Source: Candidatus Omnitrophota bacterium
GTDB lineage: Bacteria; Omnitrophota; Gorgyraeia; Zapsychrales; Fredricksoniimonadaceae
DNA length: 64,000 bases
NCBI GenBank assembly: GCA_015233675.1
Contig: JADFXH010000005.1
Span: forward strand, 16,964-80,963
Reading direction: 5' to 3'
Position 1 is the stretch's first letter, and the number at the start of each line of letters is the position of its first letter. Below the pieces are notes generated by a model. That model did no database searches. It was not told the DNA's origin and saw nothing but the letters and a program-made list of their open reading frames with translations. This document shows positions 1 through 64,000 of the stretch, one piece after another. Both the position numbers and the translations under genes were made by a program.

Positions 1-15
1 GGTGTAACTTATAAA

Positions 16-1011
16 TTGAAGGATGAGGTTGTTAATTTTATTATAAGCCAGAGGCATGGAAATGCTCTTTTTTCCTGTCGTCAACTGGCTGAAGCCGCTT
101 CGGAAAAATTCGGAGTACATCTTTCTAAATCATCGGTCCATGATGTTCTTAAAGAATCCGGTATTATAACGCCCCGGGGCCGTAAACCCAAAGACAAATT
201 TAAAATTCCGCAAGAGAAAAAGAAGCAAATCCAGGATAGTCTTACCAAGGTCAAGCTGTTTTCATCTCCCTCTGTGTTCAAGATCAATGAAAGTCCTCCC
301 CAAGAGCCCATTATTCTTCCTGAAAATATAAGCATGGAAATTTCGACTGATTATCAAGGCGCAGGAAGGATTTTTGTTAAGGCGGCGCTTTGGGATCTAG
401 GAATTTTTTCAGAGAACAACATTAAAGAAACGGATTGGAAGTATTATCTGACTTATTGTAAGGGCATCAAGGTGGTTTTAGAAAGCGACCAAAATATTTT
501 TATTAGCATGTCTCTGCCGATAGAAAGAGGTATTAGGGAAGCTACAGATGGGCTGGTCAATAATGTAATTCCTCTTATTGTTGACAAAATTTCTGATCAA
601 GAGCTTTTTAAGGCTTGTATGGATGTTCAGGAAGGGGCAAAAATACGTTCAGTGTCGATAGTGGATTATAAAGACCATATTATATTGGAATTAACAAATA
701 TAGTGGATAGAAAGAGAAGCTTTTTAAATAAAAATAGAATATTTGTGGAGAATTATGAAAGAAATTTTTTGGAAAGAGCAAAGTCGATATTTTTTCCACA
801 ACTTATTCATAATAATGATGTTATAGAAAATATATTGAATTTGAAAGGATTCGATAAAAGCAATAAACACGAAAATAATGTAAGCATATTAATTAATAAT
901 AATTATACTCATAAAATTTTAGCACAAGAAGCGGCTGAAAAATTAAATGGGATGTGTTTACGTGATGAACAAAATAGATTGGTGAGCGTAAAAATCCAGA
1001 TAATTGACTAA
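16..1011 (+). CDS. Hypothetical protein with N-terminal helix-turn-helix-like segment; possibly 5'-truncated by the window edge
   Basis: ORF track 16..1011. The listed start is a TTG and the frame is open back to nt 1, so the true start may lie upstream of the window. FSCRQLAEAASEKFGVHLSKSSVHDVLKESGI looks like an HTH and is followed by a Lys-rich linker (RGRKPKDKFKIPQEKKK). No catalytic motif recognised in the remainder. Confidence 0.5.
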   Translation: MKDEVVNFIISQRHGNALFSCRQLAEAASEKFGVHLSKSSVHDVLKESGIITPRGRKPKDKFKIPQEKKKQIQDSLTKVKLFSSPSVFKINESPPQEPIILPENISMEISTDYQGAGRIFVKAALWDLGIFSENNIKETDWKYYLTYCKGIKVVLESDQNIFISMSLPIERGIREATDGLVNNVIPLIVDKISDQELFKACMDVQEGAKIRSVSIVDYKDHIILELTNIVDRKRSFLNKNRIFVENYERNFLERAKSIFFPQLIHNNDVIENILNLKGFDKSNKHENNVSILINNNYTHKILAQEAAEKLNGMCLRDEQNRLVSVKIQIID

Positions 1012-1121
1012 AAAACTCGTTATTTCAGAGGCCTTTGTGTGTGCCGGAAAAACTTGTCATTTTGAGGAGTGATAGCTGCGAAGAACCTTAAAACGTCTTA
1101 AAACCCTTCGCCATAGATTTT

Positions 1122-1147
1122 GTCATTCCCGCGCAAGCGGGAATCCA
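1122..1147 (+). repeat. 26-nt palindromic REP-like element, copy 1 (GTCATTCCCGCGCAAGCGGGAATCCA); possible intrinsic terminator
   Basis: Stem TTCCCGC/GCGGGAA with a 4-nt loop, followed by CACTTTTAC. A near-identical copy (1 mismatch, in the loop) lies at 13455-13480 in the same orientation. Confidence 0.7.
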
Positions 1148-1212
1148 CTTTTACAAAACGACCTTTCATGTGACTCAGCCTGTAAACAAGTCCTAAATTT
1201 TTACCTGTTGAG

Positions 1213-1241
1213 TTGACAACCCCTATTATATATGGCATACT
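1213..1241 (+). promoter_or_regulatory. Candidate sigma70-type promoter of the flp/tad operon (TTGACA, 17-nt spacer, TGg-CATACT extended -10)
   Basis: TTGACA at 1213-1218; TG at 1233-1234; CATACT at 1236-1241. The 15-mer around the -10 matches the motif upstream of the giant gene at 14101-14115 in 14/15 positions. It would give a ~140-nt structured leader before the first pilin gene. Confidence 0.4.
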
Positions 1242-1389
1242 TTCATTAAGTAACGGTAAAATGTATTAACAGCCCCTTTGAGGGCTTTTACATAAATGAA
1301 AGACCCTGAACATTTTTACTGTTCCTCGCTCCTGAATTTTTGAAGGGGGAAGGGTCTAATTAATCTTCTGGCATGTAAGGTGAAGGGCG

Positions 1390-1545
1390 ATGATCCAAAA
1401 ATTAAGAAATAAGAAGGCTCAAAATCTTATCGAATACTCGATCGTCGTTGCCTTAATCTCAGCGGCAGTGGCCGCTTTGAGCACCTACGTGTTTAGGTCA
1501 GTGCAAGCACAACAGAAGATAATTACTGAGGCTTCTCAAAACTAA
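1390..1545 (+). CDS. flp: Flp-family prepilin paralog 1 (51 aa; missing from the ORF track because <60 aa)
   Basis: ATG 1390 preceded by AAGGTGAAGGG; stop TAA 1543-1545. MIQKLRNKKA-QNLIEY-SIVVALISAAVAAL gives a short basic leader, a [G/A]-x4-EY motif and a hydrophobic helix, as in Flp pilins. Confidence 0.75.
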   Translation: MIQKLRNKKAQNLIEYSIVVALISAAVAALSTYVFRSVQAQQKIITEASQN

Positions 1546-1571
1546 AGAATTTCGCATTTTAGGAGAAAACT

Positions 1572-1760
1572 ATGCATATAAAGAATAAAAGAGGTCAAAG
1601 CACAGTGGAGTACATTTTGCTTGTGACCGCAGTAGTGGGCGTTGTAATTGCCTTTGTGGCAAGCGGGAATAGTCCATTTCAGACACAGCTTAATGGGACT
1701 TTAAACACAGTTACACAAACAATGAATACCATGGCAAACGTATTTGCATCATCGCACTAG
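1572..1760 (+). CDS. flp: Flp-family prepilin paralog 2 (62 aa)
   Basis: ORF track. SD AGGAG 6 nt upstream. MHIKNKRG-QSTVEY-ILLVTAVVGVVIAF has the G-x4-EY Flp motif. GQSTVEYILLVTAVV is identical to paralog 5. Confidence 0.85.
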   Translation: MHIKNKRGQSTVEYILLVTAVVGVVIAFVASGNSPFQTQLNGTLNTVTQTMNTMANVFASSH

Positions 1761-1878
1761 AGCGAGTAATTTATGAGGTAGTTAAAAATATAAATCTTAC
1801 GAATTAACATGGTCCCTCTTAAGCCGCTAGCGCATTCTGCGGGGCAGGCAATCAGCGGGGCCCAGAAGGAGAGAATAA

Positions 1879-2220
1879 ATGTTAAGAAACTTCCTTAAAA
1901 ACAGAAAAGCACAAAATACCGCGGAATACGCGCTTTTGATCGCCCTGGTGGTTGCTGGAGTCATTGCCATGCAGACCTATGCCCAGCGCGCTCTCCAAGC
2001 TCGTATTCATGATGCATCCCATTATATGGCAAGCGAAACGAACGCTATAGGTGCCAATACGCAGTATGAGCCGTATTATATGGTTAGCAATTATAGTGTG
2101 AATTCCGAAAGTAATGAAACAAAATATTCCGATAACACGACGTTAGGAGATAATTCTACGAGTAACCGCGGCAGGGTTGGTTACCAGAACGTCACCTATA
2201 ACGGTACTAGCGCAGACTAA
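1879..2220 (+). CDS. Flp-like prepilin paralog 3 (113 aa, extended Asn/Ser/Thr-rich C-terminus)
   Basis: SD AAGGAG 7 nt upstream. NRKA-QNTAEY-ALLIALVVAGVIAM. Shares QR[AS]LQARIH and YEPYY motifs with paralog 6. Confidence 0.8.
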   Translation: MLRNFLKNRKAQNTAEYALLIALVVAGVIAMQTYAQRALQARIHDASHYMASETNAIGANTQYEPYYMVSNYSVNSESNETKYSDNTTLGDNSTSNRGRVGYQNVTYNGTSAD

Positions 2221-2245
2221 ACACAATTTTAATGGACTATTATAA

Positions 2246-2269
2246 GCCGCCGCGTAAATTTGCGACGGC
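2246..2269 (+). terminator. Intercistronic stem-loop between pilin paralogs 3 and 4
   Basis: GCCGCCGC (2246-2253) pairs with GCGACGGC (2262-2269), 8 bp with one mismatch and an 8-nt loop, immediately before the SD of the next gene. No T-run, so more likely an mRNA processing or stability element than a full terminator. Confidence 0.3.
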
Positions 2270-2284
2270 GAGGAGGAAAAGATT

Positions 2285-2608
2285 ATGTTGCAATATCTTA
2301 ATCAAAAACGAGGGCAAAGTACGCTGGAATATGCGGTGCTGGTAGTTGTTATTATCGGCGCTTTGCTGAGCATCCAGGTGTATCTCAAACGCGGCATACA
2401 GGGACGCTTGAGAAGTTCCGCGGATGATATCGGTGATCAGTATTCTGCGGGGAATATGAATGAGGTTAAAACAACATTCAGGGCCAGCAATACGCAGGAG
2501 ACTTTTAATGCTGGAAATTCATCAACTAATACAATAAATGAATGGACCAATACTGAAAGCAACAGCTCAATTCTCAATATGACCCAGGAGAATTGGGGAA
2601 AATCATAA
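2285..2608 (+). CDS. Flp-like prepilin paralog 4 (107 aa)
   Basis: SD AGGAGG 8 nt upstream. QKRG-QSTLEY-AVLVVVIIGALLSI. Shares Y[LV]KRGIQGR..S..DD[IM]GDQY with paralog 8. Confidence 0.8.
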   Translation: MLQYLNQKRGQSTLEYAVLVVVIIGALLSIQVYLKRGIQGRLRSSADDIGDQYSAGNMNEVKTTFRASNTQETFNAGNSSTNTINEWTNTESNSSILNMTQENWGKS

Positions 2609-2619
2609 GGGGGTTTAAG

Positions 2620-2660
2620 CCTTTGACTTCACTCAGGATTGCCCTGAGTGGGGTCAAAGG
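2620..2660 (+). terminator. Strong intercistronic hairpin after pilin paralog 4 (possible attenuator or partial terminator)
   Basis: CCTTTGAC (2620-2627) pairs with GTCAAAGG (2653-2660), and ACTCAGG (2631-2637) pairs with CCTGAGT (2643-2649). That is 15 bp in total with a 3x3 internal loop and a 5-nt loop. The following sequence GTTAATATTT is only weakly T-rich. Confidence 0.35.
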
Positions 2661-2786
2661 GTTAATATTTAAGGAAAACCCGTTATGCAAAGGCAATATG
2701 ATGTAAGGAGCAACGAACTCCCCCTGCTTCCTCTTTATAAAAATGAGGGGGTAGGGGGAGTTCATATTTTACAAAAGGACAAATGC

Positions 2787-2975
2787 ATGTGCGCACATAA
2801 AGGTCAAAGCACGGTGGAATATATCTTGCTCGTCACGGCGGTGGTCATGGTAGTGGTCATGTTTACGGTAGGCAGCGGAAGCCTCTTTCAGCAGCGGCTC
2901 AATAGCGTGTTTAATACGACCACACAGGACATGCTAAATGTAGCCTCTTACTTGCAGCAAAATGCTGCGCCGTGA
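2787..2975 (+). CDS. flp: Flp-family prepilin paralog 5 (62 aa; track ORF 2685..2975 trimmed to an internal ATG)
   Basis: ATG 2787 preceded by AAAGGA. MCAHKG-QSTVEY-ILLVTAVVMVVVMF aligns along its whole length with paralog 2. The 34 upstream codons of the track ORF have no pilin-like or SD support. Confidence 0.75.
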   Translation: MCAHKGQSTVEYILLVTAVVMVVVMFTVGSGSLFQQRLNSVFNTTTQDMLNVASYLQQNAAP

Positions 2976-3037
2976 AAGGGCGTTGGCCCGACCTAATCAA
3001 TGGAAAGGCTAGTGGAATTATATGAAAGGATATGGTC

Positions 3038-3454
3038 ATGAATAACAAGGGTCAGGCAGTCATGGCGGAGTATGTGATGATTTTTTTTGTCACGATCGCG
3101 GCCCTGACAGGCATGACCACATTGATACAGCGCTCGCTTCAGGCACGCATTCACGAAGGCAGGAATTTTTTGATAGCATCGGTGGCAAACAGCAGTGTAT
3201 GTGATGTCAACTGTTTGGCCGCCACCGGAGGCAGCATTGCGTATGAGTACGAGCCGTATTATTCACAAGTAGTTTCGGATGTTGCGCACAATGGCCAGGA
3301 AAATGCAGTGGCAACAAAAGGCAGCCCGCAGGCGATAGGAGCCATTTACCTCAAATCTTTAAATGACAGGGTCCAAACCGTAACGAACAGCGTACAACTG
3401 TCTCCGGGATGTGCCGATGGGGCCTCCCCGAGGCCGTCGTATTGTCCTAGCTGA
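3038..3454 (+). CDS. Flp-like prepilin paralog 6 (138 aa; start may be 3032)
   Basis: AAAGGA at 3025-3030 is 7 nt from ATG 3038 and only 1 nt from ATG 3032. MNNKG-QAVMAEY-VMIFFVTIAALTGM has five residues between G and EY instead of four. The C-terminus ends with SPRPSYCPS, a motif also present in the 768-aa TadG-like protein. Confidence 0.7.
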   Translation: MNNKGQAVMAEYVMIFFVTIAALTGMTTLIQRSLQARIHEGRNFLIASVANSSVCDVNCLAATGGSIAYEYEPYYSQVVSDVAHNGQENAVATKGSPQAIGAIYLKSLNDRVQTVTNSVQLSPGCADGASPRPSYCPS

Positions 3455-3469
3455 GAAGGAAGAATAAAG

Positions 3470-3829
3470 ATGCTTGCAAACCGAGGACAGTCCATATTGG
3501 AATACACCATGATCATCGGGATTATTGTAGTGGTGCTTTCCTATATGGGAACAAGCATCAAGCGTGGCACGCAAAGCCTGATAAAGGTTGCGGCAGATCA
3601 GGTAGGAAACCAGCAGAACGCGGAACAGGATTTTAATGACACCCAACAAGGGTATATGGTGGGATCGAACACACAAACGTTTGAAAATAACAATAAACAG
3701 GTTACGGAAACAGGGTATATGCCGGCATCGGGCAACGCGGTATATATAAGCAATACGAGTTTCAATGAGTCAGCCTACACAGTGTCAAATACCATCACTA
3801 ACGCAGGATTCGTTCCGGGCAGCCAATAA
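3470..3829 (+). CDS. Flp-like prepilin paralog 7 (119 aa)
   Basis: SD GAAGGAAG upstream. MLANRG-QSILEY-TMIIGIIVVVLSYM. IKRGTQSLIKVAADQVGNQ is related to the paralog 4/8 motif. Confidence 0.8.
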   Translation: MLANRGQSILEYTMIIGIIVVVLSYMGTSIKRGTQSLIKVAADQVGNQQNAEQDFNDTQQGYMVGSNTQTFENNNKQVTETGYMPASGNAVYISNTSFNESAYTVSNTITNAGFVPGSQ

Positions 3830-3841
3830 GGGATAAAGTTT

Positions 3842-4159
3842 ATGCAGAATAGAAAAGGACAATCGATTTTAGAATATACGGTGATCCTGATCATTATTTT
3901 AGGCGTTATGATTACTATGAAGGATTATGTCAAACGAGGCATTCAGGGCCGCTGGAAATCAGCGACGGATGATATGGGCGACCAGTATGACCCGCAGAGC
4001 GTTAATTCCAGTATCGTTTATGCGACACAGAGCAATGGGCTATCCATCGTCACGGTCGAAAACGGGAGCTCTGCCAGCGTCTGCGGACAATGGACAAACA
4101 GGGTTGATACATCGAATTCTTTGGAAACGAAAACAGGCTACACACAGATAGGAAGCTGA
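3842..4159 (+). CDS. Flp-like prepilin paralog 8 (105 aa)
   Basis: SD AAGGGA upstream. MQNRKG-QSILEY-TVILIIILGVMITM. The stop TGA overlaps the next ATG (TGATG at 4157-4161), suggesting translational coupling. Confidence 0.8.
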   Translation: MQNRKGQSILEYTVILIIILGVMITMKDYVKRGIQGRWKSATDDMGDQYDPQSVNSSIVYATQSNGLSIVTVENGSSASVCGQWTNRVDTSNSLETKTGYTQIGS

Positions 4160-5928
4160 TGTTTAAGGTAGATCCAAAAAAAGCACAAGCAGTTACTGAG
4201 CTTGCGGTTTTCGGAGCGGTCCTGATTTTTCTTATAGGTACGATCGTGCGGACTGCCGTTGGCAACAGCTATGTGCAAAACCAGAATTTTAAAGCCATGC
4301 GCATGGCAATGCTGGCTTCCTGGAATGATTCCAAGGCTAACCCTAATAGTTTGACCCAAGTTACCGCCCACAATAGCGGTTCAGTTCTTTTTGTCGAAGA
4401 CAGGCTTTCTCCTGACTCGAATAAGTACGGAGACCTCGACCGAACTCCTTATATTGCCCAAGGATCAGGGACTTTTTCATATAATTTGATGTATCCTGTT
4501 GATCAGGGCGATGTGAACGCGAATTTGCCGATCATGGATGTATATATTAATGGACAGCATTTTCCTTTTGCTACGGCATCATTTGTTAAAAATCAGCCAA
4601 TCACACGTCCTGCCGACTGCGGGTATGCCGGAGGCGGTCCCTATACGCCATCTGTGACTCAGCCGATGCTTACCCCTCAACAGTGCCTGCAGAATCAATG
4701 CCTTCGCCAGCAAAGAGAATGGGCCGGAGGGACTGTTAGAGTAAGTTCTTTTGATTCTATAATACCGGTAACAGGCGCGACAGCACCTCTAAGAACGCTT
4801 CAAGCCCAAAACAATGCCTGTACAATTTTTTCAGGTCTGGCTCAAGCTCAGATTTTTTCACCCAACCCAATTGCCAACCCTGGCTATCTTTGCCAGTCCA
4901 CGACTTTTGGTAAAATCAATCCGGATTGGAGTTCTCATTGGAGCGCGTTTGTTTCATTCTTTCCAACGGTATTTCCCAGCATTACTCCCCAAGAGGCTAG
5001 TTCGTATGAAAGCGCAATTAAACAAATTTTGCAAGGCGTTCATTATTCATATAAGTTATTTTATAATATGTCAGCTAATTTTGGGGGAAGTGGAGTTTCT
5101 ATAGTCGGGGCTCCGAGCGGAACGCCTTTGTTTTCCACGATCCCGCCAACCTGTTCATCTCACCCATGCAAGAATGCGGAATTATCAGCGGAGGTGGTTT
5201 TGACTAGTACGCTGACCAATGCTAATGCGGACATGCAGTTTGATCTTATGCGTAACGGAGATTATGCCACGGTAAAGAACCAACCTTCTTCTTCCCTTCG
5301 CCCATTCATGGCATGGCAATGGTATGCGACTGGCGCAACATCCGCAGACATGATAGGACTGGATGCTTCCAACAGTCAATATCCCCAATGGGACATTGAT
5401 GGCAGATTAAAAGAGGTGACTGTTTATAATATCTCGAATTCAAACGGGGCAACAACTGTTGATTATGAGGATCCGGATGGAGGGGACATCGATGGAGGCT
5501 GGGACGTTAACTCGTGTACTCCTAAACCCGGACTTCAGACCCCTTCTGAGATTCTCACCTTTACTCAGGGAGGCACTTATTTACAGATCAAAGAAGGGAA
5601 ACTATACAATCCTGAAACCGGCCAGGTAGTGCGAAGTGCCAACAAACGCAACAATCTGGATATAATACAGAGAACCATTCAATTAAGTAATAATACCGGG
5701 CGGTTTTGCACGACGACATCCCCCACAAAACTTTGTGCCTCGGGCTGCGCGAACCCCAATCCGGTGGAAGTTTGCGTTGACGCAAGCGGCAGTTGCTTTT
5801 CGTCGGATAATATTGCCAAGACATGCTACGATATCGCAAAGAACATGATTTTTGTCCGCAGCCGTCTTCAAGATCTGCGGGGGACATCTTGGATAACGCG
5901 CACAGGGGGACAATTACAGGTGCATTGA
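4159..5928 (+). CDS. Large TadE/TadG-like pseudopilin (589 aa)
   Basis: N-terminus KKA-QAVTEL-AVFGAVLIFLIGTIV is prepilin-like, followed by NQNFKAMRMAMLAS, which resembles the TadG-type helix. The large Cys-containing extracellular part has no recognised domain. Start and stop are both coupled to neighbouring genes by 1-nt overlaps. Confidence 0.6.
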   Translation: MFKVDPKKAQAVTELAVFGAVLIFLIGTIVRTAVGNSYVQNQNFKAMRMAMLASWNDSKANPNSLTQVTAHNSGSVLFVEDRLSPDSNKYGDLDRTPYIAQGSGTFSYNLMYPVDQGDVNANLPIMDVYINGQHFPFATASFVKNQPITRPADCGYAGGGPYTPSVTQPMLTPQQCLQNQCLRQQREWAGGTVRVSSFDSIIPVTGATAPLRTLQAQNNACTIFSGLAQAQIFSPNPIANPGYLCQSTTFGKINPDWSSHWSAFVSFFPTVFPSITPQEASSYESAIKQILQGVHYSYKLFYNMSANFGGSGVSIVGAPSGTPLFSTIPPTCSSHPCKNAELSAEVVLTSTLTNANADMQFDLMRNGDYATVKNQPSSSLRPFMAWQWYATGATSADMIGLDASNSQYPQWDIDGRLKEVTVYNISNSNGATTVDYEDPDGGDIDGGWDVNSCTPKPGLQTPSEILTFTQGGTYLQIKEGKLYNPETGQVVRSANKRNNLDIIQRTIQLSNNTGRFCTTTSPTKLCASGCANPNPVEVCVDASGSCFSSDNIAKTCYDIAKNMIFVRSRLQDLRGTSWITRTGGQLQVH

Positions 5929-6203
5929 TGAACTTACGTGAAAATATAAAAGCGCAGTCGACGATAGAATTCACTTTCGCGATGATTGTCGTCATGTTTT
6001 TAATCTTCGGACTGGTGATGGTCTTTCGTTGGACAGGCATGGACTTGGCCAGCCGGCGTGTGACACAGGACATTACGTTAACAACGAATCCAGAGCCTAC
6101 AAAAGGGGACCCGTCATCACAACTGAGTACCGGTGACGACGTGATTTTGCCGATTGCCGCGGTTTATCACGGAAGCATTACTAACGGGGACACAGGCCCA
6201 TGA
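5928..6203 (+). CDS. TadE-like minor pilin (91 aa; track ORF 5823..6203 trimmed)
   Basis: ATG 5928 overlaps the upstream stop (TGATG). MNLRENIKA-QSTIEF-TFAMIVVMFLIFGLVMVF matches the TadE-like N-terminal pattern. The ATGA overlap at 6200-6203 couples it to the next gene. Confidence 0.65.
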   Translation: MNLRENIKAQSTIEFTFAMIVVMFLIFGLVMVFRWTGMDLASRRVTQDITLTTNPEPTKGDPSSQLSTGDDVILPIAAVYHGSITNGDTGP

Positions 6204-8506
6204 TTAAAAAGAGCACAAAAGGGCAAACAGCGTTGATTTTGATTTTATTGACAGCAACGGCGCTGATTTTTCTTGCCATCACTTTAAACTGGGGAAGGAT
6301 TGCCCAGACAAAGACCATGTTGACCATCGCGGCCAACCAATCCGCCTCGTTGATGGCTTCAAACGTGGCAAGCTATGGTCAGGAGCTCAAACAGACGAAC
6401 CTGCAAGATACCAATGAGTTCTCATATACGACTTCTGTTTTTCTTGCGCTTGTTTATTTGTTGATAGCGATTATAGCGGTTATTGTGACTCAAGGAGCGG
6501 CGCTTGCGACGCTGGGCCTTTATTTAGCGATAGCCACTCTTGCTCTTCAGGTTGTCGTGATCCAGCCTATGATAACCAGTCTTTGGAACAGATTACAGGT
6601 GGGACAGCCGATCCAACAGCAGTTTTATGAGGGAGGAGTTGCCTCGGCCATTCAAGGTGCTGTTACAGATCAGGTTACCATTTCTGACTATTTTGACTGG
6701 AATGCCAACGGCAGGTATGGGACAGGGGCAACAAATCCTTCTAATGACACTGTCAGCCGGTTTGCGGTTTTTTATACTGATCGTCTCAAAATGTTAAACA
6801 AAGGATATATTCCTCAGGTGGTTCTTTTTTATAATCAACTGAAAGAATTCATGAGCGGAGCAACGTGCCTGCAGAATTATACGGATAATCAAACAAGTGC
6901 AATACCGATTAATTCGAGCTGTATTGATCCCGGATCAGGCAAGAGTTATTGCGCCGCGAATTCTTCAGACCCTGCTTGTACACAGAAAATCCCCAGTCTT
7001 ATAACATGCACACAAAACGCGTATGAGAACAGCTTAGATTCAACAATTCCGCTTAACTTTTTCTGTCCGGCTGATTGTCTTTCTTCTTCTCCCGCAAATC
7101 CAACCGCCTGTAAATTGTTAGTCTCAAATGCGGCTAGTTTTCAATTAAGTGACCCATGCACAGATTCGGACAGTTCTCTTCCCACATATAACCCTTATTG
7201 CGACCCATGCTGTCAGACTGATACTGCGGCTAATAATACTAAGTCTCCGCGGCCGTCTTATTGTCCTCAGACAGGGGTCCCTGGACAATGTAAAACAAAT
7301 AATCCCTACGGAAGCAGTTATCCATATATTTATGACCCATCCTATCAGGAGTACGCCAACGGGGTGTCCTTTTTGGATCAGTTCGGCCGTGACGAACAAA
7401 AACTGCCGTCTAGCCCTCCGTTCCAGCCATTGCCCGGTATGAACCCCATCGGAAATCCGCAATTCCCTAACGGCATCTATCCATTATTTTGGCTGTTAAA
7501 GGACTATAGTCCGCAAGCAGATAACATTGATCCGGCTTCAGCAACTTGTCCCAGCGGAGGGCAGGACCACTGGTGTGTAGCAGGCACTTATAATAGCGGC
7601 ACGTGCATTATACCTCCGGCACCTGTTCCGGCAGGGTTTACAGATTTGACCCAGCTAGGACAATCTTCTTTCAGTCTGCCGTACTCTTGCACAGGAAAAA
7701 ACTGCTGTGTTGATTCTCTCATGAGCAGTGTTTCGACGTCCGCAAATACGGCAAATATAAATATAACGATTGGCACAGCGCTGCCGGTGGTCACGATAAG
7801 TGATCCGAAGCCAGCTCCTGCCTCCTATGTTGCTGGCGGGGCGTTTCCTCTATCTGCTACTGTTACAGAGCCCTCCGGCATCATTAGCAGTGTCGTCTTA
7901 ACAATCAACGGGAACACTTTAAATCCCAGCTCCTATACTTGGGGGCAGGCAGCACCAGGACAATATTCTATTCAGGCAGTAAACCCCGTCGTCGGATTCC
8001 CGATTCCTTCCTGTGATAGTAGTACTAGTACAGATACAGGAGGATCGTATACCCTATCGGTTACCGCCACAGATGCGGCAGGGATTCAAGGGAACGGATC
8101 AGTTACAATAACAATTAGTGCTGATCCCGCGACTTGCGCCGGCCCGAGTGGGTTTAATTGCGGTACTGACAAGTGCGGAGTATCTTGCGGGATATGTGCT
8201 GCTTCTGCGTCGTGCATCAGCAGCTCCCCCGGAATGCCCGGGAAGTGTTGTCTTACTGCCTGTCCCGCTGGCGATAACTGTGGCTCCATTCCAGATGGCT
8301 GTGGAAACACGATTACATGTCCTCCAGATAACTGTAGCAGTGGGAACCAAAAGTGTACTAGTAATGTGTGTACTTGCGCGCCGAATACCTGCCCGGCTGG
8401 AAATACCGGAGATGCTTGTGGCAGTTTGTCAGATGGCTGTTTAGGTACAATGACTTGCGGCTGTTTACCGACGCATGTGTGTGGCGCTTCGAACACATGT
8501 TCGTAG
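6200..8506 (+). CDS. TadG-like pilus protein with Ig-like region and C-terminal DGCG-type cysteine-rich repeats (768 aa)
   Basis: N-terminus KG-QTALILILLTATALIFLAITLNWGRIAQTKTMLTIAANQSASLMAS resembles the TadG/Tad N-terminal domain. An Ig-like beta-rich stretch lies at ~7790-8130 (YTLSVTATDAAGIQGNGSVTITI). Cys-rich repeats lie at ~8135-8503 (CPAGDNCGSIPDGCGNTITC and CPAGNTGDACGSLSDGCLGTMTC). Confidence 0.6.
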   Translation: MIKKSTKGQTALILILLTATALIFLAITLNWGRIAQTKTMLTIAANQSASLMASNVASYGQELKQTNLQDTNEFSYTTSVFLALVYLLIAIIAVIVTQGAALATLGLYLAIATLALQVVVIQPMITSLWNRLQVGQPIQQQFYEGGVASAIQGAVTDQVTISDYFDWNANGRYGTGATNPSNDTVSRFAVFYTDRLKMLNKGYIPQVVLFYNQLKEFMSGATCLQNYTDNQTSAIPINSSCIDPGSGKSYCAANSSDPACTQKIPSLITCTQNAYENSLDSTIPLNFFCPADCLSSSPANPTACKLLVSNAASFQLSDPCTDSDSSLPTYNPYCDPCCQTDTAANNTKSPRPSYCPQTGVPGQCKTNNPYGSSYPYIYDPSYQEYANGVSFLDQFGRDEQKLPSSPPFQPLPGMNPIGNPQFPNGIYPLFWLLKDYSPQADNIDPASATCPSGGQDHWCVAGTYNSGTCIIPPAPVPAGFTDLTQLGQSSFSLPYSCTGKNCCVDSLMSSVSTSANTANINITIGTALPVVTISDPKPAPASYVAGGAFPLSATVTEPSGIISSVVLTINGNTLNPSSYTWGQAAPGQYSIQAVNPVVGFPIPSCDSSTSTDTGGSYTLSVTATDAAGIQGNGSVTITISADPATCAGPSGFNCGTDKCGVSCGICAASASCISSSPGMPGKCCLTACPAGDNCGSIPDGCGNTITCPPDNCSSGNQKCTSNVCTCAPNTCPAGNTGDACGSLSDGCLGTMTCGCLPTHVCGASNTCS

Positions 8507-8576
8507 CTGAATGCCTGCTTTTGTTAAGAAGTGGGCACGTGATTGAGGATGCAATAGTATAAACAGGAATTAAAAT

Positions 8577-11213
8577 ATGCGTTATTATGTGTTGATTTTA
8601 TTATTTTTTATATTAATTACGTTATCTGCTAAAGTGCAGGCGTCGGCTTCTGTTACTATACAAACGCTTACTAGCTCAAGCAGTTCAAACAGCTCGACAT
8701 GCTCCCTTCTGAATCCTAACTGTCAGTATCCTCTGCAGTCTACTATTCTTCTTACGGCTACTACTTCAGGGAAAACTCCGTATGTGACTTTTTATTACCA
8801 GCAAGGAGGAAATACGATCATTTTGGGAACAGTTTCTCCCAGCGACAGTACTGGTACCACCTTTATCTATAGCTGGACCCCGCCGCCAGCACTAACGGGA
8901 ACTTTTTCTGTATATGCGGCCGCTTCAAATGGAGTAGCGCTTGGAAGCACTTCTTTGTATGGGCCGATTGACCTTGTGGGAGATACAACCCTTTTCCCAA
9001 ACGCAAATCTTGCTAATAATTCGATTTTTGGAGAGGGAGGCAGCGGTAGCTGGCTGCCGGGTGACAATCAAATGTGTTCAGCCTCCTGGCCGTATAATGG
9101 GGACCTCTCCGCTCCCAACGGCATGTGCGAGTGGACCGGAACTGCGGCGGCAAGCCCTCTTTCTGTAACAGCCAATAGCACCGTCGATAGTCTGGATGAT
9201 GTTATGCATACCTTTTCAGATTTTGTTACTTTTTCTAATAGTATCCTTAATTCTGATGCTGGGACAATAAATACAACTTTTGATAACTGGTATCCCTTTG
9301 CCGCTCAGTGGATTGCTCCTGCATGTACAGGGGCGGATCAATGTAGCACAGATACCTCTGTTTTGGGGGATCCTTTGAGCCTGACGCCTCCTGCGTGTCC
9401 AAATGTCAGCTGTAACCCAGGTGACAATGATGGACGTTTGTTAAGTATTTATGAGCCAGCTGGCTATCCTAATATTAGCGGGTGGGCATACAATAATAAA
9501 AAACCAGCGGTAGATAAACTCAATGACTGGAATAATGCGGTTACAACGTGGCTTAACACAAGCTATACGCCTTCAACCGCGACCAGCTCTACTGCCGTCT
9601 GGTGCGTTCCATTGGAATCGGCGATATCCGGTTCTGCTGAAGACACGTATATTCAACAAAACGCCCCTACTTCCGTCTGGGGAGACCTTCCCCATGTCAT
9701 TGCCTGTTTGAATTATAATGCCGGTCCAACAACGGCGCAGCAGGCGACCAGTAATTATCAAAATTATTTAAGTTGTCTGAACTATTTGCAGAGCGGGGCA
9801 TGCCCTACTGTCATATCAGGGACTCCGTGCGATGCCGGGGTGCTTGGAGCATCTTCTCCTGTTTGGGATTCAAGCGATCCTAATAGGTGCAATGTTTTTT
9901 CAAAAGGAAGTTTCGCGAATGCAGTGAATAATCAAATTAATTTCGGCCCTGTGAACAACTACAAAAACTGCCTGTCTTTGGTGACGAACCAATGTCCTGC
10001 CAGCTTGGCAAACACCGTCTGCGACCCTTCAGTTTTAGGCAGATCACTCACGTCAGGATATACCGGATGCGCCGATGGCAGTTCGTGCAGCGGAGGTAAA
10101 TGCAGCACAAGCGGGGCTAAGTGTGTTGTCGCATATTCAGGAGGGGCAGGATCATCAAGTTGTAATCCTGTCGCTTCCGTTTCAGACCAGTATCCCTACT
10201 CGAAATGGCTGGAGGATAATATAACCTTATTTACTGACGAGACCCCGAAATTTTCTTTGCGTTCGGCATTTTTAACCGATATCTTTACAAGGGCACAAAC
10301 CATGCAAAATATAACTGCCCAGGCGGATATTGCCCTGCATAATTTTTTAAAGCCCTGCGGCTCAGCTGACTGTTCAGACGGCGGCCCGGCGGCCCAGCTG
10401 ATCTACAGGCACACTCAGGTTCAAAATTCTACCACAGCATTACCAAAAGCATTACCAAATGCCGTTGTTTACGGATGGGTAGACAGCACCTTGCCTAATG
10501 GACAGACCTTGCCCGGCAGACCGGCAGGAGCGGGGGGATACGCTCATATTGTTAAAGTTACAGCATTTTCGACAGGACGTAACGGTAAGAATGGCGAAGG
10601 GGGCGTGGCAATACAAAGTCAAATGCCTTGGATTTACACGTGGACATCAGGGACTTTTGGCACGAAGAGAAACTTCGAACTAATGTCCCGCGATGGAGCC
10701 GTGTTCGTCAGTGTCAAGCGCTGGGATGAGGAACATAGCAGTGCGGTTACTTTTCCTAATGGGAATACGTTATGGCAATTTTTGTACCATAATCCTAATG
10801 CTTTAAAAAATATTAACATAGCAACACCATTCAGTCTTTTTGGGGCTGTGGGGGGATGCGCCATAAATTACGGCGCCAGTGGAATTTTTGGATTTGGACT
10901 GATGGCCCAAACAGCGCAAGGTCTGGCGGCCAGTAACATTGTACCTCAAGACAAGACTTCTCTTCAGTATGCTTTTATGTTAAATGATAGTGGGGATGGA
11001 ACAGTTGACACGACCAATGGAGCCTCCTCCTCATCCTGTATACAAGCAGCCGATGCATTGTTGTCCACGGGCACGGAAAGTCATGCTTGCGCGGAGTATA
11101 TAGCCTCCAGCAATGCTTCAAAGAGTTCAGGGACCGGAGATACAGATTATTCTATTAAATTTGTTGATTGCAGCACTCTTTATGGCAGCACATTGCCAGA
11201 TGCGGAACCGTAG
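8577..11213 (+). CDS. Secreted Cys-rich protein of unknown function (878 aa), candidate pilus-associated adhesin
   Basis: Signal-peptide-like N-terminus MRYYVLILLFFILITLSAKVQA-SAS, then an Ig-like N-terminal region (FIYSWTPPPALTGTFSVYAAASNG). Many Cys, Ser, Thr and Asn; no catalytic motif recognised. It is embedded between pilin-like genes. Confidence 0.55.
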   Translation: MRYYVLILLFFILITLSAKVQASASVTIQTLTSSSSSNSSTCSLLNPNCQYPLQSTILLTATTSGKTPYVTFYYQQGGNTIILGTVSPSDSTGTTFIYSWTPPPALTGTFSVYAAASNGVALGSTSLYGPIDLVGDTTLFPNANLANNSIFGEGGSGSWLPGDNQMCSASWPYNGDLSAPNGMCEWTGTAAASPLSVTANSTVDSLDDVMHTFSDFVTFSNSILNSDAGTINTTFDNWYPFAAQWIAPACTGADQCSTDTSVLGDPLSLTPPACPNVSCNPGDNDGRLLSIYEPAGYPNISGWAYNNKKPAVDKLNDWNNAVTTWLNTSYTPSTATSSTAVWCVPLESAISGSAEDTYIQQNAPTSVWGDLPHVIACLNYNAGPTTAQQATSNYQNYLSCLNYLQSGACPTVISGTPCDAGVLGASSPVWDSSDPNRCNVFSKGSFANAVNNQINFGPVNNYKNCLSLVTNQCPASLANTVCDPSVLGRSLTSGYTGCADGSSCSGGKCSTSGAKCVVAYSGGAGSSSCNPVASVSDQYPYSKWLEDNITLFTDETPKFSLRSAFLTDIFTRAQTMQNITAQADIALHNFLKPCGSADCSDGGPAAQLIYRHTQVQNSTTALPKALPNAVVYGWVDSTLPNGQTLPGRPAGAGGYAHIVKVTAFSTGRNGKNGEGGVAIQSQMPWIYTWTSGTFGTKRNFELMSRDGAVFVSVKRWDEEHSSAVTFPNGNTLWQFLYHNPNALKNINIATPFSLFGAVGGCAINYGASGIFGFGLMAQTAQGLAASNIVPQDKTSLQYAFMLNDSGDGTVDTTNGASSSSCIQAADALLSTGTESHACAEYIASSNASKSSGTGDTDYSIKFVDCSTLYGSTLPDAEP

Positions 11214-11234
11214 TTTGAATATTGGAGATGTCGA

Positions 11235-11576
11235 ATGAGTAGGTCAGACCGTTATCTTAAAGCCTTCGCCATCGTCGAATTTGTGGTGTTGTTTGTCATT
11301 ATCATTTCGGCATTTTTGATAATGAGAAATTATATTCAGCGCGGGATTTATGGCAAATTGGCAAAGACAGGACAAAGCTTTGCCTATGGGCGCCAGTTTG
11401 ATCCACAAAAGACGATTGAATGCGGTTTTGATCCCCAATCAAATACATGGTTTGACCGCAATTGCTTTGAATATTATAAAGTTAACAATAAGTGCAATGG
11501 CAACCCTGATTGTGAAGAGAGCATTATAAATGGCAGCCTATGTTCTTCAAGCGGCTGTATTCAAACCAGCAACTAA
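11235..11576 (+). CDS. Prepilin-like protein (113 aa) with Cys-rich C-terminus
   Basis: SD TGGAGA upstream. LKA-FAIVEF-VVLFVIIISAFLIM is prepilin-like. NYIQRGIYGKL is related to the Y[LV]KRGIQGR motif of paralogs 4 and 8. Confidence 0.6.
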   Translation: MSRSDRYLKAFAIVEFVVLFVIIISAFLIMRNYIQRGIYGKLAKTGQSFAYGRQFDPQKTIECGFDPQSNTWFDRNCFEYYKVNNKCNGNPDCEESIINGSLCSSSGCIQTSN

Positions 11577-11627
11577 TAAACAGCCGCTTTGATTTTATTG
11601 TCAAATTTTTTCTAACTAGTAAGTTTT

Positions 11628-12503
11628 ATGTTATATTTGTATTATATGCTCATCCTTGCCCTATTATTAATATTTCTTTCCGTCTCTCTTTTAGGAGTCA
11701 CCTTGGTGCCGGCGCTGGTGGCCAAGTCCGGCCAGCTAAACAAAAACCGGGCCATGGCCGTCGTCGGGAAGGTTGACCGGTTCCTGAATGAAGAAGAGAT
11801 AAAGAAAATGTACCAGATGACCCTGTTGGGCCCTGTTGCTTTGGGGCTTGCGGGGGTTTTTCTTTTCCCTCAAGGAAAAAATTTAATCGGGCTTATTATC
11901 GGAGTAGTGCTGGGATTTATTCTACCCCGCATGTATATTGGCCGTATCCTCAATGCCCGCAAACAGAAATTTGATGACCAGTTTATTGATGCCCTTATGA
12001 TCATGTCCAGTTCTTTTCGAGGGGGCTTAAGTCTTGTCCAGGCCTTTGAATCCGTGGCAGATGAAATGCCTGAGCCGGTAAAAGGCGAGTTTGGCGTAGT
12101 ATTAGGGGAGAACAAAATGGGGGTTTCTTTGGACGAATCTCTAAATCGTCTTTATAGGCGGATGCCATCCCCTGCCATGCAGCAGATGGTAACTGCTATT
12201 TTGCTGGCTCGTGAAACCGGAGGTAATTTGCCGGTTATTTTTATGCGCATCGTCAGCAGCACCCGTGAACGTAAAAAGATAGAGAAAAACCTGCAAACCC
12301 TGACGGTGCAAGGAAAGATCCAGGCATTCGTTATGACCGGTTTACCGGTATTTTTCTTTTTTACCGTATCGGGCACTAATCCGCATTTTTTTGATGTCAT
12401 GACTCATTCGCCCATGGGGCAGAAGCTGATGATTATATGTATTGTATTGTGGGTACTGGGGGCGCTAAGCATTTGGAAAATATCAACATTTAAGGACATA
12501 TAA
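11628..12503 (+). CDS. tadB: TadB-like pilus platform protein (type II secretion system F domain)
   Basis: 291 aa with an N-terminal TM and a central soluble T2SSF-like segment (FIDALMIMSSSFRGGLSLVQAFESVADEMPEP...GVSLDESLNRL...ILLARETGGNL). C-terminal TM helices are present. It sits immediately before a second T2SSF protein, as in tad loci. Confidence 0.8.
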   Translation: MLYLYYMLILALLLIFLSVSLLGVTLVPALVAKSGQLNKNRAMAVVGKVDRFLNEEEIKKMYQMTLLGPVALGLAGVFLFPQGKNLIGLIIGVVLGFILPRMYIGRILNARKQKFDDQFIDALMIMSSSFRGGLSLVQAFESVADEMPEPVKGEFGVVLGENKMGVSLDESLNRLYRRMPSPAMQQMVTAILLARETGGNLPVIFMRIVSSTRERKKIEKNLQTLTVQGKIQAFVMTGLPVFFFFTVSGTNPHFFDVMTHSPMGQKLMIICIVLWVLGALSIWKISTFKDI

Positions 12504-12507
12504 AGCA

Positions 12508-13419
12508 ATGTTAGTACCGTTATTATTAGCATTTTTTGCCGGATTTTCCCTGGTTTTGGCCTTTTTTCCTGTGGCTCTGGATTATCGCCCCAAATTGAAA
12601 TTGAATATTGATGACCCTTTCGCGGCCATTCAGCAAAAGCCCGCTGAGCGTAAAAGGGGGTTGGGAGCAGATTTGGCGCTTTTTATAAGGAATAAAATAG
12701 CGATTATTAACGCGCCTCTTGCTGTTTCGCCGATCGGAAGGCGTGTCTTTCACGATTTGGGCATGGCAAAATCGAGCCTTAGCGTCGAAGAATTCTTTTT
12801 GATCAAGGAATGTCTGATTGCGGGGAGTCTTTTTTTGGTGATTAAAGGAGGCGCAAATGCCGACTTTTTCATGTTTTTAGTTTTAATGAGTTTAGCTTTA
12901 GGATATATGCTGCCGGAATTCTGGCTGAAGTCCAGAATAAAGAAAGTAAAAGGAGAGATTTTAAGGTATTTACCGGATACCGTTGACCTTTTGGGTCTTT
13001 GCGTTAATGCTGGTTTGGATTTTATATTAGCGCTTAAGTATGTAGTGGAAAAATCAACCCCAACGGTGATTATTGACGAATTAAGGAACATGATGCAGGA
13101 AATCAATGTGGGTAAGCCCAGGCGTGATGCGTTGAGGGACCTTGCCCGCAAGTACGAATTGCCGGATTTGTCCACGTTTTCCAGAACTTTGATTCAAGCA
13201 GACAGAATGGGGACATCTGTTATAGAAGCATTAAACATCCTTTCCGAAGACATGCGCGAGGCCCGCTTCAGGAGAGGGGAAGCTATGGCTTTGAAGGCTC
13301 CTTTAAAGATGCTTGTCCCTCTGTTATTTTTTATATTCCCGGTTGTTGCAATATTAGTTGCCGGCCCAGTCTTCCTAGATTTCATGCAAAACAACCCCAT
13401 AAAAAATCTCGCCCATTAG
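12508..13419 (+). CDS. tadC: TadC-like pilus platform protein (type II secretion system F domain)
   Basis: 303 aa. LPDTVDLLGLCVNAGLDFILALKYVVEK...EINVGKPRRDALRDLARKY...LIQADRMGTSVIEALNILSEDMREARFRRGEAMALKAPLKMLVPLLFFIFP matches the TadC/GspF-type pattern. Confidence 0.8.
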   Translation: MLVPLLLAFFAGFSLVLAFFPVALDYRPKLKLNIDDPFAAIQQKPAERKRGLGADLALFIRNKIAIINAPLAVSPIGRRVFHDLGMAKSSLSVEEFFLIKECLIAGSLFLVIKGGANADFFMFLVLMSLALGYMLPEFWLKSRIKKVKGEILRYLPDTVDLLGLCVNAGLDFILALKYVVEKSTPTVIIDELRNMMQEINVGKPRRDALRDLARKYELPDLSTFSRTLIQADRMGTSVIEALNILSEDMREARFRRGEAMALKAPLKMLVPLLFFIFPVVAILVAGPVFLDFMQNNPIKNLAH

Positions 13420-13454
13420 ACTATAGCCATACAGGTCATTTTTAAGAAGATTAT

Positions 13455-13480
13455 GTCATTCCCGCGAAAGCGGGAATCCA
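13455..13480 (+). repeat. 26-nt palindromic REP-like element, copy 2 (GTCATTCCCGCGAAAGCGGGAATCCA); plausible intrinsic terminator of the tad operon
   Basis: Same element as 1122-1147. It has a 7-bp GC-rich stem and a GAAA loop, is followed by TTTTTATATT, and lies 36 nt after the tadC stop. Confidence 0.65.
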
Positions 13481-13523
13481 TTTTTATATTACGCTTCATT
13501 TCAGCTAAAGCCCAGATCTAGTT

Positions 13524-13656
13524 AATTTCCACTCTAAAACAATGTCCATTCTAATTTGTGTTAAATATAATAAGCAGAAGTATTGTCCATTCTGAAAAAC
13601 AAATAAAAAAATTTCCAATATAATTCAATTTCCACTCAAAAAATGTCCATTCTGAT
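13524..13656 (+). promoter_or_regulatory. Three direct copies of TGTCCATTCT (two within a longer AATTTCCACTC-A4/5-ATGTCCATTCT-[AG]AT unit) in the tadC to giant-gene spacer
   Basis: Core copies lie at 13543-13552, 13584-13593 and 13644-13653. The long units lie at 13524-13555 and 13627-13656. This is a candidate operator array or remnant of a small repeat element; no function is shown. Confidence 0.35.
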
Positions 13657-13689
13657 AAAATTTTATGTAAAATGAGATTTTCTTATTCT

Positions 13690-13757
13690 CCTCACCATTG
13701 ATGGGGGAGGTAAGGTGAGGGGGGGGGAATTCGTAGGGGCCGACCTTGTGTCGGCCC
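13690..13757 (+). repeat. Two adjacent hairpin elements separated by a G9 tract
   Basis: CCTCACC (13690-13696) pairs with GGTGAGG (13714-13720). A G9 run lies at 13719-13727. GGGCCGAC (13737-13744) pairs with GTCGGCCC (13750-13757) with a 5-nt loop. No T-run follows either hairpin. Confidence 0.6.
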
Positions 13758-14087
13758 GATAAAAAACAATCAAAAATTGTCACCCAATATTAAGCTTCAG
13801 GAAATTATAAAACTAAAAGTGGAGTAAAAATCTTATCAAACATCAATTTATTAATAAAAAAAGCGCATACAAATTTATTTATAAAAGATTGTGGAGTAAA
13901 AAATCCAAAAAACGATAATTTAATGATTGAAAAATTCAAAACCCACCTCTAATTAATTTTAATATAGAATATAGTTTATAAAATAGAGAAAATTGCACAT
14001 TTATTTATATTTCTTTATTTTTGTTTTAACACAAACATAACTTTAATATTTATAATATGTTATAAATGTAAAATAATTTCCAAAAAC

Positions 14088-14115
14088 TTGCTAATCGTAA
14101 AATATATGGTATACT
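14088..14115 (+). promoter_or_regulatory. Candidate sigma70-type promoter of the giant gene (TTGCTA, 16-nt spacer, TGg-TATACT extended -10)
   Basis: TTGCTA at 14088-14093; TG at 14107-14108; TATACT at 14110-14115. It lies in a very AT-rich spacer, ~40 nt upstream of ATG 14156. The -10 region is nearly identical to the flp promoter candidate. Confidence 0.4.
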
Positions 14116-14155
14116 CCAATTGTCGACGACAACATGGAACCAGAATACAAAAAAC

Positions 14156-17100
14156 ATGAGCCAAAATTTGGAAAACACAGCTGAATTTCCTGATCAGGAA
14201 CAAAATGTTCCGCAAGCCCAGGACAACGCTGTGAATTCTTTTGTTTCGGCCCCTCAAACTCCCGCATCAGACGCCAACCCCTTTGTAAGCCGTTTCAACC
14301 AGTGGATAAAGATCATCGCCATTATAGTTTTATCCACCTTTATACCGGACCAAATCAGCTGGGCATTTGGCTATAATCCGGCAGTGCTTTACAAAAATTT
14401 ACCGATGTACACCATGCAAAATGCGGACATGCCTTTGCCAAAGCCTGCTATGCAGGTAGCCGGAAGTGTTGAATATTTGCTCAAGCAAATTCAAGACAAG
14501 CCAAAGCTTCGTTTGGAATTAAATTTAGACCAGAGATCTTCTCATTCCCTTGAAATCGACACCAAAACTGTTTTTAATTCAATAAAGATCAAACAAATCA
14601 CACAGTGGCTTAATTCGCCGGATCTTAATGTCCTTAATTGCGGTGTATATGCTTTAAAGAATATTTTAGAATCCCAAGGCATTAAGCGTTCTTTGTCTGA
14701 AATCGCTGTGATGACTTTGTCAGTGGACATCATGGCGGATATCATTAAAATCGGTGAGCCGAAATTAAAAACAACCCTTTTTGCAATTAATAAAACCGCT
14801 AAAGCGCTGGGGTTAGATTATGAAAGCTTAAAGCTTTCTCCTTTAGATACTCTGAATTTAAAAACCCCATTTATCGCGCATTTTAAAAATGAACATTTTG
14901 TCACGGTTCAAAAAGTACTTGGCGGGAAGGTATATTATACCGACCTTGATTATCCCCGCATAGTTGACCAGCAGGATTTCCTGAATAATTCCGACGGCAT
15001 CGTCTTTGCCCAACCCCCTTCTTTATCATCCTCTCAAGCGATACCCGAAGCCCTGCAAGCCTTTGTCTGGGGCGACAAATGGCGCGACAAGAGCAGCTCT
15101 TTGCCCGGGTTTATGACCAGCGCCCAAATTAACTTTCAGATTATCATGGCGATAGTTACAGTTTTTCTGCCGGTCAAGGGCGGTATTGTTCTGGCCGATT
15201 TTAGCTTTCAATTAGGCCAATTCATGGGGTCTCTGGGAAATATTTGTGTATTGGAAAAGAAATGCAGTCAGGACACAGCTTTTATTTTATCTCACGCATT
15301 GACGGCTGCCTTTTCAGCATTTGAGGGAACTTTAAGCAATGGGGGCACTTGGAGCGCCGCATGGTCCTCCTTTGGAGACGGCCTTATCTTTGGTTCCGTT
15401 AATGCCGTTGTGGATTTGGAAATCGCCAAAGTGGTTAATAATGCGTTTTGTCCCGCCAGCGCAAATCCTTGCAGCGATACTAATCAAATTTTGTCCCAAT
15501 TAGTTAGCACGATTGCAGACTCTGTAGCTGATAAAGTTGTCGATCAGGGGGTTGCCAGTGTTTCGGACCAACTTTTTCATACTGATCTAACTGAGTTTTT
15601 AAATGGACCATCGCCGGATGAAGCTAAAAAGATGGTTGAAAAGGATAATCAAGCTGTTAAAGCCGATGAGCAAACCTATCAAGCCGATCAGCCAACAGTT
15701 GATGGTCAGCCGCAAACAGTTGATGAACAGCAGAAAACAGTTGACGCCGAGGAGCAAACAGCGGATGCTTTGCAGAAAACAGTTGATACAGAACAGGCTG
15801 ATTTAACTAAGGATCCGAACAACACCGAACTTCAGAGCAAACTTAAAGTCGCCCAAGACAATCTTAACGCTATTAACCACAAGCTTGATAACGACACAGA
15901 TAAACTCATTTCCGCCACAGACGATCTTAGGCAACTTCAAGCTGACGAGGCAAAACGTAATCTCGACAAGACCTACCTTGATAATCCAAAAAATTTCAAT
16001 GATGCATTGCATAAAATAATGATCAAATCGCTTCCTTTTATTGTTAGCCAGCTAGCAGAGGCGGCGGCGAGGTTCATCGCATATAAGGAGTTCAATGTCA
16101 AAGCCACGGACGGCCTTTCCAATGCTATCGGTCTCGGGGCCAGCATGATCGCTAACACCGCTTTTTCTGACTCAAAGTTCTATACAAAAGAGTTTAAGGA
16201 TACTTTTCCTAATACTCCTAATCAAGCACAAGACATGACGGATTCTTTTAGGCGTGCGATCATCGCTTTTGGGTTGGGGATGCTGTCAAATAGCGCGATC
16301 GGAAAATACGACGAAACTAAAGCCAAAGATGATCCGTCTTACGCTCATGAGTATAGTTATGACCAGGCTGAATTTCAGACTCTGGTCTTGTTGGGTTCCA
16401 GTCTTTTGTCTGATATGATATTAGTGAGTTTGCCTCCAAGTGGAGAAAGTACACAAACAAGCAGGGTAGGATTCTGGCCCGCGTTTCAGTCAATATGGAA
16501 TGGGGAGGCCAGTTCTTCCTCAGGGGAATACCAAAGAGATGGCAAAATACCGGTGCAGGAAATTCCAGCAGGAAGTTCCCCATTTGTGATTCCGGATTTT
16601 GCCGAAAGTTTAGGAGGCAAGCCCCTTTTAGCTGCTTATTTTAGAAATGGATCATGGGGAGGGGCTGAGAATTTTATAGATTGGTCAAATACCCAATCTG
16701 AAATGATTGGTTTTACTGCCGATAGCGCCGCTTCTGCGGATACGATGTGGACGCAGATGAAGAAGAACAATAAGACGAACAATAAGACGAACATTGGTCC
16801 TGCCCAACGCACTATCGGCGGTCTGATCACCTTCGGAATAGTCACCCCTGCGGTTTCCAACAGCACATTGCAGGACCAGTTCCTTCTTTCCATGCTTCAA
16901 TCGCATATGATAGGGAATATCGGTATCGATCCCGGCTATATTGCCAGCCAGGCGCAAGAGGCCAATATCACAAGTATTAGTAATTTAGGATATATTACGG
17001 AGTATGCATATGCAAAATTGTTTAATACCAAAATTAATACCGCCGCGCTTAATGCTGTGAAGAAGATAACGGGAACCTTTCAAGTTCAAGCTGCTAAGGC

Positions 17101-20100
17101 AGAGCCAGCTCCAGCGCCAGAAAATAAAACAAATCCAGGACAAGAAAATACAACTCAAATTACGGGTGACGTTACAATTACAATCCCTGGCTCCCCTGAT
17201 ATAACACTTCACAATCCTATAAGGACTGTAAACCTAGATAATAATACGGTCACATATACTCAACCCGCAAGACCGGATGGTAAAGAGCCGTCACAGCCAC
17301 CAGTGACCGTTCAGCTGGGAACAGAGAAGTTGCGGGGAAGTGGTACCGTTGAGTTTAATGATCCTAAAAGGAAAAGCATAACTGTGAATGGGAATGCGGG
17401 GTATATTGCTTTGAATGAAGCCCCTACGACGGATGAGAATGGAAAGCTTATTGGTACAATTCGTATTGTACGGGACCCTCTTAGAGAAAAGCTGTTGCGG
17501 GCGGGAGCACCGGATTTTGAATTTGGAAAAGGGATCGGCGCCGATGGAAAGATGCATTGGGCCATTGGCAAGGTGGACGCGGGCTTTAATTTTCTAGGAG
17601 TCAGTTTGGGCAAAAGCCAGATGGCGGTAAAAGGTAATTTAATGGATTATTTAAATCCTCTTTCTCAGCCGAAAGCAGTCGTGGGAACAGGCGCTGGAAA
17701 CATTTTAGATATGATGCAGACCGGTCAAATCCAAGGTATTCGTCCGGTTACGGGTTCACTTGATGGCAAGAACCAGCAGAGTGTTTCGATGGCGAATTTG
17801 GCAGCGGCAATCTTTTTTGACCTCCCGAATCTCCCGAAGAAAGAGTTGGTTACAAATGTGATCAAGTCTTTAGGGGGGGCTGTGTCTGATGCTGACAAGG
17901 AAGCTCTTAATAGCATTGGAGATGGAAATCCTTTAACCCCATTGACTACTGCGCAGGTGGACCAAATTAAGCAGATTTTATTTAAAAGTTCACCAGATGC
18001 GGCAATAATAGTGTCAATCTTTTCTAATCTTCCGAATCTCCCGAAGAAAGAGTTGGTAGCAAATGTGATCAAGTCTTTAGGTGTGGGAATATCTGAAGCT
18101 GAAACGAACTTCCTTAATAAGATTGGAGAGGGAAACTCTCAAAACCCCTTGGCAGATCCAGAAGAGTTGCGCCAAATCAAGAACATTTTATCTAAAGGCT
18201 TACAAGACACAGTGCTGAATACCATCACAAAAGGTCAGGTTGCCGGCTTGATGGCAATCGTTCATGATGCCAACCCTCAAGGATTTGGCGTCAAGCTTGA
18301 CTATATGCCTTCCAGTTATTATATGGCAACGGGAAAGGTTTTGACATCTTCTCCTATGAAGCTCGATGCGCGGTTAAAACTTGCTAATGCTCTAGGGCAG
18401 GCTGCTTATAAGAATGTGATGGATGAACGGAAGAATAAAAAGGCCGCTATTAAAGAAGGGACTATCGACGGAGTATATAATACAGCCATCGTAGCAAAGG
18501 AAGCACAAGATTATGTTTCTCAACAGCTCAGCAATCCCGTTCAAACAGCATATATCACAGGCGTTAATGTTGTGACTGATCCCAATGGACAAAAGACCTT
18601 TGCTCTAGCGGCTATAGGAACTGCGTTAGGGATTGCCCCGGGTATAGCTGAGCATGGCGTGGGTGGGGAAAGCTCTTCTTCTCAAGCGCTTTACACACTA
18701 AATAATGCCGGACGGGGACTGGCGTTTCTTTCGACTAATAATTCAATTAACGTTGATGGAAAATCCCTGACCGGCAAGCACCTTGAGTATGCCTTACCTA
18801 ATATTTCCCAAGGAGGATATCAAGTTGTTGACAATAACTTTTCCAATGGAGCCAGGGCATATTTTGGTACAACGATAGCCGCCGCTCCTTTAGCAGGGAA
18901 CATAATAACTCCAGGGATCCATCTTTTTGGTGATCATAATACTTTTTGGGGAGCGGGGGTGCAATTTGGTTCCAGCAATACGATCCTCCCGTTAAATACC
19001 GACAAACGAAAGGGAGCTTATTATAATACCACTCAAGCAAGCGAGATCAGTCCTTTAGGAGGGTCAGGGACATTAATAGCCAAGAGTGTCGTGCCTGGAA
19101 AGATTACCGACGGGACGCTGCCTGGCTGGACGGCATTTGGAACACAGCCAGCGAAGGGATGGCAATTAGATAAAACATTAACCCCTAATGAACAGGGAGT
19201 AACGATTAGCAGTAACGGGGTTTGGTTTGACCAAAATGGTAAAGAGAAGGGAAAAACTCCACAGGCAGTGGCAGGCAAAACCCAGAACTATTTAGATGTC
19301 TGGACCACAGAAGCTGGAAATATAGTCCATAACGCAATTAACGGGAATCCAAATGCCCCCGGGGTGCGTTCTTCTCGTCTAGTACCGAAGGCTCCCCCAG
19401 ATTCTTCCTCTTATCAACAAAGTGGAGAAACATTGCCTAATAATGGATTTGAAAACACTCCAGCAGAGCCTCTGGATCAGGTCGAACGAAGCTTATTAGG
19501 ACTATCGCAGGGAGTTTATCTCATTGGAGTCGGACAAGAGAAGCACGTAGCCGCAGTAACGCTGGATCCTCAGGCAGGTTTTGGAGCTTCCTTTGCGCCA
19601 TTAATCCAGAATGTTACTCTTAAAGTTGTTGACCACGATATTGCTAATTTTATTCCAACTGTTCAAGGGCCCTTTGATGCAAGAGGAAGACTTGTTATAA
19701 AAAATCAGATAGCTGACGAAAAACTAAACCATAAGCCTATAACAAAGGACCAAGTATTTAGTATTAATAAGAATGGAGTTGTCATAGGATTGGGGGATAT
19801 CAACAAGCCTGAGACCATTGCGACACAATATCAGAATATTGATGAGGGAACTAATCTGGATCTGGTTCAGAAATCCGGAACTATAGTGGAAGAGCGCACA
19901 GGTATTATACATAACCTAAATTTTTCTGTAGTTGATGTTGACGGAAAAGGGAAGCTGAAATATTTAACTACACCTCACGCCGATTCCATCGATCTGGGAG
20001 GAGGCCAGATTACTAGCGCGGCAAGCGGTAATTTCGGGCTAAACGTCAAGCCTACTCCCCAAGGAGATGTCCTCCAAATAGCTCTTGAAGGGAAAGGCCA

Positions 20101-23100
20101 AAACGGCAAAGATAATCCGCTTATTACTTATAGGCCTATCGCCGCACTCTCATGCCCTGCAGCAGTCTCAAAGGGTTTGCTCGATGCCCTTGACAATGCT
20201 GATAAAGCAATAACTACGGGTGTTGCTAAGCTAGAAAAAGCCACCTATGCGTACAACATAGCCCTTGCGAACAATACAAGTGATCCCTCTGACGTTAATA
20301 AAGCGGCTCTCAAAACTGCCCAGGACAATCTCGGCCAGGCCAATGAGGATATCTCCAAAGCTAATAAAGGACATGATAGGGCCCTCTCCGACATTGCGAA
20401 CACTGTCCAGACCTCTGCCTCTAACCAGTCCGCGCTGCCTGACGATGTTCGTGCTGCCATTACCAACGTTAATGACGCCTACATTAAGGCCAACGCTGCA
20501 GGCAGTCTCAATGCGGCACAGCCTTCTGAGAAGAATGCCCAAGCCGCCAAAGACGCTGACGGGAAGTTCAGCGATGCGGAGAAGGCTTATGACAAGGCTC
20601 TTGCCGCTCACCAGCGTCCTCTGAACGTAGGCTTTAGTCCCGATGGCACTACTGTTGTGACAAGCGGCCAGCAACGGGCCAATGTTGAGATTTCTGATTT
20701 TAATTTAACTAATGCCGGGTTGTCAGGGGACTTTAGTTATGTACGTATGATTAATAAAACGGGAAACCCCGTGCTAACTTTCGGAGTACAAGAGGGAAAT
20801 GGTGTCATTCAGGCGACAGGCCCAGAAAACTATCCTAATCCCAAGCTGCCCACCATAATTCAGTTTAACGAAAATGGGGTGCTTGATAAAAACTGGAGGG
20901 AAATTGCTTTTGATAACAAAGACATGCATTCAGTTGTACAGGTAAAAGATGCGCACACAGGGCTTACGGTAGACATGCTGATGAACCTTCGATATTTAGC
21001 ATATGGCGACAAGGGGCCTATTGGAATCAAATTATCTAATAACAGGACGATCAGGGACGCTTTTGGAGGGCAAGGAACAATTACAGCAGCGAATATTAAT
21101 GACGGCTCATTAAGGTTTAATGTTGATTCTCAAAATTTAATTACAGGAAAAGGGATGATTTCGGAGGGACAATTCTTTAAGGAAGGCGATATTTTAAAGG
21201 AAAATTTGGTGGGATCTGATGGGAAAATTATAGGGAATAAATATCAAGCAGTCACAGCGAAGATGGTGGATGAATTCAACAGCCAAAAGACTCCTTCTGC
21301 TGCACCGAAGACAGAGGATATTATAAAGGAAAATAACCTTACCATAGCTTCAGAGGAAGGACATTTTGTTAACCAAGGGATGAGCCAGTACACGGTTGAT
21401 ATTAATAGCTCAGGCAACGGATCAGCGACGCAATATTATGGGAATACGCTGTTGACCAATAATACAGGAAAGGGATTGCCTTTATTTGACTTGGTGAGAA
21501 AAGGCAGCAGCGACCCCATAGGTACCGGGTGGCTGGAAGGGAACCTATTTCATTTAAACAAGAACCAAGCAATAGATACGCCTGAAGGGGAAAAGGAGAG
21601 TAAACTCGGCAATATGTTATTAATGGCGAATGGCAGCAACACGTTTAAGGCGGTAGAAGTAGCGAAGTTAGCAGATGAAGTTTTGCCTGTTTTGACACGA
21701 AAATTGACAAAAGCAGAGACCATAGGTGGGAAGAAGTATAATGCCGATGATACAGTATATGAAAGTCAAAAGTTAACAAAAGACATAACTATAGGGAAGA
21801 ATACGTACCATGCCGGGGAGGACATAGTAGTTACACAACAAATGCATGATGATTTTTTGTCTAGTGACCAAGGCAGGCAGATGATACAGATGGCTGAGGA
21901 TTTGACATTACTGGATGTGAATTCTCAGGGCAAGATTCTGGGCATAGGTTTTGGTAAAGATGGTAATGGAAAATATTTACCAGTTCAATATTCCACAGGT
22001 GGCTCGGCAATAATACAAAATCCGGAATACCCTGTGCTCCCTATTGATAAGGAAGGCAAATTGGAAGGGCAATTGAAACTGACCGTAAAGACCCCAGAAG
22101 GAACGAGCATCCCATTGCTGGTTAGCCAAAGGAGTGAGAACCAGGCTGTCTTAGAGGCAGTTCAAGCAAAGTATCCTGAAAAGGGAACGATTCCTAAGGG
22201 GGGGCTAACGATAGGGAAGGACACAATAGCAAAAGATATGATTAACAATCCGACGGAGGAAGCGGCAATGTTAACTTCAGTCGGTTCAAAAGATCAACCG
22301 TCCTTGCCCGTTAACAGCTCATCTGTTCAAGGAGCAAACAATACCCCTCCATTTATTAACGACATGTCTTCTCATAGCATATTTGATTTAGCGTCTGAGT
22401 TGTATACATCGCCTGCGTCCAGTGCCATTCAATCACCATTGCCAGCCAGCAACGCGTATACTCCTGTGGGGGACAATATTTTCCCATTCAACTCCTACCT
22501 CTCTTCGCCGATCGTTCCGTATAATCAATATAATCCATTTGGTCTAACATCTGCGCAATATACATCGCCTGCACCCAGCGCAACACAATCACCATTGCCG
22601 GTGTCAGATACAACTCCGGCGCTTACAGTAACTGATGGCTTGGGCAAATTGCAGGCCCAAGGGACAGCTCAGTATATGATCAATCTGGACAGCTTAGGGA
22701 ATGGGGCTGCATCGCAATTATATGATAATAATACTCATTTGATCAACAATACAACGTATGATTTGAACGTATTTGATGTTATAAAGAATGATCATACACG
22801 AGTGGCAACAGAAACATTGGAAGGCAATACATTAAACAAGAAGAACGAATTTTATTTTAACCAAAACCAGGCAGTAGCGGCGCCAAAGGGCTTAACTCAA
22901 GAGCAGCTTGGGCATTTGGGAAACTGGGCGTTGGCAGGCGTAGGCACAAATACATTTGAACTACTTGAGACCTTGAAATTAGCGGACACAGTTTTAGCTA
23001 CTGGAAAAATACAAGGATTGCCCGATGCAGGCGTACAATTAGCCATGACATATACGGCGAATACAAAACTGGAAGAAACTCTGGATAAGGCTCATCAGCA

Positions 23101-26100
23101 GGGAATGATACTGAAAGATGATCTGACCATAACGAAGACTTTTAAAAATGGCGAAACATTGACGAAACAGGAATATGACGCTTTAATAAATAATCCTAAA
23201 ACAAATCGGCAAATGGTACAAATGGCTGAGAAGGCCACATTCTTGAGGGGAAATTCACAGGGACAGATCTTGAACATAGATCTGGCTAAGGAGAAAGGGT
23301 CAGATGGTAAGGATCATTTGTTGCCGATTCAATATTCCACAGGAGCTACGGCTCCCATAACAGAGACTTTAAAGGATGGGCAGGTGAAATTGGTTGCGAA
23401 GGGAGTTGATTTGCCAGTGGGAGCAGGGGTAATGAATGTGAATGAATATGTCGGGGCAAAGATTCGATCAGCGCATCATGTAGGTGACAGCATTCCTGAG
23501 GGGGGGATAAAAGAAGGCGAGACAATATTGATTGAACCTGGAACAGATCACCATAAGCTTCATGAAAAAGATTTGGATACTATGGAACAGGCGATGCGTA
23601 AAGCAATGGGGGGAAGTGAGCAACCTGCTTCGAAAAATATTTCACCTTCAGCCAAAAAGGGGGCCTCAAGGACTGTAGATCAGATACCTGAGTTTAAAGT
23701 AACCGGCATCTGGGACGATTTAAAAGGCAGCGGACAAGCGCAGTATATGCTTAATTTGGATAGCACAGGCAATGGAACAGCATCGCAGTTATATGATTCT
23801 AACACCCATTTGAACAATTCGACGCCGTTTAATTTGAATATATTTGATGTGATTGATAAAAACAATAAAGTTATAGCCACAGACACATTAGAGGGTAATA
23901 CATTAAATGGGAGGAACAATTTTTATTTTAATGACAACCAGTCTTTACGTACACCTAAAGGATTAAAGTCGGAAACATTAGGAGAATCGGTAATGGTGGC
24001 GACGAAGGCGGGCAAGTGGTTTAATACGATAGAGACAATAAAGTTGGTAGATACAATTTTGCCTATTGGGGGGCAGTTGGCAAAAGCTATGGACATAGGA
24101 GGGAAGACGTATAAGAAGAACACTATAATTACGAAAGAGATGCAGGATGCTTATTTGAGAACTCCTGAAGGCGCAAAAATGGCGCAGTTGGCGCAAATGG
24201 CGGAGAGAACAAAACTATTAAGGGTAGATTCGGCAGGCAGAATAAAGAACATGGATTTTTATGATGATATTGTGACAGACTCATTGGGAGATGCAGGGAA
24301 GATAACCTTTCATGATACAAGCACCGGTCAATTGGCCTTAGTTGTAAAATCGAATCAGTTCGTGGCGGGTCTAGGACAGGATCAAGACAAAGCGCTTGAG
24401 TGGCAAGTTCCAGGTGGAAAAGACAAGCAGCATCCATTGTCCGGAGAGGTGAAAGTCAATGGCAAGACAACGAAATATCAATCGGGAGAAAAATTCACAG
24501 ATGGGGACATAATCAATGCAATCATGAAGAAGGAACACGGGCGGATTGATAATTCTAAAGATTTACCGCTGCCGAACCATACGTTAAAACTTATTATGGG
24601 TCAAGACGGAATCGTTCGCGGACAAGGAGGATCGCAGTACCAGATCACTTTAGATAGCACAGGCGTTGGAACCGCATCACAAATTTATCACGATACCCAT
24701 TTAAGATTAGCCCAAGACATATCCAATGTCCAGTTAATAGAGGTGGGTAATAAAGATACTAATCTACTAGCAGAAAGGACATTAAAAGGGCATGGCGGGC
24801 ATGATTTTTATTTAGATCAAGATGGGGCATTATACAGGCCGGATGCTCTTAAAGGCCAAGAACTATTAGGGAGCATGGCAACGTTGGGCGTGGGAAAAAA
24901 CAGTTTTACCCTTGTAGAAACCGGAACTCTGGCCAAGCATATGGGGATAAATATGTTCTCCGAGCAGGCGACATACTTGGATACGGATGCGGACAAGAAT
25001 ATCCTAGGGGCAAAACTTCTTAAGGGGTCGGTTATTAAAGATTTGTTTGGTGGAAGAGGAACGCTGCAAAGCTATGGCTTGTCAGATGGGAAACTGCATA
25101 TTGATATAGTAAACGCGAAAGGTTTTGCAGCTCTTCAAGGTGTCCAGCCCGATGCAGAGAAGAATGCATCTTCCTCTGATAAGGAAAAGGGAAAATCAGC
25201 AGGACAGACAACATCTAATTTGCCTTCTTTAATATTAAGTTCGGGCAGAAACGGAATCATAAAAGAAAATGGGTATGTGCGGCTCATTGCGTCTAATATG
25301 AGCAGTTCGGGGGCAGGTTCAGTCATGCAAGATTATGCAAACACACACTTGATATTTGCAGGACGGTTAAGCAGTCTGCCGTTGTTTGATATAGATCGTA
25401 AAGGAAATGAAATAGGAATAGGAACGTTGATAGGAAAGAATTTTTATTTAGATAAAAATGGAGAAATATTTGCTCCAAAAGGAAAATCGGCAGGGCAATT
25501 AGGGAAAGAGAATTTTCGTGCAACGGGAGCGTACGGGATATCGATAGTGCCTACAAAAATACTACTCAGCGGGAAATCTATTGAAACGCTGTTGAAAGCA
25601 AACAGCATCACGATTGATTCTGCGGGAAACGTGAAGGCCGTAAATTTTGGCAAGCACTTGGAAGCTATATATCCGTCCGGTCGTGAAAGAATAAGCAGCT
25701 ATTATGTGAAAGATGGCGTGATTCATATTAACGCGAAAACTGAGGGGAAACATGGAGGTGAGGCAGGAAGAGGAAGCATGGTAGTCGAGACCATTCCTTC
25801 TCTAGAAGAAGAATGGGGGTTGGGTGACCCATTTCATCCGATTCCAAAGTCTCAAGCAGAGCCATTGGACATCAATGATCTTTCAGGCCTGAATGCTTTT
25901 TCAGATCCATTGGGAGGGGGCAGCCTATTAAATCCATCTGGTCGGAGAGCTAAAAAAGCAGCCCTTCCATCATGGGGTCTGAATGATACAACAGGTACAG
26001 CAGGGGCATGGGGGCAGGGGAGTGTATTAAATACATCGCCTTTGGCTTGGAATTTTTTCAATCAAGGGACAGCTCAACCAGTGTCAGAAGGAAATGGTGA

Positions 26101-29100
26101 CGCAACAGAAAGACACCCGATGCCGGGTGAGACATTAAAGCTTTTTCCGGATAAGCATGGGGATATGGTTAATGTGGGAGACACGCAGAATATAATCCAG
26201 GTTAGTCCTTCACGTTACGCATCAGAAACACAAGATTACAGTAATACACTATTGATACTCCCCGACCAGCGAGAAACACCTTTAATAGATCTGAAAGATC
26301 GAGAGGGCCATACTTTAGTAACACAATATTATGGAGGAGACACGCATTATTACTTTAATTCAAGCCAGGAATTGTATGTTCCGGATGTAGTTAGGGAAAA
26401 CAAACCAACATACAAGGATGTCTCAGCACAAACGATGACAAGAGATGATTGGGCAAAAATGTTTCACGATAACTCCATTAGTCATAGAGGCGTTACGACG
26501 TTTGATTGGTTAATGTCTGAAGGGTTTTTCGAAGAAACAAGCGGATCAAAAGGCACTCCGAAGCCTCTAACGCCTGACAAAATAAAACTTCTACATAGCA
26601 TGCAGGTATCTGTTGACAATGTAGTGCGTAATTATTTACTCGATCCCACGGTGCCTAAAAATCAACTACAATCATACCTTGCTGTAACACTCAATATTCC
26701 AAGGGCCTTGGCCATTTTGCAAGCGACAGTTGCAAAGAAAAATGTTGCGATTTATCCTTATCCAGCGCATTTATCAGGATACATGGAAATGGGAACGCTA
26801 AAGGGTTCTGCAAAAGATTTTCCGATGTTTCAAAAGGCGGATCTTGTGGAATATTCGGATGATAATGGGATATATAAGGGAGCTAATATTCTCGAAGAGC
26901 AGGCGACGTATATGAAAGTTGATGCGTATGGGAATATATTAGGGGCAAAATTTGATTTAAGCAAAGGTATCGTAGACAGGTTTGGTGGATATGAGGCTAT
27001 GATAGCTCAGCCAACCCTTGAAAATGGGCAGGTGAACATTCAAGCGCAAACAGTACATGGCAAGTTAGGTTTAGCTTCTCTTATGGCAGACATTATAGTA
27101 CCAGACAAACCTGGCGGCAGCGGCCCACAATCTCCGACGGACCATGTTGTGTACTTTGTAAAAGACGGGAATTTAATTAGGAATGGTAGTGAAGCTGTTG
27201 TTGGCGGGGAAGATAAGCCAAGCCAGACTCAGTATGTAATAACATCTACAAGTACCAGACTCGTTGGTACTGCTAAAGGGTCGTACAAAGGAACGCTGGT
27301 TAAAAATTGGTCAGGGCTTCCGGATTTTGCGGGTGGGGAAGATGTGAAGTTTACAAATGTTCCAGATGACAAAACATCACCAGGTATTATTTTGCATAAA
27401 AATGCGGAAGTTGCGGTGGATCAAAATGGGCAATTGGTTACAGAAAAGCCTTTAGGGGTGGTTGTTGGGCATATTTTTAATAAAGCTAATAAAGCATGGA
27501 ATTTCGGAGACCCTCAGGAGATAGGAGAACTTAGCTTGGCGGGAAATAGTCTGATTATGGTCAAGACTAATGGGGAGCTCAAACCTTTTGTTGTTAATTT
27601 AAATGAAGGAACAGTGACTTCGCTAAAGAGGTTTAAAGGTGAAGGCACAATAGATGATGGGGTGTTTTATGGGTGGAATGGTTTTACTGTAGAGGGAGTA
27701 GATAAAAATAAAATTTATTTTGTCGTTCAAGGGCCAACAGGAAAGCCAAGGCCAATAGCGTATCATTCTGACGGTAGTCCTGCTACTTTGGGATTTGACC
27801 CGTCATGGGGGAAACGAGCAGGCACGGCTGTCGGCGGGTTTGTAGTAGATGTTGCAAAAGATCTTACAAAAGTTGCCAGGAATGGAGCCGGAGAAATAAC
27901 TGGAATATTGGGTGGTTTTGAGTTCCCTAATTCTTTCATGGGTAATCTTACGGATAATATAATTTCGTATGGGGCACAATCTGGCTGGGGAACTGATTTG
28001 CGAGGCATAACGGCATCTCCTGATGGGTTGAAGGCATTTGAAGAAGACAATGCAATTGGTGCGGTAAAGGCAGGGCTTGATGCAACTATGGTATATGGAG
28101 CAGTTACAGGATTAGCAAGAATAGGGGCACAATTAACAGTGCGGGCAGGATTAGAAATAGCAGGGAAGGAGGCAGGAGAGCAAATATTGAAGAGAACTCT
28201 TTATCAAAATATTGGTAAATATATTTTGGAAAGAGTTGGGGCTCGTCTTGGGGCTCGTGTGATAGGGTTTATGGCAATTTCAGCAGCATCAGGAACAGTT
28301 GGTGGTTTTGGTAATGTGGCGCTTCATCACGGCAACTGGGATTATTTTCTCCCAGGGGCAGAGGCAACGGCTATGATACCCGGAGAAATATATTTGGCAA
28401 GAAACCCAGCAACCTCTGTTTTTGGACAATTTGTCCAATCTGGAACTCTTTGGACAGCCTCGGGAAATTCGCTGTCTTTAATGCTGAATAATGAACCATT
28501 AACACCGGAACAAAATGTACATTTATTCTTAAATGCGGGTGTTTCAAGCATGGGCGGGAGCATTTTAAAAACGGAACTGGGGATGTTGAAGGTGGGAGAG
28601 GACGTAGGAACGTTAAGTCGTATAGCACGCGTCAGGGCAATTTTACTCCCAGTATTATTAAGAGGCCTTTCCCGCACAGCCCAGAGTATGCTTTTTATGG
28701 GAAGATTAGATACGCTAGCCAATCATGTTATGGTAGCGAGGGATAGAGTTCCAGACCCAACTGGCATGTTCTATATCCAGAAAATGAATGTTGGAGAGTT
28801 TACTGCTAAGAGTTTTCTTGGATGGAGTTTTACTGATAAGAATGGGAATTTTAGCTTGGAAGGGCATTATAATCCCTTTGCAGGGGCTTCATTTGGCGTC
28901 CTTTTTGCTGGAGCAGGAGGGGCGGCATCGTTGTTTTTTAAATCTTTTGAGAAGGCAAAAATAGCTGTTGAAGGGTATTCTAAAGCCGTTGAAGAGATTA
29001 AAAATGCAGCGACAGACGGTAAAACAATAAGTGAGAGCGGTCAATTAATAAGTGAGACTGGAGAAGTGTTGAAAGAAGCACCAAGGTTGCCCTCAATAGG

Positions 29101-32100
29101 GGTGAGAAGTCAGGCTGCGATTCTTACAGCTTTACGTAATCCAATAATTGGAAGAGCTCTGGCTTTTGGCACAGTTAATGCCGCTGTCGGGGCGGGTAAC
29201 GCCTATATAGGTGGGACAGCCACATGGAAAGCATATAAAGCAAATTTTGCCCGTCAATTTTTGGGAGCTTTTTTCAAGGCCGCTGGTGTGGGGGCAGTTT
29301 TTGGATTGGTAGAGGGAGGGACTTTGAATGCCCTAAATTCTCCGGGGCTTAAGGAGGCCGAGACAGAGGCTAAATTAACATATTGGCAGAAAATAACTAA
29401 TGCTAGCAGCAGATTTAATTATGGCATGTTTGAGGGTGAGCTTAAACGTCCTGCGGATGTATTTGATTTTGATAGTAAAGGACCAGGTCCGGAGGCGAAA
29501 AATCTGGTGACAGGAGCCCGCCGGGGGTTGAGTACTGCTTTAAATGTGGTAGCTATGGGAGCGACTGCTTCTTACTTACAAGGAGGAGGCACCCGCCACC
29601 ATGTACAAAGTGCTCTTTTGGGTGGGCTCGGAGCTTTGCTTATTTCTGTCGCACCTATATGGATGCGCAGGATGACAGTGGGCCTTACTCCGGATGTGCC
29701 TAAGGCAGGTAATAGAGAATTTGTAGATTATATCTTTCAGGAAGGAGTCAGGACAGTAACCTCTCATGCTCTGTTTGGCAGCCTTGTGGGTGGTGGTATG
29801 TATGTTGTTGCTACTAATCAAAAAGGCAAATGGTCATTATCGGATTGGAGGGGATTCGCTGAATATGCTGGGGCTGGATTTTTAATAGGCGCAGGAATTG
29901 GGTTTGCCCGGGCAGTACTTGGGGGGTTGTCTAACTTTGGCAGCTCAGCAGAAATGCAGAAGGCGATACAAGAGGGAGATTGGGGGGCTTTTAGAACCGA
30001 GGGAAAAGTGGAAAAAGATTTAATAAAGGCGCAAGAGCTGCGAAAAACATTGGTAGGAAATATGGCGCTTCGGGGAGGGATTGGGGCTTTTGTCGGCGGG
30101 TTAGCTGGGGAAGGGATGTATAGGATTGATGCCAAAGCTCATAATGGAAAGTCGGAAACAAGTCAGGCGCAATATATCGTTTTGGGAGCAGCTATTGGAG
30201 CAAGCAATAGTTTATGGAGCTCCCTTGGGAATCCTTTTATGCGTAACGCTTTGGGCGTAGGGACGGAACAATTAACTTTTGAAAAATTAGCGGCTAATCC
30301 AGAATTAATAGGGAAGTATGCTATTTTAGGGGCCACAGATTTTGCCTTTACCATGCCGGCTTTTATGGCGACTACTGTTCCGATCCATCATCTTGTCAAT
30401 CGCTTGGAAGGTAAATCCTATGCAGAGGCATGGGATAAAGCTTTTCATGGTTTCATGCTGCAGGATACAAGGTATGACGAAAACGGGAAAGTAATTAAAG
30501 AGGAAATAGGACTTGTCCCGTCAATGATGAAGCACATATCTGACGGCGCTAGGATGGGTATTGAATTAGGGCCAGCCTTAGGCATTCTGCAGATGCCCGG
30601 AAAAGCTATTTTTACAAATGCGGAAGAAGGTTTTGGTAAAAGCATTACCACCAGTGAATTATCACACAGCACCGCATCAACGGTCGCCTTGTTGGCTGGG
30701 GTACAAGCGCTTACGGAATATGGAATCAAACACACCGGCATTATTCAAGATTTCAGGAAGGCAGCTAAAGAACAGGCAGAAGAAGAAGCTCCGGAAATTG
30801 AAAAGAAATATTCCATCGTGACGAAAGACGCAAAGCGGAACTTGATTAACAATTTAGCTGAAAGTATTTATGATCAAAAAGTAGCCGGATTAGGCCAAAA
30901 GGTAGCATTTATTTCTTTGTTTTTAAAACCCGTAGCTGTTATGGCTGATATGTCAAACGTTTCTCTTTCTCATGATCAGAAGGCGGAAGCATTGACTCCT
31001 GAAGAAAGCGCGGTTTACTTCAATCGATTGCAAGGCAAATATGCTGATGCTAAAGACGAGGATAAAGAGGAGAGGGTGACAGAAACTGGACGTGCCGTAC
31101 GGATAGTTAAAGTTGCCCACGGGGATAAATTATTAGGAGGAGGGCGTGCCACGGGGGGAACTGGTGTTGATGAGGATGGCGCAAGAGTGACAATCATTTT
31201 ACATGATGGCACCTCCGGCGCTTTAGATCACGAGCTAGCAGAAGCAGATGCGCGTGATGCAATGCATCAGCATGACCTTTATATTGCCGACAACACATCA
31301 GGGCAGCAGATGCGAACAAAAGAAGAGGGCGGTGAAGGGTTGTTAGAGCTGTTGCAAGCTCAAGGATATAAAATTGGTGATGGTTCGACGCATTCCGATG
31401 CCGCGCATAATCATGCGGCTAAATACTTTGGTGAGGGGGAAAACCCCTTGGATATTTCGGCTATCAGAGAAGCCATTAAATCTGTTTCAGAAGGAAAATC
31501 TCTGGAATCTTCCGGACGGGCTCCGCCAAAGGAAGTTTATGTTTTTGCCCATGGACATTTGGCAACAAAAGAAGAATCCCCGTCTGAAGAATTTAGCCCC
31601 GACAAGCCTTCTTTAACAGAATATTTAAGATATGCCGCTAAAGAATTTGGCAAAGGTTTTATAAGCACCATTTATAGGGGCGTAGAAAGCGATATCTCTC
31701 GATATACAGGAGAAAGAGATAGGCTGCAAATGCAACTGGATGGGATGTCACTCACAGATAAATCCATGAATCCCCAAAAAGTTGAAGAATTGAATACCCA
31801 ACTTAAGGAGGCCCTGAAGAATTTAACAGATACCTATAGACTTGAATTTTATGGCGATCAAGAATTAGGCACACGACAAAGCATCATATCTATAGCTCTA
31901 GCGCACGAAATTGTCAGCAAAAAAATTAGTGAATTAAAAGAAGAGAGAATAAGACTGAGGCCCGGCGATAAAAAGGCGCGAAGCCTTGAGGAAAAAATGA
32001 ATTCCCTTACAAGGCTAGAACAAGATTTTGGGAAGCAAATCGAAGATCATCTTAAGAATTTGAAGGCCGATAGGAATTCGTTTGATGCGTTCCATTTGGG

Positions 32101-35100
32101 AATGGCTCAAATAGATAGAGCCCGGAATTATGATTCAGGAGGAGATGACGGTGAGCGCGAGAGCTTGTTTGAACAAGGCAGAAGGCATATTCTAGAAGCT
32201 GTAAATAAGGCTCCGGAAGATATTAAGAGTAAATTTCAAGACATATTAAAGTATGTAGATGCTCAAAAGCAAGTCTGGCTGCGTTTGGCGAAAGTAGATG
32301 AAATGAGCTTAGCTTCTATTAGGGAGGGGAGAGCAGGGATCAAAGAAGATATTGAAAAGGCCGAAACATTAGGTGAAAGTATAGTAGCTCTAAAATTAGC
32401 TGAGGCAAAACTTCTTTTGTTGGAGGCGAAGCATGAGGTGCGGGAAGGGAATCACGAAACAAGTGGGCAAAGAGCGATGGAAAGCAAAGAACTAGTAAAA
32501 GAACTTTTTGGACTTAACGAGAAGGGACAAGTGGGTCAGGATATAAAATCAGTAGGCAGGAGTCTTGCTATAGAGATAGGAGAACTTCTTGCCAGGCATT
32601 TTGTAGAGATGAAGCAAGAGGATGTTAATAAATTTATAGAGGATGCTATTGCTGAGAAAACTTTATCAGTACAAGACGCAATCAAGCTCCGCGGGCAAAT
32701 GGATATATATAGAGCAGCTGAAAAAATTAAGAGTGGTAATACGGTTGAGGCTAGGGATAAGGCTAGGCAGGAGGCTAAGGAAATACTGGAGAGGCTAATA
32801 GAGAGGCTGACGACGGCCGAAACAAATGCGTCGCTGGATAAGACTGACAGTCCTTCTAAGCCCAAAGAAGGAGAAACTGATGATTACGATAGACATTACA
32901 ATGAAGCCTTGAAACTTTTAGCAGAAATTTCGTTAGAGCGCATTAAAGTAGGGCCTCTTTCTATCAGGATTAAAAACAAGCTGGAGAAATTAAGAAATGA
33001 TTATGAGGACGTAGCCTTAGAATGGCTTACAGCCTCAAACGTTATTGACCCGGCGAAGGGAGAAAAATCTTTAGCTGAAACGTTGCAGTCGACCATGGCA
33101 CAGTTACTTTCTTGTTTGACTGAAGAACAACGCGAAGAACTTAGACATTCCCAGATCGCGGTTTCCTTAGAAACCAAAGCTTCTAGCGACCAGAAAAGAA
33201 TTATCACAGAAGCTAAAAAGTTTTTTGAAGGCAAGTTGGAAGGGGGAATCGAGGATTTAATAAATGCCTTAATAAAAGCAGGGAGAGATAAGTTAAAGAC
33301 GGGGGAAAGCAAGTTAAAGCCAGGGGCAGTAAAAAGACTGGGAAAAATCGTAGATAAGTTAATAGAAGAATTCAAAAATAGCATGTTAAACGAGGGAACA
33401 GCCCAAGAGACAGTGAACAAGGCCGGCAAAATAGCCCAGGAGGCTTTTAAAAGGTTGTATGTTAATGAGAATCTTCTTCATGAGAATGTACAAGGAAGTT
33501 TGTTTGCTTCTGACACGCTGGAAGATAATATTGCAACGATACTGGCTTTGTCCCGATATTTTTCTAAAGGGGAAGGGCAAGGCATATTAACTATTGTCAA
33601 GGGCATGTCTTCGGGCAAAAGCCATGCTATTAGAATTTTTCATGAGATTCTTTTGGACGCAGGGCATGAGTATGTAGCCCATGTTACTCCTGACGGATCA
33701 TCTGCAGAGACCTACAAAAAGGGCATGGAAGATAATGGAGCGGGAGAAAAAGTAAAAACTTTCAAAAGGGATGCAAATGAAACAATTGACATAGATGAGT
33801 TGAGAAAATTTGTTAATGATGGAAATGAAAGCAGGGGAAAAATTCTGCTTCTTACTGTCAAAGACCTTCTGCATATTGAACTGCAAAGGATTAAATCGAG
33901 AGGAAAAGATAGTCTTCTGGGAAAATATTTGATAACCGTTGATGAAATGCATAAAGCGCTGACCAGCGCTCCTTTGATAGAGGGCGATTCCCCGGATCTG
34001 GGACATGTGTTCTTAAGTTATTCAACGCGTCAGGAAAGAGAGCAATATCAAACACAGAAGTCAGTGACTCGTCAATTTATGGAGTCAGTGATGGAACTTT
34101 TAAAGAAATATGGTAATGACCCAAACAAGGTTGTTGGGATGGTCAATAGAGGCAATGAGTGGGACCGTCATAATCATAAATTTATAGAGAATAGAGAGGA
34201 AGGGATTGACAGGGGGGCAGAACTTAGGGCAATTTTTGAGAAAAAGTTGAAAGAAAAAGGAATAGGGGAAAACCCATTTAGCACAGAGCAAATGGCTGAG
34301 CTCACAAGAGAAGCGGCATGGGTTGTTCATGGTATTTATAGCGGGACGTTTGAGTACAGTTTTGAAAATGATGGCAAACTTATTGTCACACCGGTGGACA
34401 AGGAGAACTTGAACACGTTATTAACCGGTCAGGTTTACGGAGATATTAAAGGGTTTAACGCCCGTATGCGGGTGTTGATGGGATGGGCTGAGGCCAACGG
34501 CATTGATGTAAAACTGGAGCATTTTGTTGGATATGTCAATCATCGCCAGGGGCCGCAGGCAACAACCGCCAGTGCCTTTAATAATGGCAATGGATCGGTT
34601 ATGGGATTGACAGCTACCCTAGGCCCTGCGCTGGGGTCTTTATACGCTCAAGGCGGCAGTGTTGCCCAATTCTTTAAGGAATCAGGCCTGGAGCAAAGAT
34701 ATGTAACATACCGTATTTTTAAAGGCACGGATAAAGAGCAGATGGTGCAGGATATTTTGAAGCATTTTCAGAATTTGAAGGATAACGATCAGGGGGAACA
34801 TGTTTTTATTTTAAATCACAATAACGCATCTGTTAGGGAAGAAGTTTTACAGGATCCTCGGATTCAAGAGGCTCTAAAGGATTTAGGAATAGAGGTAAAA
34901 ATTGTTGATAGGGAAAAGATTAAAGGCGAGTTAAATTATTGGGCTATTAGTGAAAATGATTTTGGTGATAAGAAAGTTGGACAAAAAATCATTCAGGCAT
35001 TAAAAGATAAAAAATGGATTGTTGATGATGAAAAAGGCTCCATACGTGTAACGAAAAGTGTTGCAGAAGTTAAAGCTTATTTGGACGAGCAATTCTCTCC

Positions 35101-38100
35101 AGGTGATTTGGAAGGATTAGATCAGGCCTTGGAAAAGGCCACGGATACTCATAAGAACAGAAAAGTCGCTCTTTTAACAAGCATGGCTGAAGACGTGTCT
35201 CTGGATAGCATGGGGAAAATGGATCCGCGGCAAATCCGGCATACCCGTTATTCTGTAGATTCTCTAACAAGTATTCTTCAAGCATCAGGTCGTGGAGAAA
35301 CAAGAATTGGTTATGAAGCAGCTGCTACCCGCCGGTTTGGCCGTTTTGAAGTGGCCTGGAGCGCAAGTGAGTATAGGAACGATATGACCCCGGGAGAGAA
35401 GCTCTTGGCAGAAAAATTATTAGGCAGAAATTCAGAAGTCTCTTTTAGAAATGATGGGACCTTTTCAGAGGAAGATGTAATTAAAGTTTTCGGAACCACA
35501 GGTCTTAGCATGAAGGAGTTGGTCAAAAAAGGTTATTTTGTCAGGGTTAAAGGAGGAGAAGAGGAGGCAGAGAACCGTTATAGGATCAATCCGAGAAAAG
35601 TTGAAAAGGACATAAAAGGTTCGAAAGATGAGGTTCTTTCTAAAGCACTTCAAGACATTTTGGAAAAGTTCCATAACGGGATCAGCGGACAGGGCAACCA
35701 TGATGTTAAGAATTTTATGCAGATGATGATGTTTTCCAGATCCCGGGACAGTTATATACAGGGTGTCTATAATACCATGAGGGTCAATAGAAGTGGAAGT
35801 CAGGAGATGATCGACCGATTTTACAAGGACTTCACCAGTAGTCAACTCGCGGAAATGGCCACACGTGAAATGGCCAGAACGGGCAAGGATTTTGCTGTTT
35901 TATCCGGGTTTCACGGGGCTTACGGAATATTTAAATCAACAGGTAGGACTGAAGACCTTGATCACGGGATAAAACTTGTTGCTGTAAGAAGTATTGGCAA
36001 GATAAGAGCTGTGATTGATTCAACTGGATCACAGCTTGGCAAAGGTGAGACTTGGGACCTTGAAAGCGGGGCAATTTTTGAGAATAGAGAGTACGATAAA
36101 TATTTAAAAGATCAGTCAGCCGTCTCTTTTTCCACTATTAATCAAAAGGGAGTGATGATCAGGGGGTTTAAACCAAAATCGGATTTAAATGGCTATAATC
36201 CTAGCGGGGTTTATACCCAGCAGGGGTATACACCGGAGTATTTTGTTGGTGATACGGCCACATCTAAGCCCGGCAAATCGAAGGCAGGGACTCTTACTCA
36301 AGGAAGCCTTACTCAAAAGAACCGTAGGACCGTAGAAGTCATGGAAGAATTGGTTGAAGTTGTGAATGGTAAGCCTGTTGTCAGGACAATAAAGTCAAAA
36401 TATGAGATTGATACATCTACAGGTAATAGTTCTCAGCCCAGATTTGTTTCTGGAATATTTATGGATCCGGAGAAAAAAGGTTTAACGTTCAGCAGGGAAT
36501 ACTCGGATGATTTGGGCAAGTATCGCCTGGTTAAGAAGAGGGGAGCCAAAGGCCAAGAGGCGATTCGAGAGCTGTGGTTTGAGGGGCAATTGTTTAAGAT
36601 CGATCAGGAAGCCCGGGACAAAGAGGGAAGAATATTGGTTAAAGTTCGCAAGAATTGGGAAGCCACGGTGAGTGATTTCAGTCATCATCAGGTGATGCTT
36701 GAGATCACATTTGAATTAACGGATAAACTTAAGGAGATCAAACCCATAGAAGCCGTTATTTTAAACCAATTGCCGATCGTAACGCCTACCGGAACGATCA
36801 CCCATAATGACAAAGTGGAATTCCAGGAAAGTCCCAAAGGCCGTTTGATGCTATTCCGCGATGCTCACACCGGAAAAATCAAGAACATTGGTCACGAAAA
36901 TATGCTTTATGAAGCAGATACCCGTCGTAATTATGAAGCCAAGGAGAATATAAAATTAAAAATGCACGACGGACGTATGATTGATGTGTTAGCTACCACT
37001 CAACATGGCATCGACCCTCAAACCGGTGAATATAACAATCAATGGCGTGTCCTGCATAGCAGGGACAAAGGATTAGAAGCCATGGGATTGAAGGACGGAT
37101 ACTTGATGCACGCTGAAACCGGCGAGGTGCGTGAGAAAATGGAAGGCCCGATGGTGGGAAAGTATATTGATGCCCATTATATATCTGTGGGGGCAGATGG
37201 CGGGGCTACGTTGAAAATTCTTGACCCCGAAGATATGAAATGGGCCACTGAGTTAGGTCTTGCAGATCATTTAGGGAAAGATATAGCAGATTTACGTGCG
37301 AAGATAAATGAGATTAAAGAAAAAATAAGGCTAATGACAGAGAAACAGAAAGAGAGTAGCGAGGCAAATCCAGAGTCAACCGCCAAAATAAAAGAATTAG
37401 AAGATGAGTTGGCTTTAAAACGAAGTTCTTTGGATGCAGAAAAAGAAAATCTGCGAACAACGGGCATAAATCTTTCTGAAGGGCAGTTTAAAGAGGTAAC
37501 AGCGAGAATTAGACAAATTAATAGTGGCTGGCAAAAGATTGAACAAGGCTCCAAGGAGGTACGGAAAGAAGGCAAGGCAGATTCAACAAGAGATTTCGGC
37601 CTTATCATCGATGGCAAGAAAGAAATTCTTGCGGCGTCAGGGCTGAGAGAAGGCCATGCAACGAGCGTAGAAGACGGCAAGGATTGGGATTTTCGTGAGG
37701 TGGAAAAGGACGGAGCAAGGAAGATAGAGTTTAATACCAATGGTGACATGTATAAAAGGAACATGCAGTACAATGAGGACATGCAGTTGATAGCTCTTAT
37801 AAGTAATTCTTCAAGATTTAGCGATGCGGATATAAGAAATATATTTAGTGATACCACAAGACTTGCCAGTAAGTTTTTACGCGTTCAACTTGAGGCGTTC
37901 ATCACAGAGCGGAATAAACGGGGAGGGCAGAATGGTAAATTGGTAAGCAAGATCAAGATTTATCTTGATCCCAAGGTTGAAAAAGAACGAACCGCGGCTC
38001 TTACTGACAATACCAGTATTTCTTTTGGGGTTAGTACGTTCAAAGACATCTTCACGACCTTACCTACAGATGAAATCGGTATCACAACGCATGAATTTGT

Positions 38101-41100
38101 TCACCTTATGAGCCGTTTTTATGCAGATCATGGGATAGCAAAAATGGCCGGCGGACAAATTCGTTTTTCGAACAGTCATATCACGACCCTCTTTAGTCGG
38201 GCCAATCAGGGGGTTTATCACTATAACCGCGCGGTGGAAGAGTTAGTCACCCATGCCTTCGATGAGGCCCCTGAAAAATGGGATAATTTCAAGAGATTAT
38301 TGAAAACAGGGCAAAACAAAGAAGCTGATAAGGCGCTTGCAGATATGCTGACTACCTTAAGCCGCGGTGAGAGTATCGGCCTGGAAGATTTATTTAATTA
38401 TAACGAATTATTAAAGCATATTCAGGGAGAGTTGCCATTGCAGAGCATTAAAATCAAACCGTATTCGTTTGACAAGGAGAATAAACGCAAACATGTCAGT
38501 GATCAAGGTTGGATCGTGACGGTGGCATTTAAACGTGCAGGGGAATCAACCCCTGGAAAGGTTGATTTGGTAGTTGATAAAGCAACGGCGGATAGAATTA
38601 AAAAGGCCAAAAGAGTAATAGATAAAGAGGTTTTGATGGAGATTGTTCAAGCGAATCGCGATCTTCAGGAAAAGAATGTGGCGCTGGCAGGGGCGATGCT
38701 TTCTCTGGCCCAGAATCATGCTGGTAAGGAACAAGCCCGGCAATTATTAGAAGATGTTTATGCCTGGGGAGTGGGGGCATCCCGAGAAGAGCCGGTGATA
38801 ATTACGCAATTAAAAGCACAGGCCGGTAAAATTTATCATAAAAGCAATATTTCTGAAGCGGAAATCTTGCGTCTTTTGGCAGATATTTTTTCAGGTACAG
38901 CCCGGCAAAATGGCCAGGAAACCATCTTCACTAATAAGCTCAGCCAAAGGTCTTTAAGCATTAATAAAGAAGGTGAGTATACATTTAGTATCGGTTCCAG
39001 TGATAATCTAGCACGCATTGAGGACAGTATTTCAAAAATAGAAGATTATACAAAGTCTAAAGAAAAGGATATTCGTAAATTAAATAAGTCAGTCCAGGAA
39101 TTAGTGGAGAAAGCCCAAAGAGGAGAAATTGAAATAAGATTTGGGGATAGTCCTAAAGGTCGTGGTAGGGACGTGCGTGAGAGCTTATTAGAGGATCATC
39201 CACAAGAGCCTATTCAAATTACAATGTTTCGAGGCAAAGGAAGAAATCAGGGAAGATCAATTGTTTATGTATCTGCGATCGCCCAATATTTATTGGAAGG
39301 ATTTAATGTGGCTACAGCTTCTGCAGAATACAAGGGAGCCAGAGGTAAACACTTGGACGAGTGGGAACTTGCCCTGGCAGGTTTTAATACGCGTGCCCAT
39401 AACTTAAAACTTAAAAATATCGTGGACGTTTTGAATGCCGCTCCGGAAGGATTAAAATCCATGCCACCGGTGATGGTGTACACGGTTCAAGCCCTGATCC
39501 TGCAAGGCCTGATTAAGGAATCCGGCAATGAAACCGGCAATAAATATTATGAGTTGACCGATACTGGAAAGAAAACGGTACTGATAGCTAATGCCATGGA
39601 TGACTCCAATCGCCGTATTAGCGGTTTCCATGAATTTAACCATGCATTATATTGGTCAGATTCGCGTAACAGCCGGGAGGCCCGTGCTTTCTTTGAACAG
39701 TTGACGGAGCCGCAGAAGATCGCATTTTATGAGCATCTTAATGCGGGCCACTATGATCCGGCCTATGATGCAGACCTGCTTATCCGTGAATTTTTCGGGT
39801 ATATGCGCTCCATAGATTCTATTATGGACGATGAAGAGAATTTCAATAAAATTAAGGAGGCATTTGGCGGCGCCGAAGGGTTGGTTAAGGTACAAAATCA
39901 GGTTTTGGAATTAGAACAGGGATGGCTAGACCGGTTTAACGGGAAAAATGTTCCTCTTGCTGACTTTGCCCTAACATTGCAGAAGAAATTTGAGGTGCCT
40001 TTTGTTGAAACAGCTTTTGATGAACAGGAGAATCCTGTAAGAATTACCGGCTTTACTGTCGGGACAATCAGAAAGGATGGCACATTTGTACCGGAGTATC
40101 GTAGGGTTACCAAGGCCGATCATGACTTGATCAAAGCCGGAGATATCATTGCGGTAAGGCCGGAAAGTGAGCTGGAAGAGAATGGCGACTATTTAATGGA
40201 AGGAGTTAAAGACGATCTTATAGTAGAACCTAAAGCGGAATTTTTCCGTGAGCCTGAAACACAGCAATGGAGACTCTTTTCAAGTCAGGGCTTTAAAAAT
40301 AAGCAAATCGAAGATTTTCAAGAAACTCTCATCTATGAAAAAGGCAAGAGCGCTAAAACAGAAGGCGCACAGCCAATAGCTGTTCGTATTGATGGGAAAA
40401 AGATACCCATTGTTTATAAGGATGGGACCCCTCATGCAATAGATAGATTTAATTTTAAATTAAAAGTCAATGGCCAAACCGTCAATGCAAACATGCAGAA
40501 AGTTTGTAGGCTGGATCTGGAAAAAGGAACAATTGCATCTGTCAGCTTAATATTTTCTGAGGACCAAAAAGATGACCGCATTAATGCATTTGCAGGGACT
40601 AGGTATGAAGCAAAGGGTAGTTATGCTCTTATCTATCGTGATGGGAAGAGGCCTATTGCCATCCATTTACTTGATGGGATACACGAGATTGTTTATCAAA
40701 AACGAGGAGAGCTTCCTCAAGTAAGGATTGGCGTTAAGAAATCACTGGTCTTGGATGACGATGGCAAAGAGGCTCCTATGCAAGAAGTCTACAGCTTGGA
40801 TCTTGCAAAAAAAGGACAACCTTTAACTTTTAGTCACTTAATATTTTCTGAAACACCAAATATAAGGGATGGGGATTTTCAAGTGCAGAAAGGTGACTGG
40901 TATGAAAACAAAGGGACATATGCCCTTATCTCTCGTGAAGGGATTCCCCAAGCTCTTCATTTATCAGATGCCATACATGCTTTTGATAAAGAAGGCCGCT
41001 TCATAGAGAAAATACCGAAGTTTTTATCATACAAAGACAGGGATGGGAAAGAACATTTTGTCAGCGCAACGCAGATAAATACAGTTAATGCTGAAGGTAA

Positions 41101-44100
41101 AATTGAACAGCAGGTGAAATTTAGATTCAGCGGCCAGAATTGTATTTTAAATCCCCAGACAGGCTTGGTGCGCGATTCCGCAGGAAATCCATGGGCCGTT
41201 TATAAAGAAGGGATTTGGTCGTATATTCATCCGGAAGATAAAAGTTATATGCTTGATATAAGCCGGCATTTTGTTCCATTTGGTCTTCAAAAGGTCGAAT
41301 TACATGGAAAAGTCAATGATATGGGGGCCTTAGAAGATGAAACTTATACTGTAATTGGGTCAAAAGATATTTTGGATCAAATGAACTTTAATGGCACTAG
41401 CTCCCGTCGTCCCATTGAAAATGGCACGAGTGAGGAGAATGCCCCTGAGATTGTAGAGAATATTACTCCGCAAGAATTTAGCAGTGTTATTCGGGAAAGG
41501 CTGGGTAATCTGACACACTCCGATTCCGTACAAGCAGGAGTTCCACAGAGTGATCTGGCAGAGCTGGCAGAGAAGGCAAAAGAACAGCAGGCAGAGCTTG
41601 CAGATGAAGTGCGTAATTTTAGAGAAAAAGAAGTTTCGCTGGAGTTTGCTATCAAGGGTCAGGCGCCCGTCAAGGCCCCTATGCAGCAGGCTTTCAGGAT
41701 GAACCCTGCAACCGGCAAACAAGAGAGTATCTTGGTATTTCCTAGGAATCAGAAGATTGGGGATTTTCAAGTGTTGAAAGGTGACAGGTATGAAAATAAA
41801 GGAAACCTTCCTTTCATCTATCGCGGGGAGAAGCCTGTTGCGATTCATTTAGCAGACGGTATTCATGCTATTGATCAGGGCGGGCAGTTCACGGTTGAGA
41901 TTCCGGAATCCTTGAGGAATAACAATACAGGAGAGACTATTGCGGCAACCCGGACCTTTAAGGTTGATAGCTTGGGCAAAATTGAAGCTGTGGAAGTGCG
42001 GTTCAGCTTTAATGGAGAACAATATACGATAGAACCGACAGGAAGAGTGCTGGATTCCAAGGGCGATGATACTTATGTTATTTTAGGGGATAATGGCGTG
42101 ATGAGGTCTATTATTAAGGAAGAGACAGTCCCTCCTTCGTCCGCTACCGTACTGGGCGATGCCTTAACAGGTTTTGGGCTCAAAGATTTTGGGAATTGGG
42201 TTAACGCGCTTGCAAGTGACTCTGCCATGGCGTCCCGCAAAAGCAACAGGACAAAAAGTATGGCTCTTTTAGGGCTGGCTGTTGTTGGGGCTGGATGGTG
42301 GTTGGCGCGACCACCGGCCGTTGTCGTGAAGCATCAGCCCACACGAATAGTTAAGCGTCAATATAACAATCCCCTTAATGTCAAAGGGAGATATGACCTT
42401 GTTAGAAGAAGCGATTTTTGGGGGCTTCCCATGAATAAGAAGACATTGAACTCATTATTTGAGAATTTACAAAAGAATGGATATATCACCAAGAAAGATG
42501 GAATCAAAGATAAATTCAAACAGATTAAACGAGTAGAAGATTTTCAATTAGACAGCCAGTTCAATCAATTTAAAGAAGCAATTTATAAAATTATCAAAGA
42601 ACACGAAGGCGGCACTTGGGAAGGCCAGATTGGGAATAATTCCAACGGGATTTCTATTTTTGGTAAACTTGATGACGGGATTCTTGCAGGAATGCGCAAT
42701 CTTGAAAAACATTTTAAAGAGAATCCCCATCAAACACTCATAGAATATACAAGCCATTATACGGCTGATTTGCCGGGCCAGTTAGCTGAAGCGAAATTTA
42801 TAGCGGGGAGACTGAGGCTTCAGGGGGTGAAGATTCCTAAAGGGATAAATACAGAGCTTAAGGATATACCTTTAATGGATATGTACGTGCCTATGGCTCA
42901 AATGGAGTCAGGAAGGCACCTTTCAGTGAGTCGAATAGAAGCTGCGATCAAGAGAAGTCAAAACAAAACGGCCCAGAGACAGGAGCCTATGCACAGTCCA
43001 CGTTCTCCCTTAGGCATGGTTGCATTATTAGCATTAGCGTTGAGTGGGAAGAAAATATTGTCTAATGAAAAGAAGATGAGAGATAGGAACAACAGGCTCG
43101 ATCGTGCCATGAGCGCAATACCCGCAGAGAGTGCAACACTCCAATGGGCAAGACAGATGGCCGGCCGTGCAGCAAATGATGTCGGATCTTCAACCCATAT
43201 GTCTGCGGCTAGGGTAAGCCATACTTCGTTGGATGTGCAAGAGCCCGTCGATCTTAAATTCCAGCTTACGCATTATAAAGGCGACAGGGCGATGATTCCG
43301 TTGGATCTTTATCGTAATATCAATGGATATGACTTATTTGTGGCCAAGGCCCGTAATGATATTCCTCCGGATGATGATGACAGGGCTAATATGCGTTTGG
43401 TGAGAGATATGATCCGGGAGGTTTTTGTCAAGGCAGACTTGACATCTCCTGAGAAGATAATTGCTTACTTTGGGAAACAAGGCGTCGCTGATGAATTGCT
43501 CCAGAGCAAAGATCGCCAGCGTGACCTTGAACAGTTAATACAAGTGGCTTTAACGAGTGAAACAGGAGAGGTAACGGGAGATTACATACCTGCGGAAGAA
43601 ATTGTTCAACAGTCTGATAAGATGGTTGCTGATATTATGGGAGCCCAAGTTGAAGTATCCAAACCAGAGGCAAGCCAAGAAGTTAGCGAAGAAACGGTAA
43701 ATCCCGCACCAGCCGTGAAGGCTCCTGTTTCGGTCCGCCCTGCTTCGTTGAAGGTTCCGGCTTTTGCCGCAATGACAAAGTCGCAGACCGGAATGACAAA
43801 GGCTCAGAACAGAATGACAAAGCCTCAGACCAGAATGACACGTCCTTCTGCTGGGTCGGTATCTCCATCAGGGGATTTGCATGATATTTATAAATCTCTT
43901 ATAGGCAGGGAAATAAGTATTCCGCCGGCTGTTGACGGCCTTTTAAGGGAGACGGCCGCGGATAATTTGGATGCGTTTATGATTTTAGCTAAAGGCGGCA
44001 ATCATTTAGCCAGAGGGGATATAATACGCGGATATGTTTTAAATAACTATACTGATTTTGCCCTCCTTGTAGCCGCTTCAGAAGTTCGTAACAATTCAAA

Positions 44101-47100
44101 GATTTCAATGCCCTCACTCGTACTTAATGGAATTATTCCTCCTGATAACAATGTTGGTTCCTCTGTAAAAGCTTCGTCACAGGTTGTTGTTGAAAGAAAT
44201 GCCTCAATGACAGCAGGTAAGGACGCGGATGATGTGGCGCAAGTCGATTGGCATATAAAGAAATTAGCGAAGGACGGGGCTGAGCAATTTATTCATTTTG
44301 TCTTCCTGGGCCGCTCATTTAGTCTGAGAGGCAATACTGACGATAGTATTAGAGAAGTTATGGGCGTCAAAGAAGGCGAATTTGTGGACATTGATACAGA
44401 CGCGGTCAATAGCGGCGGTGAGAAGATCGAAGCGGCTTTGGGAAGCGCTAAGATACAAGAAGCTAAGGAACAGCTGCGTCAGGGCGTTATTAACATCCTC
44501 AAAAATATCCAATTCCCTGATGCCGATGATAAAGAAGTGGCCCGCCGTATGGGCATTATAAAAACAATGTTGATCGCAATGTATGGCGATAAAGAGGCAG
44601 ATGCCATCATGCAGGAAGCGGCAGGTAAGGCTTCTTCAAAGATTGCTTCGTCGCCGGAAAACGCTCCTCGCAATGACACTGAAGAGGGAAATATTCCATC
44701 GGCGCCTGTCGGCATTCAGCCCAACGTTCCCATTCCTGTTGTTATTAGTTTGGATTTGGCCATGGCGGCCGGTGCCGGCGGCAGTCCTACCCGTTTTGCA
44801 CAGGAAAACATTCCTGCTGTCGATAGAACAGTCAGGACAGATGTTCCCGCCGGTGAAGTTGCAGGCACATTGCCTGATGTTCCTGAAGGGCCGCTTGCGA
44901 GGACAGATGAAAGATATCCGCAGGCCATGGCACCCGCCAGCGCAGGCTCTGTCAGTGATCAAGCGATGATAGAGGAATCGGAGACAGATAATCCCCTTAA
45001 ACGTCTTCAGGGCGCCTCAAATGAGGGTGAAGAAGTGAAAGAAAAGAAGCCCCAGAAAGAATACCGTGAATTATTCCCGAAAATTGCCGATGCGATCGAA
45101 AAAGGGGAGAGCTTCCTCTATCAGACTTCAATGGGTGGAGGGAAAAGTACGTATGGTGTTATTGCGATGGCGTTAACGAAGGGAATGAAGGGAAAGATCA
45201 TTTCTATTGAACCCGGTCCCGGTCACCTGAAAGAAAATTTTGACGATATCGTGGGGGTGCTTGATAAGATCAAAAGAAAAGATACACTACTCGCTAAGAA
45301 GGTTGCTCAGGAGATCGAAGACAAGGAAATTACCGTTGGAAAGGTTGAGGAAACTGTCGGAACAATAGTGCAGGGAGTTCCTGAGGAGCAACAACCAAAA
45401 TCTTTGCAACTGGCACAGATCCTTGAGACTATTCAAACGAACAAAGTCATTCTCATAACTGTGAAGGACCTTGAACATATCATTGGCTTGGCTGGGAGAG
45501 AGGATGAAACAGCCAAAAAGATTGCTGAAGAGATTTTCAAAAAAGAGAATATTTTATACCGCGGTGAATATAAGGACTCCATAGGAATGCAAATTTCCAA
45601 TGAACAGCCTGAGGAAACAAATGTTGATCGGGAGGCTCGTGAGCTGGTGGAAGAAGTCGGCGATATCTTTAAACCGTACATGGTGAGAGCCACCAAATTA
45701 GCTGAAGAGGGAAATGTCGTTGAAGTGGCCAATGTTATAGAGGAGGCCCAAAAGGATTTCCTGGATAAATACCATGCATCAAGTATTGCAGAATTGCGCG
45801 GTAGAGAAGGAGATCGTGGTGATAAGAGAGTCGCGGCCGCGCGTGCTCTTATTAAGGCACTGGCCGATTTACGCACCGGGGCACTGGCAGTGGTATTAAG
45901 GAAGAATATGACGTATCTGGTAAACAGGATGGGGATTGGGGCCAATAATGTCGTTGTCTCTGATCCTTTCCAGCGCGCGGCAAATCTTAAGGCGGCCTCG
46001 ATAGTGAGCGGGGAAGAGATCCCTAATGGGCAGCCCGGGCCGGCCAAGAATGCAACATTCGTTGATGCGTTTGATATTGATAAAAGGATGACAGACATTG
46101 GCGGGCAGGTTATTTGGGCGTCGGGAACTGTAAGCAGCAATGTAATGAAAATTGCCCTTACGGAGCTCGGCATAAAAACCCTGAATCCCGAAGCAGTGGA
46201 TACATTGGAGACGGCGCATGATTTTACGGCTCCGATTGAAAAAGATAATTATGATTTTCTTGATAAGATTCAACCAGAAGGAAAAGACATAACAGAACAA
46301 TACCGTGAGCAATTAAGAGAAAAGATTCAAGGATTCTTGGAAAAGACAGAGAAAGGATTAGAGAACGAACTAAAGAAGACAGGCACCATAGATAACAAAG
46401 GTGGCAGGGCGATTATTCTTGGATTGTTGAAAGACGGGGATGTCCCCATAGGAGGAACATATGCTAAGATGGTCCTGGACGTGGCCCGTGAGGTAGCAAA
46501 GGCGCCTGAGCATCAAAAATCTGTGGTGTATCATGAAAGCGAAGGGGAAGGGGATTGGGTTATTTATGATCCGCAAGGCAATATTACGCCAATAACGAAA
46601 GAGGGGGTCGATCAGCTTATTTTGTCGGAAAGGAAGGATTTCCTGATACTTTTACCGCTGGGGTCTTCACGCGGGATCTCCCTCCTGACGAAGGCGAAAG
46701 ATCAGATGTTCCTTTTGACCGATCGCCGTACTACATTTGAAGATATCGACCAGGGCCTGCAGCGTTCCCGCGGCGTGACGACGGCTGTTCCAGGCCCCAA
46801 AGGGTTGAAACCGGATATAGACTACCAGGGTGAAATTACTCGTCATATTGCCGTGATGAATTATGTCGACCGGAAGGATCCGGGGGATATTAATAAGCCG
46901 GAGTTGTTTATTCCGGATTTCATTAAGGAAGCGCAATCTAATTCCAGGCGCAGTAATGAGCAGGAGTTCTTCCAGCTTGAGGCAAGGATGCTTCATCATT
47001 TCGTGAGCCGTTTTGGTGATTCCATTATAAGTGATCCGTGGATGCCTGAAGAAGCCAAAGAGGATGTGCTAAATAAAATTCAGGAAATGGAACTGGAGAT

Positions 47101-50100
47101 GAGTGTCCGCGCCAATCAGAATTTTGAGGGCGGGTATATTGAAACAGAGAAGGAATTGCAATCCCTCATTGATATTACAGTTGATGTAATGCACAAATAT
47201 TACAATCCTAAGAGTAAATTGATGCAGAAGATCATCGCCGCGGAAGGTGAATTTGATTATTGGAAATTCCGTGCGGATGAATTTAACAATGATACGGACA
47301 AAATTAAAGATGTAATCGTAGACATCATCCTGGATTTGCCGGATTCTGTGGCTAGGCCGGAGGTTGGTACGGCGTCTCTTGAATCAAGAATAGACTGGCT
47401 GAACCAAAGCATAGAACCATATAAATTATTAGGTCACTTGAGTGACACCATCGGCCTGAACGACGAGATCAAAGCCCTTGTCGGAGAAATTCAAAAAAGC
47501 TATAACGTAGACACCTTTGGCGAGTTAAACGACGATCAATTAGGGGAATTGGCAAAGACGGTCCTTGGGATTCAGCTGAAAAGAGCAATATTAAATGCCC
47601 TTTATCCGCAAAAAGTTTCAAAGGGCAAGAAAATGTCTGATGAAATAATCCAGGGCGAAATTGATTCGTTGAAATTCCGTATGAACGAATTTGGTAATGA
47701 TTCAGATAGAATCAAAAAGGTGATTACAGGCATTATTCAAGATTTGCCGGATACTGTGGCTAAGCCGGAGATTGACACTGACTCTCCTGAATCCGGTATA
47801 GACTGGCTGAACCAAAGCATAGAACCATATCAGTTATGGCGTAATGTCATTGATTCTAACGGCCTGAGTGATGAGATCAGGGGCCTTATCGGAGAAGTTC
47901 AAAATGAATATAATGTCACCACGATTGGTGACTTAAACGACGACCAATTAAGAGAGTTAGCAAGAACGGCTTTAGGGATACAACTAAAACGGGCGATATT
48001 AAACGCCCTTTATCCTCAAGAAATTTCAAAGAGCGCATTTACGTTCAGGTTCGCGCCGGAAAGTGTGATTGTTACACAGCGTGAAGCAGAAAGAGTCGGA
48101 CTCAATTGGGAAACAGTAGTCAGCACATTGACTGAAAATGGCTGGGTACAAGAGGCCGGCCCGATGCAAGGTACAGCAGAGGCTCCGGTGGAAGTCAAAT
48201 TAACAGGGGATTGGGAGCAATATAAGGTAGAGATGGTGAAAAAATTGGGGGATAGTTTTTCGAAAATTCTACCCGAAGGCAAGTCTTTTAATAAAGCCAA
48301 AACATTGAGAGATTTAGTCGATGCAATTTCAATCAATACCCGCCGTTCTGATGTGCCGAAATACGTTGACGGATTGGACCCTGAGATGGTGCTTGTTTCC
48401 GATGCCCGTACAGATAACAATGGCTTACATGTGATGCGTGTCTATCAAGATGTATCCAGGGAGCCTAAGCTTGCCGCCAACCATACTGATACGGACCAGG
48501 AACTCTTGATTAAGGGCAGTAAAATCACCCTTAAGCCGGGAGAGGTTTATTTGGGCAAAGAAGCGAAGATATATGAATTTGATAAAACAAAGACAGCCGA
48601 AGATCTCCACGCAGAATATATTAAAGAAGGAACGTATGGGAACAATCCGGATAAGCCCGCTGCTATATTAATCGATACAGGCAAAGACGGCATAAAACGT
48701 GCCAATTTTGTTGACGATAAAACGGCGGAAATGGAAACAGAGCCATTGGTCATAAACGGGATTCCCGTGCCTATGGTCCTTGTTTATAAAGCGGATGCTC
48801 AAGACGCAAAAATTTTCCACCAGACGGGCAAAAAGATCAATTTGAATCCTCTTTTGATAAAGCCGTACCAATTATTAAATGTGGATTATATAACCGGCAG
48901 TTTTGATGATGAAACCAGGGCTCTTATTACAACCATTGAAGATAGCCATGGCGGCACTTTAATTAATAACCTTACTGAAAAGCAATTAATAGAGCTTTTA
49001 GCGACAGACCAAGGCAAACAGCTAAGAAGGGCTATATTAAATAAATTCCCTCCGAAAGAAGATTCAAAGAGGCTCATATTTACAGAAGACGGGAAGATCA
49101 CTAATATTGGTGACTTGACCTTAGATCGTCCTTGGGAAAATGGAGATTTAGTCCTGGATGATTTGCTTGCCGCTGAAAACGGTCAAACGCTGACAGCTGT
49201 TCTTAACGGGGAGGACAGTTCCGACATTAAAAACCTTTTTAGCAACGAAGAGGGGAAATTTGTACCGATTTCCGAAAGCCTTGAAAGTGGAAAAATTGTC
49301 CATCCGTTGGCTGAACTAATGGAAAACACCCGGTTAGTTGCAAGTTATGATTTGGAAAAAGATCCAACGACGGGAAAAATGGCCCTGGTGTTAAAAGATA
49401 TCAAAATCACAGGCAGCAAGAACATTGTTGATAACAATTTGCCTGAAGTTGTCGCAAAATTGATGCATAGTCTTGTGAGCGGATTTATTGACGCGACAAA
49501 TACTAAACTGCTTAGCGGAGAGCAGAAGGATTTAATTGAAATTGCACAAAGATTTTACAACTTTAGGTCTGACGGGGCAAAGAAGGCTTTTGCTGAGAAA
49601 GCGCTCAAGTTTGTTCAGCTGGCCAGGAATAAGAAGATAAAAACAGACGTTAATGCGATTTTAATCAGATATAACACGATCCAGCTTGAAAATGACTTTG
49701 AAAGTTCTAAAGTCAGGACAAAGCTTCTTGTGACGCTCAAGGGGGCCAAAACACAAATTCCTCTCTGGACACAAGAAGATTGGAAAGACCAGGATGTCAA
49801 GGCTTTGACTGATGCCGTCAAGCAAGTAGGGAACAAGGCGGCCTGGCTTTCTAAACTTGCAGGGATTGCCGTTACTTTTGATACAGATGAAGAGCCGTGG
49901 ATATTGGATGAGCATGCTGAGAAAATCATCCTTTTTGTTCACCCGGAGGTTGTGGATAAACCAGAGATGTTAAGAGTCCTTTTAAGCTCCTCTGTCGGGG
50001 ACAATAATTTATCGGCTAAAGAAAAGGCCGCACGTTTGGCAATGGCTGTCAAAGACGAATTAGCGCGTTCTTCAAATATGGAAGATAATGAGAATGGTGA

Positions 50101-53100
50101 AGCCTACTCAGAAATTAGCCTGCTTGCCCGGAACTTTGCGAGAAATGGGAGGACTTTGACCCAAGAGGGGGCGGAGATTGCTATTTGTACAGTTGAGCCG
50201 TATAAAAGAGGCAACCCGTCAAGGAAAGAAATTAGAAGCGTAATGAATTATTTTAAATCTCTGGAAGGCAAGAGTGCTTCAGAGGAGGAAAATGTCGTTG
50301 CTTACCGCGGTCAATTGACAGACGAAGAGCAGTCTAAGTTGAAGGAAGTCCTGGAATCGTCTCAAAAGGCTGTAAAATTTGCCCCCACAAAGGTCCAACA
50401 GGCCATTGAAATCATTGGTGACAGGGTTGTGTATGTTCAAAATGTCGGCAAATTCAGGGTCAGTCAACTTATGGTGGGCAAAGAAGTAATCTATATTCAG
50501 ACCTACAACCATTCACCGCCTAACGCGACTATTATAGGCAATAACATTTATATATTTGCCGCGGATGAAAACATAATAAGTCCGCAATTATTAGCCAGAA
50601 TGTTCATCCACGAAGTGGTAGAAGTTGAACTATATTATCTAAGATTAGGGATCCCCGCAGAATTTATCCACCAATTAGCTCAAAAAGCCCAAGAGGTTAT
50701 TAAATACGGCTTTGTTCAACAGATCATTGAGAGATACCATAACTTTATAACTTGGTTCACTGCGAATAAACAGCCAGCTATTGTTCCTGAAGGGGCACAA
50801 GTGCCGTCTAAGAAGAACGGTCCGCCATGGAGTCCGGGTCAGGGCCGTCAGCCTGTTACTGTGCCGCCGGCACCATTTATGCCAACCGCGCCAAATGGGG
50901 AGCCTGATAAGACCCCGCCTCCTGGCGGCGGCTCAACCGGCAAGACAGCTCCATCGGCATACGTTTCACCGGCTCCTTCTCCGGATACTTTTGCATTTGA
51001 ACAGACATTTTCAGGTAATGAAGGTTTAGGTAAAGATGGTTCTAATTTTGAAAGAGGAAGACAAACCGGACCGCCGATTGAAGAACTTCAAGCGAGTCGC
51101 GGTGACGGCGGCCGTACTTTCTCTGTACTCGCTTTCCTCAAGCGAGCATACAGAGGAAATGAAGGAAGAGAGGAAAATAGTAAAACTGTTGGTAATAAAG
51201 AAGTTGTAGCAAATAGTACCGTTTTTGTTGGAATGCAGGAAGGTGGCTTAGCGCGAGCTCTGTCCGCCGAAGAAGTAGGTAGTGTTGAAGTCATCAGTTC
51301 AATAGTAAGAAATAAAGGTAGTAGAAGCACAGTAGAAGACAGCAATGCAGTAGACAGTAAGGTAGTAGGTAGTAATACAGTAAGCGGTAATGTAATAGTA
51401 GCAAGCAACACTGAAGTTGGTAGTAATGCAGTTGGTAGTTCAAGTAATGGTATTACCACCTTCGTGGTGAACGCGGGTGCTATAAGCGAAGCAGTAAGAA
51501 GCATAGTTGGAAGAAGTGCAGAAGAAAGCAATACCCGTTCTCGTACCGAAGCTGGTACGGATGAAGTTAGAAGTACAGTTGTTGAAGTTAGCGAATCTAG
51601 CTGGAATGGCGAAGCTGTAAGAGGTGTGAGAAGTGCGTCCACTAATACAGCAGAAACCATAGAAAGTGTAAGCGCCAAAGGTGTGCGAGGTTCAGGAAGT
51701 GTGAGAACTCAGCACAGAAATACCCGTTCTCGTACCGTAACAATAGGTACGCATAAAGATAGTACAGTTGTGGCTGGATCCACGAGAACATTCGGGAATG
51801 GCCGCAATAGCATTGAATATAGCGAATCTAGCCGAATTGGTTCAGTTGCAGAAGGAACCATAGAAGGCATAAGCGCCCAAGGTGTGCGAGGTTCAGGAAG
51901 TGTGAGAACCCGGCACAATGATGTTGTAAAGGGTGGCGACGTAACCGCTCAAATATATAGCAATAAGGATAGATTTACCAAGGTTTCAGGATTGCGTCTG
52001 CAGATAATCGCAGCGATTCGGAAGGTTCTCGGAGTCCGAAAAGCAAGTGATAACTCGAAGGCGCAAGAAGTGTTTGTCCAAACAAGCACTGCCGAAGCCG
52101 CAGTTGTTCCGCTCGCCCGAAGCGAGGCAGGAAATAACGGTGTAAATCGTGTTGCCTCCTTCTCAAGAATGACAAAGAGGATCCTTACATTTACCGCTAT
52201 ATTTGTTATCATGGCGGTTAGCATCATACCTTTAGTTGCCGCACCTGCCCAAGCGCAAATGACGCCGGCCCCTGTCATGATTTCAGCAACAATGGCAGTA
52301 CCGGCTAATCAGACTGTTGCGCCACAAGCAACTGTACCGGCAGTCACAACAACAAACGTTACTCAGCCTACCACTGATAAACAGGTGGCAACTGCTTCAA
52401 CAACACCTGCCCCTGCAGTGACCAAGGTCGCAAATCTCGTCAAAGCCTTCACAGCAACAGAAGGGCAAACAACTGCGATATTCGGCAAGACCGAAGACGG
52501 CAAATATTTCAAGGCAACGCTCCAGAATTGGAGTCCTGTAGTTGCGGAGGATGTTCCTGCGGACGTTAAACAGGCTATTGACATCGCAACAGCCCAGCAT
52601 CCGCTGGTATTGTGGGTCAACAGCAAAGACGTCACAAGTCCTGATTATCAAGCGAATTATCAGACCATTTTGAACAATGTCCGCCAGGCTTTAGGGAACA
52701 CTAATATTGTTACCCTGTGTGATACAGCCAAGCCGGAAAACACGATTCAATCGACAAGCCCGCTTACCTTCAGCCCGGTGACAGTCAGTGACAGGCACAT
52801 TTTACGTGAAGGCAAACCATACATTATCCATGGCATTACTCTATCAACCGCACATACCGGAGAAGGCCGCCGGGATGTCCGCTATACGCTTGATTACATC
52901 GGAGGGGAAAACACCTTACGTCAGATGAAGGAGATGGGAGTTAACAGTATCCGCATGTATTATCCTCCGAGCAAAGATCTTCTTGATGCTTTAAGCCGCA
53001 ATGGCATGACCGTGACAGTGGGAATCCCGAATTTTGATGACCGCAATGTTCCGGCTGATGAAAAGATCGATATCAGCAGCGGCAGTTATAAACAGTACAT

Positions 53101-56100
53101 TGATCAAAACAAGAACAATCCCGCGATTCTAATGTGGGAAATTGGTAACGAATATAACTATCATCCTGAATGGTTCAAGGATAGCGGTAAGAGCTGGAAG
53201 GAGATTCTAAAAGACACAGTACATGAAGTGCGGGCAATTGATATGAATCATCCGATAACGACAGCCGAGGGAGTAGAACAGGGCGGCTTAAAGGCGATTG
53301 CGGGCAAAGACGGGGATGGGATTAGCGCGGCAGGGTTTAACGTATATAGGGGAGAAGGGCTTGGTAATTTGAGTCAAGAGTGGCAGAAAGCTTCTGTCAA
53401 GCCGGTGTATTTATCTGAATTTGGGGTCAATTACAGCGCAGATGCCGATGTACAGGCAAGGGGCATCAAGATGCTCTGGCAGGATATCCAAAAGGGCATT
53501 GATGAAGGGGTTCTTTCCGGCGGATATGCGATGACATGGAAGAGTGAAGACTGGAAAGACGGCGCGGCAGAAAAGAACCTTGGAGTTATTGATGCCAATG
53601 GAGCACCGAAACAAGCCTATTATGTACTTCAGCAGCTCTGGAACCCGTCGAAAGTTCCAGCTCCGGCCACAAACATCGTACCTGCCAAGGCTGATCCTAA
53701 AGCAGAACCTAAGACAGGTCTTCCTTCAGTGCCGAAAACGACTCCGACATTGGTACCGGCGAATCACAGCTCTGGTAACGATCCATTGAAGGAGCAGCTT
53801 AATAAAATGAACAACAGCCTGCAGGCGGCTAAGGAAGGCATAGATAGCGCGAATAAGAGCCTTAAGGAAATCAACATCCAAATAGCGGATCATTCTAACG
53901 ACTGGCAAATCAGAGATCAAAACAATGATGTACGTTACGGTCTGGCCCTGATGGGGATCAATCTCCAGCAATCAATTGGTCAGGCGTATGCAGACAATCT
54001 TAATTCATCCAACATGAGTGATGAGGACAAATCCGGAGTATTCGCAGGACTTAGCGTCGGGTCAGTTCCTGACAACGGGTTAAGCGTTAAGCTTTGGGGA
54101 CCATTGTCTGTTAATGCAACAGTTCAAAACTCGCAGGCAGGCCCGCTTAACATGGCACAAACGCTGCTTAATACAAAAGAGGTATTTAAAGCGCAGGGAG
54201 TCAATGCAGTGATGGGTGGGATCAATTATGTCAAGACGATCACTGATATAAACAATATTTTTGTAACCCAGCATGTACGCATGAGTGAAGCAGGGGCGTT
54301 TGTAATAAAGAATGGTAAGCAGACAGTAATAGCGTTGGATGCAATTAAGGGCAATCCGATAGCAGTGGACGATCATGGCAAGGCTGTATTTAAGGCAGGG
54401 CGAGACGGCAAATTAGTACATGTTCCTGTGATAGAAAAACTATATAGCGGCATTGAGGCAATTACAGGGAAGATATTTGGTAACCATAGCAAGCAAGTAC
54501 CGTACAGCAAGCAGAAGTCGGGGTATATTCCTGGCAGGGTTGAAAGCGCCTTTGTAATGCAGGGCAGCAACAACACAAATCCATATATTAAGTATACGAT
54601 CGAACGTGGAGAACAAGGTTATTTTGTCAATGATCAAGGCTCATATGTGCAGAAAGGAACAACGGGCGCGATTGCGGCAGAGCAATTTGTGTTTGGCTAC
54701 AAATATGATATGACGAAGCTGATGGCGAGCAACGGGAAAGACGGGAAAACCGCCATATTTATGAGCCATCGATTTGCCAATACAGAAGAAGAGGAAGTGA
54801 TCAAGAACAACCAAAAGGATCTGTGGCTTGAGCCGGGGGCTATTTATTCGATACCCTCCAAGTATGATTTGAAGATGGCGGCGAAGAACTGGCCTGATTT
54901 GACAGGGAAGGACAACAATGCGTTGCTTATTCATCCGATTACGAAGGAAGTGCTGAAGGTTTATGCCGGTGACAAACTGCCGAATACTGCATACAGGAAT
55001 CAGCCGGTAGTAGTCAATGGAGCGATGAATCCTGAAAGTCTGATGGGAGTGCCTGTAGACAGCAGTTACGGGCCGGTAAAAGATGCTCAGGGCAAGCCGA
55101 TGGTCTGGGGCGGCACCTTTGCGAGATCAGTAATTGCGCAAGTGGGGGCCAATGGAGAAGTGATTGCGGCGGGGTTGATTAAGTCTGAGGTAGTTAAGAG
55201 CAGTTCAGATATGCTAACAATTCCTACTTTAGACCAAAAAGAAAGCATCGTGCGAAAGGTAGTTGCTGATGCCGGCGGAGACGAGCTAGAAGCGAATAAG
55301 GTATGGAATATTTTGCAAGAGAACCAGGAGCAGCCGGTATTCCCGCAGGTGATTTATACGCCGAGCGGCATCAACCGTTATTCATGGTCTATCTTACCTT
55401 TATCTAATAATGAAACCAATGATACCGGCACGGTGATGGTTTTTAAGAAAAACGGCAATGCGTATGAATTTTCCAAATTTAGCAGCAACTTTACGGTTAA
55501 GCCGGAGTCCAAGCCATTAACGTCAAGTGTAGTTTTGAGTATGCCGGTCAGCGATGGTATAGCGGCGGTAAAGACGGTATGTGGGCACAATTTTAATACC
55601 ATCACACTTCCTGCCAAATTCCCGGTGGTCCAAAATCCCGATAAGGATAGTACAGATAATATCGGTATATTTATACCGAAGCCGGATAAAGTCATGTATG
55701 CCTTTATCACGTTTAAGGATTATACACAGGCTATATATAGTGAAGCGCAAGCTCTTAAATTGCATATTTATGATTTACCGGATAAGGGAGAGGTAAAATC
55801 TTCAGTTGCGTACAAATCAGCTGATTATAGCTGGAGCCACACTAATGAGCCGGCCCATAATGTAGAAGGTCAGATGCCGGTACAGCTGGGTATTTATGAG
55901 GATCATACACCGGCGATAGTGGTATATACGCCGCGCATTACCAATCTCCAGAAGTATATGCAGGAGCATCAGAAGAGCGCAGTTGCAATCACGCCTGAGG
56001 GGGCAACTAAATATTTTGATAATGCGCCTTTGACGCATATGGACAAGGTAGAGCCGATGGCCTCGCCGGTATTTGGCAAAGCCGCAAGCGATCTGGCGTC

Positions 56101-59100
56101 TGGCAGATCACTGGATGATTTAAAAGCTGCTATTAACTCAAAGGCATTTGAAGCGATCAAAGATGCGGACAAACAGGCCATTAATAATCGTATTGATAAT
56201 ATCGTGAATCTGGATCAAACAAATAGCGAGGCTCTTAAGGTTTATCAAGGCTCATTAATTCAAGGGAAATTAGACAATGCGTATCAGCTGCTTTTGAATG
56301 CGCAGAAGATGAAAGGGCAGAAAGGTCTTCAGTCTGCGGCAGAAGCGATTTATGGGATATTAGGACAGGTTGAAGAAGAGACAGCGAAAGTAGACAGCGA
56401 TATGTCGATCGGCAAGATGATCGTGCAGATCTCCGGCGCGTTGCAGACGGTGAGCAGTGATCAATTTGATTCCAAGGGGCTTAAATCAAGTATTCTTATC
56501 CCTGCCTTAGCGCAAGACGGGGACATCTCGGAGGGTCGCGTGACTTTAGGATTTAACGGATTTAGCGCCGCCTTCAATACACATTTGACCAAAGATTTGG
56601 GGTATACGCAGGAGCAAGCAGCTCAGATCGCGGCTATATTAAAACAGGATCTGATAAGCGAGACACCGGATGGTTATTTGAAACAGCTGCAGTCATTAGG
56701 TGACAACAAGGCCATGCATGAGAAATTGAGCAACGATATTAAGGGTTACTACAATACCCCGATTGCCAGCAGCTTTGATTTAACTTCTTTAGGGATCGCA
56801 ATTGGCCAAGACACAACGAGTATTCAGACTTACAAGAATTATGATCTAATGTCCCACGAATGGCCGCTTTTGACGCCATCTGTTATTAAAGCCGCTGGGG
56901 CCTATTGGGCAAGTCTTGACAAGCAGATAGCGGCGATTGATAAGGATGTAGCCGCAGGAACGTTAAGTCCGGCGGCAATCGTCGAGTACACGAAAGTCCG
57001 CAACAGCCTCTCGACAATAGAGAGCGTCTCCAAGACAGAGGTTGATCTTGACAGTCAACTATATAACCACACTAGTCAGGAAAACGGATTGCTTAAGGTG
57101 ATCAATCGCAAAATAGCAGACACCCAACAAGATGAAGACGCAAAGACAGCCGAGCTTAACGCATTAACAGCGATGAACAATCTTCAAGATCAGCATTTAT
57201 TATATACGCCAAAGGTTCAAGTCTCGGTGAAGCAGGCAATTGACTTAAATTTGAATAACGCCAATTTTGATATTAACACCTTCTTTAGTCGAACAGGGTT
57301 TGGCCTTGATCCGTTACGCAGCATGCTTGACGAGACGAAGAATTTAATGGCCGCCAACCGCAGCAAGCAAAACGATGCGGACACGCTAAAAGGACTTCGA
57401 AAGGTTTATGAGCAGGAGCAAAGGGAATTTACGAATAATATGACGGCGCTGAATACGAAGTTCGCTGATGCCCAGAAAGAAAGAGCTATTTTAAAGGGCG
57501 AATTGACAACCGCGATTGTTAAATCAACGATGGATGACAAATCAAAGCATGATGGTATCCAGGCGCTTGAAGAGTTTTTTGCCGCTAACCGCGGACCAAG
57601 CGCGGGGCTACTGGTTGCGGGCAACAGCGTTTACACGGCGCAAGGCCGTGTAGAGCTTGTGGCTCCATATGCGGGCAAGATTACGGGGAGCAAGTTAGAA
57701 TCTGATGGTAATCAGTATTACTTTACGACAGATGAAGGTCGCAAAGTGACGTATATTGCCGGGACGTATACTGTTAATGCGCCGGGCGCATTCCAGAACA
57801 GTTTTGGTCTTGTCAGTATTGATGAACAGTTAGCTAAAAATTTAATGAGCAACACTAATATAGGGTATGTAGCCGGCGACAAATTTGAGAAACGGCCGGA
57901 CGGCACCTTCAATGATCTCAAGCAAAAGTATTATTTGGTAGTGGAGTCAGTTGGATATAGTACGGACCATGCGTATTTTGGAGTAGTGGGCCTGATTAAG
58001 GCCAATATGCAAGACAAGGACAATACGGTCAAGGCATTAAGCGGAGTGGTTGATTTGGATTTAACGGCGGACCACAAGAACAAGCTTATTATGGAAGCGG
58101 GCATAGCCAATGCCAATGCCTCAAAGAACAGTCCGTATACCATTTATGACATGTTAACCAACCAAGCGATATTCACACAGAGCGTAGCGTTATCTGCCGA
58201 TGATATGAACAGTTATCAGAAGGTAGAGATTCTGCATAACATCAATAAGAACTGGATGATGTATGTGGCGGGCAATCATGAAGAAGGCAAGAACAATATA
58301 ACAGGCAAATACAATGAGTCCTTCCTGTCGGCAGGGGTTGGTGCTGATTACGGGAAGGTCAAGTTTAATTTTGAAGCAGCGCCGGGCGCAAAACGCTATG
58401 GCAGCAAGATGACTTTTGGGCGTCTTTATTTATCTGCAGATGATATCCATAATACGACAGTCTTAAGCGGAAGCTATGATCTGGTCAAAGATAACGGTCA
58501 GGTAATTGAAGTGGGGGCCAAACGTGATGCCCAGCAAAACATCATCGGGTTTATCGGCTGGCGCAAAGAATACAAAGGGATGGACATCAGTGGCGGTGTT
58601 ACGAGCAAGGGCGCGCCGGAGCTTAGTGTCTCTAAACAAATCGCGGGCAGTAACGCTAAGGCTAAGGTCAAGGGGCTGGTAGAAGTGCCTGTTAATATGG
58701 GGCCAGAAGACAGATGGATGATTCCGGGCTTTGAGGATCTATCCAAAGAGCCGGGCCGGATGACCGAGAGCATGGAAGTTAATGGGGTCAGCGGTGAGCC
58801 GATAAAAGGCCTATTTGACCAGCAGGGCAATATAGTGATTCTTTCGAATGCATTGATCCAAAAGGATCTGGACATTCAGGCCAACGATTTTGTGAAATTA
58901 ATTTATCTCGATGGCAAAGGATTTACCGGTGCTGACAAGAACGCATTTGCAAATGCGGTTACACCGCGCGCCGTGACTGTCGGCAATGAGACCAGAACAA
59001 GATCAGCCATAACCCCGATCAAATGGATTACGGCACAAGACCTCGAGGCGGCGCATATTCAAAAAGATAATAACGGCCTGTATTGGTTCACTCTGGATGA

Positions 59101-62100
59101 CGGCCAAAAGGTATCTTTAGGCAGCGGCGAAACAATGATTATATTGCCGGGAGATACAGACAAAATAGGTCTTGGCCACAGCAGCTATCCTGTGGTCGTG
59201 GAGTTGACATATAAGGGGTTTTCAGAACAGATACCGGAACTTACACAATATATAAACGGAGTAAATGATGGCTTGTATGTTGCCAGGATCATGACTCCTG
59301 ACATGAAAAAGGGCACATTGGCGACTGCCGTGGCTCCCAAGGAGCTAGAAGAGTACCTGGCCCATAGCGAAGAAGATCTTGGTAAGATATCGCATTTTGA
59401 GCAAATAATAGTGCCAGTAGAAAAGTCAACAATTGCAGGTCTCGATTTAATGAACGTCAAGGGATCAGTTTTAAATCCTGATAATCCAAAGGGCATTTGG
59501 CAGGCAGTGGGGGGATCAACAACAAAAGTGCAGTTAAAACTGAACACCGACTTAGAGGGAATTCTCGCAAAGTACTCACAAGCAGATGCTCATAAAATCA
59601 TGTCTATGGTGCAGCAGTCCTATGGTTATGTGGCAGTTTATCCTGACGGACGACACGTTTCCGTTGAGTTTGCCGGAAAAGCCGGATTTGATGCATTAGG
59701 TTCTGCAATAAATGGTAATTGGTCCACAGTACCGATGAAGAATGGGACGGTATATGCCACGGAAGAAGAATTGATGAAGCTTTACAATGAAGGCAAGATA
59801 AAGTCTGTTGATGAAAAAGGCAATGGAAAATGGAAACTGATGACTGATCAGGGGGCGGTAGGGATATCGAAGGAGTTAATTAAAGAAGGGAAAGATTTTA
59901 AAGCAGGGACAGTTAAAAACGGATTTTACTTTAGGATCCTCAAACCCGGCCTTACAAGGGGCAAGTTAAACACCTATGTGAATGTTAATGGCTTAAGCCG
60001 GTATATGGCACGTAATCCCGCAGGGCTTAAAGGCGCGCATCTGGAGCAGTATACAGTGAAGCTAAATGGCAAAGCAATACCTGACGGCAAGGGCGGGTTC
60101 CAGCAAGCCTATCATATCGTCGGTATTTCTGAAAAGCCGGTGGCGGTGGAATTTGCCGGGCCAAAGGGTAAAGTTGGGTATGATGCGTTATGGGATATAA
60201 CCAAAGATTTATTTACTGTGAAGACAAGCGAAGGGACGATTTATATAAGCGCAAAAGAAATTGTCAACGGTCTTCATAACGGGACGTATAAATTTGCTCC
60301 TGTCAAAGGCAAGAAAGAACTGGTCTTAGAGACAAGGGATGGGATCAAAGTAGGCTGGCCCAGCAAGAAGAACGGGGATTCTAATTATCAGTATGTTTTG
60401 AGAACTGCCAACAACACTCCTATTAACACATTGTTTAGCATTCCTAACAAATTAGGCGGTGTGGATTTCATCACTGAGAAACAAGTTATCAATGGTATTG
60501 AGCATAATTTATTCTGGTTCGGAGAGAAGAATGCGCAGGGTAAACGTCCGTTGATGACGAAGGTAGTGATTAATGGGAAGACCAGGGAAATAAAAGTTGG
60601 CTGGCCGGCGGCAGGGGCTAATTTCTCGAGGGCCGGACGTGCGCAGTTGTCAGCATTCCTTAATAGTCATGTCATGTATGTTGCCGAGAATGGGCAGGCT
60701 AGGAGCAGGTTTATGACTCTCGCGGGGATAGCAAAGGATACAACGCATTGGGGAACGATACGCCACAATTTGGCAACACTGTTTAGCATGGATGTGAATG
60801 GTAAAACAGTGGCCTGGTATGGGATGAGCGAGGTCCCCGGAGTTTTCGAAAAAACAGAAAACGTAACAAATGTTAAGAGCAACACATTCATTTTGGATAT
60901 GCGCAACGGTCATGTTATTAAGACCCCGTCAAGCACATCCGTGAAGTCAGATTTATACTTTGTAAATAAGAAATTGATGGCGTATACGATCCGTGTGAAC
61001 AACCTGTTGAATGGGCAAGAATGGCAGGAGCGCCGTGTGATTGTTCCTCATGTTGGGGAACGCGTAAAGATCAAGATCGCCGATGGCCTTAAGACTATGT
61101 ATGAGTACGACGGATTCGGCCCGCTCGTTCCAACGCAGGTCACGACAACGTTAAATAACGACAATAACCCTGAGAAGATTTCGATATCAAATACCACTGC
61201 CGTGACATTGTTAGGCGTGCCGAATGACAAGCTGGCGGCAGTCAATAAATTTATCGAACAACTGAATAATTCGAAGAATATAAGCGTTGAGTCTGCGGCC
61301 AAGATGCTGGAGAAAGATCTAAAGGCTGTTAAGGGCAGTGATATGACGGGCACGTCGATGGCTCATGGCAGCGATTTTGATTTTAAGGCATACGCTAACA
61401 AGGTTCAAGGGCAGATTCAAGCCAAGTTCGGTCCGGACAATAGCAAGAAGGCCGAGGGCATCATCAATATCGTTCTGGGCAGGGTCTATAGCATGGCGCA
61501 GGATGTGAGGATCACGACAGATAATACTAATTATAAGACAGGGGTCAAGTGGAGCGAGACCAGGAATCTTCAGGGCCGGATATTAACAGCGCAATCCAGC
61601 GAGGGCGAGGTAACGGTTAATAATTATGAAGGGGTGATTGGCAAGGTATTGAACTTGGCGACATCTTCTGAAACCAAAGCTAACGGCAAATTGATTGACG
61701 AAAGTCATCTTGTTAGAGCTGACGGCACGCCCATCTCGAGCATTAATGATATCAATCTTCAGCGATCAGGCAATATATTTGGTTCGGACGGCAGCATTCG
61801 CTATCAGGGGATTAAACATTATTACGATGACAGTGACCTTCGTGTAAATTATCAAGGGGTTCAAAGCGGTGTAGGCCATGTAAAAGTTGCGCAGACAGGG
61901 CATACAGAGAATGGGAAGTTTGTAGCTACGCATAAAGTATACAGCTTCTATGATATGAGCAATCTTGGAATATACAATCTGGCCGAGTGGACAGTTTCAA
62001 CGACAATTATTAACGGGCGCGAAACCATCGACTCATATTCTAACGAAACCACCATAAAGAATGGCGGCATCTCAATAGGGACTAAACAAGGCATTGCTGA

Positions 62101-64000: not shown

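Follow-up and report, generated by a model that had tools for sequence, protein, structure and literature searches.

Giant proteins of Omnitrophota described by West-Roberts et al. (10.1101/2023.11.21.568195), for which a length threshold of >30,000 aa was applied, carry an N-terminal C39 domain near a signal peptide, transmembrane (TM) helices and glycosyl hydrolases, and upstream of their genes lies a T2SS/Tad-like locus that includes class III signal peptides. A divergent SecA_DEAD or SecA preprotein-binding domain was found in most of them, not in all, and genes of the family are typically followed by PilZ and by carbohydrate-binding or transport genes; the possibility that the giant proteins are cleaved was also raised (West-Roberts et al., 10.1101/2023.11.21.568195). 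Nielsen & Lui (10.64898/2026.06.07.730766) report 916 (5,761) Omnitrophota proteins of at least 10 kAA, and a median of 16 TM helices for proteins of this length. In the same study, 46% of the long proteins fall in a TM-only class, most of their length being predicted as cytoplasmic, the C39-only architecture cluster comprises 24 proteins, sequence singletons make up 80%, T2SS/Tad flanks occur at 13 of 14 giants, and the glycosidase that recurs in the giant loci has a GH2-type catalytic domain (Nielsen & Lui, 10.64898/2026.06.07.730766). Thousands of proteins of at least 10,000 aa with an N-terminal C39 domain and a Tad/T2SS neighbourhood have been catalogued (10.1101/2023.11.21.568195; 10.64898/2026.06.07.730766).

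On the basis of genomics, and of proteomic detection in Velamenicoccus archaeovorus, the family has been proposed to contact a host or prey cell and to hydrolyse the surface polysaccharide of that cell. The expressed protein of V. archaeovorus LiM is reportedly 39,678 aa long, a length attributed to Kizina et al. 2022. To our knowledge, no member of the giant family has a demonstrated biochemical function.

By sequence comparison, the giant gene analysed here is a highly divergent further case of the Omnitrophota giant genes already described. It is placed in this class, a possibility that the original prediction had raised, because of colinear homology and conserved synteny with loci in Omnitrophota MAGs. 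Members of the giant family are recognised by a single uninterrupted ORF of at least 10,000 aa, an N-terminal C39 (or S8) domain next to a signal peptide or TM helix, homology and colinearity with Omnitrophota giant ORFs, a preceding T2SS/Tad-like locus and multiple TM helices. Each of these was found at the present locus, where the C39 domain is flanked by two predicted helices (TM1 and TM2) and the TM helices are called by crude Kyte-Doolittle hydropathy only.

Extent and Coding Signal of the Giant ORF

In the window, that is, the whole 64,000-nt stretch of DNA that was analysed, one + frame (codon starts = 2 mod 3) has no stop between 14072 and 64000, and TAA at 14069-14071 comes immediately before this run. 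Upon computational re-translation, this run amounts to 49,929 nt or 16,643 codons, and the second-longest stop-free run in the entire window is 2.6 kb. Its first ATG lies at 14156, from where the giant ORF (14156..64000, + strand) continues for 16,615 codons to the window end and runs past it. The original prediction of an uninterrupted ORF of at least 16,615 codons, beginning at 14156 after a last stop at 14069-14071, was thus reproduced exactly, and the visible product of 1.82 MDa agrees with the expectation that it would exceed roughly 1.8 MDa. The start at 14156 is backed by homologues that open with MSQNLEN or MSENLDN, and nucleotide conservation with relatives begins at 14051-14104, ∼50-100 nt 5′ of this ATG.

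The giant ORF is a real, unbroken protein-coding gene. The remaining two + frames contain 1,114 and 1,533 stops over the same 50 kb, and the probability of such a stop-free run by chance is ∼1e-383. Periodicity and codon usage, which had been proposed as a check, gave a uniform coding signal: periodicity is even across all 3-kb bins (position-1 purine 0.63-0.72, GC1 > GC2), codon usage of each fifth correlates with that of the entire ORF at r = 0.93-0.96, and the correlation with the upstream genes is r = 0.59-0.83, with out-of-frame controls at ∼0. Tetranucleotide and codon usage are likewise uniform along the ORF. The ORF track lists only antisense ORFs of at most 246 aa within 14-64 kb; the giant ORF is absent from it because the lister omits ORFs that run off the source, which bears out the earlier suspicion that a missing stop had kept it out. 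Neither rRNA nor tRNA was detected when the window was scanned with Rfam and for tRNAs. In tiled Pfam scans, ∼97% of the protein is without a recognisable domain, and the two domains that can be recognised are C39 and a glycosidase of clan GH-A.

Relatives and Origin

Fifteen protein matches to aa 1-1100 were obtained, all with C39. Nine are named by source, eight as Candidatus Omnitrophica/Omnitrophota and one as Elusimicrobia. The head module is encoded in 104 GTDB species genomes, and 80 loci were kept, 52 of which are titled Omnitrophota/Omnitrophica (or Omnitrophus, Zapsychrus) and 25 "uncultured Planctomycetales," the rest being single loci titled Elusimicrobia, Caldithrix or unclassified bacterium. 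In the ORFs of the relatives, too, a transmembrane helix and a C39 cysteine peptidase come first; the frame is open as far as the available DNA reaches in 73 of the 80 kept loci, and 43 show at least 3,000 aa.

Colinear BLAST matches with relatives cover aa 1-4,861, and >100 Omnitrophota species genomes have ORFs colinear with the first ∼1,000-4,000 residues. A 13.6-kb contig with one ORF throughout (P0016) is colinear with aa 6,561-12,276. The homologues of the head and of TadB/TadC reach up to 83-93% amino acid identity and occur mostly in MAGs titled Candidatus Omnitrophota/Omnitrophica, and nucleotide identity to the nearest species representatives is 70-80%. Judged from these matches, the giant gene appears to be encoded in an Omnitrophota genome.

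Upstream Operon and Promoter-like Element

The giant ORF is directly preceded on the + strand by two T2SSF-domain genes (11628-12503 and 12508-13419; Pfam PF00482, E ∼ 3-5e-17) for predicted inner-membrane platform proteins resembling TadB/TadC or GspF. Homologues of these genes immediately precede the C39-headed ORF in 56/83 and 59/83 related loci. The remaining conserved operon (1390..11576, + strand), delineated by N-terminal motifs, Pfam and shared gene order, opens with eight small Flp/class-III-signal-like pilin genes (1390-4159; [KR][GA]Q..xEY followed by a hydrophobic helix) and a gene for a 589-aa pilin-like protein (4159-5928; N-terminal motif), which brings the number of Flp-like N-termini to nine. 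It also contains, on the same strand, a 126-aa ORF, genes for a 768-aa protein with a weak Big_7 match and an 878-aa protein, and a 113-aa ORF. The upstream gene order is the same in two related loci (L001 and L002), homologues of the operon proteins are found in 38-45 related loci, and the order of five further upstream proteins and the two T2SSF genes is conserved among relatives. A search of the upstream proteins with NCBIfam gave essentially nothing, an exact-match lookup of the TadC-like protein returned no record, and no homologues of GspD, GspE or RcpC were seen within the window.

A promoter-like element (TTGCTA-16 nt-TATACT with a TG extension; 14088..14115, + strand), identified by consensus match only, lies ∼40 nt 5′ of the giant-ORF ATG, inside the portion of the spacer that is conserved at the nucleotide level with relatives.

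Head Module

The protein begins with a conserved hydrophobic helix predicted by hydropathy, TM1 (aa 53-71, ...IIAIIVLSTFIPDQISWAF, then a GYNP motif; 14312..14368, + strand), whose F/P/Q/S/W positions are invariant in an alignment of 12 sequences (A1). It is followed by the Peptidase C39 domain (aa 161-278; 14636..14989, +; Pfam PF03412, E = 2.9e-8, 34.1 bits, gathering score 22). The candidate catalytic residues are Cys162 (14639-14641) in LNCGVYAL, His247 (14894-14896) in EHFVTV and Asp263 (14942-14944), all three invariant in the same alignment. The head domain is therefore assigned by its sequence to peptidase family C39 with the predicted triad intact, and the C39-like motif set that had been noted earlier is borne out by both the Pfam match and the residues. 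A second predicted helix, TM2 (aa 329-347; 15140..15196, +; hydropathy scan), is followed by conserved motifs that contain C364, C370, C432 and C439, and Cys is nearly absent elsewhere in the protein. The conserved Cys pairs right after TM2 might point to an extracytoplasmic location of this region.

Analogous to the C39 or C39-like domains of PCATs (bacteriocin-processing ABC exporters) and HlyB, the domain falls in the papain-like fold family PF03412 and has conserved Cys, His and Asp within motifs of the expected kind (NCG...; EHFV...). In contrast to these, it lacks a fused ABC transporter and has a TM helix on either side, at the head of the giant; the upstream pilins carry [KR][GA]|Q class-III sites, not Gly-Gly leaders.

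Repeats and P-loop Module of the Protein Body

Six divergent super-repeats at aa 2393-4320 (21332..27115, + strand) were delineated by self-BLAST, iterative HMM and alignment (A3). The units are 214-425 aa long, share 23-50% identity and have a ∼120-aa core that appears β-rich. This region is also present in one relative (L016). An AF2 model of one unit, with the six internal copies as the alignment, is of low confidence (pLDDT 41.1). Self-BLAST located two more repeat regions, at aa 8766-9294 (40451..42037, +; ∼40% identity between copies) and at aa 11,030-11,638 (47243..49069, +; ∼135-aa units, 41-61% identity), and a weak two-copy repeat within aa 15,153-15,396 (59612..60343, +), which is a single pair with E = 1e-4 (aa 15,153-15,233 and 15,316-15,396, ∼35% identical). 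Overall, 13% of the protein is internally repetitive by self-BLAST, and nucleotide tandem repeats in the window are negligible.

A P-loop module at aa ∼10,300-10,880 (45053..46795, + strand) contains the Walker-A-like MGGGKST (45131-45151) and the conserved motifs ASGTV, GGRAxIxGLL, GSSRG and LxRSRGV. An exhaustive HMMER search of 1.84e9 representative proteins returned one homologue, P0016, in which MGGGKST and further motifs are kept in an SF2-like order. Word-indexed homology searches with aa 10,291-10,950, as a sequence and as a two-sequence alignment, gave zero matches, and neither a metagenome scan with the module alignment nor the module HMM run against the PDB gave a match.

The original prediction had described this part of the protein as SecA/SF2-like. 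The Walker-A-like loop and the SF2-like order of motifs in the homologue stand, whereas membership of SecA or SF2 found no support in profiles, hhalign or AF2 and Foldseek. Pfam showed no SecA or helicase family at E ≤ 10 on aa 10,291-10,950 or at E ≤ 1 on P0016, and PF07517 is absent from the tiled scans of the giant protein and from P0016. A phmmer search with an approximate E. coli SecA sequence gave E > 0.5, and hhalign of the module against SecA gave a probability of 0.6%. The AF2 model from the two-sequence alignment has a pLDDT of 41.9, and the best Foldseek hit, at E 0.13, is meaningless because the confidence of the model is so low. A SecA identity of aa 10,291-10,950 was accordingly rejected as unsupported by Pfam, phmmer, HMM-versus-PDB, hhalign, and AF2 with Foldseek. 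Thus the module resembles SecA/SF2 NTPases in its GxGKS/T-type loop and in short motifs in SF2-like order, but it has no statistical similarity to them by any method tried and lacks a DExD Walker B, the corresponding motif being YxGE.

Internal Anchor, Glycosidase, and Topology

The most strongly hydrophobic segment of the giant protein is an internal segment resembling a Sec signal peptide or a signal anchor, MTKRILTFTAIFVIMAVSIIPLVAAPAQAQ (aa 12,672-12,701; 52169..52258, + strand; hydropathy scan). Four K/R occur in the 15 residues that precede it and none after, a positive-inside distribution, and a Thr/Pro/Ala/Val-rich linker follows. No Shine-Dalgarno sequence was found upstream of the signal-like Met, nor any sign of an internal translation start.

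Beyond the linker lies a predicted (β/α)8 glycoside hydrolase domain of clan GH-A (aa ∼12,875-13,165; 52778..53650, + strand), recognised by Pfam (Glyco_hydro_2_C PF02836, E = 3.1e-7, 30.3 bits, cutoff 21) and by PDB profiles (GH158 9oro at E = 1.8e-9, GH2 and GH5). The putative acid/base is Glu12999 (53150-53152, WEIGNEY) and the putative nucleophile Glu13088 (53417-53419, YLSEFG); in the alignments, E12999 (GNEY) and E13088 (SEFG) coincide with the catalytic positions of the GH158, GH2 and GH5 PDB matches. By these sequence matches, the domain belongs to clan GH-A with both predicted catalytic glutamates kept, and the GH-A-like motif set reported previously holds up. It shares with GH2 TIM barrels, GH158 and GH5 the (β/α)8 domain, the Asn-Glu acid/base and a nucleophile Glu ∼90 residues on, but matches them at E 1e-7 to 1e-9 only and is placed to clan, not family. 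Unlike GH2 enzymes, it lacks the sugar-binding and Ig-like accessory domains and sits 12,900 residues into the polypeptide.

Three further TM helices are predicted by hydropathy at aa 16,373-16,460 (63272..63535, + strand), near the window end, and the last 649 aa have no match among genome and metagenome contigs. Crude Kyte-Doolittle analysis gives six to seven strong peaks (aa 53, 329, 12,676, 16,373, 16,420 and 16,442), a crude density of ∼7 helices per 16.6 kaa. Weak hydrophobic segments at aa 742, 5034-5258 and 10,191 could flip the topology, which is drawn from one charge-biased anchor.

Discussion

The giant gene is probably a species-specific, fast-evolving C39-headed giant that ends a conserved Tad/Flp-type (T2SS-like) operon, its product being membrane-anchored and acting in contact and cell-wall degradation. 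The genomic context suggests that such a membrane-anchored function would be directed at a host or prey cell. The protein would be inserted in the cytoplasmic membrane through its few TM segments, with the P-loop module kept on the cytoplasmic side of the internal anchor and the glycosidase-bearing segment beyond the anchor exposed outside. Together with the adjoining pilus-like apparatus, this exposed segment may touch a host or prey cell and break down polysaccharide on the surface of that cell. Processing at Gly-Gly-type sites, either of the giant polypeptide itself or of a partner, is the probable task of the C39 domain, and the repeat regions are probably spacers or binding modules. Because ∼97% of the protein is without a domain and both AF2 models are of low confidence, the functional model rests on two small domains and their context.

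Two other readings accept the ORF as real and differ in the fate or the location of its product. The ORF may consist of fused genes, the functional units being many smaller proteins cut from the 1.8+ MDa chain by C39, by signal peptidase at internal signal-like segments or by both. Such a polyprotein would fit the intact-triad C39 at the head of every relative, the internal Met-initial segment, which looks like a classic Sec signal peptide, AxA motif included (MTKR...AAPAQAQ), and leads via a linker into a self-contained GH domain, and the mosaic of unrelated modules with scant internal repetition (13%); cleavage was also raised as a possibility by West-Roberts et al. (10.1101/2023.11.21.568195). 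However, no cleavage sites are known, the internal Met shows neither a Shine-Dalgarno sequence nor another trace of a former gene start, and >16,000 codons have been held stop-free by selection, likewise in 73/80 relatives, which argues that translation as one chain matters. A polyprotein is thus a tentative and somewhat unlikely reading; it and the best explanation overlap and are not mutually exclusive. Alternatively, most of the protein (aa ∼350-12,670) may lie inside the cell as a membrane-tethered scaffold, a machine of many modules in place of a surface adhesin or lysin, with only short loops and the GH segment outside. An NTPase-like P-loop module whose Walker A is conserved makes sense only in the cytoplasm, between the head and 12,300 residues without strong hydrophobic segments there is only one strong TM helix (aa 329-347), and a cytoplasmic bulk is predicted for the 46% of long proteins that are TM-only (Nielsen & Lui, 10.64898/2026.06.07.730766). 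Against this location, the repeats look β-rich and are Thr/Asn/Gly-rich, as in adhesins, the conserved Cys pairs after TM2 and the near-absence of Cys elsewhere fit exported proteins, and the adjacent pilus/secretion operon suggests a surface function, which leaves a largely cytoplasmic scaffold doubtful, if well worth keeping in mind.

Readings that deny the gene or its class fare far worse. The 50-kb ORF might be an artefact of metagenome assembly, made by the joining of chimeric pieces or the collapse of repeats; genes of this size are difficult to assemble, and the collections searched contain no independent copy of the window. Yet random junctions almost never hold one frame over 16,643 codons (P ∼ 1e-383), tetranucleotide and codon usage are uniform, the order of segments recurs in independent assemblies, nucleotide tandem repeats are negligible, and the protein repeats are too divergent to collapse because their identity is just 23-61%; an artefact is very improbable. 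The resemblance to Omnitrophota genes might also be merely one of size, the protein being a T1SS-exported RTX/Big-repeat adhesin or an NRPS/PKS megasynthase. Size alone would allow this, and C39-like domains do occur in T1SS ABC transporters, but tiled Pfam scans of the visible part show no RTX, Ig-like or cadherin repeats and no NRPS/PKS domains, the C39 domain lies within the giant protein and not within an ABC transporter, the head and its synteny are specific to Omnitrophota loci, and only 13% of the protein is internally repetitive, so that this reading is hardly credible. On the evidence of frame, uniformity, Pfam and synteny, the assembly chimera, the RTX adhesin and the NRPS/PKS readings were rejected.

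Within the preferred reading of an anchored, C39-headed giant, a more speculative idea concerns the P-loop module, which might represent an unrecognised NTPase family and act as a built-in motor that, with the anchor 1,800 residues downstream, exports the glycosidase-bearing C-terminal part. We consider this improbable. If true, the module and the anchor would make up a "cis" secretion device complete in itself and different from the divergent SecA domains that other giants carry. The label "SecA-like" cannot be presumed for every giant.

Comparison with Known Giant Proteins

The locus shares with the giants of West-Roberts et al. an unbroken ORF of tens of kb, an N-terminal C39 domain beside a signal/TM segment, TM helices, a glycosyl hydrolase domain, long unannotated stretches and an Omnitrophota origin, and has the same kind of T2SS/Tad-like locus upstream, with GspF-type proteins and class-III-signal pilins. 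It differs in that at least 16,615 aa are visible in an ORF that runs off the window, against their threshold of >30,000 aa, and a SecA_DEAD domain is not detectable in the visible part. In contrast to Archaeovorin-type giants, the visible 16,615 aa contain only C39 and one GH domain and are without glycosyltransferase, methyltransferase, SAM-methylase, NUDIX or GGDEF domains; in contrast to Dockerin-type giants, the visible part has no dockerin or TSP3 repeats and no matches to PF00404 or PF18884.

The exceptional novelty implied at the outset does not hold, given the thousands of C39-headed proteins of at least 10,000 aa already catalogued; the locus is one more very divergent example and leaves the current picture of giant genes unchanged. 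The head module (TM, C39, TM and Cys motifs) and the pilus operon are strongly conserved, and the body is almost an orphan, which singles out the head together with the operon as the core for functional study. The glycosidase, located inside the giant ORF right behind a signal-peptide-like anchor, offers a small clonable module for the "cell-wall degradation" hypothesis. Its position sets it apart from the loci of Nielsen & Lui, where GH2 enzymes are flanking genes and not, as here, a GH2-type TIM barrel inside the giant ORF, and by crude hydropathy the protein has fewer TM helices than their median. A close likeness, by description only, is to their "Peptidase C39" cluster, in which C39 is essentially the sole Pfam domain on a protein of >10 kAA with a near-singleton sequence, a membrane anchor and Tad/T2SS flanks.

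Extent and Coding Signal of the Giant ORF

Re-translation placed the last stop in the + frame with codon starts = 2 mod 3 at TAA 14069–14071. From there to base 64000 the frame is free of stops for 49,929 nt (16,643 codons); the second-longest stop-free run in all six frames of the window is 2.6 kb. The first ATG lies at 14156, leaving the 16,615 codons counted in the original prediction. This start is supported by relatives, which share the peptide MSQNLEN... in alignment and whose nucleotide similarity sets in 50–100 nt upstream of it. The visible product has a mass of 1.82 MDa, against a predicted value of more than ∼1.8 MDa, and a pI of 5.9. Over the same span, the two other + frames contain 1,114 and 1,533 stops, and the probability of an accidental open frame is ∼1e-383. 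The signature of coding periodicity is the same in every 3-kb bin (purine at position 1, 0.63–0.72; GC1 > GC2). Codon usage varies little along the ORF (r = 0.93–0.96) and correlates with that of the upstream genes (r = 0.59–0.83; ∼0 out of frame), and the tetranucleotide composition is uniform. The giant ORF is a real feature. Its absence from the ORF track had been ascribed to the lack of a stop; indeed, the ORF lister omits ORFs running off the source, and as noted earlier the track holds only short ORFs at 14–64 kb, all antisense and ≤246 aa.

The longest antisense ORF (45433–46173, − strand; 246 aa from an ATG) runs opposite the P-loop module discussed below and most likely arises because the coding strand is rich in purines. 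The GC skew of the coding strand is unusually strong in the middle of the ORF (24001–38000), at 0.19–0.28 per 2-kb bin compared with about 0.1 at both ends, and the AT skew there is positive, so this part of the coding strand is markedly purine-rich. Amino-acid composition, or a strand or transcription bias, could be the cause.

Assembly Integrity and Relatives

Collapsed repeats would be an unlikely source of the giant ORF, judging from the sequence, since Tandem Repeats Finder detected only two tandem arrays, each <100 nt, and internal repeats make up only 13% of the protein, at 23%–61% amino-acid identity. The order of segments also recurs in independent assemblies. Relatives are colinear with the giant ORF from aa 1 to ∼4,860, with matched blocks alternating with unmatched stretches. 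P0016, the sole relative of the P-loop module, is one continuous ORF on a 13.6-kb NCBI MAG contig (JADFWR010000070.1) and aligns with the giant ORF in four colinear blocks that lie between aa 6,561 and 12,276. No exact copy of the locus was present in the genome and metagenome collections searched, and the closest species representatives share only 70%–80% nucleotide identity with it, in the conserved parts alone. The window therefore derives from an Omnitrophota species outside the set of GTDB representatives.

Residues 1–1100 as a query returned 15 protein matches, all with C39, the best at 43%–62% identity. Eight of the nine with a named source come from Candidatus Omnitrophica/Omnitrophota MAGs, as partial proteins or C39-domain proteins, and the ninth is named Elusimicrobia. 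When one genome per GTDB species was scanned with a degenerate pattern, 104 genomes proved to encode the head, and 80 loci were kept. The titles name Candidatus Omnitrophota or Omnitrophica (or Omnitrophus, Zapsychrus) in 52 loci, "uncultured Planctomycetales," the generic label of one large TPA project, in 25, and Elusimicrobia, Caldithrix, or an unclassified bacterium in 3. Many related loci (L004, L009–L012, L016, and others) are TPA "binchicken" assemblies titled "uncultured Planctomycetales bacterium" that carry an Omnitrophota-type head and operon. The Planctomycetales, Elusimicrobia, and Caldithrix titles look like generic or mistaken labels, not true spread beyond Omnitrophota.

The C39-headed frame stays open to the end of the available DNA in 73/80 loci, and ≥3,000 aa are visible in 43 of the 80. 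A stop occurs in the remaining seven, after 115–2,180 aa counted from the match start. Six of these seven have a long open frame beyond the stop, which points to frameshifts or sequencing errors more than to genes that are truly short. This later stretch lies in another frame in five, overlapping the stop in four of them, and in the same frame in L004, where a single in-frame stop stands at 2876–2878. Besides L004, the interrupted relatives include L002 (13741–13756), L038, L060, L068, and L079; L060, L068, and L079 contain runs of N. Sequencing frameshifts, pseudogenization, or programmed recoding could each account for the interruptions.

Recognized Domains and the Conserved Head

Tiled Pfam scans of the 16,615 residues recovered two domains only, which bears out the expectation of long unassignable stretches. 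Both correspond to motif sets of the original prediction and score above the gathering threshold: the C39-like set is Peptidase_C39 (aa 161–278, E = 2.9e-8) and the GH-A-like set is a Glyco_hydro_2_C TIM barrel (aa ∼12,875–13,097, E = 3.1e-7). The glycosidase is the sole region with PDB sequence matches, namely the GH158 structure 9oro (E = 1.8e-9), GH2 β-galactosidases and glucuronidases, and one GH5 endoglucanase. In alignments, Glu12999 (WEIGNEY) falls on the Asn-Glu acid/base motif of clan GH-A and Glu13088 (YLSEFG) on the nucleophile, and for this reason the domain looks catalytically competent.

An alignment of 12 sequences shows Cys162 (LNCGVYAL), His247 (EHFVTV), and Asp263 to be invariant, together with the TM1 motif F.P.Q.SWAF.YNP, FVWG.KW, and two cysteines after TM2. 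Cysteine is extremely scarce in the giant ORF, with 13 in 16,615 residues (0.08%; aa 162, 364, 370, 432, 439, 2000, 6320, 8784, 8996, 12011, 12855, 13809, and 16440). Five of these fall within the first 440 residues. One is the catalytic C162; the other four make up two conserved pairs beyond TM2 (ICV.KG.CS and CP......CSD), candidates for disulfides or a metal site.

The P-Loop Module

The region previously described as SecA/SF2-like (aa ∼10,300–10,880) contains a Walker-A-like MGGGKST at aa 10,326–10,332 followed by ILITVKDLEH, LYRGE..S.G.QI, ASGTV, GGRAIILGLL, GSSRGISL, and LQRSRGV. The motif order recalls SF2/SecA motifs I–VI, and most motifs are kept in the sole homolog. An exhaustive HMMER search of 1.84 billion representatives gave this homolog as its one match, and neither word-indexed searches nor scans of metagenomes yielded any. 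Motif order and a conserved P-loop thus stand, but no test linked the region to SecA or helicases. Pfam gave no such link for the module or its homolog, phmmer with an approximate E. coli SecA query gave no match, hhalign against SecA gave a probability of 0.6%, and the HMM of the module had no match in the PDB. An AF2 model from the two-sequence alignment reached a pLDDT of 41.9; the best Foldseek hit to this model was non-significant (E = 0.13), with SF2 helicases and AAA+ proteins mixed and SecA absent. A SecA identity was therefore set aside, and we call the region, on its sequence, a conserved P-loop module. That it represents a new NTPase family working as an in-cis export motor is improbable.

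Hydrophobic Segments and Topology

Strong hydrophobic segments lie at aa 53–71 (TM1), 329–347 (TM2), 12,676–12,697, and 16,373–16,460 (three helices), and weak ones at aa 742, 5,034–5,258, and 10,191. The segment at aa 12,672–12,701 (window 52169–52258; MTKRILTFTAIFVIMAVSIIPLVAAPAQAQ) resembles an internal Sec signal peptide, with a Met (MTKR), a basic n-region, a hydrophobic core, and an AxA-type motif (AAPAQAQ); beyond it come a Thr/Pro/Ala/Val-rich linker and the GH-A domain, in that order. No Shine-Dalgarno sequence is found upstream of the Met at aa 12,672, so nothing points to a separate internal start. A complete-looking signal peptide directly before the linker and GH-A domain hints that the giant ORF was built by fusion of once-separate secreted-protein genes, or that signal peptidase cuts internally. 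Four K/R occur in the 15 residues before this anchor and none after; the positive-inside rule would put the glycosidase segment outside the cytoplasm and keep what precedes it, the P-loop module included, on the cytoplasmic side. Depending on the parity of the weak segments, the 12,300 residues that separate TM2 from the anchor may lie on either side of the membrane.

The Upstream Operon and Spacer

Nine + strand ORFs at 1390–5928 (51, 62, 113, 107, 96, 140, 119, 105, and 589 aa) have Flp/class-III-signal-like N termini, with [KR][GA]-Q-x-x-x-E-Y followed by a hydrophobic helix. In the 96-aa ORF (2685–2975), the motif (HKGQSTVEY) is internal, and its true start is therefore probably a later codon. 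ORFs of 126, 768 (weak Big_7), 878, and 113 aa come next, then two T2SSF genes (TadB/TadC- or GspF-like). No prepilin peptidase, TadA/GspE ATPase, or secretin was recognized within the window. The same gene order precedes a C39-headed ORF in one NCBI Omnitrophota MAG and one JGI contig. By tblastn, homologs of TadB occur in 56/83 loci (amino-acid identity reaching 83%), of TadC in 59/83 (up to 93%), and of the other five proteins in 38–45. At the 5′ edge of the window, a 331-aa ORF (16–1011, +) bears a weak resemblance to HTH_32 and IS630 transposases (E ∼1e-4, well short of the cutoffs) and may be a degraded mobile element beside the pilus/giant-gene locus; transposase-rich flanks have been described at giant-gene loci (Nielsen and Lui, 2026; 10.64898/2026.06.07.730766).

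An AT-rich spacer of 737 nt (13419–14155) precedes the giant gene. It contains a terminator-like hairpin with a T-run (13458–13477), three copies of TGTCCATTCT (∼13544, ∼13584, and ∼13644), a G-rich tract followed by a GC hairpin, GGGGCCGACC...GTCGGCCC (∼13715–13760), two repeats of GTGGAGTAAAAA (13819 and 13891), and a promoter-like TTGCTA-16-TATACT (14088–14115). These elements may be regulatory sites. Conservation with relatives is limited to the final ∼100 nt of the spacer, which has no Rfam match.

Proposed Role and Comparison with Known Giant Proteins

The ORF, its two domains with catalytic residues, the homology, and the synteny are observed directly; from the family literature we infer localization, substrate, any processing, and the link to the pilus apparatus. 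That literature is largely computational, with experimental support from proteomic detection of the V. archaeovorus protein (West-Roberts et al., 2023; 10.1101/2023.11.21.568195; Nielsen and Lui, 2026). The giant protein is most likely the large envelope component of a Tad/Flp-like apparatus in Omnitrophota. On this reading, it would be anchored in the membrane, contain long stretches of repeats or spacers, and expose its glycosidase-bearing part; it would serve to contact host or prey cells and to attack the polysaccharides on their surface. Processing of the giant chain itself, or of a partner, would fall to the C39 domain.

Omnitrophota giant genes of up to 85,804 aa have been reported, with an N-terminal C39 close to signal peptides, numerous TM helices, mostly divergent SecA_DEAD and glycosyl hydrolases, and a conserved T2SS/T4P-like locus with class III signal peptides upstream and PilZ genes downstream (West-Roberts et al., 2023). 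A later catalog lists 5,761 proteins of ≥10 kAA (maximum 147,155 aa), ∼80% of them sequence singletons, with the C39 architecture forming a 24-protein cluster; T2SS/Tad genes and GH2 enzymes flank 13/14 top giants (Nielsen and Lui, 2026). The suspected membership in this group is corroborated by colinear relatives and a shared upstream gene order, and every testable defining feature was found except the SecA domain, which was not detected in the visible part and is not universal in the family. The original interpretation was essentially right save for the unconfirmed SecA label. Within its visible part, the giant ORF does not match the enzyme-rich set of the Archaeovorin type, nor does it fit the Dockerin type. 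It fits the C39-only, Pfam-dark architecture, and its closest relatives show a like pattern, with C39 and one DUF only (Pfam) in the first ∼3,900 aa. Its novelty is thus limited: the giant gene is a very divergent new addition to the already described Omnitrophota giants.

Follow-up and report, generated by a model that had tools for sequence, protein, structure and literature searches.

A signal-peptide-like helix and a GH158/GH2-like glycosidase domain deep within a giant Omnitrophota open reading frame

Background

The closest described counterparts of the protein analyzed here are the giant Omnitrophota proteins of the 'Archaeovorin' type (West-Roberts et al. 2023, bioRxiv 10.1101/2023.11.21.568195; 2026 preprint, 10.64898/2026.06.07.730766). 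The matching passages of these papers describe multi-10-kb open reading frames (ORFs) with an N-terminal C39 domain beside a hydrophobic segment, a glycoside hydrolase domain, several transmembrane (TM) helices, extended regions for which no homologue is detectable and, next to the ORF, a T2SS/Tad-like locus that includes class III signal pilins, all of which are also found at the present locus. Passages of the giant-protein literature propose an action on the glycan of the prey or host envelope. According to the passages on export in the 2026 preprint (10.64898/2026.06.07.730766), the insertion mechanism is unvalidated at giant-protein length, and signal-peptide calls on later chunks of four split proteins of at least 100 kAA were suppressed as chunking artefacts.

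We analyzed a stretch of 64,000 nucleotides of a Candidatus Omnitrophota contig (JADFXH010000005.1), hereafter the window. A first-pass annotation had noticed a signal-peptide-like sequence far inside a giant ORF, ahead of a glycosidase-like domain, and had considered a gene fusion relic, an internal translation start, or a further TM pass placing the glycosidase outside the cell.

Results

The giant ORF and its context

The features of the ORF and of its 5' side are the following:

1390..2975, + strand: small genes including Flp-type pilins with class III signal peptides (PF04021, 26.1 and 24.2 bits, cut-off 23.7; weak Flp_Fap matches)
11628..13419, + strand: pair of TadB/TadC-like genes with T2SSF domains, immediately 5' of the giant ORF (Pfam PF00482, E 3e-17 and 5e-17)
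14156..64000, + strand: giant ORF, at least 16,615 codons, stop-free, 3' end past the window
14312..14368, + strand: first hydrophobic segment, ahead of the C39 domain (aa 53-71; Kyte-Doolittle score (KD) 1.71; K/R 2 before, 1 after)
14636..14989, + strand: Peptidase C39-like domain (aa 161-278; Pfam PF03412, E 8.2e-8, 32.6 bits, cut-off 22)
15140..15196, + strand: second hydrophobic segment (aa 329-347; KD 2.30)

A reading-frame scan of the window places position 52169 in a frame that is free of stops between 14072 and 64000. With the ATG at 14156 taken as the earliest plausible start, the Met at 52169 is codon 12,672, close to the approximately 12,670 codons first estimated, and the window covers 3,944 codons from there on. 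Between 49500 and 52600 the giant frame has no stop, against 98 and 63 in the other two + frames, and the ORF is therefore continuous across the junction at 52169.

The N-terminal 700 aa share 54 to 69% identity with partial C39 proteins from Candidatus Omnitrophica/Omnitrophota MAGs, and Cys162 of the C39-like domain sits in an NCG motif. Weak hydrophobic segments also occur at aa 742, 5034, 5152 and 5240, and blastp found no internal repeats in the protein. With its N-terminal C39 domain, its many TM segments and an adjacent secretion/pilus locus (T2SSF and Flp-pilin genes with class III signals, used here as context only), the locus matches the published giant-gene setting. The product is an Omnitrophota giant membrane protein resembling those published, and the ORF is a further instance of that type, not a separate type of system. 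It differs in that SecA_DEAD, HEAT, GT and NUDIX domains were not detected in the 16.6k aa encoded in the window, where the ORF is incomplete.

The helix at 52169 and the sequences around it

The region around the junction and downstream of it contains:

50798..52168, + strand: low-complexity S/G/V/A/T/R-rich spacer, 457 aa, directly before the helix (composition)
52169..52255, + strand: hydrophobic segment resembling a signal peptide (MTKR / ILTFTAIFVIMAVSIIPLVAA / PAQA; potential cleavage site A-Q-A↓Q); proposed in-to-out helix for internal start-transfer
52256..52423, + strand: T/A/P/V/Q-rich linker, 56 aa (composition; pLDDT <35)
52424..52750, + strand: small conserved domain, about 110 aa, DGKYFKAT...HPLVLWVN...YQTILNNVRQAL (HMMER homologues)
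52766..53650, + strand: clan GH-A (beta/alpha)8 glycosidase (GH) domain, GH158/GH2-like (Pfam PF02836, PDB search, AF2, Foldseek)
53147..53152, + strand: N327-E328, with the predicted acid/base Glu, WEIGNE motif
53417..53419, + strand: E417, predicted nucleophile Glu, YLSEFG motif
63272..63328, + strand: next strong TM (aa 16,373-16,391; KD 2.54; K/R 2 before, 4 after)
63425..63535, + strand: further TM segments (aa 16,424-16,460; KD 2.05 and 2.45)

From codon 12,672 the sequence reads MTKRILTFTAIFVIMAVSIIPLVAAPAQA↓Q, letter for letter as first quoted, and the Sec-signal features listed in the first-pass annotation (basic n-region, h-region, A-Q-A site, in-frame ATG at 52169) are all present. 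The Kyte-Doolittle 19-mer score of the helix, 2.63, is the highest of the whole 16,615-aa ORF. Its N-side carries the basic stretch SRMTKR; K/R number four among the 15 residues preceding the helix and zero among the 15 that follow. The uncharged hydrophobic run extends over 21 residues (I5-A25). Even by exhaustive HMMER search, signal and linker have no detectable relative; no homologue begins at an equivalent Met, and no clean orthologue of the junction was found, the closest GH copy lying on a chimeric, frameshifted contig.

The preceding spacer has a GC2 of 0.54 to 0.56 and a GC3 of 0.30 to 0.35, versus 0.38 and 0.42 for the whole ORF, and contains imperfect direct repeats of about 200 nt; its frame is uninterrupted, whereas stops abound in the others. 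On the other side of the helix, the Thr/Pro-rich linker that had been proposed to reach the barrel is present (T 25%, A 20%, P 14%, V 14% over 56 residues), but positions 52424-52750 form a separate conserved domain. Exhaustive HMMER search recovered 12 representatives of it (E 3e-9 to 6e-4), all aligned on query aa 69-194, several of which carry N-terminal signal peptides; neither the window segment nor the homologue P0145 matched a Pfam family.

The glycosidase domain

Pfam Glyco_hydro_2_C (PF02836) matches the barrel with an E-value of 1.3e-6 (28.2 bits, gathering cut-off 21), and 167 homologues were found at E<=1e-3, the best at 4e-114. AlphaFold2 gives a pLDDT above 85 over most of aa 200-494, with alternating strands and helices, and the top structural matches in PDB by Foldseek are GH158 and GH2 barrels at E of about 1e-15. 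An alignment of 40 GH homologues (A1) shows no variation at N327, E328 and E417, nor at R262, H361, Y393 and W462. The earlier assignment to clan GH-A thus holds, both in fold and in its NE acid/base and Glu nucleophile residues. The WEIGNE motif lies at 53135-53152 as first reported; LSEFG was also correctly recognized and its start correctly placed, but its end had been set 3 nt short (true span 53411-53425). Judged from sequence and model, the domain looks active and well folded. Pfam and PDB searches gave no match in the 4,014 aa upstream or the 3,207 aa downstream flank, neither of which holds a domain of known compartment.

Embedded and standalone homologues

The same GH clade is found inside giant ORFs at 12 or more other loci (L003-L007, L009, L030, L035, L083, L103, L114 and L144, each with an ORF open over the whole 5 to 21 kb), three of the 12 being labeled Candidatus Omnitrophota. 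This embedded clade is separated from the standalone secreted enzymes of about 340 aa at 99/100 bootstrap; homologues of about 338 aa have a signal peptide or lipobox at their start, directly before the barrel. One standalone gene, P0002, falls in the embedded clade and encodes signals, domain, linker, GH and a C-terminal TM. Within a giant ORF, L004 repeats this TM-GH-TM layout, as TM, 31 aa, GH, 47 aa and TM.

In L083, the segment KVNLKK/AVIVTSVLVALGIGSG/AYA↓Q lies 164 aa upstream of the GH domain, versus 171 aa in the window, and a basic loop and helix also precede the domain in L144, L004, L154 and L001 copy 2, more weakly in L030. A strong hydrophobic segment is absent from the 120 aa before the barrel in L003, L005, L006, L083, L103, L114 and L144; L005, L006, L103 and L114 have no strong TM anywhere upstream in the fetched locus, and L009, L030 and L035 have only weak hydrophobic elements there. 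The helix is therefore not an obligatory part of the module.

The arrangement of export signal, accessory domain, linker and GH (with or without a TM) has the look of a secreted, membrane-anchored glycosidase, once encoded on its own, that would have joined giant ORFs long ago, and the 52169 element was plausibly inherited from the fused gene. A fusion relic is thus plausible as to origin, but not as a recent capture, given that the embedded domains form a clade of their own.

Discussion

The question arises as to what a signal-like sequence does so far inside a protein. We favor, with a probability of about 0.68, that 52169-52255 is an internal start-transfer (signal-anchor-like) helix in one continuous giant Omnitrophota protein. 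As read from Kyte-Doolittle hydropathy and the positive-inside rule, the approximately 12,300 residues ahead of the helix would remain on the cytoplasmic side; on leaving the ribosome, SRMTKR and the hydrophobic helix would engage the Sec translocon, N-side in and C-side out. The next 3,670 residues or so (T/P-rich linker, small conserved domain, GH158/GH2-like glycosidase, then unannotated sequence) would be threaded outside until the helix at aa 16,373 returns the chain inward. The charge bias there, two K/R before and four after, is opposite to that at 52169 and is that expected of an out-to-in helix, which would close the proposed outside segment. If so, the glycosidase should find its substrate beyond the cytoplasmic membrane, plausibly in a prey or host envelope glycan. 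Of the three explanations first put forward, the TM pass is the best supported: besides the opposed charge biases, homologues of both downstream domains carry N-terminal signal peptides or lipoboxes. Because of the four weak segments between aa 742 and 5240, it is uncertain on which side the upstream region lies, and the parity of the topology holds only if all of them are real, or none.

The same features could belong to an internal signal peptide of a polyprotein. Type I signal peptidase would then cut A-Q-A↓Q after nt 52255, splitting the chain into an N-terminal piece of about 12,700 aa and an exported piece, 3,915 aa or longer and anchored by its C-terminus, that starts with QMTPAP and bears the glycosidase. 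The segment has all three parts of a signal peptide (a basic n-region, a hydrophobic core, and a site with Pro at -4 and small residues at both -3 and -1), which fits such an event, and comparable sites end the last in-to-out helix of L083 (AYA↓Q, 164 aa before the GH) and of L144 (ACA↓L). Processing of an internal signal-like sequence occurs in the FbcH cytochrome b/c1 precursor of Bradyrhizobium, and host signal peptidase acts on such sequences in viral polyproteins. Moreover, in its matching passages the giant-gene preprint calls cleavage points unknown and suggests proteolytic processing. However, with 21 residues the uncharged run is longer than expected of a cleaved signal and typical instead of a signal anchor; the length of the h-region is the difference between the two stated, for the ER system, in the relevant passage of PMC2120157. 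Nor is an AXA site seen in L001 copy 2, L004 and L154, the nearest relatives in which a helix precedes the GH, and a crude signal-like pattern is no commoner in the giant sequences read forward (20) than reversed (18), so that the site may be due to chance. We consider such processing unlikely.

The two remaining explanations would make the glycosidase part of a separate protein. If the ATG at 52169 were a second initiation site, possibly served by an internal promoter, the product would be an independent protein, 3,944 aa or longer, headed by a Sec signal; the n-region does begin exactly at this in-frame ATG, and at an N-terminus the segment would count as an ordinary signal peptide. As the first-pass annotation stated, no SD-like core is found upstream, but this is not decisive, since other genes of the window also lack a strong SD. 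Against initiation, the RNA from -30 to +30 folds at -12.3 kcal/mol, versus -1.7 to -6.7 at six ordinary gene starts of the window (even internal ATGs are less structured, with a mean of -10.5), and the upstream A fraction is 0.15 versus 0.25 to 0.6 at these six starts. Promoter-like and terminator-like matches stay at the level of shuffled sequence, the sole + strand promoter-like match lying downstream of the ATG; no composition break is seen at the junction, and the upstream frame has been kept open for 38 kb. An internal start, without promoter or SD signal, is thus highly improbable. Alternatively, an upstream gene of about 12.6k aa and a downstream secreted gene starting at 52169 might look fused because of a misjoin near the junction, an indel or a wrong base. 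The 457-aa spacer is repetitive and unusual in composition, and assemblies can err in such regions; a shift to either other frame in the last 170 nt or so would meet a stop at 52135 or 52143, shortly ahead of the ATG. Yet the uninterrupted 50-kb frame argues for an accurate sequence, long homopolymers are absent near the junction, the same GH clade occurs in uninterrupted ORFs of at least 12 independent assemblies, and an error removing a boundary exactly at the junction is unlikely a priori. We give an artefact the slimmest chance of all.

A helix deep in a protein of more than 16,600 residues most likely puts a predicted intact sugar-cleaving domain outside the membrane. Neither a GH158/GH2-like clade specific to giant ORFs nor a lone signal-peptide-like helix after some 7,400 TM-free residues is described in the matching passages of the 2023 and 2026 giant-protein papers.

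GH158 enzymes have an Ig-like C-terminal domain after the barrel; in its place, the window protein has a Pro/Lys-rich linker followed by a coiled-coil-like stretch. The GH158 endo-beta-1,3-glucanases (BuGH158, PDB 6pal; GH158(Pro), 9oro/9p26) are nevertheless the best PDB match by sequence (phmmer E 4.9e-10), profile (E 1.6e-16) and structure (Foldseek E 1.6e-15), and share the clan GH-A barrel with its NE acid/base motif, but identity is only about 20% and the sequence alignments span only the first half of the barrel. For GH2 (PF02836; beta-glucuronidases, beta-galactosidases), the gathering score is passed and many structures match (Foldseek E 1e-12 to 1e-15), whereas the N-terminal sugar-binding and Ig-like domains of canonical members are missing and the scores of NCBIfam equivalog models fall far short of the cut-offs (48 bits versus 900). 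The standalone secreted or lipoprotein 'GH2 TIM barrel domain-containing' proteins, mostly from Bacteroidota, are 30 to 40% identical over the whole barrel and share the invariant WE[ILF]GNEYNYHPEWF and YLSE motifs; they differ in being single-domain proteins that group apart from all giant-ORF copies. As for the helix, it resembles the internal signal sequences and signal anchors of polytopic proteins and polyproteins, in which a basic flank precedes a translocation-starting helix with an optional AXA site. What sets it apart is scale: 12,671 residues precede it, and the segment that it would export is about 3,670 residues long.

The giant ORF

The reading frame that carries the glycosidase contains no stop codon from position 14072 to the end of the window (64000). 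With its earliest plausible start at the ATG at 14156, the Met at 52169 is codon 12,672; the ORF counts at least 16,615 codons within the window (3,944 of them from this Met onward), and its 3' end lies beyond. Between 49,500 and 52,600, the giant frame has 0 stops, versus 98 and 63 in the two other forward frames. A frameshifted reading upstream of the junction is ruled out, both alternative frames being stop-dense, and no alternative reading permits an upstream gene that ends before 52169.

Within the first 700 residues, Pfam recognizes a C39 peptidase domain (PF03412, aa 161-278 of the giant ORF); this N-terminal stretch shares 54 to 69% identity with partial proteins from MAGs of Candidatus Omnitrophica/Omnitrophota. 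Over 15,000 residues outside the C39 and glycosidase (GH) domains match no Pfam family, and SecA DEAD-like, GT, methyltransferase, NUDIX and HEAT domains are not detected by Pfam in the 16.6k aa within the window. Self-BLAST found no internal repeats or module duplication in the giant ORF, and the window as a whole gave no Rfam or tRNA match. The 1,200 aa that follow the GH domain (53660-57259) have no homologue among 5.8 billion proteins; in this search, no orthologous giant protein could be aligned across the junction. By the Kyte-Doolittle scale, the giant ORF contains six strong and four weak hydrophobic segments. Cysteine is nearly absent from it (13 among its 16,615 residues, or 0.08%, one of them at the NCG motif of the C39 domain, aa 162); three large neighbouring ORFs (4159-11213) contain 2.4 to 5.7% Cys, with 44 Cys in the 768 aa of ORF 6200-8506.

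A glycosidase barrel of clan GH-A

In what follows, residues of the segment are numbered from the Met at 52169. The first-pass annotation had proposed a clan GH-A TIM barrel on the basis of two motifs. WEIGNE lies at 53135-53152, as claimed; LSEFG is also present, but its end had been set 3 nt short, the true span being 53411-53425. AlphaFold2 predicts an alternating strand/helix barrel over aa 200-494 (52766-53650), mostly with pLDDT above 85, which Foldseek matches to GH158 and GH2 barrels (E about 1e-15). In clan GH-A, the acid/base Glu belongs to an Asn-Glu pair after strand 4 and the nucleophile Glu follows strand 7; this arrangement is found here, where predicted strands 320-325 and 413-419 carry N327-E328 (WEIGNE) and E417 (YLSEFG) at their ends. 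Non-conservation of the catalytic Glu residues had been named as an argument against the assignment: E328 and E417 are in fact invariant in an alignment of 40 homologues, as are N327, R262, H361, Y393 and W462. Invariant residues, barrel model and GH158/GH2 matches all agree with the original call: the domain is a barrel of clan GH-A with intact catalytic residues, predicted to be an active retaining glycosidase.

The family is less easily named. At E<=1e-3, 167 database proteins match the GH domain, and PF02836 (Glyco_hydro_2_C) scores 28.2 bits against a gathering cut-off of 21 (E 1.3e-6); scores with the NCBIfam GH2 equivalog models are far under their cut-offs. By sequence, profile and fold, GH158 endo-beta-1,3-glucanases are the best solved relatives and GH2 barrels come next, with identity of about 20% throughout. 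The best PDB match to GH158 (E 4.9e-10 with the single sequence, 1.6e-16 with a profile) is a partial alignment (query 42-198) at about 20% identity. Canonical GH2 enzymes have N-terminal sugar-binding and Ig-like domains, whereas the window barrel has neither: ahead of it Pfam finds no Glyco_hydro_2_N or Glyco_hydro_2 match (sugar-binding jelly-roll, Ig-like), and an unrelated domain of about 110 aa precedes the barrel. Canonical GH2 is therefore excluded. BuGH158 reportedly carries a C-terminal Ig-like domain behind its barrel, whereas here aa 494 is followed by a P/K-rich linker and then a coiled-coil-like stretch, with no Pfam or PDB match downstream. With a GH158 alignment that covers only part of the query, and no domain behind the barrel, membership of GH158 is not demonstrable.

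The small domain ahead of the barrel had not been separated out by the first-pass annotation:

52424-52750, + strand: small conserved domain of about 110 aa, DGKYFKAT...HPLVLWVN...YQTILNNVRQAL

Its consensus is DGxYFKAT...HPLVW...Y..LLNN.R.AL, and it has no Pfam family. An exhaustive HMMER search with aa 1-200 against 1.84 billion representatives retrieved 12 proteins, all of which match aa 69-194, that is, the small domain only. In these cluster representatives the domain occurs in combination with ankyrin-, HEAT- or TPR-like repeats and with signal peptides at the N-terminus, and several of the 12 start with ordinary ones, for example MKKTPLIALTLAAIQFSAYAQ. The search for homologues that start with the signal of the window, as suggested earlier, thus came back empty, neither signal nor linker being matched.

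The signal-like helix at the junction

The segment quoted as a cleavable Sec-like signal with an A-Q-A site and an in-frame ATG at 52169 is present as described, and the peptide reads MTKRILTFTAIFVIMAVSIIPLVAAPAQA followed by QMTPAP. Its layout is complete, with a basic n-region (MTKR), an h-region (ILTFTAIFVIMAVSIIPLVAA) and small residues at -3/-1 (PAQA/Q, the slash marking the candidate site). The Thr/Pro-rich linker behind it is a stretch of 56 residues rich in T, A, P, V and Q; AlphaFold2 scores for residues 1-98 of the segment are below 50. Unlike a Sec-type (SPase I) signal peptide, the segment is not N-terminal, 12,671 in-frame codons lying ahead of it. The h-region is long (16-21 residues), and its 19-residue Kyte-Doolittle score of 2.63 is the top value across all 16,615 residues of the giant ORF. 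The helix is isolated, with about 7,400 TM-free residues upstream, and its flanks are asymmetric in charge (four K/R in the 15 residues before, 0 in the 15 after).

Directly upstream lies a low-complexity spacer of 457 aa (50798-52168), rich in S, G, V, A, T and R, which contains imperfect direct repeats of about 200 nt (for example 51648-51716 vs 51849-51917, 88% identity, spacing 201 nt). Its codon-position GC is abnormal, with a high GC2 (0.54-0.56) and a low GC3 (0.30-0.35); its frame is open throughout and first-position GC is at coding level. We read it as a probably disordered stretch. An antisense ORF at 51088-51678 was rejected as a gene, since it is a low-complexity, L/T/P/S-rich mirror of the spacer.

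Relatives of the glycosidase and origin of the module

Among the loci fetched for their GH homologues (5-21 kb), the domain lies inside ORFs that are open across the whole locus in L003-L007, L009, L030, L035, L083, L103, L114 and L144, and inside a closed 2,510-aa ORF in L154. Three of the loci with an embedded GH domain are labelled Candidatus Omnitrophota. In GTDB genomes and JGI metagenomes, the best GH match is 37-38% identical. A neighbour-joining tree separates all embedded copies, the window and loci L001 and L002 from standalone enzymes of about 340 aa, mostly from Bacteroidota, with a bootstrap of 99/100; because of this split, the window glycosidase is no recent capture of a Bacteroidota-type enzyme. 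The GH domain has a long history inside giant ORFs.

The context of the domain varies among these relatives. The helix closest upstream of the GH domain in L083, KVNLKK-AVIVTSVLVALGIGSG-AYA/QG, ends 164 residues ahead of the barrel (171 in the window), and in L144 the preceding helix reads RRSLAFRK-ILVTFATIVTLLGQIM-PACA/LG. A basic flank and helix are also seen in L154 and in copy 2 of L001, and in a weaker, Tat-like form in L030. A strong TM segment flanks the barrel of L004 on either side, at a distance of 31 residues upstream and 47 downstream. In L003, the nearest strong hydrophobic segment is 270 residues before the barrel, inside a TM cluster, and in L005, L006, L103 and L114 no strong hydrophobic segment was found upstream of the GH domain anywhere in the fetched locus. 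The signal-like helix is thus part of the GH module only sometimes.

A free version of this unit exists. P0002, a database homologue, is a genuine standalone gene of 609 aa with a stop five codons ahead of its Met, and its placement within the embedded clade has moderate support (65/100). The layout of P0002 comprises N-terminal signal(s), a domain of about 150 aa, a Q/P/T linker, the GH domain, a C-terminal TM and a tail. A unit made of export signal, accessory domain, linker, GH and, in some cases, TM is therefore found both as a free gene and in giant ORFs, which supports a fusion origin. Of the fusion relic proposed in the first-pass annotation, the origin is plausible in view of P0002 and the embedded units, whatever the direction and timing of the event; a recent capture is not, as the embedded copies form their own clade.

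The closest GH copies, 56-69% identical, are found in L001 (ENA ERZ25039529 contig_5029), two in tandem with a TM hairpin between them. The GC content of this contig is 0.70 up to about 8.6 kb, where an RND pump is truncated mid-domain, then 0.42-0.48, then about 0.6. L001/P0001 (59% identical GH) was considered as a possible standalone gene or orthologue but set aside as evidence on context, the contig being chimeric (GC 0.70, 0.46 and 0.59 in succession), with the pump truncated and the sequence frameshifted.

Twin-arginine-like motifs precede the GH domain in L030 (SRRRMIRKIALWSSLAAVGSAAGWL, about nt 860-930, aa 287-310, in an uninterrupted ORF of an Omnitrophota MAG) and in the standalone P0002 (SRRAFLGTAAKASGFVVALLALPWNLLA, aa 49-78). 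A Tat-like signal at an internal position would be unusual, and could be left over from a gene that was once separate.

Parts of the region behind the GH domain (aa 13,226-16,090, about nt 53,830-62,425) have weak similarity to L007, L009 and L035 (24-28% identity, E 1e-11 to 2e-19). In L035, the similar blocks sit upstream of the GH domain. The order of these blocks and the GH domain is not that of the window, which points to modules having been shuffled between giant genes.

Possible roles of the helix

The best-supported scenario is that the helix is a membrane pass that places the glycosidase outside, one of the readings offered in the first-pass annotation. The junction helix would act as an internal start-transfer (signal-anchor-like) helix, and residues ~12,700-16,372, including the glycosidase, would lie outside the cytoplasmic membrane. 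We infer this from the charge biases of the helices (the next strong one, at residue 16,373, has two K/R before and four after) and from the secreted relatives of both intervening domains, the small domain and the GH domain. The four weak hydrophobic segments upstream make the side of the preceding region ambiguous, and PDB sequence searches for compartment-assigning domains, covering 4,014 aa on the upstream side and 3,207 aa on the downstream side (7,221 in total), gave 0 matches, so that neither flank offers a domain of known compartment.

Alternatively, giant Omnitrophota ORFs may encode polyproteins that type I signal peptidase processes at signal peptides within the chain; in the window the site would be A-Q-A/Q (52253-52258). 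Cleavage would then separate a cytoplasmic piece of about 12,700 aa from an exported module, at least 3,900 aa long, that carries the glycosidase and is anchored by the C-terminal helices. The complete tripartite layout and the similar AYA/Q in L083 speak for such a process, which would supply the cleavage points said to be missing in the giant-gene literature. However, the hydrophobic run of 16-21 residues is anchor-like, h-region length being described, for an ER system, as a principle that separates signal anchors from cleaved signals (PMC2120157), and the nearest helix-bearing relatives have no AXA. Giant ORFs totalling 79,090 aa show no enrichment of a crude signal-like pattern relative to the reversed sequences (20 forward vs 18 reversed), a comparison that is uninformative. 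On balance we consider this scenario unlikely.

An internal translation start at the ATG at 52169 would yield a separate C-terminal protein, and is disfavoured. The RNA at -30 to +30 is more strongly folded (-12.3 kcal/mol) than that around six ordinary starts of the window (-1.7 to -6.7), and the leader has an A fraction of 0.15, against 0.25-0.6 at ordinary starts. Nothing SD-like is seen upstream, as the first-pass annotation had noted, nor is a promoter-like site: a promoter and terminator scan of the junction gave matches at shuffle level. A composition break at the junction is also absent. Finally, an assembly artefact is improbable as the source of the fusion, given a frame uninterrupted over 50 kb and a GH embedding that recurs in independent assemblies.

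Comparison with published giant Omnitrophota proteins

The giant gene is preceded by a Flp/Tad-pilus-like locus:

1390-1545, 1572-1760 and 2685-2975, + strand: small ORFs that carry class III signal/Flp signatures
within 1390-4159, + strand: several other small ORFs without matches
11628-13419, + strand: two T2SSF (TadB/C-like) genes, directly upstream of the giant ORF

A 331-aa ORF at 16-1011 has a sub-threshold match to HTH_32 (homeodomain-like, transposase-type; 21.4 bits vs a cut-off of 33.7), and may be a mobile-element gene beside the pilus/giant-gene locus.

Giant Omnitrophota genes are described as ORFs of great length that encode a C39 domain at the N-terminus, many TMs and glycosyl hydrolase domains, and that lie beside secretion loci (West-Roberts et al. 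2023, 10.1101/2023.11.21.568195; 2026 preprint, 10.64898/2026.06.07.730766). In the same accounts, SecA domains are placed after the C-terminal TMs; at that position, a SecA domain would fall beyond the end of the window. According to the 2023 authors, it is not known where such proteins are cleaved, and predictions of TMs are unreliable (10.1101/2023.11.21.568195). The 2026 survey describes DeepTMHMM predictions on 916 long proteins, with four proteins of at least 100 kAA processed in chunks and signal-peptide calls on later chunks suppressed as chunking artefacts (10.64898/2026.06.07.730766).

These proteins are thought to serve prey attachment and digestion of the prey envelope. The window offers a concrete and testable boundary, where a lone signal-like helix follows about 7,400 TM-free residues and precedes two domains with secreted relatives; cleavage at the AXA site, should it occur, would define a processing site in a protein of this kind for the first time. 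The glycosidase is compact, with intact predicted catalytic residues, and suited to expression and assay. Its clade recurs in giant ORFs, often behind a basic loop and helix, and includes a standalone signal-GH-anchor gene; gene fusion that keeps the export signal is thus a plausible route by which giant ORFs gain extracytoplasmic modules.

With Archaeovorin-type giant proteins, the window shares a very long Omnitrophota ORF (here at least 16,615 codons, incomplete), an N-terminal C39 domain near a hydrophobic segment together with multiple TM helices, and an adjoining T2SS/Tad-like locus with class III signal pilins. The locus adds one more case to the giant Omnitrophota membrane proteins already published, and its novelty is modest; its new contributions are a clearly delimited candidate for an export boundary or processing site, and a clade of glycosidases found repeatedly within giant ORFs.
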